From Clostridiales bacterium (GTDB lineage: Bacteria > Bacillota > Clostridia > TANB77 > CAG-508): DNA of 64,000 nt. The stretch covers positions 19,799 through 83,798 of the forward strand of contig SVGD01000005.1 in the NCBI GenBank assembly GCA_015056485.1, written 5' to 3'. Shown here one piece after another: positions 1 to 64,000 of the stretch (its first letter is position 1; every line of letters begins with the position of its first letter). The notes below the pieces were generated by a model, which was not told the origin of the DNA, made no database searches, and saw only the letters and a list, made by a program, of their open reading frames with translations. The translations under genes and the position numbers were made by a program.

Positions 1-1
1 A

Positions 2-1477
2 TTTGAAGCAACATATTTTAATTGGCTTAATAATATTCAAGATTGGTGTATTTCTCGTCAATTATGGTGGGGACATCAAATACCAGCATATTACTGTGAT
101 GAATGTGGAGAAATAAATGTTGCATTAGAAACTCCAGAAAAGTGTTCAAAATGTGGAAGTACAAAATTAACACAGGACCCAGACACATTAGATACATGGT
201 TTAGTTCAGCACTATGGCCTTTTTCTACACTTGGGTGGCCAGAAAAAACAGAAGATTTTGAAACATTCTATCCTACAAATACATTAGTAACAGGATATGA
301 TATAATATTCTTCTGGGTTGTAAGAATGATGTTTTCAGCATTAGAACAAACAGGAGAAGTGCCTTTTAAAGATATATTTATACATGGAATTGTAAGAGAT
401 AGTTTAGGAAGAAAAATGTCAAAATCTTTAGGAAATGGAATTGATCCTTTAGAGATAATAGAGCAATATGGTGCTGATAGTTTAAGATTTTCATTGATAT
501 CAGGTACATCAAGTGGAAATGACATGAGATTCTTACCAGAAAAAATAGAAGCGGCTGGAAATTTTGCCAATAAAATATGGAATGCAGCTAAATTTGTTTT
601 AATGAATTTAGAAGATTACAATGAAAATTATGAAATAGATTATAATAATTTAAAAGAAGAAGATAAATGGATATTATCAAAATTAAATACATTAGCAAAA
701 GAAGTTGAAATTAATATAAACAATTACGATTTAGGTGTAGCTATTGATAAAATACAAGGATTTATATGGAATGAATTCTGTGATTGGTATATTGAAATTG
801 TAAAAACAAGATTATATGCAAAAGAAGATTCTTCAAGACCTGTAGCACAATATGTATTAAATAAAGTATTAGGGGATTCTTTAAAATTATTACATCCATT
901 TATGCCTTTTGTTACAGAAAAAATTTACAAACAATTATATAATAATGATAAAACAATAATGATAGCAAGTTATCCAAAATATGTTCAAGAATTAGACTTC
1001 AAAGAGGCTGAAAAAAATATTGAGCAAATAAAAGAAGCTATTGTTGGAATAAGAAATGTAAGAACAAAAATGAATGTACATCCAGCAAAAAAATCTACAT
1101 TAATATTTATAACTAAAGATTATGCAAAATTTATAGAAGAATCAGCAGAATTTATAAAGAAATTAGGATTTGCAGAAAATATTGAAATTAGAGAAAAAAG
1201 AATAGCTATTCCTAAAAATGCTGTTAATGTTGTAACTTCAGAACTTGAAATATTTATACCATTTGAAGATTTAGTAGATATTAAAGAAGAAATAGCAAGA
1301 TTAGAAAAAGAGAAAGAAAAAATATTAGTTGAAAAAGCAAAAACTGATAAAATGTTATCAAGTGAAGGATTCATAGCAAAAGCACCACCAGCAAAAGTAG
1401 AAGAAGAAAGACAAAAACTTATAAAATTTAATGAAATGATAGAAACAATAGATGAAAGAATTAAAAGTTTAACATAA
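2..1477 (+). CDS. valS: Valyl-tRNA synthetase, C-terminal part (5' end upstream of window)
   Basis: Frame open from base 2 ([31 protein letters not shown]...). KMSKS loop (RKMSKSLGN) and C-terminal coiled coil. The ORF track shows only the part after Met at 326. Confidence 0.95.
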
Positions 1478-1483
1478 TAAAAT

Positions 1484-1507
1484 GTGGGGCGACCATTGGT
1501 CGTCCGC
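1484..1507. repeat. REP-like GC-rich hairpin unit (GTGGGGCGACCATTGGTCGTCCGC) followed by a T-run; likely valS terminator
   Basis: Same unit as at 22377 and 22508. Stem GGCGACC/GGTCGTCC followed by TTTTTTT. Confidence 0.7.
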
Positions 1508-1596
1508 TTTTTTTACTCCAACTACCAAATTCCATGTGATATTGTTCTAAAACCAATTTTTCAGAATATATTTAGCAATAAAGGAGATGATATTTA

Positions 1597-1995
1597 ATGT
1601 TTAATATAGGTAAGGAAGAGAATGATTTTAGTAATTTTAATTTTATAAATATACTTAAAGCAACAGGTGTTGCAATAGTGTTTACAATTATTTTATTATT
1701 CATTTATTCAATAATTTTAACTTATACAAACACACCAGAAGCAAGTATACCAACAGTGATAATTATAATAACCGGAATAAGTATATTAATTGCAAGTCAA
1801 ATGGCAACAAGAAAGTTAAAGAAAAATGGAATTATTAATGGGGGAGTAGTTGGATTAATATACATATTAGGTATATATTTGATTTCAAGTATAATAACAG
1901 GTAATTTTGGTTTTGATTTACAATCAATAATTATGTGCATTACAAGCATTTTAGTAGGTTGTTTAGGCGGAATTATAGGTATAAATATGAAATAG
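1597..1995 (+). CDS. Small integral membrane protein (4 predicted TM segments; TIGR04086/YrzE-like)
   Basis: 132-aa hydrophobic ORF with GGAG RBS 8 nt upstream of the ATG. Confidence 0.6.
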   Translation: MFNIGKEENDFSNFNFINILKATGVAIVFTIILLFIYSIILTYTNTPEASIPTVIIIITGISILIASQMATRKLKKNGIINGGVVGLIYILGIYLISSIITGNFGFDLQSIIMCITSILVGCLGGIIGINMK

Positions 1996-2081
1996 TAAAA
2001 TTTATAAAAAAACATATTGATATTTAAAATTTTTTAATATAGAATAGTTAAAGTATAATTTATAAGAGTGGAGGAATTATA

Positions 2082-3434
2082 GTGAAAACTTATGAAAAAA
2101 TAACAATAGTAACAATTGTGTTATCTATAGTAGTTCTAGTGCTTGCTGCATTTTTTGGCGTATATGTATTAAAAACTTTTAAGGTATCAAATATAATACC
2201 AGATTATAAATTTGGAATGGAATTTGACGAGAAACGAATTGCAAAATATGAAGTAGATAATTCTATAAAAGAAAGTATAATATATGATAGTGAAGGAAAC
2301 TTAGTTGAACAAGAAGAAGGGATAGAATATACTGAAGAAGATGGATATAAAACAGTAGATATAATGATGAATGATGAATCAGTATTAACAATAGAAAATT
2401 ATAAAAAATCTAAAGAATTGTTTAAAACAAAATTATCATCTCTTGGTGCATCTCAATATTCAATAAAATTAAATGAGAACAACGGAGAAATAAGAGTTGA
2501 AATTCCAGAAGATGATAATACAGATTATATTTTAGGTAATTTAGGACAAACTGGTGATTTTTCAATAACAGATTATCAAACAGGAGAAGTTTTATTAAAT
2601 AATGAAAATTTAGATTTTGCTAATGTAACTTATGGGGCAGGAGAGGATTTGAACTCAACAGTTGTATATCTATATTTACAGTTTGACGAAGAAGGAACAA
2701 GAAGATTAAAAGATATTACTTCAACATATGTTGACAGTGAAGATGAAGAAAATGGTAAATATGTAAATGTAGTAATTAATGGACAAACATATTTAGAAAA
2801 AAATTCATTTCCAGAAGAATATTCAGATGGGAAATTATATTTAACTTTTGGAACTTCACAGGATTCAGATACAATACAAGAATATATTGATAGTGCTACA
2901 GCAATTGCTAATAATTTAAATGCAGGAGTTAATCCAATAGTTTATAATTATATATCAGAAACGAAAGAAGCTACAATTGATAATGATTTATTAAACATAA
3001 CATTATATATATTTATAGCTTTAAATGTTATAAGTTTTGTTTATTTTATAATTAAATTTAAAAAAGAAGGATTTATGGCTGCACTATTGCAATTAGGATA
3101 TATTGCTGTATTATCACTAGTGTTACGAGTTTTAGGTATTACACTTACAATAGAAGGTATAATTGGTATAATAGTTTCTATTATTTTAAATTATATGTTT
3201 ATTTGCATGGCTTATAATTCAGAGAGAACAACGAAAAAATTTATAAAAGAAATATTTACTACATTTGCATTAAGAACAATTCCAATGTATATAATTGCTA
3301 TAATATTTACTTTTACAGGACTATTGCATACAAGCAGTTTAGGTATGACTTTAGTGTGGGGAATAATTACAATATATTTATATAATATTATTTTTACAAA
3401 TATAGTATTAAAACTTGTAAAAAAGGAGGCTTAA
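2082..3434 (+). CDS. Divergent SecD-like membrane protein
   Basis: GTG start after GGAGG. N-terminal TM, large extracytoplasmic domain and C-terminal TM bundle. LGITLTIEGIIGIIVSI parallels SecD GATLTLPGIAGIILSIG, but the following GMAVDANV motif is not conserved. Confidence 0.5.
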   Translation: MKTYEKITIVTIVLSIVVLVLAAFFGVYVLKTFKVSNIIPDYKFGMEFDEKRIAKYEVDNSIKESIIYDSEGNLVEQEEGIEYTEEDGYKTVDIMMNDESVLTIENYKKSKELFKTKLSSLGASQYSIKLNENNGEIRVEIPEDDNTDYILGNLGQTGDFSITDYQTGEVLLNNENLDFANVTYGAGEDLNSTVVYLYLQFDEEGTRRLKDITSTYVDSEDEENGKYVNVVINGQTYLEKNSFPEEYSDGKLYLTFGTSQDSDTIQEYIDSATAIANNLNAGVNPIVYNYISETKEATIDNDLLNITLYIFIALNVISFVYFIIKFKKEGFMAALLQLGYIAVLSLVLRVLGITLTIEGIIGIIVSIILNYMFICMAYNSERTTKKFIKEIFTTFALRTIPMYIIAIIFTFTGLLHTSSLGMTLVWGIITIYLYNIIFTNIVLKLVKKEA

Positions 3435-3435
3435 A

Positions 3436-4059
3436 ATGTTAAAAAATAAGAAGATAGTTTTTTCATTAATAGTTGTTGTTGCAATAACAATTTGGGGTGT
3501 AATATCAATAGTAACAAAAGGATTTGATTATTCATTAGAATATAGTGCAAACACAGAAATGGAAATTGCAACAGGAATTAAAGATATACAAACAAATGCA
3601 ATAAAAGAAATTGTAGATTCAATTCTTCAAAATGAAAATAGTATGGTACAAGTAAATGATGAAAATGTGTATATAATTTCAAAAAATATTTCTGAAGAGC
3701 AACAATCTGAGATTTTAAGTAAAATAAATGAGAAATATTCAATAAATGCAACTAAAGAAGAGATAACAGTAAATGAAAATATGGTAATAGATTATTGGGA
3801 TATTGTATATAGATATATATCACCAATTATAATAGTAACAGTAATTATATTAATATATTTTGGAATAAAATATAGAAAACAAAATTGGATAAAGGTAATA
3901 GGAATAAGTTTAGGTACATTAATAATTCTTGAATTACTTGCTATTAGTATTATAGCTATAGTGAGAATACCATTAAGCATATATACAATACCAGTATTAC
4001 TAGGACTATATCTATTAACAATTTTAGTGTTAACATATATATTTGAAAAAAATAAATAG
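3436..4059 (+). CDS. Membrane protein in the SecF position (weak similarity)
   Basis: Start 2 nt after the SecD-like stop. N-terminal TM, soluble domain and C-terminal TM segments. SecF motifs not recognisable. Confidence 0.35.
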   Translation: MLKNKKIVFSLIVVVAITIWGVISIVTKGFDYSLEYSANTEMEIATGIKDIQTNAIKEIVDSILQNENSMVQVNDENVYIISKNISEEQQSEILSKINEKYSINATKEEITVNENMVIDYWDIVYRYISPIIIVTVIILIYFGIKYRKQNWIKVIGISLGTLIILELLAISIIAIVRIPLSIYTIPVLLGLYLLTILVLTYIFEKNK

Positions 4060-4138
4060 TAACAAAAAACAAAAATCTCTAATAAAATATATTAGAGATT
4101 TTTTTATTAGGAATGTTTAAATAAATTTAATTTTATAT

Positions 4139-4220
4139 GTAGGGGCAGACGTCTTACCCCAAGGGCATGTGATATCCGTAACCTCATTATATTCGGACGG
4201 CTATCCGAACGGCTGCCCTA
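4139..4220. repeat. Long GTAG-headed GC-rich repeat element (same family as 53811..53893)
   Basis: GTAGGGGCAGACG...ACCCCAAGGGCATGTGATATCCGTA...CCGAACGGCTGCCCTA. It shares ACCCCAAGGGCATGTG and CCGAACGGC blocks with the copy between rpmC and rpsQ. Confidence 0.75.
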
Positions 4221-4275
4221 TAATTGAATGTGAAAATTCTTATAAAAGAATAAATTTACTATCGGAGATGACTGT

Positions 4276-4599
4276 ATGAAAGTAATAGACGTAATAAAAA
4301 AAATAAGAAAAAGGTATTCAGAAGATATTACAATAAATGAATCAAAAATGATTATAAATAAAAATGATAATGTAGTTTTATTAGATGTAAGAAGTAGCCA
4401 AGAATTTAATGAAGGACATTTAATAAATGCAATTAATATACCATTATATGAATTAGAAGCTCGAGTTGAAAGTAGAATAAAAGATAAAAGTACCATAATA
4501 ATTGCTTATTGTTCAGCAGGAATAAGAAGTAAAAAAGCTGTAAAAATATTAAAAAAACTAAAGTATAGTAATGTTTTTAATATTAAAGAAGGTGTTTAA
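4276..4599 (+). CDS. Rhodanese-domain sulfurtransferase
   Basis: 107 aa. Active-site loop AYCSAGIRSKKA and typical LLDVRSSQEFNEGHLINAINIP. Confidence 0.85.
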   Translation: MKVIDVIKKIRKRYSEDITINESKMIINKNDNVVLLDVRSSQEFNEGHLINAINIPLYELEARVESRIKDKSTIIIAYCSAGIRSKKAVKILKKLKYSNVFNIKEGV

Positions 4600-4623
4600 A
4601 AACACCTTCTTTTTATATTAATT

Positions 4624-4857
4624 TTATAATTTTAAATCTATATTAGGTAAAGAATTATTTGCAATAAATCTATTTATATTGTTAATAGCTATACCTGTAC
4701 CAATAGATAAATCTTCTGCAGAAGTTATATTTATATTTTCATCAATAAAATTAGTTAATCTTGAAATATCAGCCCTATCTCTAACTTGGCAATTACAACA
4801 AACATCATTATCAGATATAAAGAATGAGCCACATCTTAAACATTTTTTAAATTCCAT
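4624..4857 (-). CDS. Small zinc-ribbon protein, YvyF/TIGR03826-like
   Basis: MEFKKCLRCGSFF...CCNC N-terminal CxxC...CxC pattern, 77 aa, GGAGG RBS. Confidence 0.45.
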   Translation of the reverse strand: MEFKKCLRCGSFFISDNDVCCNCQVRDRADISRLTNFIDENINITSAEDLSIGTGIAINNINRFIANNSLPNIDLKL

Positions 4858-4993
4858 TACAAAAACCTCCTAAGTTAAAACAATGCGATTTAATTTATCT
4901 TTTGTTTTGAACAACAATAATATAAAAATATTGTATCAGATAAAAACAAAAAAAGAAAGAAAATTTTACAAAAAATTTAAAAATATTTCCCAG

Positions 4994-5018
4994 TTCACAC
5001 CTCACACCTCTCACTTCC
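4994..5018. repeat. Solo pyrimidine arm of the heptamer-repeat hairpin family
   Basis: TTCACACCTCACACCTCTCACTTCC. It matches the right arms at 7115..7164 and 26306..26335, but no partner arm is nearby. Confidence 0.55.
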
Positions 5019-5121
5019 AAAAATAATTTGCTTTGTTTGTAATATTTCGTAATATTTTAAATCACCAAAATTTTTTTACTGCATAAAATATAGCAAAAAC
5101 ATATCATGGAGGTAAATATTT

Positions 5122-5478
5122 ATGAATACAATATTATTATTTGTCGCAATTCCAATATTGGTTATAGTTGTAACAATTATTTTAGAAAAACTATTAAATA
5201 ATCCTTTATTAATTGCTGCACTGGTTTTTGCAGTTTTCTTGGTTGTAACTTTTGCAATTGGTGATATAACATTATTAATCGCAGCCTTTGCCTATGCATT
5301 ACTTGCTTTATTAACTGCTTTAGCAGTTAGAGCATTTTGTTGTCTAAAAAGATTGCTATGTAGAGAATCTAATGAAAATAATAATAATTTATGTGATACA
5401 TTAGCAGAAAGTATAGATAACAATAATAATTTATGTAATAACAATAATTGTGGGTGTAATAGACATAGGGGAAGATAA
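5122..5478 (+). CDS. Hypothetical membrane protein with Asn/Cys-rich tail
   Basis: 118 aa with GGAGG RBS. Two or three TM segments, then NNNNLC repeats. Confidence 0.5.
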   Translation: MNTILLFVAIPILVIVVTIILEKLLNNPLLIAALVFAVFLVVTFAIGDITLLIAAFAYALLALLTALAVRAFCCLKRLLCRESNENNNNLCDTLAESIDNNNNLCNNNNCGCNRHRGR

Positions 5479-5512
5479 TATCTAATTTGTGGAAAGAATT
5501 AATTGCAACATT

Positions 5513-5561
5513 GTAGGGGCAGGTCTTGACCTGCCCAGCGTCGGTCAAGACCGACCCCTAC
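5513..5561. repeat. REP doublet (REPIN-like): GTAGGGG-hairpin / hairpin-CCCCTAC
   Basis: GTAGGGGCAGGTCTTGACCTGCCC AGC GTCGGTCAAGACCGACCCCTAC. Two GC-rich palindromes in inverted orientation. Confidence 0.8.
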
Positions 5562-5667
5562 AAACATCAAAATTCCAAATACCAAAAACAAAATAATTAA
5601 ATATTTCCACTTGCTTAAAATAATGCAATGTAATATAATTTCATAAAAGTAAAGAAGGTGTTATTTT

Positions 5668-6267
5668 ATGCAAGAAGGAATTGCAGTTTTTGGTGGTTCA
5701 TTCAATCCACCATTAAATTCACATTTTTTGTTAGCTGAGCAAGTATTAAATGAAATGAGTTTTATAAAAAAGGTTATTTTTGTTCCAGTAAGTACTAAGT
5801 ATAATAAAAAAGGTCTTATTTCAAACGAAGATAGATTTAATATGGTAAAAAGTGTTTGTGAAAAAAATGAGCTCTTTGAAGTATCAGATGTTGAGTTAAA
5901 AGATGCTGTTCAACCTTTTACAGTTGAAACATTAAATTATTTAAGTCAAAAATATCATCAAACTTTATATTTTGTAATAGGAACAGATAACTTAAGACAA
6001 TTAAAAACATGGAATAAGGCAGATGAACTAGTAACAAAATATAAATTTATAATATTAGAACGTGATGAGGATAAAATGGATGAAATAATTAGAGCTGATG
6101 ACTTTTTAAGTAAATATAGACAAGCATTCATAAAATTTAATAATCCAATAAGAACAAATTTAAGTTCAAGTTATGTGAGAGCTCAAATAAAAGAGGGGAA
6201 AAGTATAAAATATTTAACTCCAGATTCTGTAATAGATTATATAAAAGAAAGGGAATTATATAAATGA
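5668..6267 (+). CDS. nadD: Nicotinate-nucleotide adenylyltransferase
   Basis: GGSFNPPLNSH nucleotidyltransferase motif, 199 aa. Overlaps nadE by 4 nt (ATGA). Confidence 0.9.
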   Translation: MQEGIAVFGGSFNPPLNSHFLLAEQVLNEMSFIKKVIFVPVSTKYNKKGLISNEDRFNMVKSVCEKNELFEVSDVELKDAVQPFTVETLNYLSQKYHQTLYFVIGTDNLRQLKTWNKADELVTKYKFIILERDEDKMDEIIRADDFLSKYRQAFIKFNNPIRTNLSSSYVRAQIKEGKSIKYLTPDSVIDYIKERELYK

Positions 6268-7016
6268 TAACAAATATTGAAAAAGAAGTTGAAAATATAG
6301 TTTATTGGATTAAAAATCATATAAAAGAAACAGGCGCTAGTGGTGTTGTTATTGGTAATAGTGGTGGAAAAGATTCTGCAGTTGTAATAGCTCTAGTAAC
6401 AAAAGCTATTGGAAAAGAAAAAGTATTAACAATAGCTATGCCATGCAATTCAACAGCTAAAGATTTAGATGATGCAAAAGCTGTTGCAGACAAATTTGAA
6501 GTTCCAATGTTAGAAATAGAGTTAACAGATGTATATAATGAATTAGAAGAAGTCGTTAATAATGAATTAAAAAATAATAATATAGTTAAAGAAATATCTG
6601 AAGAGGGGAAAATAAATGTAAAACCAAGGTTAAGAATGACAACATTATATTCTATTGCACAAACATTAAATTATTTGGTTGTAGGTACAGGTAATAGATG
6701 TGAGATATTTGTAGGATACACAACAAAGTGGGGGGATAGTGCAAGCGATTTTAATCCGATAGCAGATTATACAGTAGAAGAGGTACTACAAATAGGAGAA
6801 TATTTAGGCGTACCTGAAACAATAATAAAAAAATCTCCAAGTGATGGATTAGGAAGTAAAACAGACGAAGAAAAGATGGGGGTTACATATAAACAGATAA
6901 CAGAGTATATTGAAACAAACCAAACGGATGAAGAGGCAATGAAAAAAATTGAAAATATGCACAAAAAATCAGAACATAAAAGAAAACCGATATCAGTATA
7001 TAAGAGAAATGGATAA
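6264..7016 (+). CDS. nadE: NH3-dependent NAD+ synthetase
   Basis: PP-loop GNSGGKDSAVV, 250 aa, coupled to nadD. Confidence 0.9.
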   Translation: MITNIEKEVENIVYWIKNHIKETGASGVVIGNSGGKDSAVVIALVTKAIGKEKVLTIAMPCNSTAKDLDDAKAVADKFEVPMLEIELTDVYNELEEVVNNELKNNNIVKEISEEGKINVKPRLRMTTLYSIAQTLNYLVVGTGNRCEIFVGYTTKWGDSASDFNPIADYTVEEVLQIGEYLGVPETIIKKSPSDGLGSKTDEEKMGVTYKQITEYIETNQTDEEAMKKIENMHKKSEHKRKPISVYKRNG

Positions 7017-7047
7017 AAGTTAATTTTTGAGAAGGAAACTTTTTTTT

Positions 7048-7164
7048 GAAGTGAGAAGTGGGATGTGAGAAGTGTGAAAAATAGGGTAAACTCTACGAAG
7101 AATAACTCTAAAATCGCACCTCGCACCTCGCACCTCGCACCTCGCACTTCACACCTCACACTTC
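7048..7164. repeat. Heptamer-repeat hairpin (GAAGTGR x4 ... CRCACYT x7)
   Basis: Left arm GAAGTGAGAAGTGGGATGTGAGAAGTGTGA. Right arm CGCACCT x4, CGCACTT, CACACCT, CACACTT. Lies downstream of nadE. Confidence 0.75.
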
Positions 7165-7234
7165 AAAAATAAATTAAATACAATAATAAAAGAGTGATGA
7201 AAAATCACTCTTTTGCTTAAATTCCAAAATCCAA

Positions 7235-8091
7235 CTACATTTCAATAAACTTATAAACCGCTTCTGCAAAACCACCTGTTTCTACAGAGTTTTTTGTTAT
7301 ATATGTTGCAACACTTTTTAATTCATCGTATCCGGTTAGCAACTGAAACACCAATACCAGAATTTTTAACCATATCTAAATCATTTAAATTATCTCCAAT
7401 TGCCATTACTTCATTTGAGTTAATATTCAGATATTTTTGAAGAATCTTTAATGCATTATCTTTATTTATATTCTTTGGAGTTATATCTAAATATTCATAT
7501 TCTTTATTTATAATATTATCCTTGTATTCACCATATTTTTTTATTGTGGTAATTGAAACATCTAATTTTGAAACAATATTTTCTTTTATAGTATTTAAGC
7601 TTTTTGAACTAGAAATAACTAATTTACAAACTTCTACATTATTACAAGATATATATTCTGCAATATCATTTACCATAATAAAATCTAAAGAAGAATCATA
7701 TAAGCTTTGTTGTTTTAATTTAAAATTTCTTAAATCCATATATTCTAATTTTTCAGTAATGACTTCCTTATCTGTATATATATGAACATGTAGGTTATTT
7801 GCTTTTGCAATACTAATGCATTTATTTATTTCTTCTAAAGTTAGTAATTTTTTATATATTTCTTTTCCAGTTTTTAAATCTATAATTTGATTTCCGTTAC
7901 CAAAAATTCCGATAGCTAGCATTAAATTTAGAGCATAGTCCTTTAATTATTGGGTATGTTTTTCCAGTACAAATAACAAAATCTATATTTTTTTTATTTA
8001 TATCATTTATAGCTTTTATATTTGTTTCATAAATTAAGCCTGATTTATCGATTATAGTTCCATCTAAATCACTAGCAACTAATTTAATCAT
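7235..8091 (-). CDS. Cof-type HAD-IIB phosphatase, reading frame interrupted twice at CGG-A (recoded gene or pseudogene)
   Basis: N-terminus MIKLVASDLDGTIID (DxDGT). Pieces 8091..7912, 7910..7335 and 7333..7235 join to a 284-aa Cof protein (...FNASY|GIFGNGNQ... and ...GVSVAN|GYDELKSVATYITKNSVETGGFAEAVYKFIEM) if one base is skipped at each CGG (7909..7911, 7332..7334). Confidence 0.65.
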
Positions 8092-8162
8092 TTTTTACTA
8101 CCTCCAAACATTAAATATTATACCATAATAATAACAGAAAAGCAAAAGTTTTACATAAAATG

Positions 8163-8191
8163 TTGCAATTTTGTCGAATTTTTTATATAAT
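8163..8191 (+). promoter_or_regulatory. Sigma-A type promoter upstream of the PFK-like gene
   Basis: TTGCAA, 17 nt spacer, TATAAT. Confidence 0.5.
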
Positions 8192-8298
8192 ACTGTAAAT
8201 ACTGAAAGGTAAGAAGTTACTGGGAGGTCAGCAGTTACTAAATTTATCAGTATTAAAATTTGGACACTTGTTCAAATAATTTTATGGAGGTGCTTATC

Positions 8299-9438
8299 TT
8301 GGCAAAGGCAGAAATTCCGTACAATGCTATGAATAAAATTAACATCGCGATTATGTACGGTGGAGGACAGATTCCGGAGGCAAACTCCCTGATGGGAGCA
8401 ATCGCAACGTTACTTCTTCGGAGGAAAGAGTTTGGCAATGTTTACGGTATTCACCAGAGCTATGCAGGCATGGCAAATGAAAAATGCTATGAACTCCTGA
8501 CAGAAGCAAAGGTGAGCGTATTTGAAGATCAAATCGGCACATATTTTGGTACATGTCGAAATTTTGATCCTTCTGCTGAAGAAAATTTTCCGTGGATTCT
8601 TCAACAGCTTAAGGCACATGACATTCATGCTTTGATTGTTTGCGGAGGCGATGGTTCATTCAGAGCGGGAAGAGATATGGAAAGGAAATTAAAAGAAGCT
8701 AATTATCCCTTAAATATGTTTTTCTTCCCGTGCACAATCGACGGTATCAAGGGCAGTAAATCAATTGGCACAAAGGCAGCGGTTAAGCAGACATATGAAA
8801 GAGCAATCTATGTGGCTGCAAATGCATGGGCTACTTTTGACTATGGTTTGAAAGGCCCGAGAGTAGCAGTTATTGAGGCTATGGGCCGAAATCGTGATAC
8901 TATTCTCTGCGAAGTATTAAAACTCATAAAGAAAGAAGGCAAAATCGGTAAATTCAAGTTGGAAGATATCCGACTTATTGCATTACCTTCAGACCACAAG
9001 TGGAGTGTTGAAGCTTTGGTAAAAGAGGTTAACAATTCAGAAGTACCCACATTGATTATGGCATCTGAAGGTGCTTTTCCCAAAGAAAAGTGGTTTAAGC
9101 TTATCGATGTAACAAATGGTGTTGCGAAAAAAATTGCGGCATTGATTGACATTGAACAGCAGAAGAGAGCCAATGCGGATGTGATTGGTTACTTGAGCCA
9201 GTCGAATTCTTTCGGACTTGAGTGCAGAGAAATCTATGAAGATTATCTTCCGTGGATAGAATGTCTCAATAATGAAATTGCTAATTTTTCCTCATATTCA
9301 GAGGCTCAGGCAATTATCTGCGAATGCGGTGTTCATTGTGTACCCTTGACTTATATGGCGGATTTGAATCCGAATTCGAAGGCAATTGTTACGCTTTCGC
9401 CTGAGGATAAAGAAATTCTCAAAGATTTCCTGATTTGA
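8299..9438 (+). CDS. Divergent phosphofructokinase-family (PfkA-fold) protein in a G+C-richer insert
   Basis: Motifs IMYGGGQ, LIVCGGDGSFRAG, PCTIDGIKGS (versus canonical PKTIDNDI) and EAMGRNRD. Likely TTG start at 8299, 6 nt after GGAGGTG (the ORF is open from 8260). Codon usage is visibly unlike the neighbours (GCG, CCG and CGG used). Confidence 0.7.
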   Translation: MAKAEIPYNAMNKINIAIMYGGGQIPEANSLMGAIATLLLRRKEFGNVYGIHQSYAGMANEKCYELLTEAKVSVFEDQIGTYFGTCRNFDPSAEENFPWILQQLKAHDIHALIVCGGDGSFRAGRDMERKLKEANYPLNMFFFPCTIDGIKGSKSIGTKAAVKQTYERAIYVAANAWATFDYGLKGPRVAVIEAMGRNRDTILCEVLKLIKKEGKIGKFKLEDIRLIALPSDHKWSVEALVKEVNNSEVPTLIMASEGAFPKEKWFKLIDVTNGVAKKIAALIDIEQQKRANADVIGYLSQSNSFGLECREIYEDYLPWIECLNNEIANFSSYSEAQAIICECGVHCVPLTYMADLNPNSKAIVTLSPEDKEILKDFLI

Positions 9439-9458
9439 TGTAGCCAAACAGCACAATC

Positions 9459-9498
9459 GGGTGGACTGGTTTTCCAGTCTGCCCGATATTCTTTTTTT
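9459..9498 (+). terminator. Intrinsic terminator of the PFK-like gene
   Basis: ATCGGGTGGACTGG TTTT CCAGTCTGCCCGAT followed by a T-run. Confidence 0.7.
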
Positions 9499-9614
9499 TG
9501 ATATATAATAATACCTGGTATCTCCTCTTTAAAAGTTGACATAATATTAAAAAGATGATATAATAACAATGAGGGTATTTTATCATCAAATAAAAATTTT
9601 TAGAGGTGATATTT

Positions 9615-10253
9615 ATGGAAAGTATAAATTTTAATAAAAAGTTTATATTAATAATTTTGCTAATGGGGATTATATTTTGTATTTTTTTAAGTACAAATGT
9701 AAATGCAGTAAATTATGATTTTGAATATAGAATGGCATTAGAAAATATAGATTTTTATGACGATAGTGGTAATAAACTAGGAATTGTAATTAATCAAGGA
9801 GAATATTTATATGTACGTCCTGAATTGTATGGTAAAACAATTAACAATCAATTTTTTGTACAAACTCTTTTTCAAGCAAATACAGTTTATATTAAAGAAA
9901 ATGATTTAAGTTTTAATAATAGTACTCAAGTGTATATTACTAAGGAAACAACAAATCTTTATGATCTTGGTGGAAATGTAATTGGAAAGATAGATAAAAA
10001 TGTTGAAGTTGATGTGGCTAATCGTAAAGAAAATGGTTTTTATAATGTTTCAATAGATGGATATATATTAGCTAGTAATTTACAACCTGACCCAGGTCAA
10101 GTTGGAGATTTAGGTCAAGAAGGTGGCGAGGATCCAGTGCGTGTAGATGAAGGTGGAAATGTTATTACAGTCATAACTAAAGGACTATTGAAATTATTAT
10201 TTGAGACATTACCAAAAATGTTAGTTAATTTATTTAATAATATAAATTTATAA
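9615..10253 (+). CDS. Secreted protein with two SH3b-like repeats (hypothetical)
   Basis: ATG at 9615 after AGAGGTGA. Signal peptide ...STNVNA. Repeated D-x-GN-x-(L/I)G-x-(V/I) segments. Confidence 0.45.
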   Translation: MESINFNKKFILIILLMGIIFCIFLSTNVNAVNYDFEYRMALENIDFYDDSGNKLGIVINQGEYLYVRPELYGKTINNQFFVQTLFQANTVYIKENDLSFNNSTQVYITKETTNLYDLGGNVIGKIDKNVEVDVANRKENGFYNVSIDGYILASNLQPDPGQVGDLGQEGGEDPVRVDEGGNVITVITKGLLKLLFETLPKMLVNLFNNINL

Positions 10254-10381
10254 AATGGTATTTTAATAAAAACTCTTAAATATTTATATTTAAGAGTTTT
10301 ATTATGTTTAAATATTTCAAATGTATAACCTTGAAAATAAGATGATTTTATAATATAATCTAGCCAATAAAGGAGAAAAAA

Positions 10382-20605: not shown

Positions 20606-20611
20606 ATAAGT

Positions 20612-22333
20612 TTACAACTCAAATCTAGGATTAAATTCTTCAAGCCACATATTTAATTGAATTAAATATGCCATAAGTTGAGGGCCAGTCATTAATTGAC
20701 CAAACCATGGTTTTGAAAAGTTTTTACCATCAGTATTTAATATTTCAAAAACATAATCGTCATTAATTAAATTATGGATAGGTGATGATTTGTTTTCCAT
20801 TATTTCTAGTAACATATTTTTTACAACTTTTAAGTAAGTTGGATTATGTGTTTTAGGATATGGACTTTTTTTTCTTTCTATTATTTCTTTAGGAAGTAAT
20901 TTGTTCTTATCCATAATTAATCTTAATAATCCCTTTTCTCTACCATTTAAGGCTTTCATTTCCCAAGGAATATTCCATACATATTCTACCAACTTATAAT
21001 CGCAGAAAGGAACTCTAATTTCCAAACCATTACTCATTCTTTCAGCTCTATCTAAAAGTGTTTGCATAAACCAATTAAATGTTAAATGAGAGATTTTTCT
21101 AGAACGTTTAGTACTTTCAGAGTCATTATTTAAAAAAATAACTTCTGAAAGACTTTCATTATATCTATAATCAATATACTCTTTTAAATCTAGTTTTTTA
21201 CTTATTTCTGGATTTAAAATGTTTTGTCTTTCCAATGTTGCTAATGACCATGGAAAAGTATTAGAAGTTAATGAATTTTCATTAAAAAACCAAGGATATC
21301 CTCCAAAAACTTCATCAGCACATTCTCCAGAAAATGTGATAGGACATTCTTTTTTTATCTCTTTGCAAAAAAGAAGTAAAGAAGAATCTACATCTGCCAT
21401 TCCTGGATATCCTCTTAATAACATAGCTTCTTTTAAAGCTTTAGCAAGTTCAGGAGTATCTATAATAAATTTTTTATGAGATGTTTTATAGGTTTTTCTC
21501 ATAATGTCTATATAATAGTTATCTGAATTTGGTTGAAATTCACTTTTAACGAAATGCTTATCATTATCTAAGTAATCTACGGAAAAAGTTTTTAAAGGCA
21601 AGCAATTATTTTTTTCAATATTTTTATATGCATAGGCTGTCATTATGCTAGAATCTAATCCACCAGAGAGCATAGTACAAATGTTTTTTTCGTCTCCTAG
21701 TTGCTTATTGATGGCAGACTCCAATAGATAGGCAACATGAGCACAAGTAGTATCTAAATCATCTTGATGTTCTTTACTATCAAGTTTCCAATACTTATTA
21801 AAATGAATATCATTTTTATTAAATATTGAATAATGAGCAGGTTTTAATTCAAACACATCTTTAAAAGTGGTGAAACCAGGAGTGTGAGCGGGGCCAATTC
21901 CAAATATTTCTCCAATACTTTGTTCATTTAATATTGGAGTTAAATGAAATTCATCCAAAAGATTTTTTATACTTGAAGAAAAATATAAAACACGGTTTTC
22001 CATATAATAGTATAAAGGTTTTACTCCAAAATGGTCACGTGCTAAGAATAATTCTTCTTTCTTAGTATCCCAAATTGCAATAGAAAAAACTCCATCTAAA
22101 TAATTAACAATATCATAACCATATAAAATAAATAATTTTACTAGAATTTCTTCATCACTATTTGATTCTAACTTAAAATTGCTTTCAGTAAGAATATTTT
22201 TCAAATTAGTTTTATTATATAATCTACCTCTAAAAATAATAAAATATTTATTTGAAGAATAATTTATTTCAATAGATTCTTTAAAAAAACATTTATCATT
22301 TGCTTTAAAATCAACATAACCAGTAATAAACAT
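20612..22333 (-). CDS. asnB: Asparagine synthase (AsnB family) lacking the N-terminal catalytic Cys
   Basis: 573 aa. PP-loop MLSGGLDSSIM. The N-terminus reads MFITGYV where glutamine-hydrolysing AsnB has MCGI. Confidence 0.85.
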   Translation of the reverse strand: MFITGYVDFKANDKCFFKESIEINYSSNKYFIIFRGRLYNKTNLKNILTESNFKLESNSDEEILVKLFILYGYDIVNYLDGVFSIAIWDTKKEELFLARDHFGVKPLYYYMENRVLYFSSSIKNLLDEFHLTPILNEQSIGEIFGIGPAHTPGFTTFKDVFELKPAHYSIFNKNDIHFNKYWKLDSKEHQDDLDTTCAHVAYLLESAINKQLGDEKNICTMLSGGLDSSIMTAYAYKNIEKNNCLPLKTFSVDYLDNDKHFVKSEFQPNSDNYYIDIMRKTYKTSHKKFIIDTPELAKALKEAMLLRGYPGMADVDSSLLLFCKEIKKECPITFSGECADEVFGGYPWFFNENSLTSNTFPWSLATLERQNILNPEISKKLDLKEYIDYRYNESLSEVIFLNNDSESTKRSRKISHLTFNWFMQTLLDRAERMSNGLEIRVPFCDYKLVEYVWNIPWEMKALNGREKGLLRLIMDKNKLLPKEIIERKKSPYPKTHNPTYLKVVKNMLLEIMENKSSPIHNLINDDYVFEILNTDGKNFSKPWFGQLMTGPQLMAYLIQLNMWLEEFNPRFEL

Positions 22334-22370
22334 ACACCTCCAAAATATTTATATCAATAAATTTGTTGCA

Positions 22371-22537
22371 AACGTTGTAGGGGCGACCATTGGTCGTCCG
22401 CTCTTCGAAGAAATCTCTATTAATGCAAAATTAATAAATATAAAAATTTAAATTATAGAATAAAACAGCAAACATAAATTTATTATTTTAGGTATTCTTA
22501 TAAAGCACGGACGACCAATGGTCGCCCCTACAACGTT
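22371..22537. repeat. REPIN/MITE-like element: two inverted REP units flanking ~105 bp AT-rich DNA
   Basis: AACGTTGTAGGGGCGACCATTGGTCGTCCG ... CGGACGACCAATGGTCGCCCCTACAACGTT. Confidence 0.8.
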
Positions 22538-22600
22538 TAAAATAAATATTAATCATTTAACAATATTATATGAAAAAATAAAAAAATGTTGCAATTTTAT

Positions 22601-22629
22601 TTGACAACAATTATAAGTTATGGTAAAAT
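22601..22629 (+). promoter_or_regulatory. rplU operon promoter
   Basis: TTGACA, 17 nt with TGG, TAAAAT. Confidence 0.6.
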
Positions 22630-22635
22630 ATTCAT

Positions 22636-22738
22636 CTGTAAGCCGCATAAGTCGGGTTTTAAAGCTTATTTATATAATAAGCTACCTAGATTTTAATCTT
22701 AGCGAGTATTTAAAAGAAAGTGGAGGTGCTTCCAAAGT
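22636..22738 (+). promoter_or_regulatory. Structured 5' leader of rplU (possible L21-leader type)
   Basis: ~100 nt between promoter and RBS, with hairpins (AAGCTTATTTATATAATAAGCT). Firmicute rplU operons commonly carry an L21 leader. The motif was not verified. Confidence 0.35.
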
Positions 22739-23095
22739 ATGTACGCAATAGTTGAAGCTTGTGGAAAGCAATATAAAGTAGAAAAAGGAGACGTAGTATT
22801 TTTTGAAAAATTAGATACTGATGAAGGAAAAAAAATTACATTTGATAAAGTAGTTTTAGTATCTGATGAAAAAGATACTAAAATTGGAAATCCTTATGTA
22901 AAAGGTGTAAAAGTAGAAGGAAAAGTTGTTTCTCATGGTAAAGCTAAAAAAATTATAGTGTTCAAAATGAAACCTAAAAAGAATGAAAGAAAGAAACAAG
23001 GACATAGACAACCTTATACAAAAGTTGAAATAACAGCTATTAAAACTGCTAGTGAAAAGAAAGAAACAGCAGCTAAAAAAGAAGAAACAAAATAA
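22739..23095 (+). CDS. rplU: 50S ribosomal protein L21 (Lys-rich C-terminal tail)
   Basis: [25 protein letters not shown]. Confidence 0.95.
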
Positions 23096-23142
23096 GGTTA
23101 TAGAGAAAATTAAAAAAAGAATTTCAAGAGAGGTGAAAATAA

Positions 23143-23403
23143 ATGGCACATAAAAAAGGTCAAGGTAGTGTTAAAAACGGAAGAGACAGTGAGTCTAAAC
23201 GTTTAGGTGTGAAAAGAGCAGACGGAGAATTCGTTTTAGCAGGAAATATATTAGTAAGACAAAGAGGAACAAAAATATATCCAGGAACAAATGTTGATAT
23301 CGGTAGTGATGACACATTATATGCATTAATCGATGGAACAGTTAAATTTGAAAGAAAAGGTAGAGACAAAAAACAAGTAAGTGTTTACCCAGTAGCAGAA
23401 TAA
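23143..23403 (+). CDS. rpmA: 50S ribosomal protein L27 (no N-terminal propeptide)
   Basis: [24 protein letters not shown]. Only 47 nt separate it from rplU, so there is no prp/ysxB gene. Confidence 0.95.
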
Positions 23404-23467
23404 TAAATTAAAACTCTTCAAGAAATTGGAGAGTTTTTTTATATAAAAGTTTGTTTTTTGATATGTT

Positions 23468-23545
23468 TAGGGGTCGCCGTGGGCGATGACCCCTACAAAT
23501 GTAATTTAATGTTATATGTAGGGGCAGACGCCCACGGCTGCCCTA
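23468..23545. repeat. REP doublet
   Basis: TAGGGGTCGCCGTGGGCGATGACCCCTAC, 21 nt, GTAGGGGCAGACGCCCACGGCTGCCCTA. Confidence 0.75.
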
Positions 23546-23630
23546 TATAATTAAAGGTCGCATTTTATAGTTGTAATAACTCAAAAAATACGATATAATA
23601 TATAAATGAATTTTGGAAGGGGAAATTTTT

Positions 23631-25905
<2,275 letters not shown>

Positions 25906-25919
25906 AAAAAGTGAGCCCC

Positions 25920-26120
25920 TTAGGGGGGCTCTTTTTGATTGCTATACATCTTGCCGTTGATACAAACCTTAGGCAAGTTTAATGCTGCTGCAATAATATC
26001 CGCGTTGTATACGGCCAATCTATCGGTAAAGATGTGTAATACACCGTTATAGCTGTAAACACCTACTCTGCCAGAACCATAATCCCGAAGAACTTTGCGT
26101 GCGCATTCTTTTGTACTCAT
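25920..26120 (-). CDS. Hypothetical 66-aa protein in a small G+C-richer islet
   Basis: GGAGAG RBS 9 nt before the ATG. Composition unlike the neighbours. Contains an in-frame CTT CGG GAT. The 3' end overlaps the hairpin GAGCCCCTTAGGGGGGCTC shared with obg. Confidence 0.45.
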   Translation of the reverse strand: MSTKECARKVLRDYGSGRVGVYSYNGVLHIFTDRLAVYNADIIAAALNLPKVCINGKMYSNQKEPP

Positions 26121-26241
26121 TATGCAATCTCTCCTAATATTTTATTTTCAAAGCAACTTGCTTTGAATTAGGAACTACATTGTAACACCGTTTAATATAA
26201 AAATCAAGGAAATATTAAAAATAACAAATTATAATTTGTAT

Positions 26242-26335
26242 GAGAAGTGTGACGTGGGACGTGGGAAGTGCGAAATTTAAAAAATTAGGAACCATAGCTC
26301 TAAAATCACACATCACACTTCGCACTTCTCACATC
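26242..26335. repeat. Heptamer-repeat hairpin
   Basis: GAGAAGTGTGACGTGGGACGTGGGAAGTGCGA ... TCACACATCACACTTCGCACTTCTCACATC. Confidence 0.75.
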
Positions 26336-26379
26336 GAAATTACAATTTATATTATTTCTAAAAAATAAACCTAAAAACA

Positions 26380-26391
26380 AAACTTTTGTTT
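26380..26391. promoter_or_regulatory. Possible LexA (Cheo-type) operator overlapping the lexA -35
   Basis: AAAC-TTTT-GTTT palindrome, an AT-shifted form of GAAC-N4-GTTC. Promoter is TTGACA 26390..26395, 17 nt, TAACAT 26413..26418. Confidence 0.35.
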
Positions 26392-26440
26392 GACAAACGA
26401 AAAGGTATATGATAACATATAACCAAATAAATTTTCGGGA

Positions 26441-27103
26441 GTGATTATATTGAAAAGAAATGAGCCAAAGGAATTAAATAAAAGAGAAGAAGCGATACTT
26501 AAATTTATTGAAAAACAAATAAAAGAAAATGGATATCCACCATCAGTTAGAGAAATAGGAAAAGCAGTAGGTTTAAGCTCTACAGCTACAGTTCATAGTT
26601 ATATAGCAAAACTTACACAAAAAGGATATATAAAAAAAGAAGACCAAAAAGGTAGAACATTAAAGGTATTAAAAGGTGGTCTTGGTGATGATAAAAAAAG
26701 TTCAGATAAACCAATTTATAACGGTAGAGAATTAGTGGATGTTCCTGTTATAGGAAAAATTACAGCAGGTGCACCTATTTTAGCTGTTGAAAATATAACA
26801 GATACATTTCCAATTCCAATTGATTTTGTTGGAAATAGTGAAAGTTTCATGTTAACTGTACGTGGAGAAAGTATGATAGAGGCAGGAATATTAGACGGAG
26901 ATTATATTCTAGTAAAAAAACAAAATACTGCAAGAAATGGTGAAATTGTAGTTGCATTAATTGGAGATGAAGCAACAGTTAAAACATTTTATAAAGAAAG
27001 TGACCATATACGTTTGCAACCAGAAAACAGTACAATGGACCCGATAATAGTTCCGGATTGTAAGATATTAGGGAAAGTTGGTGGAGTATTTAGAAAGTTG
27101 TAA
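26441..27103 (+). CDS. lexA: SOS repressor LexA
   Basis: Winged HTH ([23 protein letters not shown]), Ala-Gly cleavage region (ITAGAP), S24 peptidase motif ([14 protein letters not shown]...K). The start may be TTG at 26450. Confidence 0.9.
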
Positions 27104-27107
27104 AAAT

Positions 27108-27222
27108 AAATGAAAAGCGGCATCTTGCGTCGTTAAAATTAAAACAAGAATCCTCAATGTGCACAAAGCACACCTGCGGTTCTTGTTTTAATTTTGCCTA
27201 GCAATATACTACTTTTGATTTG
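27108..27222 (+). repeat. ~120-nt three-tier hairpin element, copy 1
   Basis: AAATGAAAAGCGGCATCTTGCGTCG...GTGCACAAAGCAC...ACTACTTTTGATTT. Homologous to 54691 and 59856. Confidence 0.7.
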
Positions 27223-27248
27223 CTTTTTTATAAATTTTAAATTAGAGT

Positions 27249-27473
27249 GTAGGGGCGGCTATTAGCCGTCCGCACTACAAAGAACTTGCTAAAAAATAAA
27301 TAAAACAAACATAAGCTAAAATATTAATTTTTGAAAATGAATTACTCATTTGTCAAAAATTAATTATTTTAGCTTTTTAAAATTTTGCTGAAATTGTGTT
27401 TGGAATTTGGTAGTTGGTAATTGGATGTATATGGTAAGCCCTAGAAGTGCGGACGGCTACTAGCCGCCCCTAC
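27249..27473. repeat. Composite MITE-like element bounded by inverted REP units
   Basis: GTAGGGGCGGCTATTAGCCGTCCGCAC ... GTGCGGACGGCTACTAGCCGCCCCTAC. The interior holds the 85-bp AT-rich palindrome (27313..27393) and a heptamer arm (27397..27424). Confidence 0.75.
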
Positions 27474-27561
27474 AACGTTTGCAATCAATTCATCCATACA
27501 ATTTAAAACATGCATAAATATTTTAAACAAACTAATACTATATTTTAGAGGTGAATTATTT

Positions 27562-27708
27562 ATGCAAATAGATAAAAGAGTTTCAAAAAGAGAAGATATG
27601 ACAAAATATGGAGAATTTGTATGTTCAGCTTTTCATTGGCTTCCAATTGAACAACAAAAAAAGAAAGCAAAAAAAATGGCTGATATGACTAAAAACAAGA
27701 AGGATTAA
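27562..27708 (+). CDS. Hypothetical 48-aa protein, not in ORF track
   Basis: AGAGGTGA RBS. MQIDKRVSKREDMTKYGEFVCSAFHWLPIEQQKKKAKKMADMTKNKKD. Confidence 0.4.
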   Translation: MQIDKRVSKREDMTKYGEFVCSAFHWLPIEQQKKKAKKMADMTKNKKD

Positions 27709-27801
27709 ATTTTTATAAAAAAAAGTAATAATATTTTACCTTCCATAATATACATGTATTAAAGTTAGTACAAACGTTATTATTGGGAGGTAATTATTTT
27801 T

Positions 27802-29280
27802 ATGGAAAATTTGGAGATATATGAGGATATCGCGAATCGTACTGATGGAGATATATATGTTGGTGTTGTTGGTCCAGTAAGGACAGGTAAATCTACATTT
27901 ATTAAAAATTTTATGGATTTATTAGTTTTACCAAATATTGAAAATACATATAAAAAAGAACGTGCAAGAGATGAACTACCACAAAGTGCAGCAGGTAGAA
28001 CTATAATGACTACTGAGCCTAAATTTGTTCCTAATGAAGCTATTGAAATTACAGTAGGAGAGAATTTAAAATTAAAAACTCGCTTAGTAGATTGTGTCGG
28101 ATATTTAATTAATAATGCATTAGGACATATGGAAGGAGAAGTTCCAAGAATGGTAAGAACACCATGGTCTGATACGGAAATACCATTTGAAGAAGCCGCA
28201 GAGATTGGAACTAAAAGAGTTATAACTGAACATTCAACAATTGGAATTTTAGTGACTACAGATGGAAGTATAACAGAAATACCAAGAGCTGATTATATAG
28301 AGGCTGAAGAAAGAGTAGTAAAAGAATTAAAACAAATGAATAAACCTTTTGTTATAGTTTTAAATACCGCACAGCCTTATTCAGATGATACAAAAAGATT
28401 AGCTTTAGATTTAGAAAATCAATATGGTGTATCTGTAATACCAACAGATTGTACTAATTTGAATATAGAAGATGTTAATGATATATTTGGCAAAATATTA
28501 TATGAATTTCCAGTTGAAAGAATAAATTTAAACTTCCCAGGTTGGGTTGACGGCTTAAATGATAATCATAATTTAAAACAAGAATTATATGGTAAAGTAA
28601 TAGATTCTTTTAAAGATACTTTAGCTATTAAACATATAGATTCAGGATTAAAAAGACTTACTTCATCAGAAATAATAAATAGTACAATAATAGATGAAAT
28701 CAATTTAGGAAATGGAGCTGTTACAGTAAGAATTGCACTAAAAGATGATTTGTTCTACAATGTTTTAACTGAAATAACTGGGGTAGAAATATCAAATGAA
28801 GCGGATTTATTCTCAACAATTGCAAATCTTTCAAGAGCTAAAAAAGAATACGATAAAATAGAAATGGCGCTTCAGGAGGTAAAACAAAAGGGATATGGAA
28901 TTGTTACACCAAGTATGGAAGAACTTATATTAGATGAGCCAGAAATGGTAAAACAAGGTTCAAGATTTGGGGTTAAATTACGCGCTAAGGCTCCGTCAAT
29001 TCACTTAATAAAAGCCGAAATAGAGACTGAAGTTTCGCCAATAGTTGGTAGTGAAAAACAATCTGAAGAATTAGTTAATTATTTGCTTTCAGAATTTGAA
29101 AATGACCCAATAAAAATATGGGAATCAAATATTTTCGGAAAAAATTTACATGAACTTGTAAATGAAGGATTACAAAATAAACTTGCTAAAATGCCAGAAG
29201 ATGCACAAGGAAAATTACAAGAAACTTTAGAAAGAATAATCAACGAAGGAAGCGGAGGACTTATTTGTATTATACTATAA
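27802..29280 (+). CDS. spoIVA: Stage IV sporulation protein A
   Basis: 492 aa. N-terminal Walker A GVVGPVRTGKSTFIK. Length and sequence pattern are characteristic of SpoIVA. Confidence 0.9.
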   Translation: MENLEIYEDIANRTDGDIYVGVVGPVRTGKSTFIKNFMDLLVLPNIENTYKKERARDELPQSAAGRTIMTTEPKFVPNEAIEITVGENLKLKTRLVDCVGYLINNALGHMEGEVPRMVRTPWSDTEIPFEEAAEIGTKRVITEHSTIGILVTTDGSITEIPRADYIEAEERVVKELKQMNKPFVIVLNTAQPYSDDTKRLALDLENQYGVSVIPTDCTNLNIEDVNDIFGKILYEFPVERINLNFPGWVDGLNDNHNLKQELYGKVIDSFKDTLAIKHIDSGLKRLTSSEIINSTIIDEINLGNGAVTVRIALKDDLFYNVLTEITGVEISNEADLFSTIANLSRAKKEYDKIEMALQEVKQKGYGIVTPSMEELILDEPEMVKQGSRFGVKLRAKAPSIHLIKAEIETEVSPIVGSEKQSEELVNYLLSEFENDPIKIWESNIFGKNLHELVNEGLQNKLAKMPEDAQGKLQETLERIINEGSGGLICIIL

Positions 29281-29316
29281 TAAAAAACAGGGTTAACATT
29301 AACCCTGTTTTTATTA

Positions 29317-29871
29317 TTAGATTTCCATTTGGCTACTTAAAAATCCAGCAGCGGATTGAACTACTTTTAATTCAGTTTCTCCCATTTTAGTATTTTGTTG
29401 TTTAGAAAGTAATATAACACTACCAATAACATCTCCATCTGAAATAATTGGATATATAACTTGAGAATTAAATCTTTTTTCTTTAGAATCATTTTGTGTT
29501 ATAGGTAATGCAAGTTCATTATTTTCTTTGCTAGTATAAACTTCTTTATTTTCCATAACTTTTTCAAGTTCAGGACTTAATGATTGCTCCAAATATTCTT
29601 TTTTTGAACCACCTGAAACTGCAATTACAGAATCTTTATCTGTGATACAAGCTATATGACCAGTTGTTCTTGAAAGTGTTTCTGCATAACCTGTTGCAAA
29701 TTCAGAAAGTTCTCCAATCGGAGAATATTTTTTTAATATAATTTCTCCTTCTTTATCAGTAAATATTTCTAAAGGGTCTCCTTCTTTTATACGTAAGGTT
29801 TTTCTTATCTCTTTAGGAACGACTATTCTACCTAAATCATCTATTCTTCTAACTACACCAGTTGCTTTCAA
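29317..29871 (-). CDS. spoVT: Stage V sporulation protein T (AbrB-family regulator with GAF-like C-domain)
   Basis: MKATGVVRRIDDLGRIVVPKEIRKTLRIKEGDPLEIF SpoVT/AbrB swapped-hairpin domain. 184 aa. Confidence 0.85.
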   Translation of the reverse strand: MKATGVVRRIDDLGRIVVPKEIRKTLRIKEGDPLEIFTDKEGEIILKKYSPIGELSEFATGYAETLSRTTGHIACITDKDSVIAVSGGSKKEYLEQSLSPELEKVMENKEVYTSKENNELALPITQNDSKEKRFNSQVIYPIISDGDVIGSVILLSKQQNTKMGETELKVVQSAAGFLSSQMEI

Positions 29872-29986
29872 TTTTTTACCTCCTTTTAATTTTTTATCTA
29901 AAAATAGTATTTGTTTGGAAAAAATTTTTATGCATTAATTTGACAAAAAATTAATGCATAAAAAATAAAATCTTTATTTTATTTTT

Positions 29987-30088
29987 TGTATTTGGTAGTT
30001 AGATTTTGGTAGTTGGTAATTATGGATTAAAAAATATTAAAATAAAATTTTAATTTCTAAACTCCAAACTCCAAATTCTAAATACAAA
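29987..30088. repeat. Heptamer-repeat hairpin, TTTGGTA/TCCAAAY variant
   Basis: TTTGGTA GTTAGAT TTTGGTA GTTGGTA ... TCTAAAC TCCAAAC TCCAAAT TCTAAAT. Confidence 0.75.
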
Positions 30089-30162
30089 GAAAAATCTCAA
30101 ATCCACTTGTAAATATAAGGAATAATTTGTATAATAATACGGTAAAGAATTAGGAGGATATT

Positions 30163-31932
30163 ATGAATAATATAAATTTAAAAGAAAAATATTTAAACTT
30201 TTTTGAAAAAAAAGGACATAAAATTATTCCAAGTGCGCCAATCATTCCAGAAAATGACCCAACTTGTCTATTTAATACTGCAGGAATGCAACCATTGGTA
30301 CCATATTTAAAAGGAGAAACACATCCTGAAGGAAATAGGTTGGCAGATGTTCAAAAATGTTTTAGAACAAATGACTTAGATTCAATAGGTGATAAAACAC
30401 ATCATACATTTTTTGAAATGTTAGGAAACTGGTCTTTAGGTGATTACTTTAAAAAGGAATCAATTGCATGGAGTTTTGAATTACTAACAAAAGAATTAAA
30501 TATACCTGTTGAAAAATTGGCTGTAACGGTTTTTAAAGGAAACGAAATAGTTCCGGCAGATAATGAATCAGCAGATATGTGGCAAGAATTAGGTATAAAA
30601 AAAGAAAGAATTGCATTTTTAGGAGAAGAAAATAACTGGTGGCCAAACATGGAAATGCTAGGACCATGTGGACCTGATACAGAAATTTTCTATTGGAGAA
30701 GTGAAGAACAAGTTCCCAAAAAATTTGAACCAGAAGATGATAATTGGGTAGAAATTTGGAATAATGTTTTTATGCAATACAACCATGAGCAAGATGGAAC
30801 ATTTTCTCCTTTAAAAAATAAAAATGTAGATACAGGATTAGGAGTAGAAAGAGTAACTGCAATATTAGAAGGAGTTACAGATAATTATAAATCTTCAATT
30901 TGGAGAGATGTAATTGAAAAAATCGAAGATATATCAAAACTAAATTATGATGAAGAAAAATATACAAGAAGCATGAGAATTATTGCAGACCATATAAGAG
31001 CTATAGTTATGATTAGCGGAGACGATGCAGGAATTAAACCATCAAATACTGACCAAGGATATATTTTAAGAAGATTAATTAGAAGAACTATTAGATATGC
31101 AAAAAATTTAAATATAGATATAAATACGAATTGGGAACAAGAATTAGCCGAATTAATTATAAATAAATATAGTAAATATTATTCAGAACTTGAAAAAAAT
31201 AAAGAAGTAATATTAGAAGTTTTAAATAATGAGAAAATAAAATTTAATAGAACATTAGAAAAAGGTTTAAGAGAATTTGAAAAAATTACAAGTAATTTAG
31301 AAGATGATTTGATAAATAAAGATTTAGCATTTAGATTATATGATACATATGGATTTCCTATAGAACTTACAGAAGAGTTAGCAAGTGAAAAAGGATTAAA
31401 AGTAGATACTGAAGGATTTAAACAAAAATTTAAAGAGCATCAAGAAAAATCTAGAGCAGGTTCTGAACAAAAATTTAAAGGTGGATTAGCCTCAACAGGA
31501 GAAATGGAAACTAAATATCATACAGCAACTCATTTATTAAATGCAGCATTAAAACAAGTATTAGGAGACCATGTTCACCAAAAGGGAAGTAATATTACAG
31601 CAGAAAGAATGAGATTTGATTTTTCACATGATGCAAAAATGACAGACGAAGAAAAACTAAAAGTAGAAAGCTTAGTTAATGAATATATAAAAATGGCAAT
31701 ACCAGTAGAAAAAATGGAAATGAAAAAAGAAGAAGCAATATCTCTTGGAGCAGAAGCTATGTTTATAGATAAATATGGAGATATAGTTACTGTATATAAG
31801 ATAGGAGATGTTTCAATAGAGCTTTGCGGAGGACCTCATGTAGGAAGTACATCAGAATTAGGGACATTCAAAATAAAAAAAGAAGAAGCATCATCCGCAG
31901 GAGTAAGACGTATAAAGGCAGTATTACAATAA
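30163..31932 (+). CDS. alaS: Alanyl-tRNA synthetase, short form (589 aa, no C-Ala domain)
   Basis: FNTAGMQPLVPY, FFEMLGNWSLGDYFK, editing-domain HTATHLLNAAL and CGGPHV. Ends right after GVRRIKAVLQ. Confidence 0.85.
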   Translation: MNNINLKEKYLNFFEKKGHKIIPSAPIIPENDPTCLFNTAGMQPLVPYLKGETHPEGNRLADVQKCFRTNDLDSIGDKTHHTFFEMLGNWSLGDYFKKESIAWSFELLTKELNIPVEKLAVTVFKGNEIVPADNESADMWQELGIKKERIAFLGEENNWWPNMEMLGPCGPDTEIFYWRSEEQVPKKFEPEDDNWVEIWNNVFMQYNHEQDGTFSPLKNKNVDTGLGVERVTAILEGVTDNYKSSIWRDVIEKIEDISKLNYDEEKYTRSMRIIADHIRAIVMISGDDAGIKPSNTDQGYILRRLIRRTIRYAKNLNIDINTNWEQELAELIINKYSKYYSELEKNKEVILEVLNNEKIKFNRTLEKGLREFEKITSNLEDDLINKDLAFRLYDTYGFPIELTEELASEKGLKVDTEGFKQKFKEHQEKSRAGSEQKFKGGLASTGEMETKYHTATHLLNAALKQVLGDHVHQKGSNITAERMRFDFSHDAKMTDEEKLKVESLVNEYIKMAIPVEKMEMKKEEAISLGAEAMFIDKYGDIVTVYKIGDVSIELCGGPHVGSTSELGTFKIKKEEASSAGVRRIKAVLQ

Positions 31933-31940
31933 GAATTTTT

Positions 31941-32402
<462 letters not shown>

Positions 32403-32459
32403 ACATAGTATTTTGAGAAAAAATATGCTATAATATAGATTGTTCAAGGAGGAGATAAT

Positions 32460-33143
32460 ATGGCATCTAATAAATATGGTAAAATTTTAACAATTATATT
32501 AATAATTTTAGTTATAGCAATTTTAGGAATAGTAGGATTTATAATATATTCTTTAGTAATAAAACCATATAAAGATAATGAAAATATTGAGCAGGCAATG
32601 GCTCAATTTGATTCAACTATTACAGGAGAAGGGGCAGAAAGAGAAAATGTTATTGGAAAAGAAAGTACAAATGAAATTGAACTTACTAACAATATCTCTA
32701 CAGGAAACAGTGGCTCAGGAGGGGGAAGGTCAAAAACATATTATAATGGATATGTAATGTTAGGATATATTGAAATTCCAAAAACAAAGATAAAATATCC
32801 AATAATACAAGATACAACGGTTAAAGCTTTAGAAACAGCTGTTGCTGCGTTATATCCAACAAATGCGGTTTTAAATTCACCAGGGAATATAGTCATAATC
32901 GGTCATAATTATAGAAATGGAAAATTTTTTTCCAATAATAAAAATTTATCTGTAGGAGATAAAATTTATATAACAGGTAATGATGGGAAAGTAGAATATC
33001 TTATATATCAAATATTTGAAGCTGCTCCAACAGACACAAGTTTTTATGGAAGAGATACAGGTGGAGTTCCAGAAATAACTTTATCAACATGTACAGATGA
33101 TGTAAATGCGAGATTAATAATTCTTGCAAAAGCAAATATTTAA
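32460..33143 (+). CDS. Sortase (membrane-anchored transpeptidase)
   Basis: N-terminal TM, GHNYRNGKFFS, catalytic TLSTCT motif. Confidence 0.85.
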   Translation: MASNKYGKILTIILIILVIAILGIVGFIIYSLVIKPYKDNENIEQAMAQFDSTITGEGAERENVIGKESTNEIELTNNISTGNSGSGGGRSKTYYNGYVMLGYIEIPKTKIKYPIIQDTTVKALETAVAALYPTNAVLNSPGNIVIIGHNYRNGKFFSNNKNLSVGDKIYITGNDGKVEYLIYQIFEAAPTDTSFYGRDTGGVPEITLSTCTDDVNARLIILAKANI

Positions 33144-33215
33144 AAATATTTTTACAAAAACCATTGACAAATCGTATAATATTATTTAAAATATTATACG
33201 TGACTTTTGAAAAAT

Positions 33216-33293
33216 GGTGGATGTAGCTCAGTTGGTTAGAGCGCTGGTTTGTGGCACCAGAGGCCGTGGGTTCAAGTCCCATCTTCCACCCCA
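33216..33293 (+). tRNA. tRNA-His (GTG), CCA encoded
   Basis: Cloverleaf with extra 5' G(-1). Anticodon loop TTGTGGC between stems CTGGT/ACCAG. T-loop GGTTCAAGTCC. Confidence 0.9.
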
Positions 33294-33312
33294 CAAGTCA
33301 GCTAAAATATAT

Positions 33313-33388
33313 TGGGGTGTAGCCAAGTGGTAAGGCACCAGACTTTGACTCTGGCATTTCGGCGGTTCGAGTCCTCCCACCCCAGCCA
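33313..33388 (+). tRNA. tRNA-Gln (TTG), CCA encoded
   Basis: Acceptor TGGGGTG/CACCCCA, anticodon loop CTTTGAC, T-loop GGTTCGAGTCC. A terminator hairpin follows at 33391..33425. Confidence 0.9.
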
Positions 33389-33611
33389 TAAAAAAGAACC
33401 ATCTCTTAAGATGGTTCTTTTTTATATTGAAAGGGAGGACTACTTGCATTTTAAGGCTCTTTTTATTGTAAAAGGTTATTCGCTGAAATATTACAAGGAT
33501 GTTTCTATTGCTTTACAATTGTGTTACAAATATTGAAAAAGAATAAAGATATAATATAATAGATTGTAGAATATAGATAAATATGGAAATTATACAAAAG
33601 AGAGGTAAAAA

Positions 33612-35399
33612 ATGTTGAAAAAAACAAGAATTATTTTAATTACAATTATATTATTAATATTATTTTCTACTACAGTAATGTCAACAGAATTAAAAACAAA
33701 ATTAGAAGTTGTACAAAAGGAAAGTGAAGTCAAATATTTAGAAAATAACCAAGGATATATTTCTAAAACTATTACAGATGTAAATGAAGAAAATGGAGAA
33801 GTTACAGTTGAAGTTAAATTAGCAAATTTAGCAAAAGATATTAATGTTGAAACTGAAACATATGAAAATACAGAAATTATTATAATAATTCCAGAAATTT
33901 TATCAATAAGTGAGAATGCAGATAAGTTAAAACAATATATTGAATATATTGAGATATTTGCAACTAAAATATTCGAAAAAAATTCAAAAACTAAAATAGC
34001 CATAGTAGGAATGAAAGGACCAGTTAGTGATTCTTATATTAACGACCAGGGGAAAATTGTTTATGGAGAAAATAATGAAGGTACAAAGGCCGGAAGTATT
34101 GATAATGCTGAAGTAGTTGTAAGTTTTACAAATGATATAGAAAATATAAAAAATGGAATAAAGAATATGAATGGGACGAAAACCAAATATTATAATAATT
34201 TACAAGCTGCTATTAAGATTGCATCATCTACATTTTCAAATAATGCAAATAAAATATTAATTTCATTATATGATACGGTTCCTAGTGTGTCTATAGGACA
34301 ATGTTCACAAATTACTTGGGGAGGATCAACAGGATTTAGTACAGGCAAAGAAGCAATAATAGCAAAAAATGAAAAGATAGTCAAAACTACAAAAGAAGAA
34401 ATATTATCATTAAAAAAATCTAATATAGATTTTATTTTACTAAGACCAAAAGATACTGATTTTAATCAAAAATGGTATGATGTATCTACTGGAGAACTAA
34501 TGCTAGATTTTGACGGAAGTGAATATGTAAAAAATTTATATGGAACAATGGAGAATCCTACGTATGGAAAAATGTATTCTTTAAATGAAGATAGTTTACA
34601 ACAAATTGTTACAGAAAAGATATATGAAGACGTAATGGAAAAAGTAAGAAATCCTATTGATTCTGCAAAATTAATAGATTATTTTCCTGCAGATATAATT
34701 GAAAACTTTGAATTTGAATGCGTTGACAAACCAAATATTGGAATAGTCTCAGCAAAGATAGACAAACAGAATAATTCAATTTTATGGGATATTGGTACAT
34801 TATCTGGAAATACAACGGCTATATTAAAATATAAATTGAAATTAAAAAATATGAGTAATTCAGAGTTGATAAATAAAACAATAGCTACTAATGAAAAAAT
34901 AGAGTTAACCTATAAAAATAGTGAACAAAAAGATTGTAGCGCTGTTTTAGAAAGTAGTCCAAAAATTAAATTAATAGAGATTAAAGAGGATTTAATTGCT
35001 ACGGTTTCATATAATCCAACATCTAATACAACAGAAACTGTTGAAGCCACAATTAAGACTAACAAACCAGTAAAATCTGTTGAAGGTTGGACACAATCAG
35101 AAGATAGAATGATTTTGACAAAAACATATTCAACAAATATAAAAGAGACGGTGCTTTTGATAGATGATGATGATATGGAGAGAAGAGTTGAGATAAATAT
35201 TAATAATATTGTAAAAGAAAATACAAGTAAAGATGATGACAATAACAATACTAATAATATTTCTGATTCAAATGATAAAACTACATCGAATGTGATTTTA
35301 CCAGATACTGGCAAGGGATTTCTTATAATAGGGGTAATGTTTTTGAGTGGTTGGACAATCTATGTACATAAAAGGAATAAAAAATTTAAAGGAATATAA
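33612..35399 (+). CDS. LPXTG-anchored cell-wall surface protein (possible vWA-like adhesin)
   Basis: Signal peptide, 595 aa. C-terminal sorting signal LPDTG, hydrophobic stretch, KRNKKFKG. Confidence 0.8.
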   Translation: MLKKTRIILITIILLILFSTTVMSTELKTKLEVVQKESEVKYLENNQGYISKTITDVNEENGEVTVEVKLANLAKDINVETETYENTEIIIIIPEILSISENADKLKQYIEYIEIFATKIFEKNSKTKIAIVGMKGPVSDSYINDQGKIVYGENNEGTKAGSIDNAEVVVSFTNDIENIKNGIKNMNGTKTKYYNNLQAAIKIASSTFSNNANKILISLYDTVPSVSIGQCSQITWGGSTGFSTGKEAIIAKNEKIVKTTKEEILSLKKSNIDFILLRPKDTDFNQKWYDVSTGELMLDFDGSEYVKNLYGTMENPTYGKMYSLNEDSLQQIVTEKIYEDVMEKVRNPIDSAKLIDYFPADIIENFEFECVDKPNIGIVSAKIDKQNNSILWDIGTLSGNTTAILKYKLKLKNMSNSELINKTIATNEKIELTYKNSEQKDCSAVLESSPKIKLIEIKEDLIATVSYNPTSNTTETVEATIKTNKPVKSVEGWTQSEDRMILTKTYSTNIKETVLLIDDDDMERRVEININNIVKENTSKDDDNNNTNNISDSNDKTTSNVILPDTGKGFLIIGVMFLSGWTIYVHKRNKKFKGI

Positions 35400-35451
35400 A
35401 TAAAAAAGGCAAGATTATTTTGAAAATTATCTTGCCTTTGAAAGGATAAAA

Positions 35452-36036
35452 ATGAAAGATAATGGAGCACATATAATTTGTTTAATTTTAATAATATTAA
35501 TAATAATTGTAAGTTTTGTATTTGTATATAAGTCGAGAACGGAAGGAACAGATGATACTATGGATATGATGGCTGAAACTGCTCCTGAAGAAAATATAGT
35601 TGAAGAAGACACCTTAATTGTACAAGAATATGAAATAAATGGAATAAATTACGAGGTGATAGCAGTATTAAACATACCAAGTTTAGAAATAGAGTATCCA
35701 GTATTATCAAGTACATCAACAGAATTACTAAAGGTATCTTTGAATAAATATTGGGGTCCAAATCCAAACAGACCAGGAAATCTTTGCATATTAGGACATA
35801 ATTATAATGATTCGAGATTTTTTGGTAAATTAAATAGGATAGAAAATGGAGATATAATACAGTTAACAGATATGTCTGGTAAAGTGGTTGAATATAGCGT
35901 TTATGATACGTATATTGTTGATCCGGACAATACAGATTGCACAAGTCAATTAACAGAAGGAAAAACAGAAATTACATTGATAACTTGTACAGCAACAGGA
36001 AAGCAAAGATTTGTCGTTAAAGCTACAAAAGTATAA
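35452..36036 (+). CDS. Sortase (second copy)
   Basis: N-terminal TM, LGHNYNDSRFFG, catalytic TLITCT. Confidence 0.85.
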   Translation: MKDNGAHIICLILIILIIIVSFVFVYKSRTEGTDDTMDMMAETAPEENIVEEDTLIVQEYEINGINYEVIAVLNIPSLEIEYPVLSSTSTELLKVSLNKYWGPNPNRPGNLCILGHNYNDSRFFGKLNRIENGDIIQLTDMSGKVVEYSVYDTYIVDPDNTDCTSQLTEGKTEITLITCTATGKQRFVVKATKV

Positions 36037-36220
36037 TTTTATAAAATTGAGGAAAGAATATGAAAACAAAATGTTAGTATTATGGTAGTTATATTAGTGG
36101 ATGCTATTAAATGTATAGTTTATAAGGAGAAACTTTCAAATGAAAATATTATAATTTTTTTTTATTGAAAAAATAATAGCAATAATATATAATTTTTAAA
36201 AAAGTAAAGGAGAGATAAAA

Positions 36221-37262
36221 ATGACAAAAAACAAAAGAATAATTATAGCAATAATTATAGTAGCAATAGTTATAGTTTGTGCAATTATAGGATTTTTTAT
36301 ATTAAAAAACGCAGAGAAAAGAGAAATAGTATATATTAACCCCAATGAACGGAGATATAAATAAATTAGCTTTTATTTTAAATGATAATGAAAATAAATA
36401 TGTTGTCGCAATAGATGAACAATATACAATAAATCCAGAAAAACAATATTTCGAACAAGGTAATGATTTTGAATTTGAAATTTATTCATCAATAAATGAT
36501 ACAATCAATATAAGAGATAGTAAAATGCAATTAGAAATTGGGATGCTAGAAACATATAATGAAGAAAATGAAATTATAAAAAATGATGAAAGATGGTTTT
36601 TATTGAAAGACGATGCTGTTAGGGGAAAAGAAGTCGGATATTCAATTTGTTATTGTGTTGATGAAAATTCAAATCTTTCTGTTGGTGAAGAGCTTAAATC
36701 AGACGATATAATTTGTTTTAAGACTATTTATGATGTTAAAGAATCAAAAGCAAAAAAAGAGTATGAGAGTATAAAATCAAATATTGATATTTATATGGCT
36801 GAGGATAATGAAGGAATATTAGTATATAAAAATTTTCAAGGCGAAAATGTTAATTTAGATAATTATCAATTTGCTAGAGATATAATAACTAAATCTCTTT
36901 TTGGTTATGATATTTATATTAGAAATTCTAAAGGTATAAAAGAAAATGTATCAGAAAGTGAAGTTTGGTATAAAGTTCCAGATGATGAAAATGAAACACA
37001 ATATGAAATTTCTATTTGTACTCAAGAAAAGATAGATGAAAATAGAGAAGGTGCTGCTTTTGATTTAAATTATAAATTTGAACATAATGATAGAGAATAT
37101 GAAGTTATGACTACAGAATTAGGAGGAAGCCTTAATTTCTATACAAAAATAGGAGAAAATGAATTTGTTTATATTTTCATGAAGGGTAAAGATATAGAAT
37201 ATCAATCTATAAATGATAACCTTGAAATTTTTGTTGAAAGAATAAAAGAACAATTATTATAA
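36221..37262 (+). CDS. Membrane-anchored hypothetical protein, TM anchor and ectodomain joined by a +1 shift at CGG-A
   Basis: ATG 36221 after AAGGAGAG gives MTKNKRIIIAIIIVAIVIVCAIIGFFILKNAEKREIVYINPNE. CGG at 36350..36352. It continues in +1 as GDINKLAFILNDNENKYVV... (track ORF 36345..37262). Confidence 0.65.
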
Positions 37263-37312
37263 AGTAAAATTGGGACGGAGAAGAAAAATATTTTTTCTCT
37301 GTCCTAATTTTG

Positions 37313-37480
37313 TTATTCATATAAATCCTCAATCAAAACATTTTTTTCAGGAGAACCATTTAAAAAACCTATTTTAGCACTGTTATTATTTATCTCTTGA
37401 ATCCAAATAGAATTATTATTGTAAAAAACTTCGGATATCTCAAAATTATTTAATATTTCTAAAGCTCTTTTTTCATTCAT
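37313..37480 (-). CDS. sspH: Small acid-soluble spore protein, H-type
   Basis: 55 aa, not in ORF track. GGAG RBS. MNEKRALEILNNFEISEVFYNNNSIWIQEINNNSAKIGFLNG matches the SspH pattern (RA-EI...I-V-YNG-PI-I). Confidence 0.7.
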   Translation of the reverse strand: MNEKRALEILNNFEISEVFYNNNSIWIQEINNNSAKIGFLNGSPEKNVLIEDLYE

Positions 37481-37652
37481 ATTAAATCTCCTTTTTTATA
37501 CACAGTAATATCTAAAGAATTTCAAACTTTTAAAAAATTGTTTGATTACAATATAATTATATCCAAAATAGATATAATTATGACTTGTATACTAGAATAA
37601 AAAAATATATAATATTATATATAAATTTATACAATTATAAAAGGTGAGATTA

Positions 37653-37979
37653 ATGAAACAAGAAGATATGATAAGAAATTTTATTAAAATAGATGAAGAA
37701 TTTGTATGCGAAAATTGCGGTAATAAAGTAGAAAAATTAGGATATACATGTAGAAATCATTGTCCTAAATGTTTACATTCAAAACATGTGGATGTAAATC
37801 CTGGAGATAGACAAGAAGAATGTCACGGAATTTTAGAACCAATAGGAATTGAAATGAGTAATAAAAAAGGATATATAATTGTTTTTAAATGTAAAAAATG
37901 TGGACAAATTAGAAAAAATAAAGCGGCAAATGATGATAATATGGACTTAATAATAAATTTAACAGTAGCAAAATCATAA
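37653..37979 (+). CDS. RNHCP domain protein (zinc-ribbon)
   Basis: ATG 37653 after AAGGTGAG. CENCGN...CRNHCPKCLHSKH...CKKCG. Confidence 0.8.
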   Translation: MKQEDMIRNFIKIDEEFVCENCGNKVEKLGYTCRNHCPKCLHSKHVDVNPGDRQEECHGILEPIGIEMSNKKGYIIVFKCKKCGQIRKNKAANDDNMDLIINLTVAKS

Positions 37980-38107
37980 AAATATAATCCATGTAACACA
38001 GTAGTATCTAAGTGAAATTGAAAGTGATAAAAAAATAATAAAAATTTTTAAAAAAATCCTTGACATAGGAATTAAAATCCTGTATACTTAATCTCGTCAC
38101 AAAAAAT

Positions 38108-38183
38108 GGGCGCATAGCTCAGCTGGTAGAGCATCTGCCTTACAAGCAGGAGGTCATAGGTTCGAGCCCTATTGCGCCCACCA
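38108..38183 (+). tRNA. tRNA-Val (TAC)
   Basis: GGGCGCATAGCTCAGCTGGTAGAGC, anticodon loop CTTACAA, 3' CCA encoded. Confidence 0.9.
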
Positions 38184-38189
38184 TTTTTT

Positions 38190-38266
38190 GGCCCGGTAGT
38201 TCAGTTGGTTAGAACGCTAGCCTGTCACGCTAGAGGTCGTCGGTTCGAGCCCGATCCGGGTCGCCA
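38190..38266 (+). tRNA. tRNA-Asp (GTC)
   Basis: GGCCCGGTAGTTCAGTTGGTTAGAAC, anticodon loop CTGTCAC, CCA encoded. Confidence 0.9.
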
Positions 38267-38299
38267 TTTTTTTATAAGGAAAAATGGATAATTTAATAA

Positions 38300-38375
38300 G
38301 CCTAGATAGCTCAGTTGGTAGAGCAGGGGACTGAAAATCCCCGTGTCCGTGGTTCGATTCCGCGTCTAGGCACCA
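38300..38375 (+). tRNA. tRNA-Phe (GAA)
   Basis: GCCTAGATAGCTCAGTTGGTAGAGC, anticodon loop CTGAAAA, CCA encoded. Confidence 0.9.
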
Positions 38376-38499
38376 CAGAACAAAGCATATGCAAAGCATA
38401 TGCTTTGTTTTGTGGTTTTATTTGGGGAATCGAAAAGGACGTGCCGAAGTGAAACGAGGCAAAAACAGTCCGGTGGACTGTTTTTAGGACGCGGCTTGC

Positions 38500-38520
38500 C
38501 GATTCCGCGTCTAGGCACCA
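38500..38520 (+). repeat. 21-bp direct duplicate of the tRNA-Phe 3' end (att-like scar)
   Basis: CGATTCCGCGTCTAGGCACCA occurs at 38355..38375 and again at 38500..38520. The 124 bp between them are G+C-richer and carry two hairpins. Confidence 0.8.
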
Positions 38521-38694
38521 AAGGCACAGCGAAAGCTGTGCCGATTTTTTTATTGTGCGAAATTGAATCACTATTCACTCTTCATTTTTCAATGTAATTT
38601 AATTTCTATTATTTAAATATAAATCGAATAATTTAAAACATAAAAAAGTTCTCAGGAGATGCTTAAAACTGAGAACTTTATTTTTTTGATGTAC

Positions 38695-38937
38695 TTAAGA
38701 GAGATTTAAAATTCGTGCTTGTTCAATTGTCATAGGAACAAAAGATAACATCGTTCCCTTATACATTTCAAGTGCAGTAAATTGATTAAGAACATCCATT
38801 GCAACTTCAAATGTGTTGATATCTGTTGAAAATGACAAATCGATAAAGCGAAGATTAAAATCTGTTCTACTTATATGCACTAATTCAGGATTATCACGAT
38901 TTAAGTGGTCTAATCTAATTATGCTAGTAGCTTGCAA
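38695..38937 (-). CDS. Hypothetical 80-aa protein
   Basis: Likely TTG start at 38937, 6 nt after GGGAGTG (the track ORF starts at 38952). No recognisable motif. Confidence 0.4.
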   Translation of the reverse strand: MQATSIIRLDHLNRDNPELVHISRTDFNLRFIDLSFSTDINTFEVAMDVLNQFTALEMYKGTMLSFVPMTIEQARILNLS

Positions 38938-39116
38938 AAAAATCACTCCCAATAAATATATTTTAATGAGTATAATTAGTAAGCACCTCTATACTAATTA
39001 AATGTGCCAATTTATATAATTATATCATAATAAGTATTCATTGACAATGAATTTACCTAGTGTTAAAATTAAATAATAAACTAAAGAATTAATTTTATAA
39101 AACATATTATGAAATT

Positions 39117-40289
39117 ATGAGAGGAAAACAAATAAAAAAACAAAGGCACGAAACCGTTGGCGATGTAACGCACAACGGTCTAAATAAAGAAAAATTTTTT
39201 GAATTTATAAAAAAAGAAATTGTATTAGTTGTTGCAATTATAATAGCAATTATTACATGCTTTTTTGTACCTATTGATAAAGAATATTTAAATTATTTTG
39301 ATTATAATACTTTGATATGTTTGTTTTGCATTTTGGCAGTAGTAGCAGGATTGAAGAGTACAAATATTTTCGAGTTAATTTCGAAAAAGATGGTAGGATT
39401 GTTTCATACCAGACGTTCTGTAATATATTTATTAGTTTTTGGAACATTTTTTTTCGATATGATAGTTGCAAATGATATGTCATTGATTACTTTTTTACCT
39501 CTTACATATATAGTTTTACATTCTACTAAAAATGATAAATATTTAGCATTTACATTTATAATGCAAACAATTGCAGCAAATATGGGAGGAATGATAACTC
39601 CTTATGGAAATCCTCAAAATTTATATCTATATTCATATTACAACATAAATACTGTAGAATTTTTTAGTATTTTATTACCTCAATCGATAACTGTAGCAGT
39701 ACTTTTATATATTTGCTGTTCTTTTATAAGTAATGAACCTCTAAAATTAAGAAAAAATTTTAAAATAATTATTAGCAAAACAAATTTAATTGTATATTCA
39801 ATTTTATTTGTAATAGTAATTTTAACTATATTTAGAGTGATTCCATATTTATTAACGTTATTTATTGTTTTGATAACGATATTTTTGACTGATAAAAAAA
39901 TATTTATAAAAATAGATTATGCATTAATTGCAACATTTTGTGCGTTTTTTGTATTTTCAGGTAATATGGCAAGAATTGCAGAAATTAAAAGTTTTATTTC
40001 CGAAATAGTTTTAAATAATACACTTATTGCTGGAATAATATCTTGCCAATTTATAAGTAATGTGCCTACAGCAATATTTTTATCAAAGTTCACAATTAAT
40101 TATAGAGAATTATTAACAGCGGTTAATATAGGTTCGCTAGGTATTCTTATTTCGTCGCTAGCAAGTTTGATAACATTGAAAGAGTTTTTAAAACATCAAC
40201 CTAAAAGGTTTTGGCAATATTTGGGAATGTTTACATTGTTTAATACATGTTTTTTAATGGTTTTATTATTAATAACGAATGTAAAGTAG
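39117..40289 (+). CDS. ArsB/NhaD-superfamily anion permease (YbiR-like)
   Basis: 390 aa, about 10 TM. GGMITPYGNPQNLYLYS motif typical of this family. Start uncertain (no clear RBS). Confidence 0.7.
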   Translation: MRGKQIKKQRHETVGDVTHNGLNKEKFFEFIKKEIVLVVAIIIAIITCFFVPIDKEYLNYFDYNTLICLFCILAVVAGLKSTNIFELISKKMVGLFHTRRSVIYLLVFGTFFFDMIVANDMSLITFLPLTYIVLHSTKNDKYLAFTFIMQTIAANMGGMITPYGNPQNLYLYSYYNINTVEFFSILLPQSITVAVLLYICCSFISNEPLKLRKNFKIIISKTNLIVYSILFVIVILTIFRVIPYLLTLFIVLITIFLTDKKIFIKIDYALIATFCAFFVFSGNMARIAEIKSFISEIVLNNTLIAGIISCQFISNVPTAIFLSKFTINYRELLTAVNIGSLGILISSLASLITLKEFLKHQPKRFWQYLGMFTLFNTCFLMVLLLITNVK

Positions 40290-40390
40290 GTAATGTTTTT
40301 ATTACTTAGATTTGACATAAATTAAGTTTGATTGTATAATAATTAAGTTATTTTCCTAGTTTGGCAATTTGAAACGAAAGGGGAATCTTT

Positions 40391-40630
40391 ATGAGCAGAT
40401 ATGCTTATGACGTTAGCCAGCCGGACTATAGCTATGTAAGAAATCGCGAAGCAAGGATTGTTGAAGAAAAGGATGGAATTTCCAGAAAACTTATAACTTC
40501 AAATCAGTCTACAGCAGAGGATTTTAAAAAGTGGCTCGATGAAAGCAACCCTAAAGGATTCAAAGCTGAAGGCGGCATTGAATTCGACAAAAAAAAGAAT
40601 GAATGGACAGTTCCTTATAAAATTAAATAA
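40391..40630 (+). CDS. Hypothetical 79-aa protein in a G+C-richer islet
   Basis: AAAGGGGA RBS. Composition unlike the neighbours. Own terminator AGCCTCGCTGGTTTTCTAGCGAGGTT plus T-run. Confidence 0.45.
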   Translation: MSRYAYDVSQPDYSYVRNREARIVEEKDGISRKLITSNQSTAEDFKKWLDESNPKGFKAEGGIEFDKKKNEWTVPYKIK

Positions 40631-40803
40631 TTGTCTATAAAAGCCTCGCTGGTTTTCTAGCGAGGTTCATTCTTTTTTTATAATCAATCCTTTTATGCAT
40701 GCCTAATTTCTTAAAAAAAATGAATTTTTCCTTGCTATTTTTTTTATTATATTGTATGATTATATAGATAAAAATGGAATTATATTAGGAGGAAAGTTTT
40801 ACT

Positions 40804-41220
40804 ATGAAAAAAGTATTAGTATTTGTAACAGTACTATTAATAATGATTTTATCAACAACTATAGTTTTAGCTACAGAACAAAATAAAACTGAAATAAACA
40901 CAACAAACCAAGAAACGACAAGTGAAATAATTGAACAAAAAGAAGATGCTCAATCAAAAATGGATAAATATATAGAGGATTACGGTTCAGAAACTTATGG
41001 TATGGTAGCATATGTTTTAAATATTATTAGTATTTATAGTATACCATTTTGTTTTGTGGGAATTGCTATTGGTGCAACATATCAATATGCAATCGGTACA
41101 AGAAGATTGGATATGAAACAGAAGGGATTCGCTTTGATATTATCTTTTGTAACGATTTTAGTAATTTGCCAAGTATTACCACTAATATTTTTAGTAGTTG
41201 TAAAAGGTTGGAGGGGTTAA
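40804..41220 (+). CDS. Secreted/membrane protein (signal peptide plus 2 TM)
   Basis: 138 aa, AGGAGG RBS. Stop lies 3 nt before the next gene. Confidence 0.5.
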   Translation: MKKVLVFVTVLLIMILSTTIVLATEQNKTEINTTNQETTSEIIEQKEDAQSKMDKYIEDYGSETYGMVAYVLNIISIYSIPFCFVGIAIGATYQYAIGTRRLDMKQKGFALILSFVTILVICQVLPLIFLVVVKGWRG

Positions 41221-41223
41221 CAA

Positions 41224-43722
41224 ATGAAAGTTCTATTTGCAGTAAATAACGATGAAATTTCAAATGCAATTATAAAAAAATACCAAAAAGAATATAAAGA
41301 AATAATTTCATACAAAAATGTATATTATTTTAATGCAATAATAAAAGAACTTCAAAAAGACAGTACATATGACAGAATAGTTATTAGTGAAGAATTAGAA
41401 CCATTTGCTAATAATAATTATGATACGATTGATAAATTTATATTTGAGAAGTTAGATAATATAAGTGATGAAGCCACAAATAAATCAGGAAATGACATAG
41501 AAATAATATTAATTTGTAGTGATAGAAGAACTAAATCGGATGAAATATTAATAAAGTTATTTGGAATAGGCATATATAGTGCTATTGTTGGTAATGATAG
41601 AAGCATAGATGAAGTTTGCAGATTGATACGTACACCTAGAATCAAAAAAGATGCTAAACAATATTATAAAATTGATTCAGAAAATGTAATGTATCAAGTT
41701 GAAAGCGAGAATAACGTTAGCGAAGCTGAGGTTCAAAATATTCTTGCACATTATAAAAGATTGGGGAAAAATGAAGACAAGTATGTAGATAGTTTTAATA
41801 ATATAGTTTCACAATATACAGATGCACAATTGAAAATTATTATAAGATATTTACCTATGTCTGTAAAAGCAGTATTAGAAGAAAGGTCGCCTAAATATCA
41901 ATCTTTAGTTACTTTTAGTAATAAAGGAAGAGCTAAACAAGCAAGTAATCAAGATAACAATAGAAAAGAAAAAAATAATTTAAATGTGAAAATGTTAGAA
42001 AAAGAATCTACAAAACAAAACATAAAAAAACCTATAGTTATACCATCAAAAATGGATTTGAATTCTACAAAAAAGATTATGAAACAGGAACAAAATAAGA
42101 ATCAAAGCCAAGAAGATGATTTTATAGATTTAACTACAGAGTTCGATATGTTTGATGATGAGGAAAGTACAAACGATAACGCTGTAATAGAAAACAAACA
42201 AATAACTGAAGAAAAAGTAGATAATATAATAGAAAAAGAAAATAAAATAGAGGAAGAAATCACAGAGCAACCAAAAAGAGGAAGAGGAAGACCAAGAAAA
42301 AATCCTATTGAAGAAAATAATGTTGAGGATAAACCAAAAAGAGGAAGAGGAAGACCAAGAAAAAATCCTATTGAAGAAAATAAAGAGACAGAGCTTGACG
42401 AAGAGGATTTAGATTTATTTGATATAGAAGAAAAAGCAATAAATAATAAAGAGGATGATTTAGACTTATTTGATGAGCTTGATGAAATTGAGGAAGAATC
42501 TTTAGATTTATTTGAGGAAGACGATGAGATAGAATCAGAAGACCAAGATGACAGTGATGAATTAGACTTGTTTGGTGATGATGATAATGATGACGAATTA
42601 GATTTATTTGGTAATGATGAAGAAGAAAATTATGATGAATTAGATTTATTCGGTAATGATGATAATGAAGAAGATGATGATGAATTAGATTTGTTTAGTG
42701 ATATTACAAATGAAGAAAAAAAAGAAGAAGATTTTTTTGCAAATGATAATCAAAGTAAAGACATGAATTCAACAGAAATGAATTTTAATGATAATAATGA
42801 TAGAAGACAGGGAGATAGAAGACAAGGAGACAGAAGACAAATTCAAAATGATTTTATTTCTAAGGATAAAAAGATTGCTGCTTTTGTAGGTACAACAAAA
42901 AATGGAACATCGTTTATTGTAAATAATTTAGCAGAATTGTTATCATCAATGGGAATATCTACAGCAATTTTAGATATGTCAAAAAATAAGAATGCATATT
43001 ATATTTATACAGATAATAACGAAAACTTGAGACAAGTGGCATCTAACTGTATGTATAAATTAAAGACAAATGTTGCAGAAGGAATACAAGTAAATAAAAA
43101 TCTATCAATTTTCACAGATATACCAGGAGAAGAAAAAGAATATACTACAAGTGAAATAGATACTATTTTAAATACTTTAACACAGAGATTTTCAGTAGTT
43201 TTAATTGATTGTGATTTTCAAACAGCAAGTCGATATTTTGAAAAAGCTCAAGAAATATATTTAGTGCAATCTATGGATGTTCTAACTATACAACCATTAA
43301 CTGCATTTTTAAAACAGTTAAAAAATAGAAATATTTTAAAACAAGAAAAATTAAGAGTTGTTATAAACAAAGAACAAAAAATGAAAAATTTACCATTAAA
43401 ACTTTTAATTGCAGGTATTTCAAAATATAATTCGCCAGATATGACATTAATGGATGAGCTATTTAATAAAGATACAATTAATTATTGTACAGTTCCATTT
43501 GAAATGCAAAATTATTCAAAATACTTAGAAGGTTTAGTTGAATGTTCATTGTCATTGAATGGATATACAAAACAATTGATATCAGCACTAAGAGGGTTAG
43601 CTGATATGGTATATCCTTTAGGAGGAAGAACGACATATACTCCAAGAACATCAGGTTATAATAATAATTTTTCATCAGAAGTTAATACTACATTAGATAG
43701 AATGAAAAAAAATTATCAATAA
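41224..43722 (+). CDS. TadZ/CpaE-like protein: atypical receiver domain, 2 AT-hooks, acidic LDLF repeats, degenerate ParA/MinD ATPase domain
   Basis: N-terminus MKVLFAVNNDE...DRIVISEEL (REC-like, acidic pocket altered). PKRGRGRPRKNPIEEN x2 from exact 50-nt repeats at 42271 and 42334. About 8 (D/E)LDLF motifs. RRQGD x3. C-terminus IAAFVGTTKNGTSFIVNNLAELL...VVLIDCDF (Walker A Lys absent). Confidence 0.6.
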   Translation: MKVLFAVNNDEISNAIIKKYQKEYKEIISYKNVYYFNAIIKELQKDSTYDRIVISEELEPFANNNYDTIDKFIFEKLDNISDEATNKSGNDIEIILICSDRRTKSDEILIKLFGIGIYSAIVGNDRSIDEVCRLIRTPRIKKDAKQYYKIDSENVMYQVESENNVSEAEVQNILAHYKRLGKNEDKYVDSFNNIVSQYTDAQLKIIIRYLPMSVKAVLEERSPKYQSLVTFSNKGRAKQASNQDNNRKEKNNLNVKMLEKESTKQNIKKPIVIPSKMDLNSTKKIMKQEQNKNQSQEDDFIDLTTEFDMFDDEESTNDNAVIENKQITEEKVDNIIEKENKIEEEITEQPKRGRGRPRKNPIEENNVEDKPKRGRGRPRKNPIEENKETELDEEDLDLFDIEEKAINNKEDDLDLFDELDEIEEESLDLFEEDDEIESEDQDDSDELDLFGDDDNDDELDLFGNDEEENYDELDLFGNDDNEEDDDELDLFSDITNEEKKEEDFFANDNQSKDMNSTEMNFNDNNDRRQGDRRQGDRRQIQNDFISKDKKIAAFVGTTKNGTSFIVNNLAELLSSMGISTAILDMSKNKNAYYIYTDNNENLRQVASNCMYKLKTNVAEGIQVNKNLSIFTDIPGEEKEYTTSEIDTILNTLTQRFSVVLIDCDFQTASRYFEKAQEIYLVQSMDVLTIQPLTAFLKQLKNRNILKQEKLRVVINKEQKMKNLPLKLLIAGISKYNSPDMTLMDELFNKDTINYCTVPFEMQNYSKYLEGLVECSLSLNGYTKQLISALRGLADMVYPLGGRTTYTPRTSGYNNNFSSEVNTTLDRMKKNYQ

Positions 43723-43740
43723 ACAAAAAGAGGTGCAATC

Positions 43741-44829
43741 TTGCTTATAGGAATAATAATATTTTTAGTTATACTTATAATTGCATTAACAGCATATAAC
43801 TTATCTATTAGTAAAAAAATAAAAACATTTTCTAATATTAATGAAAAAATATCGAACTTAAATGTTTTGCAAGATTTCATTAATACAATTGGAAAGGATA
43901 TGCCTGTTAATAACAAAATTGAAGTAATAAACGATATAATAATTCAAAAATTTAATATAAAATATTCAACGATAGTTGTTTTTAATGGTGCAGAATATGT
44001 TTTAAAAACATCAAATGTAGATGAAAAACACTGGGAAACATTAAGAAATTTACATACTGAAGAAATTTTTAAGGATAGTATAATGACTGCTACTCCAAAA
44101 CATATTACTGTAGACAAGCCAGAAGAAAAGCTTCCTTATCAAAAATTTGAATTAGGAAGAGCGAAATCAGCAATCTTTTTTCCATTATATATAGATAATA
44201 TATATATTGGATATTGGATTATTGAAAGTAATGAACCACATGCGTTTGACCATTTTGATACTAACATATTAGGAATAGTTAAAGAAAATATTGTTGCTGT
44301 TTTAAAAACAGTTAGTTATCAAAATACTATAGAAAATATATACAGAGTAGATAAAACAACGGGCTTAAATTCAGCAGAATATTTATATGGAAAAGCTAAG
44401 AGTATCATTGATAAATATCCACAATCTACAATATGTATGTTTACTATAACAAATATAGAGGATATTAATAGAAAATTTAATAGAAATGTTGGTACTGATG
44501 TTATAGTAAAAATGACTAATTTAATAAAGACAAGTATTTCGGCGGAATATATTTTCGTGAGATATATGGGACCAAAATTCGCAATTGTATTTTCAGGTGT
44601 AGATGAAGAAAGCGTTATGAATTTTGTAACATCTATAAAAAAAGAAATAGAAAAAATAAGATTATCTAAGAAAAGCAAAACAAAGAAAGAAATTGAATAC
44701 ACATTTCCAAAAACAAATTTTGCAATAGCTAATTATTACAAAGGTACTGGTTTAGAAGAAGTAACTAAAAAATTAGAAGAATATTTAGATAATGCTAATA
44801 TTAATGAATCGAATATTAATTGTATATAG
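43741..44829 (+). CDS. Membrane-anchored sensor protein with degenerate GGDEF domain
   Basis: TTG start after AGAGGTG. N-terminal TM, GAF-like middle. C-terminal GGDEF fold with RYMGPKFAIVF in place of RxGGDEF. Confidence 0.6.
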   Translation: MLIGIIIFLVILIIALTAYNLSISKKIKTFSNINEKISNLNVLQDFINTIGKDMPVNNKIEVINDIIIQKFNIKYSTIVVFNGAEYVLKTSNVDEKHWETLRNLHTEEIFKDSIMTATPKHITVDKPEEKLPYQKFELGRAKSAIFFPLYIDNIYIGYWIIESNEPHAFDHFDTNILGIVKENIVAVLKTVSYQNTIENIYRVDKTTGLNSAEYLYGKAKSIIDKYPQSTICMFTITNIEDINRKFNRNVGTDVIVKMTNLIKTSISAEYIFVRYMGPKFAIVFSGVDEESVMNFVTSIKKEIEKIRLSKKSKTKKEIEYTFPKTNFAIANYYKGTGLEEVTKKLEEYLDNANINESNINCI

Positions 44830-44838
44830 GAGGATTTT

Positions 44839-45093
44839 ATGGTTAGTGATGAGACTATGAATTTTAAATTTGAAAAGGAAAATAATATAAAAGCAAAGAA
44901 TTTATTAAAAGAAGTGTATGAAGCATTGGCTGAAAAAGGATACAATCCTGTTAATCAAATAGTAGGGTATATATTATCAGGAGATCCAACATATATAACA
45001 AGCTATAAAAATGCTAGAAATTTGATAAGGGTTATTGAACGTGATGAGTTATTAGAAAGAATGGTAAAAAATTATATAGGAATTGAAGAATAA
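44839..45093 (+). CDS. ireB: IreB-family regulatory phosphoprotein (UPF0297)
   Basis: [41 protein letters not shown]. Confidence 0.85.
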
Positions 45094-45094
45094 T

Positions 45095-45511
45095 ATGAGA
45101 ATACTTTCGATTGATTATGGTGACAGTAGAGTTGGACTAGCAATTACAGATGCTTTAGGCATAACTGCTCAGGGGTTGAAAACAATTTTTCATGAAGGAC
45201 AAGACAAAGTTGTATTAAGCGAATTAGATAAAGTGCTTGAGGAATATGAAATTAATACAATAGTAGTAGGAATGCCTTTAAGTATGAGTGGATGTAAAAA
45301 TGCTAGAGTTGAAAAAACTGAAAAATTTATACACAAATTAAAATGTAAATATAATAAAATAAAAATTGAAATAATTGATGAAAGATTAACAACTGTACAG
45401 GCGCATAAAACAATGAATGCTCTTGAAATAAATAAAAAGAAAAAAAGACAGATTGTTGATACTATAGCAGCAGTATATATATTAGAAACATATATAAATA
45501 AAAAATGTTAA
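45095..45511 (+). CDS. ruvX: Putative pre-16S rRNA nuclease / Holliday junction resolvase-like RuvX (YqgF)
   Basis: MRILSIDYGDSRVGLAITD. Confidence 0.85.
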   Translation: MRILSIDYGDSRVGLAITDALGITAQGLKTIFHEGQDKVVLSELDKVLEEYEINTIVVGMPLSMSGCKNARVEKTEKFIHKLKCKYNKIKIEIIDERLTTVQAHKTMNALEINKKKKRQIVDTIAAVYILETYINKKC

Positions 45512-45555
45512 AATTGTAGTTAATATAATTTTATAAAATAAGAAAGGAGAAAAAA

Positions 45556-45873
45556 ATGGATTTTGAAGAAAATGAAGAATTAGAAATGAATGAGGAGTTA
45601 GATAATATTATCATATTAAATGATGAAGATGGTAATGATGTGAAATTTGAATTTTTAGATTTAATAGAACTAGATTCAGAACAATATATAGTGTTATTAC
45701 CTGTTGAAGAAACTGAAGAACCAGGTGAAGTTGTTATTTTAAAAGTCGAAGAAACTGAATCAGAAGAAGAAGAGTCATATGTAAGTGTTGATGATGAAGA
45801 AACATTAAATCAAGTATTTGATATATTTAAAGAAAAATTCAAAGATGAATTCAATTTCGCAGATGATGAATAA
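45556..45873 (+). CDS. DUF1292 (UPF0473) acidic protein
   Basis: ILNDEDGNDVKFEFLDLIELDSEQYIVLLP. Conserved ireB-ruvX-DUF1292 trio. Confidence 0.8.
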   Translation: MDFEENEELEMNEELDNIIILNDEDGNDVKFEFLDLIELDSEQYIVLLPVEETEEPGEVVILKVEETESEEEESYVSVDDEETLNQVFDIFKEKFKDEFNFADDE

Positions 45874-45892
45874 TTAGATTTGAATTTTACAT

Positions 45893-45918
45893 GTAGGGGC
45901 GGGCCTTGTGTCTGCCCG
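45893..45918. repeat. Single REP-like unit
   Basis: GTAGGGGCGGGCCTTGTGTCTGCCCG. Confidence 0.65.
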
Positions 45919-45952
45919 TGTGATTTAATATTAAATAATAATTATATAAATT

Positions 45953-46032
45953 AAGCTAAAATAATTAATTTTTGAAAATGAAATCTCATTTGTCAAAAAT
46001 TAATTATTTTAGCTTCTTAAATTTTGCTGAAA
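45953..46032. repeat. AT-rich 85-bp palindromic element, copy 2 (copy 1 at 27313..27393)
   Basis: AAGCTAAAATAATTAATTTTTGAAAATGA...TCATTTGTCAAAAATTAATTATTTTAGCTT, nearly identical to the copy inside the 27249 element. Confidence 0.75.
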
Positions 46033-46088
46033 AATATAAAATTTTTCAGCAAATCAATGAGATTTGTAGATTAAATTCACAAAAGTAG

Positions 46089-46117
46089 TTGACAAACTTA
46101 TACAAACTTTATATAAT
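46089..46117 (+). promoter_or_regulatory. rpsB-tsf promoter
   Basis: TTGACA, 17 nt, TATAAT. About 110 nt leader before the AAGGAGG RBS. Confidence 0.65.
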
Positions 46118-46229
46118 ATACAAGTTGAAAAATACGCACGTGGAAGAGCAGCTTGAAATTGTGCTTATTCTAAGTGTTTTTAAGCGTTAAAACTTCTGCG
46201 GAGGTAAAAACAAAAAGGAGGAATTTAAA

Positions 46230-47012
46230 ATGGCAGTAGTTGCAATGAAACAATTACTAGAAGCAGGTGTGCATTTTGGACACCAAACAAAAAGATGGGA
46301 TCCTAAAATGGCTGAGTATATCTATCAAGCTAGAAACGGAATTCACATCATTGATTTACAAAAGACATCTAAAAAAATTGATGAGGCTTACAAATTTGTT
46401 AAGGAAATTTCTGAAGAAGGAAAAGATATACTTTTTGTAGGTACTAAAAAACAAGCACAAGAATGTGTTAAAGAAGCAGCTGAAAAAAGCGGAATGTTCT
46501 ATATTGACCAAAGATGGTTAGGAGGGATGCTTACAAACTTTAAAACAATCAGAAACAGAGTAGAAAGATTAAAAAAATTAGAAGCAATGGAAGCTGATGG
46601 AACATTTGATGTTTTACCAAAAAAAGAAGTTGCTAAATTAAAAAATGAAATGGAAAAATTAGAAAAAAATCTTGGTGGAATTAAAGAAATGACAAAATTA
46701 CCAGGAGCAATGTTCGTAGTAGATCCAAAAAATGAAAGAATCGCAGTTTTAGAAGCTAGAAAATTAAATATTCCAATCGTTGGTTTAATAGATACAAACT
46801 GTAATCCTGAAGACGTTGATTACCCAATTCCAGGAAATGATGATGCTATAAGAGCTGTAAAATTAATTACAGATGTAATGGCTAATGCAATCATAGAGGG
46901 AAGACAAGGGGAAAGTTTAGATGCTGAACAAGAAATGCAAGAACAAGTTGCAGAATCAGTAGAACCAACAAGTATAGAAGAGGTTGTTGCATCAGAGGAA
47001 ACAGTAGAATAA
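46230..47012 (+). CDS. rpsB: 30S ribosomal protein S2
   Basis: [22 protein letters not shown]. Confidence 0.95.
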
Positions 47013-47040
47013 AAACAAATTAAGATAGGAGTGTTATATT

Positions 47041-47919
47041 ATGATTACAGCACAATTAGTTAAAGAGTTAAGAGAAAAAACAGGAGCAGGAATGATGGAC
47101 TGCAAAAAAGTTTTAACAGAAACAAATGGAGATATGGATAAAGCAGCAGAATTATTAAGAGAAAGAGGAATTGCAAAAGCTGCAAAAAAATCTGATAGAA
47201 TAGCGGCTGAAGGATTAGTATATTGCTATGTTACTGACGACAAAAAAGTTGGTGTTGTTATAGAAGTAAATGCTGAAACGGACTTTGTTGCAAAAAATCA
47301 AGAATTTAGAACATTTGTTGAAGAAACAGCAAAACAAATAGCTGTAAAAAATCCTGCAGATGTAGAAGAATTATTAAGTCAATCATCAATGAATGATGAA
47401 AGCAAAACAATTCAAGATATATTAACAGATAAAATTGCTACAATCGGAGAGAATATGTCAATAAGAAGATTTACAAGATATGAAAGTACAGGAATTGTTG
47501 CAAGCTATATTCATGGAGATGGAAAAATTGGTGTATTAGTTGATTGTCCTAAAGGTTCAGAGGATGTTGCTAAAGATGTGTGTATGCAAATAGCAGCAGC
47601 AAAACCTGAATATTTAGATAGAAATTCAGTTCCATCAGATGTAGTTTCACATGAAATGGAAATTTTAAAAGCACAAGCTATGAATGAAGGAAAACCTGAA
47701 GCTATAGCAGAAAAAATGGTACAAGGAAGAATTGGAAAATTCTATTCAGAAATATGTTTATTAGAACAGCCATTTGTTAAAGATCCAGATGTGAAAATAG
47801 AAAAATATTTAGCGAGCAAAGAAACTGAAATTGTAAAATTTGCTAGATTTGAAAAAGGTGAAGGATTACAAAAAAGAGAAGAAAACTTTGCTGAAGAAGT
47901 TGCAAAACAAATAAAATAA
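47041..47919 (+). CDS. tsf: Elongation factor Ts
   Basis: LVKELREKTGAGMMDCKKVL. Confidence 0.95.
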   Translation: MITAQLVKELREKTGAGMMDCKKVLTETNGDMDKAAELLRERGIAKAAKKSDRIAAEGLVYCYVTDDKKVGVVIEVNAETDFVAKNQEFRTFVEETAKQIAVKNPADVEELLSQSSMNDESKTIQDILTDKIATIGENMSIRRFTRYESTGIVASYIHGDGKIGVLVDCPKGSEDVAKDVCMQIAAAKPEYLDRNSVPSDVVSHEMEILKAQAMNEGKPEAIAEKMVQGRIGKFYSEICLLEQPFVKDPDVKIEKYLASKETEIVKFARFEKGEGLQKREENFAEEVAKQIK

Positions 47920-47928
47920 AAAACAACA

Positions 47929-47957
47929 AAAAGACCTTGCGCATCGCAAGGTCTTTT
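47929..47957. terminator. tsf terminator (bidirectional)
   Basis: AAAAGACCTTGCGCATCGCAAGGTCTTTT. Confidence 0.8.
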
Positions 47958-48006
47958 TGCATGTAAAAACATAGATGATGAGAGTTTTTACATGGAATAT
48001 GCTCAC

Positions 48007-48099
48007 TCACATAATGCACTGTTCAAGAAAAATTGCAGAAACAATTACAACAGCGGCGATGGCGAGAAGCCATAATCTGTTTTTGAGCATTTTTTTCAT
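48007..48099 (-). CDS. 30-aa hydrophobic peptide (type I toxin-like or small membrane protein), not in ORF track
   Basis: GGGAGG RBS 9 nt upstream. MKKMLKNRLWLLAIAAVVIVSAIFLEQCIM. Possible promoter TTTACT, 17 nt, TATACT on the minus strand (48210..48182). A hairpin follows at 47961..47995. Confidence 0.5.
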   Translation of the reverse strand: MKKMLKNRLWLLAIAAVVIVSAIFLEQCIM

Positions 48100-48262
48100 A
48101 AATCAGAACCTCCCTAATTTTTGTCTGGTTGTCGCAAGTTTTTTTGCAAAAAGAGATTTAAACTGAAACAACTGTGAAATAAGTATAACATGAAATCTAC
48201 ATAAAGTAAAGAGTGGCTTGAAAATTTCAAATGTAAAATGTCAAAAAAACATATAAAAAAGC

Positions 48263-48291
48263 TTGACATGGAATGGTAACTATTGTATAAT
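48263..48291 (+). promoter_or_regulatory. S10 operon promoter
   Basis: TTGACA, 17 nt, TATAAT. Followed by a ~250-nt structured leader (hairpins GGATAAGT...ACTTATCC and CCTAAGA...TCTTAGG). Confidence 0.7.
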
Positions 48292-48543
48292 GTTACCTGC
48301 GTGTAGATTTGCGATGAAGCGAAATGTAGCTACACAGTTCCAACAAAAAGAACTGATGGAGGGAACTTTCGTGGAGTATGTCTTGGCTTAGACCGGGCGG
48401 ATAAGTTTTTAGAAAAGCACTTATCCTAAGAGTAAAATCTTAGGTTTTATATTGGTTAAAAAAGAAACACCAGGGTGCGTTAAAACTTTCCTAAGGCAAA
48501 AGGTGGAATAACCACATTAAAAATTTTAAGGAGGGAATTTAAC

Positions 48544-48993
48544 ATGGCAAACACAGAAAAGACTACAGAGGAAACAACAAAAAAAGTAGCTAAAACTACA
48601 AAAACAGCTGAAAAGAAAAGTTCAGCAAAACCTGCAGCTAAGAAAACAACAAAAACAGCAACAGAGAAAGTTGCAAAAAATGTTGTTCAAAGCGAAAAAA
48701 TTAGAATAAGATTAAAAGCTTATGACAATGTTATTTTAGATCAGTCTGCTGAAAAAATAGTAGATACTGCTAAAAGAACAGGAGCAAAAGTTTCTGGTCC
48801 TATTCCATTACCAACAAAGAAAGAGGTTATAACAGTAATACGTTCTCCACACAAACATAAAGATTCAAGAGAACAATTTGAAATGAGAACACATAAAAGA
48901 GTTATAGAAATTCTTTACCCAACACAAACAACAATTGATAGTCTAATGAAATTAGATTTACCAGCTGGTGTTGATGTAGAAATGAAACTTTAA
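48544..48993 (+). CDS. rpsJ: 30S ribosomal protein S10 with ~47-aa Lys/Thr/Ala-rich N-terminal extension
   Basis: AAGGAGGG RBS at the extended start. The core begins at [10 protein letters not shown]. Confidence 0.9.
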
Positions 48994-49088
48994 TAAATAA
49001 AGTGTAATTAAATAAAAAATAAAACAAAATGGTTATAACACAACAAACCATGCTAGCAAGGCTAGCCAATAGTTAAGGAGGAAAAGAA

Positions 49089-49718
49089 GTGAAAAAAGCA
49101 ATTTTAGGAAGAAAAGTTGGAATGACACAAATATTTGACGAACAAGGAAAAGTTATTCCAGTTACAGTTATCGAAGCTGGTCCATGTACAGTAGTTCAAA
49201 TAAAAAATATTGATACAGATGGATATTCAGCAGTTAAATTAGGTTTTGGAGAAATTAAAGAGAAAAAATTAACAAAACCTGCAAAAGGAACATTTACAAA
49301 AGCAAATGTAACTCCAAAAAAACATTTAAGAGAATTTAGATTAGAAGAAATTACTTATAATGTAGGAGATGAAGTCAAAGCTGATATATTCGCTCAAGGT
49401 GAATCAGTAGATATTACAGGAACAACAAAAGGTAAAGGATTCCAAGGTGTTATTAAACGTCACGGACAATCTAGAGGACCTATGGGTCATGGTTCTATGT
49501 ATCATAGAAGACCTGGTTCAATGGGATCAACATCTACACCAGGAAGAGTTTTCAAAGGTAAAAAACTTCCAGGACATATGGGAATGACAACAGTAACAAT
49601 CCAAAACTTAGAAATCGTAAGAGTAGATTTAGATAAAAATGTAATATTAGTAAAAGGTAGTGTTCCAGGAAATAAAGGAGCTATATTAAAAATAAAAGAT
49701 TCTGTAAAAAGAAGCTAA
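49089..49718 (+). CDS. rplC: 50S ribosomal protein L3
   Basis: GTG start after [36 protein letters not shown]. Confidence 0.95.
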
Positions 49719-49756
49719 AATAAAAGAATTATCAATTAAGAGAGGAGATAATAAAA

Positions 49757-50380
49757 ATGCCTAGTATAGACGTATATAATATAGAAGGTAAAAAGGTTAG
49801 CACAATAGATTTAAAAGAAGAAATCTTTGGAATTAAACCAAATGAAGCTGTTGTACATTCAGCATTAGTAAACTATATGGCTAATCAAAGACAAGGTACA
49901 GGAAATACAAAAACAAGAGCAGAAGTTTCTGGTGGTGGAAGAAAACCTTGGAGACAAAAAGGGACAGGTAGAGCAAGACAAGGAAGTATAAGAGCACCAC
50001 AATGGTATAAAGGTGGTATTGCTTTAGGACCAAAACCAAGAGATTTCAGATATACAATAAATAAAAAAGAAAGAAGATTAGCAATAAAATCAGTATTAAG
50101 TTCAAAAGTAATTGAAAACAATTTAGTTGTTGTTGATAAATTAGCTTTTGATGAAATAAAAACTAAAAACATGGTAAATGCATTAACAAACTTAAAAGTA
50201 GAAGGAAAAACTTTAATCGTTTTACCAGAAAAAAATGAAAATGTACAAAAATCTGCAAGAAACATTAAAGGAGTAAAAACAAGTTTAGTTAATACAATAA
50301 ATGTTTATGATTTATTAAAATATAACAAATTAGTTGTAACAGTTGATACTGTAAAAAGTTTAGAGGAGGTGTATGCTTAA
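49757..50380 (+). CDS. rplD: 50S ribosomal protein L4
   Basis: GGGRKPWRQKGTGRARQGSIRAPQW. Confidence 0.95.
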   Translation: MPSIDVYNIEGKKVSTIDLKEEIFGIKPNEAVVHSALVNYMANQRQGTGNTKTRAEVSGGGRKPWRQKGTGRARQGSIRAPQWYKGGIALGPKPRDFRYTINKKERRLAIKSVLSSKVIENNLVVVDKLAFDEIKTKNMVNALTNLKVEGKTLIVLPEKNENVQKSARNIKGVKTSLVNTINVYDLLKYNKLVVTVDTVKSLEEVYA

Positions 50381-50728
50381 ATGAGACCAGAAGATATTAT
50401 AATAAAACCTATAATAACAGAAAAAAGTAATGATGGATTACAAAGTGGAAAATACACCTTTAAAGTAGCAAAAAATGCTACAAAAATTCAAATTGCAAAC
50501 AGTGTTGAAGCTTTATTCGGAGTAAAAGTATTAAGCGTTAACACAATGATTGTTAAAGGAAAAGAAAAAACAGTTGGAAGAAATACAGGAAAAAGACCTG
50601 ATTGGAAAAAAGCTATAGTTACTATAGATATGAATCCAGCTGAAGAAACATATTTAACAAAAGGTGCAAAAGAAGTTAAATCTGACAAAAAATATAAAAC
50701 ATCTATAGATGAATTCATGGGAGCATAA
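50381..50728 (+). CDS. rplW: 50S ribosomal protein L23
   Basis: [10 protein letters not shown]...KYTFKV. 115 aa with a C-terminal tail. Confidence 0.9.
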
Positions 50729-50959
50729 GAGCTTCACAAAAAAATTATCCAGAATAAACTGGGAAAATAAAAAAATATCTGCAATGCGGAGCAGGAAAAA
50801 ATCCGTAAATTTAAAAAAGAAAGAGAGGAAGAAACTTTCAAAAACGAGTATTGCTAGGAAGATGAGAAAATATTTTTGAGACTATACATTTGTATGTCGA
50901 AAAAATATTTATGAAATCTGACAACGCAAGACGAAGTTTTTCAAAGGTTCGAAGTAAAA
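50729..50959. repeat. 231-nt spacer inside the S10 operon with an imperfect long inverted repeat
   Basis: Arms GAAACTTTCAAAAACGAG... and ...CGAAGTTTTTCAAAGGTTC around centre ATACATTTGTAT. rplW and rplB are normally adjacent. Confidence 0.5.
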
Positions 50960-51787
50960 ATGGGAATAAAACATTTTAGAGCATATACACCATCAAGAAG
51001 AAATATGACTGTTTCTAGCTTTGATGAAATAACAAAAAAGACACCTGAAAAATCTTTATTAGCAAAGAAAAAGAAAAATGCAGGTAGAAACTCATATGGA
51101 AGAATAACAGTTAGACATCAAGGAGGAGGAAACAGACAAAAATATAGAATTATTGATTTTAAACGTAAAAAAGACGATATGAAAGCTACAGTAATCGGTA
51201 TAGAATATGATCCAAACCGTTCAAGTAATATAGCTTTAATCCAATATGAAGATGGAGAAAAAGCATATATATTAGCACCTGTAGGATTAAAAGATGGAGA
51301 TACAGTTGTATCAGGAAAAGATTCTGATATAAGAGTAGGAAATTGTTTACCTATCGAAAATATACCAGTTGGTACTGTAATTCATAATATAGAATTAAAT
51401 CCAGGTCAAGGTGGAAAAATGGTTAGAACAGCCGGAGGAGAAGCTCAACTTATGGCTAAAGAAGGAAAATATGCACACGTAAGACTTCCTTCAGGAGAAA
51501 TGAGATTAGTTTTAGCAAGATGTAGAGCAACAATAGGAACAATAGGAAATGCAGATCATAGCAATATAAAAATAGGTAAAGCTGGAAGAAAAAGACATAT
51601 GGGTATTAGACCAACAGTTAGAGGTTCTGTTATGAACCCAGTAGATCACCCTCATGGTGGTGGTGAAGGTAGAGCACCTGTAGGACATCCAGGACCACTT
51701 ACTCCTTGGGGTAAACCAGCATTAGGATATAAGACAAGAAAGAAAAACAAAGCATCAAACAAATTTATCGTAAAGAGAAGAAAATAA
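50960..51787 (+). CDS. rplB: 50S ribosomal protein L2
   Basis: [17 protein letters not shown]...HPHGGGEGR. Confidence 0.95.
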
Positions 51788-51804
51788 GAAGGAGGAAATA
51801 AATA

Positions 51805-52083
51805 ATGTCAAGATCAAGTAAGAAAAAACCTTTTGTGCAAGAAAAACTTCTTAAAAGAATAGAAGCTATGAATGCGACAGGTGAAAAAAGTGTTCTAAAA
51901 ACATGGTCAAGAGCATCAACAATTTACCCACAAATGGTAGGACACACAATAGCAGTTCATGATGGAAGAAAACATGTTCCTATTTACATAGCTGAAGAAA
52001 TGATAGGACATAAATTAGGTGAATTTGCTCCAACAAGAACATTTAAAGGTCATGCTGGAGAAAAGAAAAGCTCAGTTAAATAA
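51805..52083 (+). CDS. rpsS: 30S ribosomal protein S19
   Basis: [10 protein letters not shown]...[12 protein letters not shown]. Confidence 0.95.
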
Positions 52084-52137
52084 GAAATGAGAATAAATAT
52101 AAGTAAAAAAAGCGAATAATTGAAGGAGGTAAATACA

Positions 52138-52491
52138 ATGCCAGAAGAAACTACAACATTAGAAGCAAAAGCAATTTTAAGATTTGCTAGAATTTCAAGT
52201 AGAAAAGTTAAAATTGTAGCAGATTTAATAAGAGGAAAAAATGTAGATGAAGCTTTAGCAATTGTAAAATTCACACCAAAAGCATCATCAATAATAATTG
52301 AAAAATTATTAAAATCAGCTATTGCAAATGCAGAAAACAATCATGGTATGAATAGAGGTAACTTAGTAATAAGTGAAATTTATGCAACTCAAGGACCTAC
52401 ATTAAAAAGAATAAGACCAGCAGCAAAAGGTTCTGCAAACAGAATTAGAAAAAGAACAAGTCATATAACTATAAAACTAAGAGAAGTTTAA
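52138..52491 (+). CDS. rplV: 50S ribosomal protein L22
   Basis: ATG 52138 after [33 protein letters not shown]. Confidence 0.95.
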
Positions 52492-52508
52492 AAGGAGGAA
52501 AAATAAGC

Positions 52509-53171
52509 ATGGGACAAAAAATGCATCCACATGGATTAAGAGTTGGTGTAATCAAAGATTGGAGTTCAAAATGGTATGCTGATTCTAAAAACTTTGGTGA
52601 TTATTTAGTAGAAGACCACAAAATCCGTGAATATGTTAAGAAAAAATTATTTGTTAGTGGTATTTCAAAAGTTGAAATTGAAAGAACTGCAAAATTTGTA
52701 AAAGTTAATGTATATACTGCAAAACCTGGATTAGTAATAGGTAAAGGCGGAAATTATGCAGAAACATTAAAAAGTGAATTAGTAAAAATGATAGGAAAAG
52801 AAGTAAACTTAAATATAGTTGAAGTTAAAAATGTTGATACAGATGCACAATTAGTTGCAGAAAACATTTGTAACCAACTAGAAAGAAGAATTTCTTTCAG
52901 AAGAGCAATGAAACAATGTATGCAAAAAGCAATGAAATCAGGTGCTTTAGGAATAAAAACTGCAGTATCTGGAAGATTAGGTGGAGCTGATATGGCTAGA
53001 ACAGAATTCTATAAAGAAGGAACAATTCCACTTCAAACTTTAAGAGCAGATATTGATTATGGATTCTATGAAGCAAATACAACTTATGGAAAAATAGGTG
53101 TAAAAGTTTGGATTTATAAAGGAGAGATTCTTCCTACTAAAAATATTAAAACAGAAGGAGGAGAAGAATAA
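52509..53171 (+). CDS. rpsC: 30S ribosomal protein S3
   Basis: [24 protein letters not shown]. Confidence 0.95.
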
Positions 53172-53596
53172 TGCCAGTAATGCCAAAAAGAACAAAATAC
53201 AGAAAAATGCAAAAAGGTAGAAATAGAGGAAAAGCTACAAGAGGTAATGTGGTAAATGAAGGAGAATACGGACTTCAAGCTATAGAAGCAGGATTAGTTA
53301 CTGCAAATCAAATTGAATCTGCTCGTATAGCTATGACACGTTATATAAAAAGAGGTGGTAAAGTTTGGATTAAATTATTCCCAAACAAACCAATTAGTAA
53401 GAAACCAGCCGAAACTCGTATGGGTAAAGGTAAAGGTGCTACAGAATATTGGGTAGCAGTTGTTAAACCAGGAAGAGTTATGTTTGAAATAGCTGGAGTT
53501 CCAGAAGAAACAGCTAGAGAAGCATTAAGATTAGCTTCACATAAATTACCTGTAAAAACAAAATTTTTAGCAAGAGATAATAAGGTGGTGGAATAG
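53171..53596 (+). CDS. rplP: 50S ribosomal protein L16
   Basis: [17 protein letters not shown]. Confidence 0.95.
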
Positions 53597-53800
53597 ATGA
53601 AGATAAGTAAAATAAGAGAGATGTCTTCACCAGACTTAGAAAAAGAATTAGGCGAATTAAAAACAGAATTGTTTAAATTAAGATTTAGCCTAGCAGCTCA
53701 TGGATTAGAAAATCCAATGAAAATAAAAGAAGTGAAGAAAGATATAGCAAGAATAAATACAGTTCTTAGACAAAGAGAACTAGAAGCAAGTAAAAAATAA
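53597..53800 (+). CDS. rpmC: 50S ribosomal protein L29
   Basis: [25 protein letters not shown]. Confidence 0.95.
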
Positions 53801-53810
53801 AAAGTGCGTT

Positions 53811-53893
53811 GTAGGGGTCGACGCCCTACCCCAAGGGCATGTGTTATCTGTAGTTCACTATCGTTCACACAGCTAACCGAACGGCGACCCGTA
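53811..53893. repeat. Long GTAG-headed GC-rich repeat inserted between rpmC and rpsQ
   Basis: GTAGGGGTCGACGCCCTACCCCAAGGGCATGTGTTATCTGTA...CCGAACGGCGACCCGTA. Paralog of 4139..4220. Confidence 0.75.
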
Positions 53894-53933
53894 AAAAATG
53901 CGTAACCTTACAATAAGAAGGAGGAAAATATCA

Positions 53934-54197
53934 ATGGAAGAAAGAAATCTTCGTAAAGTTATGATTGGTACAGTTACATCTAATAAAATGGATAAAACAA
54001 TAGTTGTATCAGTTAAAACAAACGTAAAACATCCAATATATGGTAAAATCGTAAAGAAAACATATAAATTAAAAGCACATGATGAAAACAACGAATGCCA
54101 AATTGGAGATAAAGTAAAAGTAATGGAAACTAGACCACTTTCAAGAGATAAAAGATGGAGATTAGTTGAAATTGTTGAAAAGGCAGACATAAAATAA
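53934..54197 (+). CDS. rpsQ: 30S ribosomal protein S17
   Basis: ATG 53934 after [26 protein letters not shown]. Confidence 0.95.
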
Positions 54198-54318
54198 GAA
54201 AGATAAAATTAGTAACCTATAGTTTATAGGTAAAGGTAATATTCACTAAAAAAATAGTGAATAGTGAATAATATAAAATTTACTATTCGCAAATTTCGAA
54301 TAAGGAGGAAAACTAAAA

Positions 54319-54687
54319 ATGATACAACAACAATCAAGATTAAAAGTTGCAGATAATACTGGAGCAAAAGAACTTATGTGTATCAGATGTTTAGGTGGTT
54401 CACATAGAAAATTTGCAGGTGTTGGAGATGTTATTATTGCATCTGTAAAAAGTGCAATACCAAATGGAGTTGTAAAAAAAGGTGATGTAGTTAAAGCTGT
54501 TATAGTAAGAACTAAGAAACCAATAGGAAGACCAGATGGTTCTTATGTTAGATTTGATGAAAATGCAGCTGTTATAATACGTGATGATGGTAATCCAAAA
54601 GGAACACGTATATTTGGACCTATAGCAAGAGAATTGAGAGATAAAGATTATATGAAGATTTTATCATTAGCCCCAGAAGTATTATAG
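54319..54687 (+). CDS. rplN: 50S ribosomal protein L14
   Basis: [22 protein letters not shown]. Confidence 0.95.
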
Positions 54688-54690
54688 GCG

Positions 54691-54809
54691 ACTAATGAAA
54701 AACGGCATCTTACGTCGTTAAAATTTAAAATAATATCCTCAACGTGCAAGCGCACGCCTCCGGTATTAATTTTAAATTTTGCCTAGTAATCTACCATTTT
54801 TGATTAGTC
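54691..54809 (+). repeat. ~120-nt three-tier hairpin element, copy 2 (inside spc operon)
   Basis: ACTAATGAAAAACGGCATCTTACGTCG...GTGCAAGCGCAC...CCATTTTTGATTAGT. Confidence 0.7.
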
Positions 54810-54848
54810 TAGGCTAAAAGATATAGACCAAATAGAGAGGTGAAATAA

Positions 54849-55157
54849 ATGAAAATTAAAAAAGGTGATACAGTTGAAGTTTTATCTGGAAACGATAAAG
54901 GTAAAAAAGGTGAAGTTTTAGAAACAATGCCAAAAACAGATAAAATAATTGTAAAAGGTATAAATTTAAGAAAAAAACATGTTAAACCAAGAAAACAAGG
55001 TGACGAAGGTGGAATCATTGAAGTTGAATGTAGTATACCAAGTTGCAAAGTAAATGTAGTATGCCCAAAATGTAATGCTGCTACAAAAACAAAAATCGAA
55101 GTTGAAAAAGATGGAAAAGTTCGTATTTGTAAAAAATGTGGAGCTAAAATAAAATAG
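54849..55157 (+). CDS. rplX: 50S ribosomal protein L24 with C-terminal CxxC...CxxC motif
   Basis: MKIKKGDTVEVLSGNDKGKKGEV (KOW). C-terminus CPKCNAATKTKIEVEKDGKVRICKKCG. Confidence 0.9.
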   Translation: MKIKKGDTVEVLSGNDKGKKGEVLETMPKTDKIIVKGINLRKKHVKPRKQGDEGGIIEVECSIPSCKVNVVCPKCNAATKTKIEVEKDGKVRICKKCGAKIK

Positions 55158-55178
55158 AGAGGAGGACTAAAACTAGTT

Positions 55179-55718
55179 ATGGAAACATTACAAGAACAAT
55201 ATAAAAAAGAAGTTATACCTGCATTAATGAAAAAATTTGAATATAAATCAGTTATGCAAGTACCAAAACTAGAAAAAATAGTTATAAATATAGGATTAGG
55301 AGATATTAAAGATAATCCAAAATCATTAGATAATGCAATAAATGATTTAACACTTATAACAGGTCAAAAACCAGTTATAACAAAAGCAAGAAAATCAATT
55401 GCTGCATTTAAATTAAGAGAAGGTTCTAACGTTGGATGTAAAGTTACATTAAGAGCAAATAAAATGTATGATTTTGCTAACAAATTATTTAACTTAGCAC
55501 TTCCTAGAGTTAGAGATTTCAGAGGAGTTTCAAAAAACTCATTTGATGGACATGGAAATTATTCATTAGGAATTAAAGAACAATTAATATTCCCAGAAAT
55601 CGAATATGATAAAATTGATAAATTAAGAGGAATGGATATTATATTTGTTACTACAGCAAATTCAGATGAAGAAGCAAAAGAGTTATTAACATTGCTAGGA
55701 ATGCCTTTTAGAGCATAA
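55179..55718 (+). CDS. rplE: 50S ribosomal protein L5
   Basis: [18 protein letters not shown]. Confidence 0.95.
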
Positions 55719-55755
55719 TCTGAATAAAAATGAATAAAAAGGAGGAAACAAATTC

Positions 55756-55941
55756 ATGGCTAAAAAAGCAATGGTTGTTAAACAACAAAAAGAGCAAAAA
55801 TATAAGACTAGAGAATATAATAGATGTAAACTTTGTGGAAGACCACATGGATATATAAGAAAATTTGGAATTTGCCGTATTTGCTTTAGAGAATTAGCTC
55901 ATAAAGGTGAGATACCAGGAGTAAAAAAAGCAAGCTGGTAA
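55756..55941 (+). CDS. rpsN: 30S ribosomal protein S14 type Z (zinc-binding, 61 aa)
   Basis: [23 protein letters not shown]. Confidence 0.95.
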
Positions 55942-55943
55942 TG

Positions 55944-56067
55944 AAAGAGGTGAGAGGTGAGATGTTAGAGGTGGGAAACCAATTAACATTAAACCTTAGA
56001 TAAAATATTAAGAAGAAGTTAGATGTTTAGTTGAGAGTACAAGTTCTCATTTCTCACATCTCACTTC
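55944..56067. repeat. Heptamer-repeat hairpin inside the spc operon
   Basis: GAGGTGA GAGGTGA GATGTTA GAGGTGG ... TCTCATT TCTCACA TCTCACT. Confidence 0.75.
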
Positions 56068-56096
56068 ATATAAGTGAAAAGGAGGAAAAGATATAA

Positions 56097-56495
56097 ATGA
56101 ACACTACTGATCCAATAGCAGATATGCTAACAAGAATTAGAAATGCAAATAGTGAAAAAATAAAAACTGTAGATATACCTGCATCTAACATGAAAAAATC
56201 TATAGCAGAAATTTTATTTAGTGAAGGATATATCAAATCTTATGAAGAGATAAGTACAGAAAATCAAGGAATTATTAGAATAAGCCTAAAATATACAGAA
56301 AAAGGACAAAAAGTAATTTCTGGATTAAAAAGAATAAGCAAACCAGGATTAAGAATATATGCATCTAAAGATGAATTACCAAAAGTATTAAATGGATTAG
56401 GAATAGCTTTAATATCAACATCAAAAGGTATAGTTACAGATAAAAAAGCAAGAGAATTAGGCGTTGGTGGAGAAGTATTAGCATACATATGGTAA
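56097..56495 (+). CDS. rpsH: 30S ribosomal protein S8
   Basis: [14 protein letters not shown]. Confidence 0.95.
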
Positions 56496-56559
56496 TTAAA
56501 CTTGCATAAGCAAGAATTAAGAAATAATAGTATAGAGATATTTTAGAAAGGAGAAAAAT

Positions 56560-57096
56560 ATGTCAAGAATAGGAAATAAACCAATTACAGTTCCAGAAGG
56601 CGTAGAGGTTAAAATAGAAGGTCAAAAAGTTACTGTAAAAGGAACAAAAGGAACATTAGAAAAAGTAATGCATGAAAACATGAAAATAACATTAGAAAAT
56701 AATGTTATAACAGTAACAAGACCAAACGATGAACCTTTAAATAGAAGCTTACATGGATTAACAAGAACATTAATCAACAATATGATTGAAGGTGTTTCTA
56801 AAGAATTCAGTAAAGAATTACAAATAAATGGTGTAGGATATAGAGCATCTAAACAAGGAAAAACTTTAGTACTTAACTTAGGTTATTCACATCCTGTAAA
56901 AATGGATGAACCAGAAGGAATTACTTTTGATGTTCCAAATGCTAACCAAATTATAGTAAGAGGTATAGATAAAGAATTAGTAGGACAAATGGCAGCAGTT
57001 ATAAGAACAAAAAGACCTCCTGAAGTATATAGAGGAAAAGGTATTAAATATGCTGATGAACATATTAGACGTAAAGTAGGTAAAACAGGTAAATAA
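56560..57096 (+). CDS. rplF: 50S ribosomal protein L6
   Basis: [17 protein letters not shown]. Confidence 0.95.
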
Positions 57097-57138
57097 AAAA
57101 TGAATAATTAAAAAATATAGAAAGGAGATTATTCTAGA

Positions 57139-57498
57139 ATGATTACTAAAACAAATAGAGATTTAGAAAGAACAAGAAGACATAAAAGAGTTCGTACAAA
57201 AATAAGTGGTACAGCAGAATGTCCAAGACTATGTGTTTATAGAAGTAATGCAAATTTATATGCTCAAATAATTGATGATACTGAAGGTAAAACTTTAGTA
57301 AGTGCTTCTACATTAGATAAAGAAGTAAAAACAAAAAAATCAAATAAAGAAGCTGCAAAAGAAGTTGGTGCTTTAGTAGCAAAAAGAGCTATAGAAAAAA
57401 ATATAAAAACAGTAGTTTATGATAGAGGTGGATACGTTTATCATGGTATTGTAAAAGAATTAGCAGATGCTGCAAGAGAAGCAGGATTAGTATTTTAA
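57139..57498 (+). CDS. rplR: 50S ribosomal protein L18
   Basis: [30 protein letters not shown]. Confidence 0.95.
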
Positions 57499-57538
57499 TA
57501 ATAATATAACATTTTAGAAGGAGGGAAAAGATAACTAA

Positions 57539-58027
57539 ATGGAAGAACAATCAGTAGAATTAAAAGAGAAAGTTGTAGCTATTAACAGAGTTGCAAAAGT
57601 TGTTAAAGGTGGTAGAAATTTCAGATTTAGTGCTGTAGTTGTTGTTGGAGACGAAAATGGTCATGTAGGTATAGGAAATGGAAAAGCAGCTGAAGTTCCA
57701 GATGCTATAAAAAAAGCTATAGAAAATGCTAAGAAAAACTTAATAGAAGTACCTATTGTTGGAACAACAATACCACACGAATATATAGGAACATTTGGTT
57801 CTGCAAGCGTATTATTAAAACCAGGAGCAGAAGGTTCTGGACTTATTGCAGGAGGAAGTGTAAGACCAATATTAGAATTAGCTGGATATAGAGATATAAA
57901 AACAAAAATAATTGGAACAAACAATCCAAGAAATGTTGGTTATGCAACAATAAATGCATTAGAAAATATGGCAACAGCAGAACAAATTGCTAAAAAAAGA
58001 GGAAAAAAAGTTGAAGAAATAGTTTAA
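57539..58027 (+). CDS. rpsE: 30S ribosomal protein S5
   Basis: [27 protein letters not shown]. Confidence 0.95.
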
Positions 58028-58082
58028 TTTAAACTTTAGCTATAGAATTCGTAAGATTAATTTTGAAGGAGGGGAAACATAA

Positions 58083-58517
58083 ATGGAATTAGGTAATATA
58101 AAAGCTTCACAAGAAAGAACTGCAAAAAGAAGAGTAGGTCGTGGAACTGGATCTGGTTTAGGAAAAACATCTGGTAGAGGACATAAAGGTCAAAAAGCAA
58201 GATCAGGTGGAGGAGTTAGACGTGGATTCGAAGGAGGTCAAACACCTTTATATAGAAGATTACCAAAAAGAGGATTTAAAAATATAAATTCTAAAACATA
58301 TACAGAAGTAACTTTAACAATGCTTAACAAATCAAAAGCAGAAGAAGTTACAGCTGAATCTTTAATTGCAGAAAGAATAATAAGAAAAGCTAATGACGGA
58401 ATAGTTATATTAGGAACAGGAAGTTTAGATAAAAAATTAACTGTTAAAGCTAATAGATTTACTGCAACAGCAAAAGAAAAAATTGAAGCCGTTGGTGGAA
58501 AAGTAGAGGTGATATAG
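58083..58517 (+). CDS. rplO: 50S ribosomal protein L15 (no rpmD/L30 gene precedes it)
   Basis: [28 protein letters not shown]. Only 55 nt separate it from rpsE. Confidence 0.95.
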
Positions 58518-58518
58518 A

Positions 58519-59856
58519 GTGTTTAAAACAATAAAAAATGCTTTAAAAACTCCAGACATAAGAAAAAGATTAATGTATACATTATTATTAATTGTCATTT
58601 TTAGATTCGGATGTCATATAACTGTACCTGGTGTTGATAGTTTAGCATTAGGGGAACTAGCTAAACAATCAACTCAGAGTATAGCAGGTTTTATAGATTT
58701 AATATCTGGTGGGGCATTTTCAAATTTTTCTATATTTGCAATGTCAATATCACCATATATTACAGCATCAATTGTAATTCAATTATTAGGAATGGTAATT
58801 CCTTCTTTAGAAAAGCTTGTTAAAGAAGGAGGAGAAGAAGGTAAAGCTAAAATAAATAAATATACTAAAATTCTTACTTTAGTTCTTGCTTTAGTAGAAT
58901 CTATAGGAATTTATTTATCATACAGCAATAGCTACTCAGCTTTTGGAGTATTTATAAATCCTGGATTTAAAACAGGAATGTTAGTTGTACTTTCTTTAGT
59001 AGCTGGAACAGCATTTTTAATGTGGCTAGGTGAACAAATTACTAACAAAGGTATAGGTAATGGAATCTCAATGCTTATATTTGTTGGTATAATTGCTTCA
59101 CTTCCAGATGCGTTAAGAACACTTTATGGATTAGTTACAGCAGGAGGATTTAATACAGCAGGATTCTTAATAGCATTAGCAATTCTTGTAGGTGCTTTTG
59201 CACTAGTTGCAGCAGTTGTTTTTGTACAACAAGCTGAAAGAAGAGTTCCTGTTCAATATGCAAAAAAAGTAGTTGGAAGAAAAATGTATGGAGGACAAAA
59301 TACACATATTCCACTAAAATTAGCTATGGCAGGAGTTATACCAGTTATTTTTGCATCATCATTTTTAACATTCCCAGCAATGATTATTTCAATGTTTAAT
59401 GCAAATATAGCTTCAGAAACAGGATTTTGGTCAGTAATATATAAATTCTCAATGGCAACATCAACATCTCAAGGTATTCATTGGGGATATACAATTGCAA
59501 ATGCTATAGTATATTTATTATTGATTTTAGGATTTACATTCTTCTATACATATGCAACATTTAATCCTGCAGAAGTATCAAATAATATAAAGAAAAATGG
59601 AGGATTTATACCAGGAATAAGAGCTGGAAAGCCTACTACTGAATATATATCTTCTATTTTAGGGAAGTTAACTTGGTTTGGAGGTTTATTCCTAAGTGCA
59701 ATAGCTATTCTTCCAATGTTAATGAGATTTACACCTATAGAAGGATTAACTTTTGGAGGAACATCTATACTTATTGTTGTAGGTGTTGCATTAGAAACAA
59801 TACAACAATTAGAATCAAGATTAGTTATGAGACATTATAAAGGATTTTTAGAGTAA
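58519..59856 (+). CDS. secY: Preprotein translocase subunit SecY
   Basis: GTG start. 445 aa, 10 TM. GISPYITASIVIQLL-like ISPYITASIVIQLLG. Confidence 0.95.
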   Translation: MFKTIKNALKTPDIRKRLMYTLLLIVIFRFGCHITVPGVDSLALGELAKQSTQSIAGFIDLISGGAFSNFSIFAMSISPYITASIVIQLLGMVIPSLEKLVKEGGEEGKAKINKYTKILTLVLALVESIGIYLSYSNSYSAFGVFINPGFKTGMLVVLSLVAGTAFLMWLGEQITNKGIGNGISMLIFVGIIASLPDALRTLYGLVTAGGFNTAGFLIALAILVGAFALVAAVVFVQQAERRVPVQYAKKVVGRKMYGGQNTHIPLKLAMAGVIPVIFASSFLTFPAMIISMFNANIASETGFWSVIYKFSMATSTSQGIHWGYTIANAIVYLLLILGFTFFYTYATFNPAEVSNNIKKNGGFIPGIRAGKPTTEYISSILGKLTWFGGLFLSAIAILPMLMRFTPIEGLTFGGTSILIVVGVALETIQQLESRLVMRHYKGFLE

Positions 59857-59978
59857 AACGAATGAAAAGCGGTGTCTTGCACATTTTGAATTGCAACAAA
59901 AATTTTTCGATGTATAAACATACACCTGCAAATTTTATGTTGCATTCAAAATGCACAATATACCACTTTTGCTTCGTT
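59856..59978 (+). repeat. ~120-nt three-tier hairpin element, copy 3
   Basis: AAACGAATGAAAAGCGGTGTCTTGCAC...GTATAAACATAC...CCACTTTTGCTTCGTTT. The middle-tier sequence differs from copies 1 and 2 but still pairs. Confidence 0.7.
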
Positions 59979-60000
59979 TTTTATTAATGTAAACAAGAAA

Positions 60001-60068
60001 GTAGGGGTCGCCGCCCTCGGCGACCCGAAAAACAAATTAAACGGGTCGCCGAGGGCGGCGACCCCTAC
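60001..60068. repeat. REP doublet between secY and adk
   Basis: GTAGGGGTCGCCGCCCTCGGCGACCC, 16 nt, GGGTCGCCGAGGGCGGCGACCCCTAC. Confidence 0.8.
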
Positions 60069-60116
60069 AAATGTAAAAATAGAACAGTAGGTTTTATTTC
60101 ATAAGGAGGAAAAAAT

Positions 60117-60761
60117 ATGTATATAGTACTATTAGGAGCACCAGGTAGTGGAAAAGGTACAGCAGGAAAAGTTTTAGCTGAAGATTTAAAATTAGCGCAT
60201 ATATCAACAGGAGATATATTTAGAGAAAATTTAAAAAATGAAACAGAATTAGGTAAAGAAGCTAAAGTTTATATGGACAAAGGTGAATTAGTTCCAGACG
60301 AAGTTACAATAAAAATGATTGAAAAAAGATTACAAGAAGACGATGTAAAAAATGGAGCAATTTTAGATGGATTCCCAAGAACAAAAGCTCAAGCAGAAAG
60401 CTTATCTAACATGATTAAAGTTGATATGGCATTAAATATAGATGTTGACTTTGATGAAATTGTTAGTAGAATTGCAAATAGAAGAAGCTGTAGAGGATGT
60501 AGTGAAATATATAATGTAGTATTTAGTCCTTCAAAAGTAGAAGGAGTATGTGACAAATGTGGTGGAGAACTATATCAAAGAGAAGACCAAAAACCAGAAG
60601 TAGTAGAGAACAGATTAAAAGTATATAGTGAATCAGCACAAGAATTAATAAATTATTATGAAAACTCAGGAATACTTTATAATGCAAAAGCAGGAGATAA
60701 AGTTGGAAAAACAACATACGATGTTGTAAAAGAAGTTGAAGAATACTTAAAAAATAATTAA
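60117..60761 (+). CDS. adk: Adenylate kinase (zinc-lid type)
   Basis: LLGAPGSGKGT P-loop. Lid CRGC...CDKCG. Confidence 0.95.
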   Translation: MYIVLLGAPGSGKGTAGKVLAEDLKLAHISTGDIFRENLKNETELGKEAKVYMDKGELVPDEVTIKMIEKRLQEDDVKNGAILDGFPRTKAQAESLSNMIKVDMALNIDVDFDEIVSRIANRRSCRGCSEIYNVVFSPSKVEGVCDKCGGELYQREDQKPEVVENRLKVYSESAQELINYYENSGILYNAKAGDKVGKTTYDVVKEVEEYLKNN

Positions 60762-60773
60762 ATTAAAAACAAT

Positions 60774-60837
60774 GTAGGGGCTGGTCTTGACCAGACCGAA
60801 TATAAGGATAAACGGGTCGGTCAAGACCGACCCCTAC
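60774..60837. repeat. REP doublet between adk and map
   Basis: GTAGGGGCTGGTCTTGACCAGACC, 17 nt, GGTCGGTCAAGACCGACCCCTAC. Close relative of 5513..5561. Confidence 0.8.
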
Positions 60838-60862
60838 AAATAATATATGAGGAAATATAAAC

Positions 60863-61633
60863 ATGGTTACAATCAAATCAAAAAGAGAAATTGAATTAAT
60901 GAAAGAAGCTTGCAGAGTGGCGGCATTAGCGCAAAAAGCAATAGAACAAGCTATAAAACCAGGAATTAGCACATATGAACTAGATATGATTGCAGAAAAA
61001 GTTATTAGAGATAACGGAGGAATTCCAGCAGAAAAAGGTTATCCTAGTGGAGAAAAAGGGATTCCAGATTTTCCAGGTTCCATATGTTCATCAGTAAATG
61101 ATGAAGTAATACATGGAATTCCATCAAAAAAAGTTATCTTAAAAACAGGAGATATAGTTAGTATTGATTTAGTAGCATACAAAGATGGTTTTAATGGGGA
61201 TTGTGCAAGGACATATGTTGTAGGCGATGTACCAGCTCAAACAAAAAGATTAATAGAAGTAACAAAACAAGCTTTTTTTGAGGGCTTGAAATATGCAAAA
61301 AAAGGTTACAGAATAGGAGATATATCTAATGCAATTGGAGAATTTGTAAATAAAAATGGTTATTCAGTAGTAAAAGAATTCCAAGGACATGGAATTGGAA
61401 GACAAATGCACGAAGAACCAGGGATACCTAATTATGGTAAAGCAGGACGAGGAATAAGGCTTGAACCAGGGATGACATTAGCTATTGAACCTATGGTTAT
61501 AATGGGAAATTCAGATATATTACAATTAGATGATGGGTGGACAATAGTATCAAGAGATGGTAGTTTAGCTGCACATTATGAAAATACAATTTTAATTACA
61601 GAAAAAGAACCAGAAGTATTGACAACATGTTAG
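60863..61633 (+). CDS. map: Methionine aminopeptidase type I
   Basis: SKREIELMKEACRV...HGIGRQMHEEP. Confidence 0.95.
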   Translation: MVTIKSKREIELMKEACRVAALAQKAIEQAIKPGISTYELDMIAEKVIRDNGGIPAEKGYPSGEKGIPDFPGSICSSVNDEVIHGIPSKKVILKTGDIVSIDLVAYKDGFNGDCARTYVVGDVPAQTKRLIEVTKQAFFEGLKYAKKGYRIGDISNAIGEFVNKNGYSVVKEFQGHGIGRQMHEEPGIPNYGKAGRGIRLEPGMTLAIEPMVIMGNSDILQLDDGWTIVSRDGSLAAHYENTILITEKEPEVLTTC

Positions 61634-61684
61634 GTATACTGTATAATATATTAGTTATTTTTAGTTTTATTAGGAGGTAATAAC

Positions 61685-61903
61685 TTGGCAAAGGAAGATG
61701 TAATAGAAGTTGAAGGTACAGTAATAGAAGCTTTACCTAATACAAATTTTAAAGTTGAACTAGAAAATGGACATCAAGTATTAGCACATATTTCAGGAAA
61801 ACTTAGAATGAATTATATAAAAATACTTCCAGGAGACAAAGTGAAATTAGAACTATCTCCATATGACTTGACAAGAGGACGTATTACTTGGAGAGCTAAA
61901 TAA
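61685..61903 (+). CDS. infA: Translation initiation factor IF-1
   Basis: TTG start. [40 protein letters not shown]. Confidence 0.95.
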
Positions 61904-61933
61904 AAGATAATGAATAAAACAGAGGTGAAAAAA

Positions 61934-62047
61934 ATGAAAGTAAGACCATCAGTTAAAAAAATGTGTGAAAAATGTAAAGTAATAAAAAGAAAAGGTATTA
62001 CTAGGGTTATTTGTGAAAATCCAAAACACAAACAAAGACAAGGTTAA
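61934..62047 (+). CDS. rpmJ: 50S ribosomal protein L36 (not in ORF track)
   Basis: [47 protein letters not shown]. Confidence 0.95.

Positions 62048-64000: not shown

Follow-up and report, generated by a model that had tools for sequence, protein, structure and literature searches.

A window of 64,000 nt (28% GC) from the genome of a Clostridiales bacterium (contig SVGD01000005.1) contains short GC-rich palindromes headed by GTAGGGG, which recur between genes, including those of the ribosomal protein operon. The question raised by this locus is whether these units are mobile elements or conserved regulatory hairpins. A previous sequence-only reading had regarded them as REP sequences and REPINs, such as are mobilized by RAYT transposases, and had named conserved terminators as the alternative.

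Number, arrangement, and folding of the units

On both strands of the window GTAGGGG occurs 16 times, as compared with 1.52 occurrences expected from 100 dinucleotide-preserving shuffles of the window (sd 1.35, maximum 7). With an additional copy headed by GTGGGG at position 1484, the window contains 17 units, all of which are located between ORFs, in agreement with the intergenic placement read from the sequence. Every GTAGGGG of the window is followed by a GC-rich hairpin, and the units are arranged as singletons, inverted doublets, or a long form of ~84 nt (Table 1). The window together with the fetched flanks (79 kb) contains 28 GTAGGGG heads plus the copy at 1484, i.e., ~0.35 per kb; one of the heads downstream of the window is not followed by a GC-rich hairpin. 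Both the high copy number (79 kb) and the extragenic location (established for the 17 window units) are those of REPs.

Table 1. Units of the window, named in the terms of the REP/REPIN interpretation favored here
Position	Strand	Feature	Remarks
1484..1507	+	Single REP, type A, degenerate head (GTGGGGCGACCATTGGTCGTCCGC)	
4139..4222	+	Long REP form, ~84 nt	Three copies in the 79 kb
5513..5561	5513-5536 +, 5538-5561 -	REPIN-like head-out doublet, type B (GGTCTTGACC core)	
15366..15389	+	Single REP, type A (GTAGGGGCGATTTTAATCGTCCG), tail TTCTTCGGATAAATTAC	13 nt past stop codon
22377..22531	22377-22401 +, 22508-22531 -	Wide head-out doublet, two type A units	
23466..23546	23466-23496 -, 23518-23546 +	Head-to-head pair, type C units	
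27249..27473	27249-27278 +, 27449-27473 -	Wide head-out doublet	Plus-strand unit double-foot (GTAG...CTAC)
45893..45920	+	Single REP, imperfect stem (GTAGGGGCGGGCCTTGTGTCTGCCCG)	19 nt past stop codon
53811..53891	+	Long REP form	Between rpmC and rpsQ
60001..60068		Perfect REPIN-like head-out doublet, type C	Between secY and adk; -42.3 kcal/mol
60774..60837		REPIN-like head-out doublet, type B	Between adk and map

All positions given in the sequence-only reading hold, with corrections at 1484, 23466, 27249, and 4139/53811. The copy at 1484 has a head that lacks an A. The units at 4139 and 53811 are copies of the distinct long form, the third copy of which lies 5 kb past the window end; at 4139, the outer stem GGGGCAG.CG/CG.CTGCCC surrounds the module TACCCCAAGGGCATGTG.... 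The pair at 23466 is arranged head-to-head, and all the other doublets are inverted with their heads outward, as had been read.

Folding places the start of the hairpin directly 3' of GTAG in each unit of the window, and the units have the form of REPs, i.e., an imperfect GC-rich palindrome of 20-40 nt with an unpaired 5' GT[AG]G foot. The doublets form long hairpins with energies between -20 and -42 kcal/mol and z-scores between -6.7 and -13 (-19.8 kcal/mol and -6.7 for the doublet at 5513). Three of them, at 5513, 60001, and 60774, are built as REPINs: their two REPs are inverted, are separated by a short spacer, and jointly form a single long hairpin. The wide doublets (22377 and 27249) have a looser structure. 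The former encloses 106 AT-rich nt and is located in a divergent intergenic region, and the latter encloses an AT-rich palindrome of unrelated sequence. Derivation of these interiors from the segment inside RAYT genes (see below) was considered and rejected, since positions 22402-22507 have no significant similarity to it and positions 27274-27446 yield only low-complexity scores. Inspection spoke against integron attC sites and CRISPR repeats, the window having neither R''/R' cores nor regular spacing or arrays. Among the singletons of all loci considered, 47 are sense and 28 antisense to transcription, a weak bias that depends on crude ORF calls.

Gains and losses in ribosomal operon spacers

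A Pfam-annotated contig that is 100% identical to positions 50117-64000 of the window provided gene calls for the ribosomal protein operon, and these confirmed the units read between rpmC and rpsQ, secY and adk, and adk and map. The secY-adk, adk-map, rpmC-rpsQ, L6-L18, and L18-S5 spacers vary between the window and its close relatives L294, L295, L297, and L299, the last being a strain ~96% identical to the window in DNA. At the rpmC-rpsQ site (53811), a simple REP is present in L295 and L297 and none in L299. The secY-adk doublet (60001) is absent from all four relatives. The adk-map doublet (60774) is shared by L299 with two substitutions and is absent from L294 and L295, where the spacer in L295 is 14 bp long. 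The comparison of insertion sites proposed in the sequence-only reading thus reveals the gain and loss at orthologous sites that characterizes REPIN-RAYT systems, even with respect to the ~96%-identical strain.

Occurrence in other genomes

The head-plus-hairpin architecture with covarying stems was observed in hundreds of contigs with GC contents between 23 and 70%, and in IMG/VR it is present in 59 contigs (30-71% GC). Nineteen of the 39 distinct unconstrained inner 9-mers of the IMG/VR contigs are perfect 3-bp palindromes with nine different stems, as compared with ~0.6 expected. One 21-mer from the commonest unit of the window is unchanged in more than 107 GTDB genome stretches, and, among the matches listed, nearly all of these belong to MAGs of gut Clostridia. 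The sequence of the type A unit is kept across many genera and 26-62% GC.

RAYT-like proteins of Clostridia

In other genomes, units of this kind are adjoined by, or enclosed in, RAYT-like ORFs with the motifs MP[ND]HIH, WQ, and YIxxNP, whose homologs form at least 7,909 clusters at 90% identity. The sole PDB match of the clostridial RAYT profile is TnpAREP of E. coli (4ER8, E 3.7e-12), and the best NCBIfam match is NF047646 (REP-associated tyrosine transposase) with E between 1e-17 and 1e-20, as compared with 4e-3 for IS200. The members of this family are annotated just as "transposase" or "hypothetical" because their scores are slightly below the curated thresholds, both for Pfam Y1_Tnp (20-22 vs. 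23 bits) and for NF047646 (62-71 vs. 80 bits). The HUH, W(Q/E), and YIxxNP motifs and a closer similarity to TnpAREP than to TnpA(IS200) assign the proteins to class 2 of RAYT/TnpAREP, as judged on clostridial proteins encoded outside the window.

Local HMM and tblastn searches found no RAYT gene in the window with its 15-kb flanks, a total of 79 kb or ~5% of a genome whose size, judged by relatives with 1.3-Mb contigs, is ~1.3-1.6 Mb. Matches within this region, e.g., at 22350-22544 (E 0.018), are spurious and caused by REP-encoded peptides. The AT-rich relative L302 (28.5% GC), whose Asd is 77% identical to that of the window lineage over 111 alignable residues, encodes a RAYT (P0326) between recD2 and recG, and the recD2-RAYT-recG order is shared by L302, L303, L308, and L309. 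RAYT genes flanked by the same REPs were observed in L302, in many Clostridia, and in AT-rich metagenome loci, and the REP variants within the L302 gene (GCGAACTGTGTTCGC) differ from those of the window. We infer that the genome studied here also encodes a RAYT of the subclass 2.4 kind.

REPs in frame inside RAYT genes

Upon translation, the commonest unit of the window, GTA GGG GCG ACC ATT GGT CGT CCG, reads VGATIGRP, and this motif sits within the very large RAYT-like gene family. Genes of this family contain two inverted in-frame REPs (VGATIGRP and GRPMVAPT), which are 187 nt apart and surround the HUH motif, and this pair, with one REP before and one after HUH, is conserved across thousands of proteins. 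Metagenome loci were selected by an AT-codon HUH motif combined with CCCCTAC, and, among the matches listed, a RAYT ORF was found in every case (120/120), the upstream REP was also present at 53 of 121 sites, and at 33 of 121 sites the first 14 nt are common to both internal REPs, though the variants differ between genes. None of these loci is demonstrably from the organism studied here. In AT-rich RAYT loci one REP variant occurs both within the gene and beside it, and the internal pair stays GC-rich even in a gene with an otherwise estimated GC content of ~24%.

A tentative and rather doubtful explanation is that the in-frame inverted pair, with its GTAGGG head encoding Val-Gly, represents a conserved functional "master REPIN" rather than an accidental insertion, tying the REP sequence to coding constraint. 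Through such a pair, the enzyme might target the gene or mRNA that encodes it; the pair would then serve autoregulation or provide the seed copy of new REPINs. It would explain the identity of one 21-mer across many genera with GC contents of 26-62%, in contrast to the species-specific REPs of Proteobacteria. The fixed in-frame pair provides a clean system for studying the co-evolution of a domesticated transposase and its repeats.

Nature of the units and alternative explanations

Most probably, the units are REPs of the GTAG superfamily and REPIN-type doublets, that is, short non-autonomous mobile intergenic hairpins whose 5' GTAG foot and stem are recognized, in single-stranded form, by a subclass 2.4-like HUH-Y1 nuclease (RAYT/TnpAREP). 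The REP/REPIN interpretation of the sequence-only reading is supported by the sequence hallmarks, by a cognate RAYT family with the same sequences in its genes, and by insertion polymorphism. In the proposed mechanism, RAYT would act on single-stranded DNA, where it would cut and rejoin the top strand beside GTAG and thereby copy REPINs into new intergenic sites. The inserted hairpins, being transcribed within operons, may secondarily stabilize mRNA 3' ends, and a hairpin with a T-run behind it, as at 1484, may secondarily terminate transcription.

An improbable alternative is that the units are orphan or relic REPs of a small genome from which RAYT has been lost or was always missing; selection for a structural role in RNA or DNA would then keep the copies, or a RAYT located on a phage or another element would serve them in trans. 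The 79 kb examined yielded no RAYT gene, the same units, including their tail, occur on the AT-rich "viral" contigs L005, L020, and L042 from IMG/VR, and REPINs have been documented to persist in E. coli strains devoid of RAYT (bioRxiv 10.1101/2021.07.10.451892). However, unselected GC-rich DNA should decay, whereas the copies are intact and retain 50-70% GC in a 28% GC genome; differences are already observed with respect to the ~96%-identical strain; AT-rich relatives retain RAYT at a fixed chromosomal locus; and an evident phage context was seen for none of the RAYT genes.

In favor of a regulatory role, most of the units are located 6-80 nt past stop codons in co-directional operons. The unit at 1484, found 6 nt past the valS stop codon, looks like a terminator because it is immediately followed by TTTTTTT. 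REPs of E. coli are known to stabilize upstream mRNA, a role discussed in PMC3733652. Nonetheless, it is very unlikely that the units are immobile conserved hairpins (terminators, attenuators, or mRNA-stabilizing stem-loops) with a GTAG-like foot acquired by chance. The unit at 1484 is the sole copy with a T-run, which is missing at 10 of 11 sites; one doublet lies between divergent genes, in a promoter region; and the 21-mer recurs identically in more than 100 genome stretches and within RAYT coding sequence. For these reasons the terminator alternative fails. The regulatory interpretation is further opposed by the presence and absence of units at orthologous spacers of close relatives and by the lack of an Rfam family match, as the Rfam scan of the window returned five tRNAs and nothing else.

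Finally, palindromes derived from IS200/IS605 ends and moved by a classical TnpA(IS200) would involve identical HUH-Y1 chemistry and hairpin recognition and would fit both the weak Pfam Y1_Tnp match and an unrelated Y1_Tnp gene near one RAYT (L306), but this origin is extremely unlikely given the E-values of the RAYT and IS200 models, the sole PDB match to TnpAREP, a YIxxNP motif (the class 2 signature) instead of YxxxQ, the absence of a tnpB partner, the single-copy gene at a fixed locus in relatives, and the GTAG foot that is the hallmark of REPs.

Comparison with known REP systems

RAYT subclass 2.4, which is equivalent to Group 4 of Bertels (PMC5581495), was already described in "various phyla" (Quentin, 2018; PMC6006769); its published traits comprise in-frame REPs within tnpAREP, REPs of canonical long and double-foot form, and three G-C pairs at the foot of the stem. 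Judged from their sequences, the clostridial units match these traits: the GT[AG]G foot directly adjoins a stem with three basal G-C pairs, double-foot GTAG...CTAC forms are present (the window unit at 27249 and L302 positions 838-865), and in-frame REPs are found within the gene. Further shared features are the NH[IFV]H, WQ, and YIxNNP-like protein motifs and the patchy spread over phyla. The hosts differ, the published ones being chiefly Cyanobacteria, Bacteroidetes, Chlorobia, and Caldilineae and those described here gut Clostridia, including genomes with 23-30% GC. Two other differences are the arrangement of the clostridial internal REPs as a fixed inverted pair flanking HUH and the conservation of one REP 21-mer without change across many species.

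The REP/BIME elements of E. coli and their TnpAREP (YafM; PDB 4ER8; PMC3479197, PMC8266576) share with the clostridial system the 5' GTAG followed by an imperfect GC-rich palindrome, the extragenic location, the inverted pairs, and the HUH-Y1 nuclease. In contrast, the stems of E. coli REPs are longer and bulged, and these REPs flank the gene of their subclass 2.2 RAYT, with none inside it; the protein is only remotely similar to clostridial RAYT. REPINs of Pseudomonas fluorescens (Bertels and Rainey, 2011; PMC3116915) likewise consist of an inverted REP pair with a variable spacer that forms the replicating unit and occur extragenically in hundreds of copies per genome with a single-copy, vertically inherited RAYT; Pseudomonas families are species- or clade-specific, whereas the clostridial type A unit is conserved over many genera. 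The GTAG-tagged families of Di Nocera (2013; PMC3733652) have the same tag, stem-loop layout, and head-head and tail-tail dimers, likewise lie downstream of ORFs, and occasionally occur in frame within genes. They were reported from Proteobacteria, Cyanobacteria, Chloroflexi, and the PVC group, with no family from Firmicutes, and the GTAGGGG head has no match in the text of that paper. The sequence-only reading was fair in stating that descriptions of these populations come mainly from Proteobacteria.

The literature regards REP/REPIN-RAYT systems as mainly Proteobacterial and Cyanobacterial, and the present analysis extends this type to a large group of gut Firmicutes. Among uncultured gut Clostridia, where at least 7,900 RAYT clusters occur, the system is very common, and its repeats mark strain-level polymorphism even within the ribosomal protein operon. 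They also break short-read assemblies of gut MAGs: Logan unitigs end at the REPs, where word depth rises ~3- to 35-fold. Divergent metagenome runs compared over positions 20000-28000 allowed copy-number spikes to be read, site-level polymorphism being too noisy because unitigs break at repeats. The highest word depth was found at 27209-27475, a bin that also holds an unrelated AT-rich repeat. The GC-rich islands that the repeats form in AT-rich genomes could be mistaken for regulatory RNAs.

Repeat units in the window

In function and family, the palindromic units of the window are REPs and REPINs with a GTAG head, as the sequence-only reading had proposed, and their population is of the subclass 2.4 type, given their hairpins and REPIN doublets, RAYT genes that contain the type A unit, and turnover among relatives. 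Counted over both strands, the window holds 16 copies of the heptamer GTAGGGG, against a mean of 1.5 and a maximum of 7 in dinucleotide-preserving shuffles. A scan of the window (28% GC) for GC-rich islands returned the same sites and a few unrelated islands, namely tRNAs, a 71-nt palindrome at 13919, and a terminator at 25910. All REP units are intergenic, usually 6-145 nt from the preceding stop codon. The GC-rich stem of 7-10 bp starts directly 3' of GTAG with three G-C pairs and encloses a loop of 3-4 nt; type A stems share a conserved G-T mismatch. By their stems the units fall into four types, with a long form besides (see the table). Four of the doublets have the head-out layout of REPINs, and the doublet at 60001 folds with -42 kcal/mol (z = -13). 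The pair 23466-23546 is head-to-head, and the unit at 27249 is a GTAG...CTAC "double foot".

A 286-kb contig from a JGI faecal metagenome matches the window and is identical to it in the fetched overlaps (L001, window 50117-64000; L292, at the window start). Pfam-annotated gene calls on this contig confirm the earlier placement of units in the rpmC/rpsQ, secY/adk, and adk/map spacers. The sequence-only list of headed intergenic palindromes, all lying between ORFs and folding as hairpins, is confirmed apart from two details: the head at 1484 is GTGGGG, and 23468/23518 is not head-out.

Repeat elements of the window and their positions
Element	Sequence or architecture	Window positions	Remarks
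REP type A	GCGACC ATT GGTCGT and variants	1484, 15366, 22377/22531, 27249/27473	
REP type B	GGTC TTG GACC	5513/5561, 60774/60837	
REP type C	GTCGCCGCCC TCGG...	23496, 23518, 60001/60068	
Solitary REP variant		45893	
REP long form	~84 nt	4139, 53811	one more copy 5 kb beyond the window's end
~120-nt family	imperfect terminal inverted repeats (AATGAAAAGCGGCATCTTGC ... GCAATATACCACTTTTGNTTNG), GC-richer centre	27105-27230, 54690-54810, 59857-59990	each starts right after a stop codon; REP directly 3' of two
Heptamer-arm hairpins	arms of 2-4 tandem heptamers, another per site (GAGGTGA, TCGCACC, CGTGGGA, GTTTGGA, AATAGTG)	55942-56096 (S14-S8), 7114-7148, 26253-26272, 62648-62763 (S13-S11), 54198-54318 (S17-L14)	intergenic
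AT-rich palindrome	AAGCTAAAATATTAATTTTTGA...TCAAAAATTAATTATTTTAGCTT	27313-27375, about 45950-46010	adjoining two REPs
GC-rich palindrome	71 nt, near-perfect, CAGTGTGTCAGTGGGGCCGGGGCATTTTGACAT...	13919-13989	non-GTAG type

Gains and losses at orthologous sites

Orthologous ribosomal-operon loci were found via Adk homologues (99, 94, 86, and 81% identity). The differences in insertion sites among relatives that the sequence-only reading had named as a check were seen at secY-adk, adk-map, rpmC-rpsQ, L6-L18, and L18-S5. All four relatives lack the window's secY-adk REPIN. The adk-map REPIN is present in the closest one (L299, 99% Adk identity) with two substitutions, one spoiling the head, and is missing at 94 and 86%, the 86% spacer being only 14 bp long. 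Relative locus L295 carries REPs at L6-L18 and L18-S5, where the window has neither. At rpmC-rpsQ, L295 and L297 have a simple REP and the window has the long form; L299 has no unit. Over 19.5 kb the DNA of L299 is 95.9% identical to that of the window, which puts these REP differences at roughly the level of species. Logan unitigs from metagenomes containing the organism end at REPs, where word depth rises ~3- to 35-fold; the peak bin (27209-27475) also holds an unrelated AT-rich repeat.

Relatives share a conserved segment of ~150 nt upstream of adk (AAAACAAATCAAAAGCGAGTATTAC...GTGAAGTTTGACAAAGTAAGACGAAGG; L299 9810-10000, L295, L297). A REPIN doublet occupies its position in the window (59990-60116); possibly a leader-like element gave way there to the secY-adk REPIN.

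Spread of the repeat family

The outer type A pattern GTAGGGGCG-N9-CGTCCG, with the inner 9 nt free, was found in 59 stretches of IMG/VR on contigs of 30-71% GC. Nineteen of the 39 distinct inner 9-mers are perfect 3-bp palindromes, with 9 different stems (~0.6 expected by chance), a strong covariation that supports the hairpin. The exact 21-mer GGGGCGACCATTGGTCGTCCG occurs in more than 107 stretches of GTDB representative genomes among the matches listed, nearly all of them gut MAGs of 26-62% GC from ruminant, bird, and human sources, labelled Clostridia, Oscillospiraceae, Acutalibacteraceae, Faecousia, and Ruminococcus.

An Alphaproteobacteria MAG (L158, 34% GC) and a Bacteroidaceae bin (L136) carry the exact clostridial 21-mer and a RAYT fragment, and heads are dense in such other-phylum bins (10 in 8 kb of L158); this reflects either mis-binning or cross-phylum spread. 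Three "viral" IMG/VR contigs (L005, L020, and L042; 31-34% GC) bear REP units, four in tandem in L042, with a CTCTTCGAAGAAATTAC-like tail as at window 22377 and 15366, and may be phages or prophages of the window lineage.

RAYT genes linked to the repeats

ORFs in the 21-mer loci have the motifs MP[ND]HIH, WQKxFYDHVIR, and YIxENP. The sole PDB match of a profile of these clostridial RAYT-like ORFs is E. coli TnpAREP (4ER8, E 3.7e-12), and among NCBIfam models they match NF047646, "REP-associated tyrosine transposase", best (E 1e-17 to 1e-20; IS200, 4e-3). Because scores fall below curated cut-offs (NF047646, 62-71 vs 80 bits; Pfam Y1_Tnp, 20-22 vs 23 bits), databases annotate them merely as "transposase". 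Clustering at 90% identity leaves at least 7,909 groups of homologues, and cultured Firmicutes having them include Tepidanaerobacter acetatoxydans, Clostridium aceticum, Soehngenia saccharolytica, and Desulfofalx alkaliphila.

The key link between repeat and enzyme is that the type A unit, GTA GGG GCG ACC ATT GGT CGT CCG, encodes VGATIGRP, a motif present inside RAYT-like proteins. A second in-gene unit of opposite orientation encodes GRPMVAPT; the two are 187 nt apart and head-out, with the HUH motif between them. Other RAYTs have different REP variants at the same two positions (e.g., VGANCVRP/GRTQFAPT and VGAHCMC/GHMQCAPT), and the in-gene variant is often repeated just outside the gene. 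A metagenome scan for MP[ND]HxH in AT codons followed by CCCCTAC gave at least 120 loci. Among the matches listed, all 120 loci had a RAYT ORF and 53 of 121 sites an upstream in-frame REP; in 33 of these 53 the first 14 nt were common to both internal REPs, the variants differing between genes.

This set of REP and RAYT traits is what has been published as characteristic of RAYT subclass 2.4: a canonical long REP on a foot of three G-C pairs, double-foot forms, and in-frame REPs within tnpAREP (PMC6006769). Group 4 of Bertels et al. (PMC5581495) is the corresponding class. What is new is the host group, as GTAG repeats were catalogued in Proteobacteria, Cyanobacteria, Chloroflexi, and the PVC group, with Firmicutes not among them (Di Nocera 2013, PMC3733652). 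Also new are the scale of the system in gut Clostridia and the fact that one REP sequence is conserved in many genera of differing GC content, alongside an in-frame REP pair at fixed positions in the enzyme gene. Tentatively, this pair could act as a master REPIN or as a site of autoregulation, anchoring the REP sequence via coding constraint.

Source of mobility and alternative readings

A RAYT gene was not found in the window and 15 kb of flanking DNA, and the species is absent among the listed matches of the GTDB 21-mer and metagenome HUH + CCCCTAC scans. An AT-rich relative (contigs L302-L305, 28% GC) encodes a strongly AT-biased RAYT, P0326, whose gene is AT-rich throughout except for two REP islands; its asd is 77% identical to that adjoining the window over 111 alignable residues (74% in DNA). 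P0326 and a second RAYT, P0358, share a fixed recD2-RAYT-recG position, as expected of a RAYT that is inherited vertically in single copy. That the window holds an orphan population without a resident RAYT is improbable, as its copies are intact and of 50-70% GC in a 28% GC genome and differ at the strain level, and REPINs are reported to decay after RAYT loss (bioRxiv 10.1101/2021.07.10.451892). Mobilisation by an IS200-type TnpA is unlikely, since the protein matches (TnpAREP, NF047646) and motifs point elsewhere. Reading the units as terminators suits the T-run of the 1484 copy and fails as a general explanation, because all other sites lack such a run, one doublet sits in a divergent intergenic region, relatives differ in which units they have, and copies occur within coding sequence too. 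For transcribed members of the REP/REPIN population, a putative secondary RNA role is plausible.

Other repeats and minor observations

The ~120-nt family also occurs in relatives' ribosomal spacers (L295, L6-L18 and IF1-L36), gave no match in Rfam, and may represent either a miniature inverted-repeat element (MITE) or a structured RNA. Heptamer-arm hairpins are present, absent, or relocated between L294, L297, and L299, with constant architecture and variable sequence. The AT-rich palindrome may be highly repeated; in run X10 the bin holding it and both doublet REPs (27209-27475) had, as a whole, ~35-fold the flanking word depth. The gene rpmD (L30) is absent between rpsE (S5) and rplO (L15) at 57539-58517, likewise in relatives. 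A same-strain ENA assembly (L002 3370-3684 vs window 53609-53731) has a 111-bp in-frame tandem duplication in rpmC (104 vs 67 aa), which may be an assembly artefact.

Follow-up and report, generated by a model that had tools for sequence, protein, structure and literature searches.

The open reading frame at 41224..43722 (+) is a genuine gene, strongly conserved among uncultured gut Clostridia. It encodes 832 aa without interruption, and a GGAGG Shine-Dalgarno sequence lies about 9 nt 5′ of its start. In the protein, an N-terminal pseudo-receiver and helical bundle are joined by a disordered linker of about 310 aa to a very divergent C-terminal domain that is MinD/FlhG/FleN-like (Table 1). With less than even confidence, we interpret it as a membrane-associated pseudo-ATPase scaffold that is bound to AT-rich DNA through AT-hooks. 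Judged from its sequence and structural models, the protein would most likely serve to tie the chromosome to a membrane complex. Positions are those of the window, the whole 64-kb stretch of DNA analysed here.

Table 1. Features of the 832-aa protein and of the genes that surround it.
Feature	Residues	Position	Strand	Evidence
Small membrane protein, 138 aa, upstream partner		40804..41220	+	ORF, synteny
Pseudo-receiver (CheY-fold) domain	~1-140	41224..41643	+	AF2 model, Foldseek
Five-helix bundle, conserved	~165-230	41716..41913	+	AF2 helices, alignment
Linker motif KKPIVIPS	268-275	42025..42048	+	conservation
AT-hook 1, PKRGRGRPRKNP	350-361	42271..42306	+	exact 52-nt repeat, alignment
AT-hook 2, PKRGRGRPRKNP	371-382	42334..42369	+	exact 52-nt repeat, alignment
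Acidic short-linear-motif array	385-505	42376..42738	+	motif counts, family consensus
RRQGD tandem repeat, 15 nt x 2.8		42799-42840	+	TRF
Divergent ParA/MinD-fold domain	~546-814	42859..43665	+	AF2, Foldseek, alignment
C-terminal tail F-S-x-x-[MV]-N-x-T-L-[DN]-[KRQ]-M-K-x-x-[YF], then stop codon		43666..43722	+	conservation
Membrane-anchored degenerate GGDEF protein, 362 aa		43741..44829	+	Pfam GGDEF E=1e-8
ireB		44839..45093	+	synteny 79/80 loci
ruvX		45083..45511	+	synteny 77/80 loci
DUF1292		45556..45873	+	synteny 63/80 loci

The folded domains

Neither the whole protein nor any single domain scored above threshold against a Pfam or NCBIfam family or significantly matched a PDB sequence. 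The best sub-threshold matches in the Pfam/NCBIfam scans were CbiA (E=0.003) and MipZ (E=0.04). The fold assignments therefore come from structural models. The N-terminal domain (AF2 model m477ac04fa9aa, pLDDT 76.5) has a receiver fold and no Pfam match; in the PDB, Foldseek pairs it with response-regulator receivers and CpaE/TadZ N-domains (4myr, 4n0p, 4lda, 4dad; E about 1e-3, TM(target) about 0.72). A first-pass annotation, made from the sequence, had described a receiver-like domain with altered acidic pocket and phospho-Asp positions ahead of a ParA/MinD-fold domain, and the AF2 models and Foldseek matches bear this out. N8-N9 occupy the acidic pocket in place of Asp-Asp, S55/E56 stand at the phospho-acceptor position, and the conserved Lys after beta5 is absent. 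The domain has a dN/dS of 0.03. It is followed by a five-helix bundle (residues 167-179, 184-195, 200-209, 212-221 and 223-229; pLDDT 83-89 in AF2) that is nearly invariant across the family and has no Pfam match, no PDB sequence match and no HTH, sigma or GerE signal in Pfam.

The C-terminal domain is modelled with a ParA/MinD fold (AF2 model meeb71dbbb499, pLDDT 79, pTM 0.80), and all 242 Foldseek matches in the PDB at E<=1e-3 are of ParA, MinD, FlhG, FleN, BcsQ, NifH or HypB type. These matches include 3ea0, FlhG 4rz3, MinD, FleN, BcsQ and ParA (E 3e-9 to 1e-6, TM 0.5-0.7, 10-18% identity), and the top TM-scores, 0.61-0.63, belong to FleN and FleN-FleQ complexes (7ejw at 0.63, 5j1j, 8pb9) and to FlhG (4rz3 at 0.61). 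Marginal support at the sequence level is provided by a Pfam CbiA match in one family member (P0192, E=2.5e-5). The dN/dS of this domain is 0.06-0.11.

The P-loop, G556-T-T-K-N-G-T-S-F564 (42889..42915), follows a pattern, G-x-x-K-x-G-T-[ST]-F, that is invariant in 66/66 full-length representatives and does not match the deviant Walker A motif x-K-G-G-x-G-K-[ST]. It had been read as a Walker A without Lys, and Thr indeed takes the place of both canonical lysines (the signature Lys and that of GK[ST]); a displaced Lys, K559, is however present at a non-canonical position. In a by-eye alignment, LDM[ST] (LD584MS here) replaces D-x-D at the switch I position, so that the second Asp is gone, and the Walker B Asp is kept in a Walker B-like motif, VVLID662CDF. 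K559 could still support nucleotide binding, so the protein is a putative pseudo-ATPase.

In the C-terminal tail, F816, N821, T823, L824, M827, K828 and Y831 are invariant. AF2 predicts a helix here after a disordered stretch, with low pLDDT; this helix has a hydrophobic moment of about 0.5 and a mean hydrophobicity of about -0.3, is polar overall, and is not convincing as an amphipathic membrane helix. Tails of the sister clade are MinD-like, ending in KKGLFG, RRGLFG or KRKGFFG, and resemble the membrane-targeting sequence described for MinD and FlhG (PMC12826062).

The domain order, an atypical receiver and then an atypical ParA/MinD domain, is that of TadZ/CpaE proteins, to which the first-pass annotation had likened this one. 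With CpaE/TadZ N-domains among the Foldseek matches and a conserved Tad-like cluster in TANB77 genomes (PMC11680825), the protein could be a genuine TadZ/CpaE factor for pilus localisation, marking the assembly site in trans for a Tad/Flp cluster elsewhere in the genome. We regard this as very unlikely. The TadZ P-loop keeps the signature Lys, and the pattern found here differs. The TadZ/CpaE filing is not supported, since no TadZ, CpaE or ParA HMM and no PDB sequence is significant; TadZ structures are also absent from the top 50 C-domain matches, where FleN and FlhG lead by TM-score. No tad gene (CpaF/TadA ATPase, TadB/C, Flp pilin) is found nearby, as had been observed, elsewhere in the window, or within 8 kb of the gene in 80 related loci, which show ireB-ruvX synteny instead. 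Furthermore, the TANB77 Tad cluster encodes TadZ-like and CpaE-like proteins of its own (231 and 280 aa, respectively), so the 832-aa protein is not simply an orphan TadZ (PMC11680825).

The linker and its motifs

The low-complexity insert was given as about 400 aa; it is present, with a length of about 313 aa (residues 233-545). Its first conserved motif is KKPIVIPS, in the region of which K264, P270 and P274 are invariant and K269 and I273 exceed 90% conservation in A1. The motif is kept in distant long members, for example as PVVIP or GPIVIPSS.

Both AT-hooks of the first-pass annotation are present, although the exact direct repeat that encodes them measures 52 nt (42269-42320 and 42332-42383) rather than 50; each copy encodes PKRGRGRPRKNPIEEN. 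The two KRGRGRPRK cores, with RGRP at residues 354 and 375, are basic-flanked and lie in a disordered segment, as is typical of this putative DNA-binding motif. The Pfam AT_hook model scores 12.7 bits on the window protein against a threshold of 17.4, as expected for a model of only 13 residues, and PF02178 is precomputed on the homologs P0062 and P0086. K-RGRP-K is invariant in 22/22 aligned homologs, and exactly two RGRP cores occur in 42/66 full-length family representatives. Hook-to-hook spacing falls within 18-26 residues (mode 21) at all but one of the 73 loci in which both were matched; the exception has 34. In at least 73 species loci, two hooks are kept with their sequence and spacing, in contrast to the diverging linker around them. 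The GC content of all family loci examined is 24-33%; since the genomes of hook-less members are just as AT-rich, base composition does not simply account for the hooks.

Beyond the hooks lies a strongly acidic array (65 D+E vs 5 K+R). Where about eight LDLF-type motifs had been counted, the array holds seven strict copies of (D/E)LDLF, at residues 396, 413, 427, 447, 459, 473 and 488, plus degenerate ones, DFF and FDMF among them. When the linker was shuffled 20,000 times, LDLF arose 0.009 times per shuffle on average and at most once. The family consensus is (E/D)3-[IVL]-D-L-F-[NDSG]-[LIM]-[DE], repeated 2-14 times, with in-frame indels changing the copy number; in 44/79 related loci it is swapped for [ILMV]-L-P-G-[FLMV]. 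By these motif counts the array is maintained as multivalent even where DLF has become LPGF. The three RRQGD repeats reported earlier are present (2.8 units), but are lineage-specific, being absent from the closest relatives, L091 and L092, and from A1.

The acidic phi-D-L-F repeats could be sliding-clamp (DnaN) motifs, and the protein would then serve, as a DNA-bound sink or loader platform, to concentrate beta-clamps, or clients of the clamp, on the nucleoid. E-L-D-L-F fits four of the five positions of the optimal pentapeptide QLDLF, and KPIVIP resembles the MutL-type motif, which is QEMIVP in B. subtilis (10.64898/2026.05.27.728225). The LF, L-x-F and L-P-G-F variants likewise recall the pentapeptide and hexapeptide clamp motifs. 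However, position 1 is E, D, L, S, P or T, and never the Q of Q-phi-x-L-F, in 122 motif instances, and changing Q1 to alanine abolishes binding to the E. coli and B. subtilis clamps (10.64898/2026.05.27.728225). The MutL-type motif showed no measurable binding in the same study (10.64898/2026.05.27.728225), LPGF fits either clamp consensus poorly, and three to fourteen motif copies are far more than the two sites of a clamp dimer. We therefore find clamp recruitment highly improbable.

Gene neighborhood

The gene is packed closely with both neighbors, as first noted, with gaps of 3 nt upstream and 18 nt downstream, and each gene has its own Shine-Dalgarno sequence. Terminator-like hairpins are found only at 40642-40667 and 45897-45917, bounding the block, and 12/12 consensus promoters lie outside it at 40312 and 46089. 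The ireB-ruvX-DUF1292 genes are probably co-transcribed with the module.

The 138-aa upstream protein had been described as a small secreted protein with two transmembrane helices. It has these, and in addition an N-terminal signal/anchor helix, together with an acidic external segment. Its gene has an AGGAGG Shine-Dalgarno sequence. The protein has a conserved core, YG..AY.L....YS.P.CF.GI, and the Pfam/NCBIfam scans assign it to no family. It is directly upstream in 79/80 loci and is also found in the distant clade B, where homology is seen in translation. The 362-aa downstream protein has a transmembrane helix at its N-terminus; a conserved domain of about 170 aa, which by eye looks GAF-like, comes next, and then a GGDEF domain. 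That this last domain is degenerate was correctly recognized: YMGPKF, and not GG[DE]EF, stands at the active site in all 79 aligned relatives, and on its sequence the protein is a pseudo-enzyme. No RxxD I-site was found in it on reading the window sequence, and no riboswitch or other c-di-GMP element was found near the gene.

A different reading of these parts is a transcription regulator or nucleoid-associated protein, in which a pseudo-receiver and a DNA- or RNAP-binding bundle would be combined with HMGA-type hooks. The MinD-like domain would play the part of a FleN-type anti-activator, with c-di-GMP or GTP sensed by the dead GGDEF partner. This reading is consistent with the FleN and FleN-FleQ TM-scores, with the presence of a GGDEF-type partner, and with the precedent of CarD, whose AT-hooks and acidic region serve bacterial transcription (PMC2919716). 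Full-length response regulators with helical DNA-binding domains (FixJ, StyR, ARR1) also align to the N-domain over about 230 columns, at high rmsd, but these two-domain alignments reach a TM of only about 0.39 (rmsd 13-17 A), and the bundle is free of the Pfam signals that such a domain might give. The partner has neither the GGDEF motif nor a recognizable I-site, c-di-GMP elements are missing nearby, and the sister clade has neither hooks nor a GGDEF partner, yet keeps the membrane protein. A regulator is thus unlikely.

Across 80 GTDB loci the order is a small 3-TM protein, the homolog of the 41224..43722 gene, the dead GGDEF gene, ireB, ruvX and DUF1292, with the five neighbors in their syntenic places in 79, 80, 79, 77 and 63 loci, respectively. 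The GGDEF gene is directly downstream in all of these and in L085-L088 and L090, and is absent in clade B. The small membrane gene, the homolog and ireB-ruvX-DUF1292 (labeled by Pfam as IreB, RuvX and DUF1292 in related loci) are common to both clades seen. The three-gene module suggested by the first-pass annotation is therefore linked in 80 of the 80 loci, but belongs to a larger unit that extends to ireB-ruvX-DUF1292, and its GGDEF gene is confined to one clade. Frequent neighbors in related loci are glucosaminidase, MurC, UppP, PBP5, MurJ or FtsW genes; no linkage to minC, minE, flhF or flagellar genes was seen.

Distribution and selection

No Pfam or NCBIfam model covers the family, yet relatives are encoded by at least 588 species representatives, which amounts to a sizeable annotation blind spot. 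The gene belongs to the core set in TANB77-type gut Clostridia and occurs once in each locus retrieved. In place of AT-hooks and the GGDEF gene, the sister clade has ER/K-rich linkers and its MinD-like tails.

Linker length varies between about 110 and about 780 residues among family members, and the linker's rate of evolution is about ten times that of the domains (dN/dS 0.40 vs 0.03-0.11). Such low-complexity variation could mean that the repeat region is hypervariable junk, or that the open reading frame is an annotation artefact in which low-complexity read-through fuses two genes. We give this virtually no credence. The frame is intact in hundreds of species and split versions were seen only as contig-end fragments; every indel that separates close relatives is in frame; and the linker dN/dS is below 1. 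The hooks, KPIVIPS and the acidic motifs persist within the fast-evolving linker. Motif conservation, hook spacing, in-frame indels and linker dN/dS together refute junk or artefact, and the hooks and acidic motifs are conserved features.

Proposed function

A positioning or scaffold system, as originally suggested, remains the best reading. The protein would be a cytoplasmic scaffold of the ParA/MinD (SIMIBI) lineage whose enzymatic and signaling parts have been retired and which works by binding. Its MinD-like domain may dimerise or dock at the membrane. In the sister clade a MinD-type C-terminal amphipathic tail would serve this end; in the hook-bearing clade the two membrane partners would do so, together with the conserved C-terminal peptide. 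The two AT-hooks, about 21 residues apart, would insert into the minor groove of AT-rich DNA, and so the protein is proposed to tie the chromosome (about 27% GC) to the membrane complex. In this way the hooks could stand in, hard-wired, for the ATP-dependent binding of DNA by classical ParA proteins. The acidic phi-D-L-F and phi-L-P-G-F motifs may recruit an oligomeric client, or may bind back to the protein's own receiver or MinD-like domains and drive self-assembly, by analogy with the binding of CheY by the EIDAL peptide of FliM. The acidic tract may also temper DNA binding by the hooks, as in HMGA and CarD.

ireB encodes a ReoM-type cell-wall regulator, and the fixed operon link to it, like the peptidoglycan genes often found nearby, suggests that the protein helps to match chromosome position to envelope growth or division, and possibly to sporulation. 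Adjacency to ireB could also reflect an ancestral insertion site and not a shared function. A more specific proposal, which we consider doubtful, is an undescribed chromosome-membrane organiser of the uncultured TANB77 gut lineage, derived from MinD/FlhG, that has no ATP switch and grips the nucleoid by AT-hooks. The targets of its EIDAL-like motifs would be the organiser's own pseudo-receiver or MinD-like domains, or the dead GGDEF partner, and the outcome would be a self-assembling, possibly condensate-like membrane hub that couples nucleoid position to IreB/ReoM-controlled wall synthesis or to sporulation.

Significance

ParA/MinD-type proteins organise cells by ATP-controlled switching between DNA- or membrane-bound and free states. 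The present family appears to swap this switch for permanent binding modules (AT-hooks, docking motifs, membrane partners), a different design for the same job. Few bacterial cases of canonical HMGA-type AT-hooks under strong purifying selection are as clear as this one, and the family's DLF, LPGF and ER/K-helix linkers form a natural series in which to follow how bacterial disordered linkers and short linear motifs evolve. A functional link to ireB would point to an unrecognized connection between chromosome position and the control of peptidoglycan synthesis. The TANB77/CAG-508 gut lineage has been linked to immunotherapy response.

Comparison with known systems

Like TadZ/CpaE, the window protein has a non-phosphorylatable atypical receiver followed by an atypical ParA/MinD-fold domain, and both are presumed to be landmarks or scaffolds and not motors. 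Unlike them, it matches no TadZ/CpaE model at the sequence level, contains an additional five-helix bundle as well as a linker of about 310 aa that bears AT-hooks and acidic motifs, carries the P-loop G-x-x-K-x-G-T-[ST], and adjoins ireB-ruvX rather than lying in a tad locus.

MinD, FlhG and FleN resemble the C-domain, for which FleN and FlhG are the best structural matches by TM-score, and the KKGLFG-type tail of the sister clade is like the MinD/FlhG membrane-targeting sequence. FleN itself acts together with a degenerate receiver domain (that of FleQ) and c-di-GMP. The family differs in lacking KGGxGK[ST], and the window protein differs in its tail, which is another, polar conserved peptide, and in being fused to its own pseudo-receiver and DNA hooks.

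KRGRGRPRK is the canonical core of a type I AT-hook, and in HMGA and CarD, as here, the hooks are in intrinsically disordered segments. HMGA1/2 and the C-terminal domain of Myxococcus CarD also place AT-hooks beside a strongly acidic tract (PMC4482583, PMC2919716). The window protein has only two hooks, about 21 residues apart and between folded bacterial domains; its acidic tract is made of repeated phi-D-L-F or L-P-G-F motifs and is not a plain acidic tail, and it lacks the CarD_TRCF RNAP-binding domain.

With Noc and RacA of Bacillus the likeness would be a functional analogy only, that of tethering DNA to the membrane or pole. Both bind chromosomal DNA as well as the membrane or pole, and so coordinate the nucleoid with division or sporulation. 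Their folds are unrelated (Noc is ParB-like and RacA has a MerR-like HTH), and they use specific DNA sites, whereas AT-hooks recognise AT-rich minor grooves.

The N-terminal EIDAL motif of FliM/FliY is a ligand of FlhG as well as of CheY. E-[IVL]-D-L-F-[N]-L bears a putative resemblance to EIDALL over a five-residue motif only; in this family the motif is repeated 2-14 times and is swapped for LPGF in many relatives. The acidic helical EIDALL peptide docks on receiver domains (PMC6946799), and the window protein holds both a receiver fold and an FlhG-like fold.

Family extent and selection

The window is AT-rich throughout (24–34% GC). The GGAGG Shine-Dalgarno sequence of the large-protein gene falls inside the last codons of the gene upstream, and good Shine-Dalgarno sequences precede all three genes of the module. 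More than 6,900 relatives were retrieved by a protein search at E≤1e-3. The top 120 are without exception full-length (717–902 aa) and unnamed, and most are about 52–62% identical, with three reaching up to 86%. When one genome per GTDB species was scanned, at least 588 species proved to encode a relative. Every one of them belongs to the uncultured gut Clostridia, the hosts being human, rabbit, chicken, mouse and termite; Candidatus Merdicola faecigallinarum, for example, belongs to order TANB77, family CAG-508 (PMC13106387). Of 1.84 billion cluster representatives searched with the family profile, only 906 matched at E≤1e-3 and 259 at E≤1e-30. Judged by its profile, which does not pick up ordinary ParA/MinD proteins, the family is sharply delimited. 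No name or description for it was found in any library or source searched.

Full-length members vary in size between about 610 and 1,434 aa, a variation confined to the linker between the two terminal domains. In a 22-homolog alignment, conservation is high in the N-terminal 230 and C-terminal 290 residues but not in the linker. The same pattern is seen in dN/dS (N-domain 0.03, C-domain 0.06–0.11, linker 0.40), a comparison based on two congeneric relatives at a dS of approximately 0.6–0.95. Against these two, the linker accounts for some 60 gapped alignment columns, and every indel is in frame. This fast-evolving region has kept its KKPIVIPS motif, its two AT-hooks and its acidic motifs. Where both hooks could be matched, they lie 18–26 residues apart (mode 21) in 72 of 73 loci and 34 apart in the remaining one. 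Such persistence of motifs and spacing amid fast evolution is characteristic of a disordered linker with functional short linear motifs. The first-pass annotation had allowed that the repeat region might be hypervariable junk with frameshifts among strains; this, like the view of the ORF as an artefact, is refuted by the in-frame indels, the kept motifs and the conserved hook spacing. By these patterns of substitution, the ORF is a real gene under selection.

Coordinates of features in the window
Feature	Position	Strand	Remarks
SpoIVA gene, full-length	27802..29280		all three Pfam domains, E=9e-119
Alanyl-tRNA synthetase ORF	30163..31932		589 aa only; tRNA-synt_2c and tRNA_SAD, without C-terminal extension
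Sortase gene	32460..33143		flanks the 595-aa ORF
595-aa ORF	33612..35399		no Pfam match; between the two sortase genes
Sortase gene	35452..36036		flanks the 595-aa ORF
305-aa ORF	36345..37262		no match; after the second sortase gene
Promoter, perfect consensus	40312-40340		own promoter of the 79-aa ORF
79-aa ORF	40391..40630		no family match
Terminator-like hairpin	40642-40667		strong terminator of the 79-aa ORF
Membrane partner gene	40804..41220		138 aa
Large-protein gene	41224..43722	+	832 aa, uninterrupted
Direct repeat, 52 nt, exact	42269-42320 and 42332-42383	+	encodes two copies of PKRGRGRPRKNPIEEN (AT-hooks)
GGDEF partner gene	43741..44829		362 aa
Terminator-like hairpin	45897-45917		

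Linker motifs of the window protein

The AT-hook pair, LDLF repeats and RRQGD repeats claimed in the first-pass annotation are all present, within an insert of about 313 aa rather than the ~400 aa proposed. The RRQGD repeat (a 15-nt unit repeated 2.8 times) does not occur even in the closest relatives. Strict LDLF motifs number seven and span residues 396–491, within a tract of 121 residues with 65 acidic and 5 basic; 20,000 shufflings of the linker gave a mean of 0.009 and a maximum of 1. The two hook-coding copies (42269..42383) are identical over 52 nt; in 23 of 73 loci, the window included, the copies agree throughout a 27-nt core. Much of this identity follows from strong codon bias (AGA, AAA, GGA), but its reach into the flanks points to a recent event, gene conversion or duplication, in this lineage.

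The acidic motifs could also be read as beta-clamp binding motifs, since ELDLF is close to the optimal QLDLF and KPIVIP to the QEMIVP of MutL. Mimicry of the ClpP IGF-loop, the FtsZ C-terminal peptide or the SSB-tip was considered as well. The clamp reading was down-rated to a very small chance because a glutamine at position 1, essential for clamp binding (10.64898/2026.05.27.728225), occurs in none of the 122 motif instances.

Domain folds and P-loop

The whole window protein has no significant match to any Pfam or NCBIfam model; CbiA (E=0.003) and MipZ (E=0.04) come up solely in a scan restricted to the C-domain. A search of PDB sequences, by single domain or by family profile, yielded no structured hit, only low-complexity or chance matches. 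The folds are settled by the predicted structures. All 242 PDB hits of the C-domain model (pLDDT 79, pTM 0.80) at E≤1e-3 in Foldseek are ParA/MinD-fold proteins, among them 3ea0, FlhG 4rz3, MinD, FleN, BcsQ, ParA and NifH, with TM-scores of 0.5–0.7 at 10–18% identity; FleN and FlhG score highest. A literature search on PDB entry 3EA0 gave nothing relevant. Homology to ParA/MinD is credible because CbiA reaches E=2.5e-5, just under the Pfam threshold, in a distant family member.

Residues 1–140 of the N-domain model (pLDDT 76.5) adopt a receiver (CheY) fold. In Foldseek this part resembles both classical response regulators and the CpaE/TadZ N-domains 4myr, 4n0p, 4lda and 4dad, at E-values near 1e-3 and TM(target) around 0.72. 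A well-predicted five-helix bundle, with no match among Pfam models or PDB sequences, comes next at residues 165–230. The acidic pair is replaced by N8-N9, S55/E56 stand at the phospho-Asp position and no Lys follows beta5; for these reasons the domain is regarded as a pseudo-receiver.

The P-loop of the C-domain model falls exactly between beta1 and alpha1 and reads G-T-T-K-N-G-T-S-F. Compared with G-K-G-G-V-G-K-T of MinD, both lysines have become Thr and a Lys (K559) stands at position 4, so that the earlier description of GTTKNGTS as having "no Lys" is correct only for the canonical positions. The pattern G-x-x-K-x-G-T-[ST]-F is kept in 66 of 66 full-length family representatives and is therefore a fixed variant under selection rather than a product of decay. 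The Asp of Walker B remains in place (VVLID662CDF), but by-eye alignment places LDM[ST] at the switch I D-x-D. From these residues, classical ATP hydrolysis is unlikely; nucleotide binding is still conceivable.

Structure prediction thus bears out the receiver-plus-ParA/MinD layout of the first-pass annotation, but no HMM match backs its assignment to TadZ/CpaE. As defining features of both groups were sought and not found, the large protein is not demonstrably a TadZ/CpaE protein or a deviant-Walker-A ATPase. The earlier annotation was right that tad genes are lacking nearby; the 64-kb window has none. A role as a TadZ acting in trans is very improbable, since the conserved Tad cluster of TANB77 has its own TadZ-like and CpaE-like genes (PMC11680825), membership has no HMM support and the synteny points elsewhere.

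Clades, tails and motif types

Clade A, the window's own group, is marked by the tail F-S-x-x-M-N-x-T-L-N-K-M-K-x-x-Y and by a downstream GGDEF-like gene. Most of its members contain exactly two AT-hooks (two RGRP cores in 42 of 66 representatives) and arrays of up to 14 acidic motifs. Within this clade the motif is [IVL]-D-L-F in 32 of 79 GTDB loci and [ILMV]-L-P-G-[FLMV] in 44 of 79, and hybrids such as DELPGLFD occur; the multivalent acidic array thus survives replacement of the motif itself. A scan for residues co-varying with motif type (DLF or LPGF) covered the N-domain, the C-domain and both partners, and found 13 near-fixed differences, mostly conservative and confounded by phylogeny, against 0 in the IreB, RuvX and DUF1292 controls. 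Some clade A members are hook-less yet have acidic D-I-F or E-I-F motifs. Hooks do not track genome AT content, as hook-less members likewise reside in DNA of 25–32% GC.

The sister group, clade B, has neither hooks, acidic motifs nor GGDEF partner. Its linkers are ER/K-rich, with the appearance of a coiled coil or single alpha-helix, and its C-termini (KKGLFG, RRGLFG or KGLFR) resemble the membrane-targeting sequence (MTS) of MinD/FlhG (PMC12826062). In five clade B proteins (P0196, P0221, P0230, P0257 and P0264) the ER/K-rich repeat linker extends over 280–380 residues, for example AEAKRQAEEEKARQE. Spacers of this kind suggest that a long tether has to separate the two protein ends. A few clade A proteins bear KRKGFFG together with the clade A tail. 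The tail of the window protein has a moderate hydrophobic moment; a MinD-like amphipathic membrane helix is not claimed for it because the peptide is polar. Tail type does not cleanly predict the GGDEF partner, since family member P0177 combines an MTS-like tail with a GGDEF gene.

Putative operon and neighborhood

The gene order in 80 of 80 GTDB loci is small membrane protein, large-protein gene, GGDEF-like gene, ireB, ruvX and DUF1292, present in 79, 80, 80, 79, 77 and 63 loci, respectively. Conservation does not extend to the outer flanks of the window (CitMHS transporter, rpsB, tsf). In clade B the small membrane protein, the family gene and ireB-ruvX-DUF1292 are still adjacent, with a PBP5-type carboxypeptidase upstream. 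The three-gene module of the first-pass annotation is therefore real in clade A but lacks its GGDEF gene in clade B, and ireB-ruvX-DUF1292 also belong to the conserved unit. Judging from gene order, the membrane-protein and large-protein genes form its ancient core, inserted ahead of ireB. Terminator-like hairpins occur in the block region of the window at only two places, and the block has perfect consensus promoters just beyond its edges; a single six-gene transcript is suggested by these boundaries.

In the GGDEF partner, a single N-terminal transmembrane helix precedes a conserved domain of about 170 aa and then a GGDEF domain (E=1e-8) whose signature motif is replaced by YMGPKF in 79 of 79 sequences; by this substitution the partner is a pseudo-enzyme. 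An Rfam scan of 38000-47000 found tRNAs only and no c-di-GMP or other riboswitch.

Farther neighbors are frequently cell-envelope genes (G5-SH3-glucosaminidase, MurC, UppP, MurJ, FtsW, SpoVG). The window itself encodes SMC, Obg, LexA, SpoIVA and two sortases, and no tad, min or flagellar genes were found within its 64 kb. A defense or phage origin was rejected, as PADLOC has no match for any of the three module proteins and PHROGs none for the large protein; the housekeeping synteny is also against it. Both partners match PHROGs families of unknown function.

Several other features of these loci were observed. Three hook-less clade A loci (L085, L086 and L087) have two small unannotated upstream genes (120+183, 115+172 and 175+251 aa) in place of one, and the membrane-partner gene may be duplicated or have a companion there. 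A conserved membrane protein of about 159 aa is encoded approximately 100 nt downstream of DUF1292 in 37 of the 80 loci, where the window has rpsB-tsf and where Bacillus would presumably have mltG. The 79-aa ORF is conserved only in L091, the closest relative examined. In Firmicutes the alanyl-tRNA synthetase gene is typically directly beside ireB; here the ORF is about 13 kb upstream, with the module and other genes between. The region 32460..37262 may be a sortase-dependent surface-protein or pilus cassette, which could bear on the pilin-like proteins reported from TANB77. Spo0A and SpoVG are found in related loci and, with SpoIVA, indicate that these reduced, uncultured gut Clostridia appear to keep sporulation genes.

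Proposed role and comparison with known systems

The large protein is cytoplasmic. It combines a pseudo-receiver and a helical bundle with a disordered linker and a MinD-fold domain whose P-loop has been retired. Its constant partner is a small polytopic membrane protein, joined in clade A by a membrane-anchored dead GGDEF protein. The MinD-like end would hold the protein at the membrane, directly through the MTS-like tail in clade B and through the partners and conserved tail in clade A. The AT-hooks would bind the minor groove of the AT-rich chromosome, so tethering the nucleoid to the membrane complex with no need of an ATP cycle. The acidic motifs could recruit an oligomeric client or fold back on the protein's own domains. 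FliM carries an EIDALL peptide that binds FlhG and that resembles the E-[IVL]-D-L-F-N-L motif of this family. The peptide docks on CheY as well (PMC6946799). Since the large protein holds both a CheY-type and an FlhG-like fold along with an EIDALL-like motif, self-association is, by analogy, an attractive possibility.

ReoM/IreB function is known from work in Listeria and Enterococcus, and linkage to ireB and peptidoglycan genes suggests that the system could coordinate chromosome position with envelope growth, division or sporulation. This picture of a membrane-held, hook-bound nucleoid tether with acidic docking motifs, tied to envelope growth, is offered tentatively, as a reasonable possibility. 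A role in transcription, in the style of FleN/FleQ or CarD, would fit the best TM-scores (FleN/FlhG) and the response-regulator-like N-terminal layout. It is nevertheless unlikely, given that no HTH signal is detectable in the large protein and that clade B does without hooks or GGDEF partner.

Four features are distinctive of the putative tether: the fixed G-x-x-K-x-G-T-[ST] P-loop; the fusion of pseudo-receiver, HMGA-type hooks, short-linear-motif array and MinD fold in one protein; a module of three pseudo-enzymes; and the universal place in front of ireB. A literature search for an AT-hook/ParA fusion gave nothing relevant. HMGA proteins and, in its C-terminal domain, Myxococcus CarD pair hooks with an acidic tract in a similar arrangement, and in them DNA binding is modulated by the acidic portion (PMC4482583, PMC2919716). 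In mode of working, the large protein would be most alike to the landmark or scaffold members of the ParA/MinD lineage, namely TadZ, FlhG/FleN and MinD, while its likeness to the DNA-membrane tethers Noc and RacA is one of analogy.
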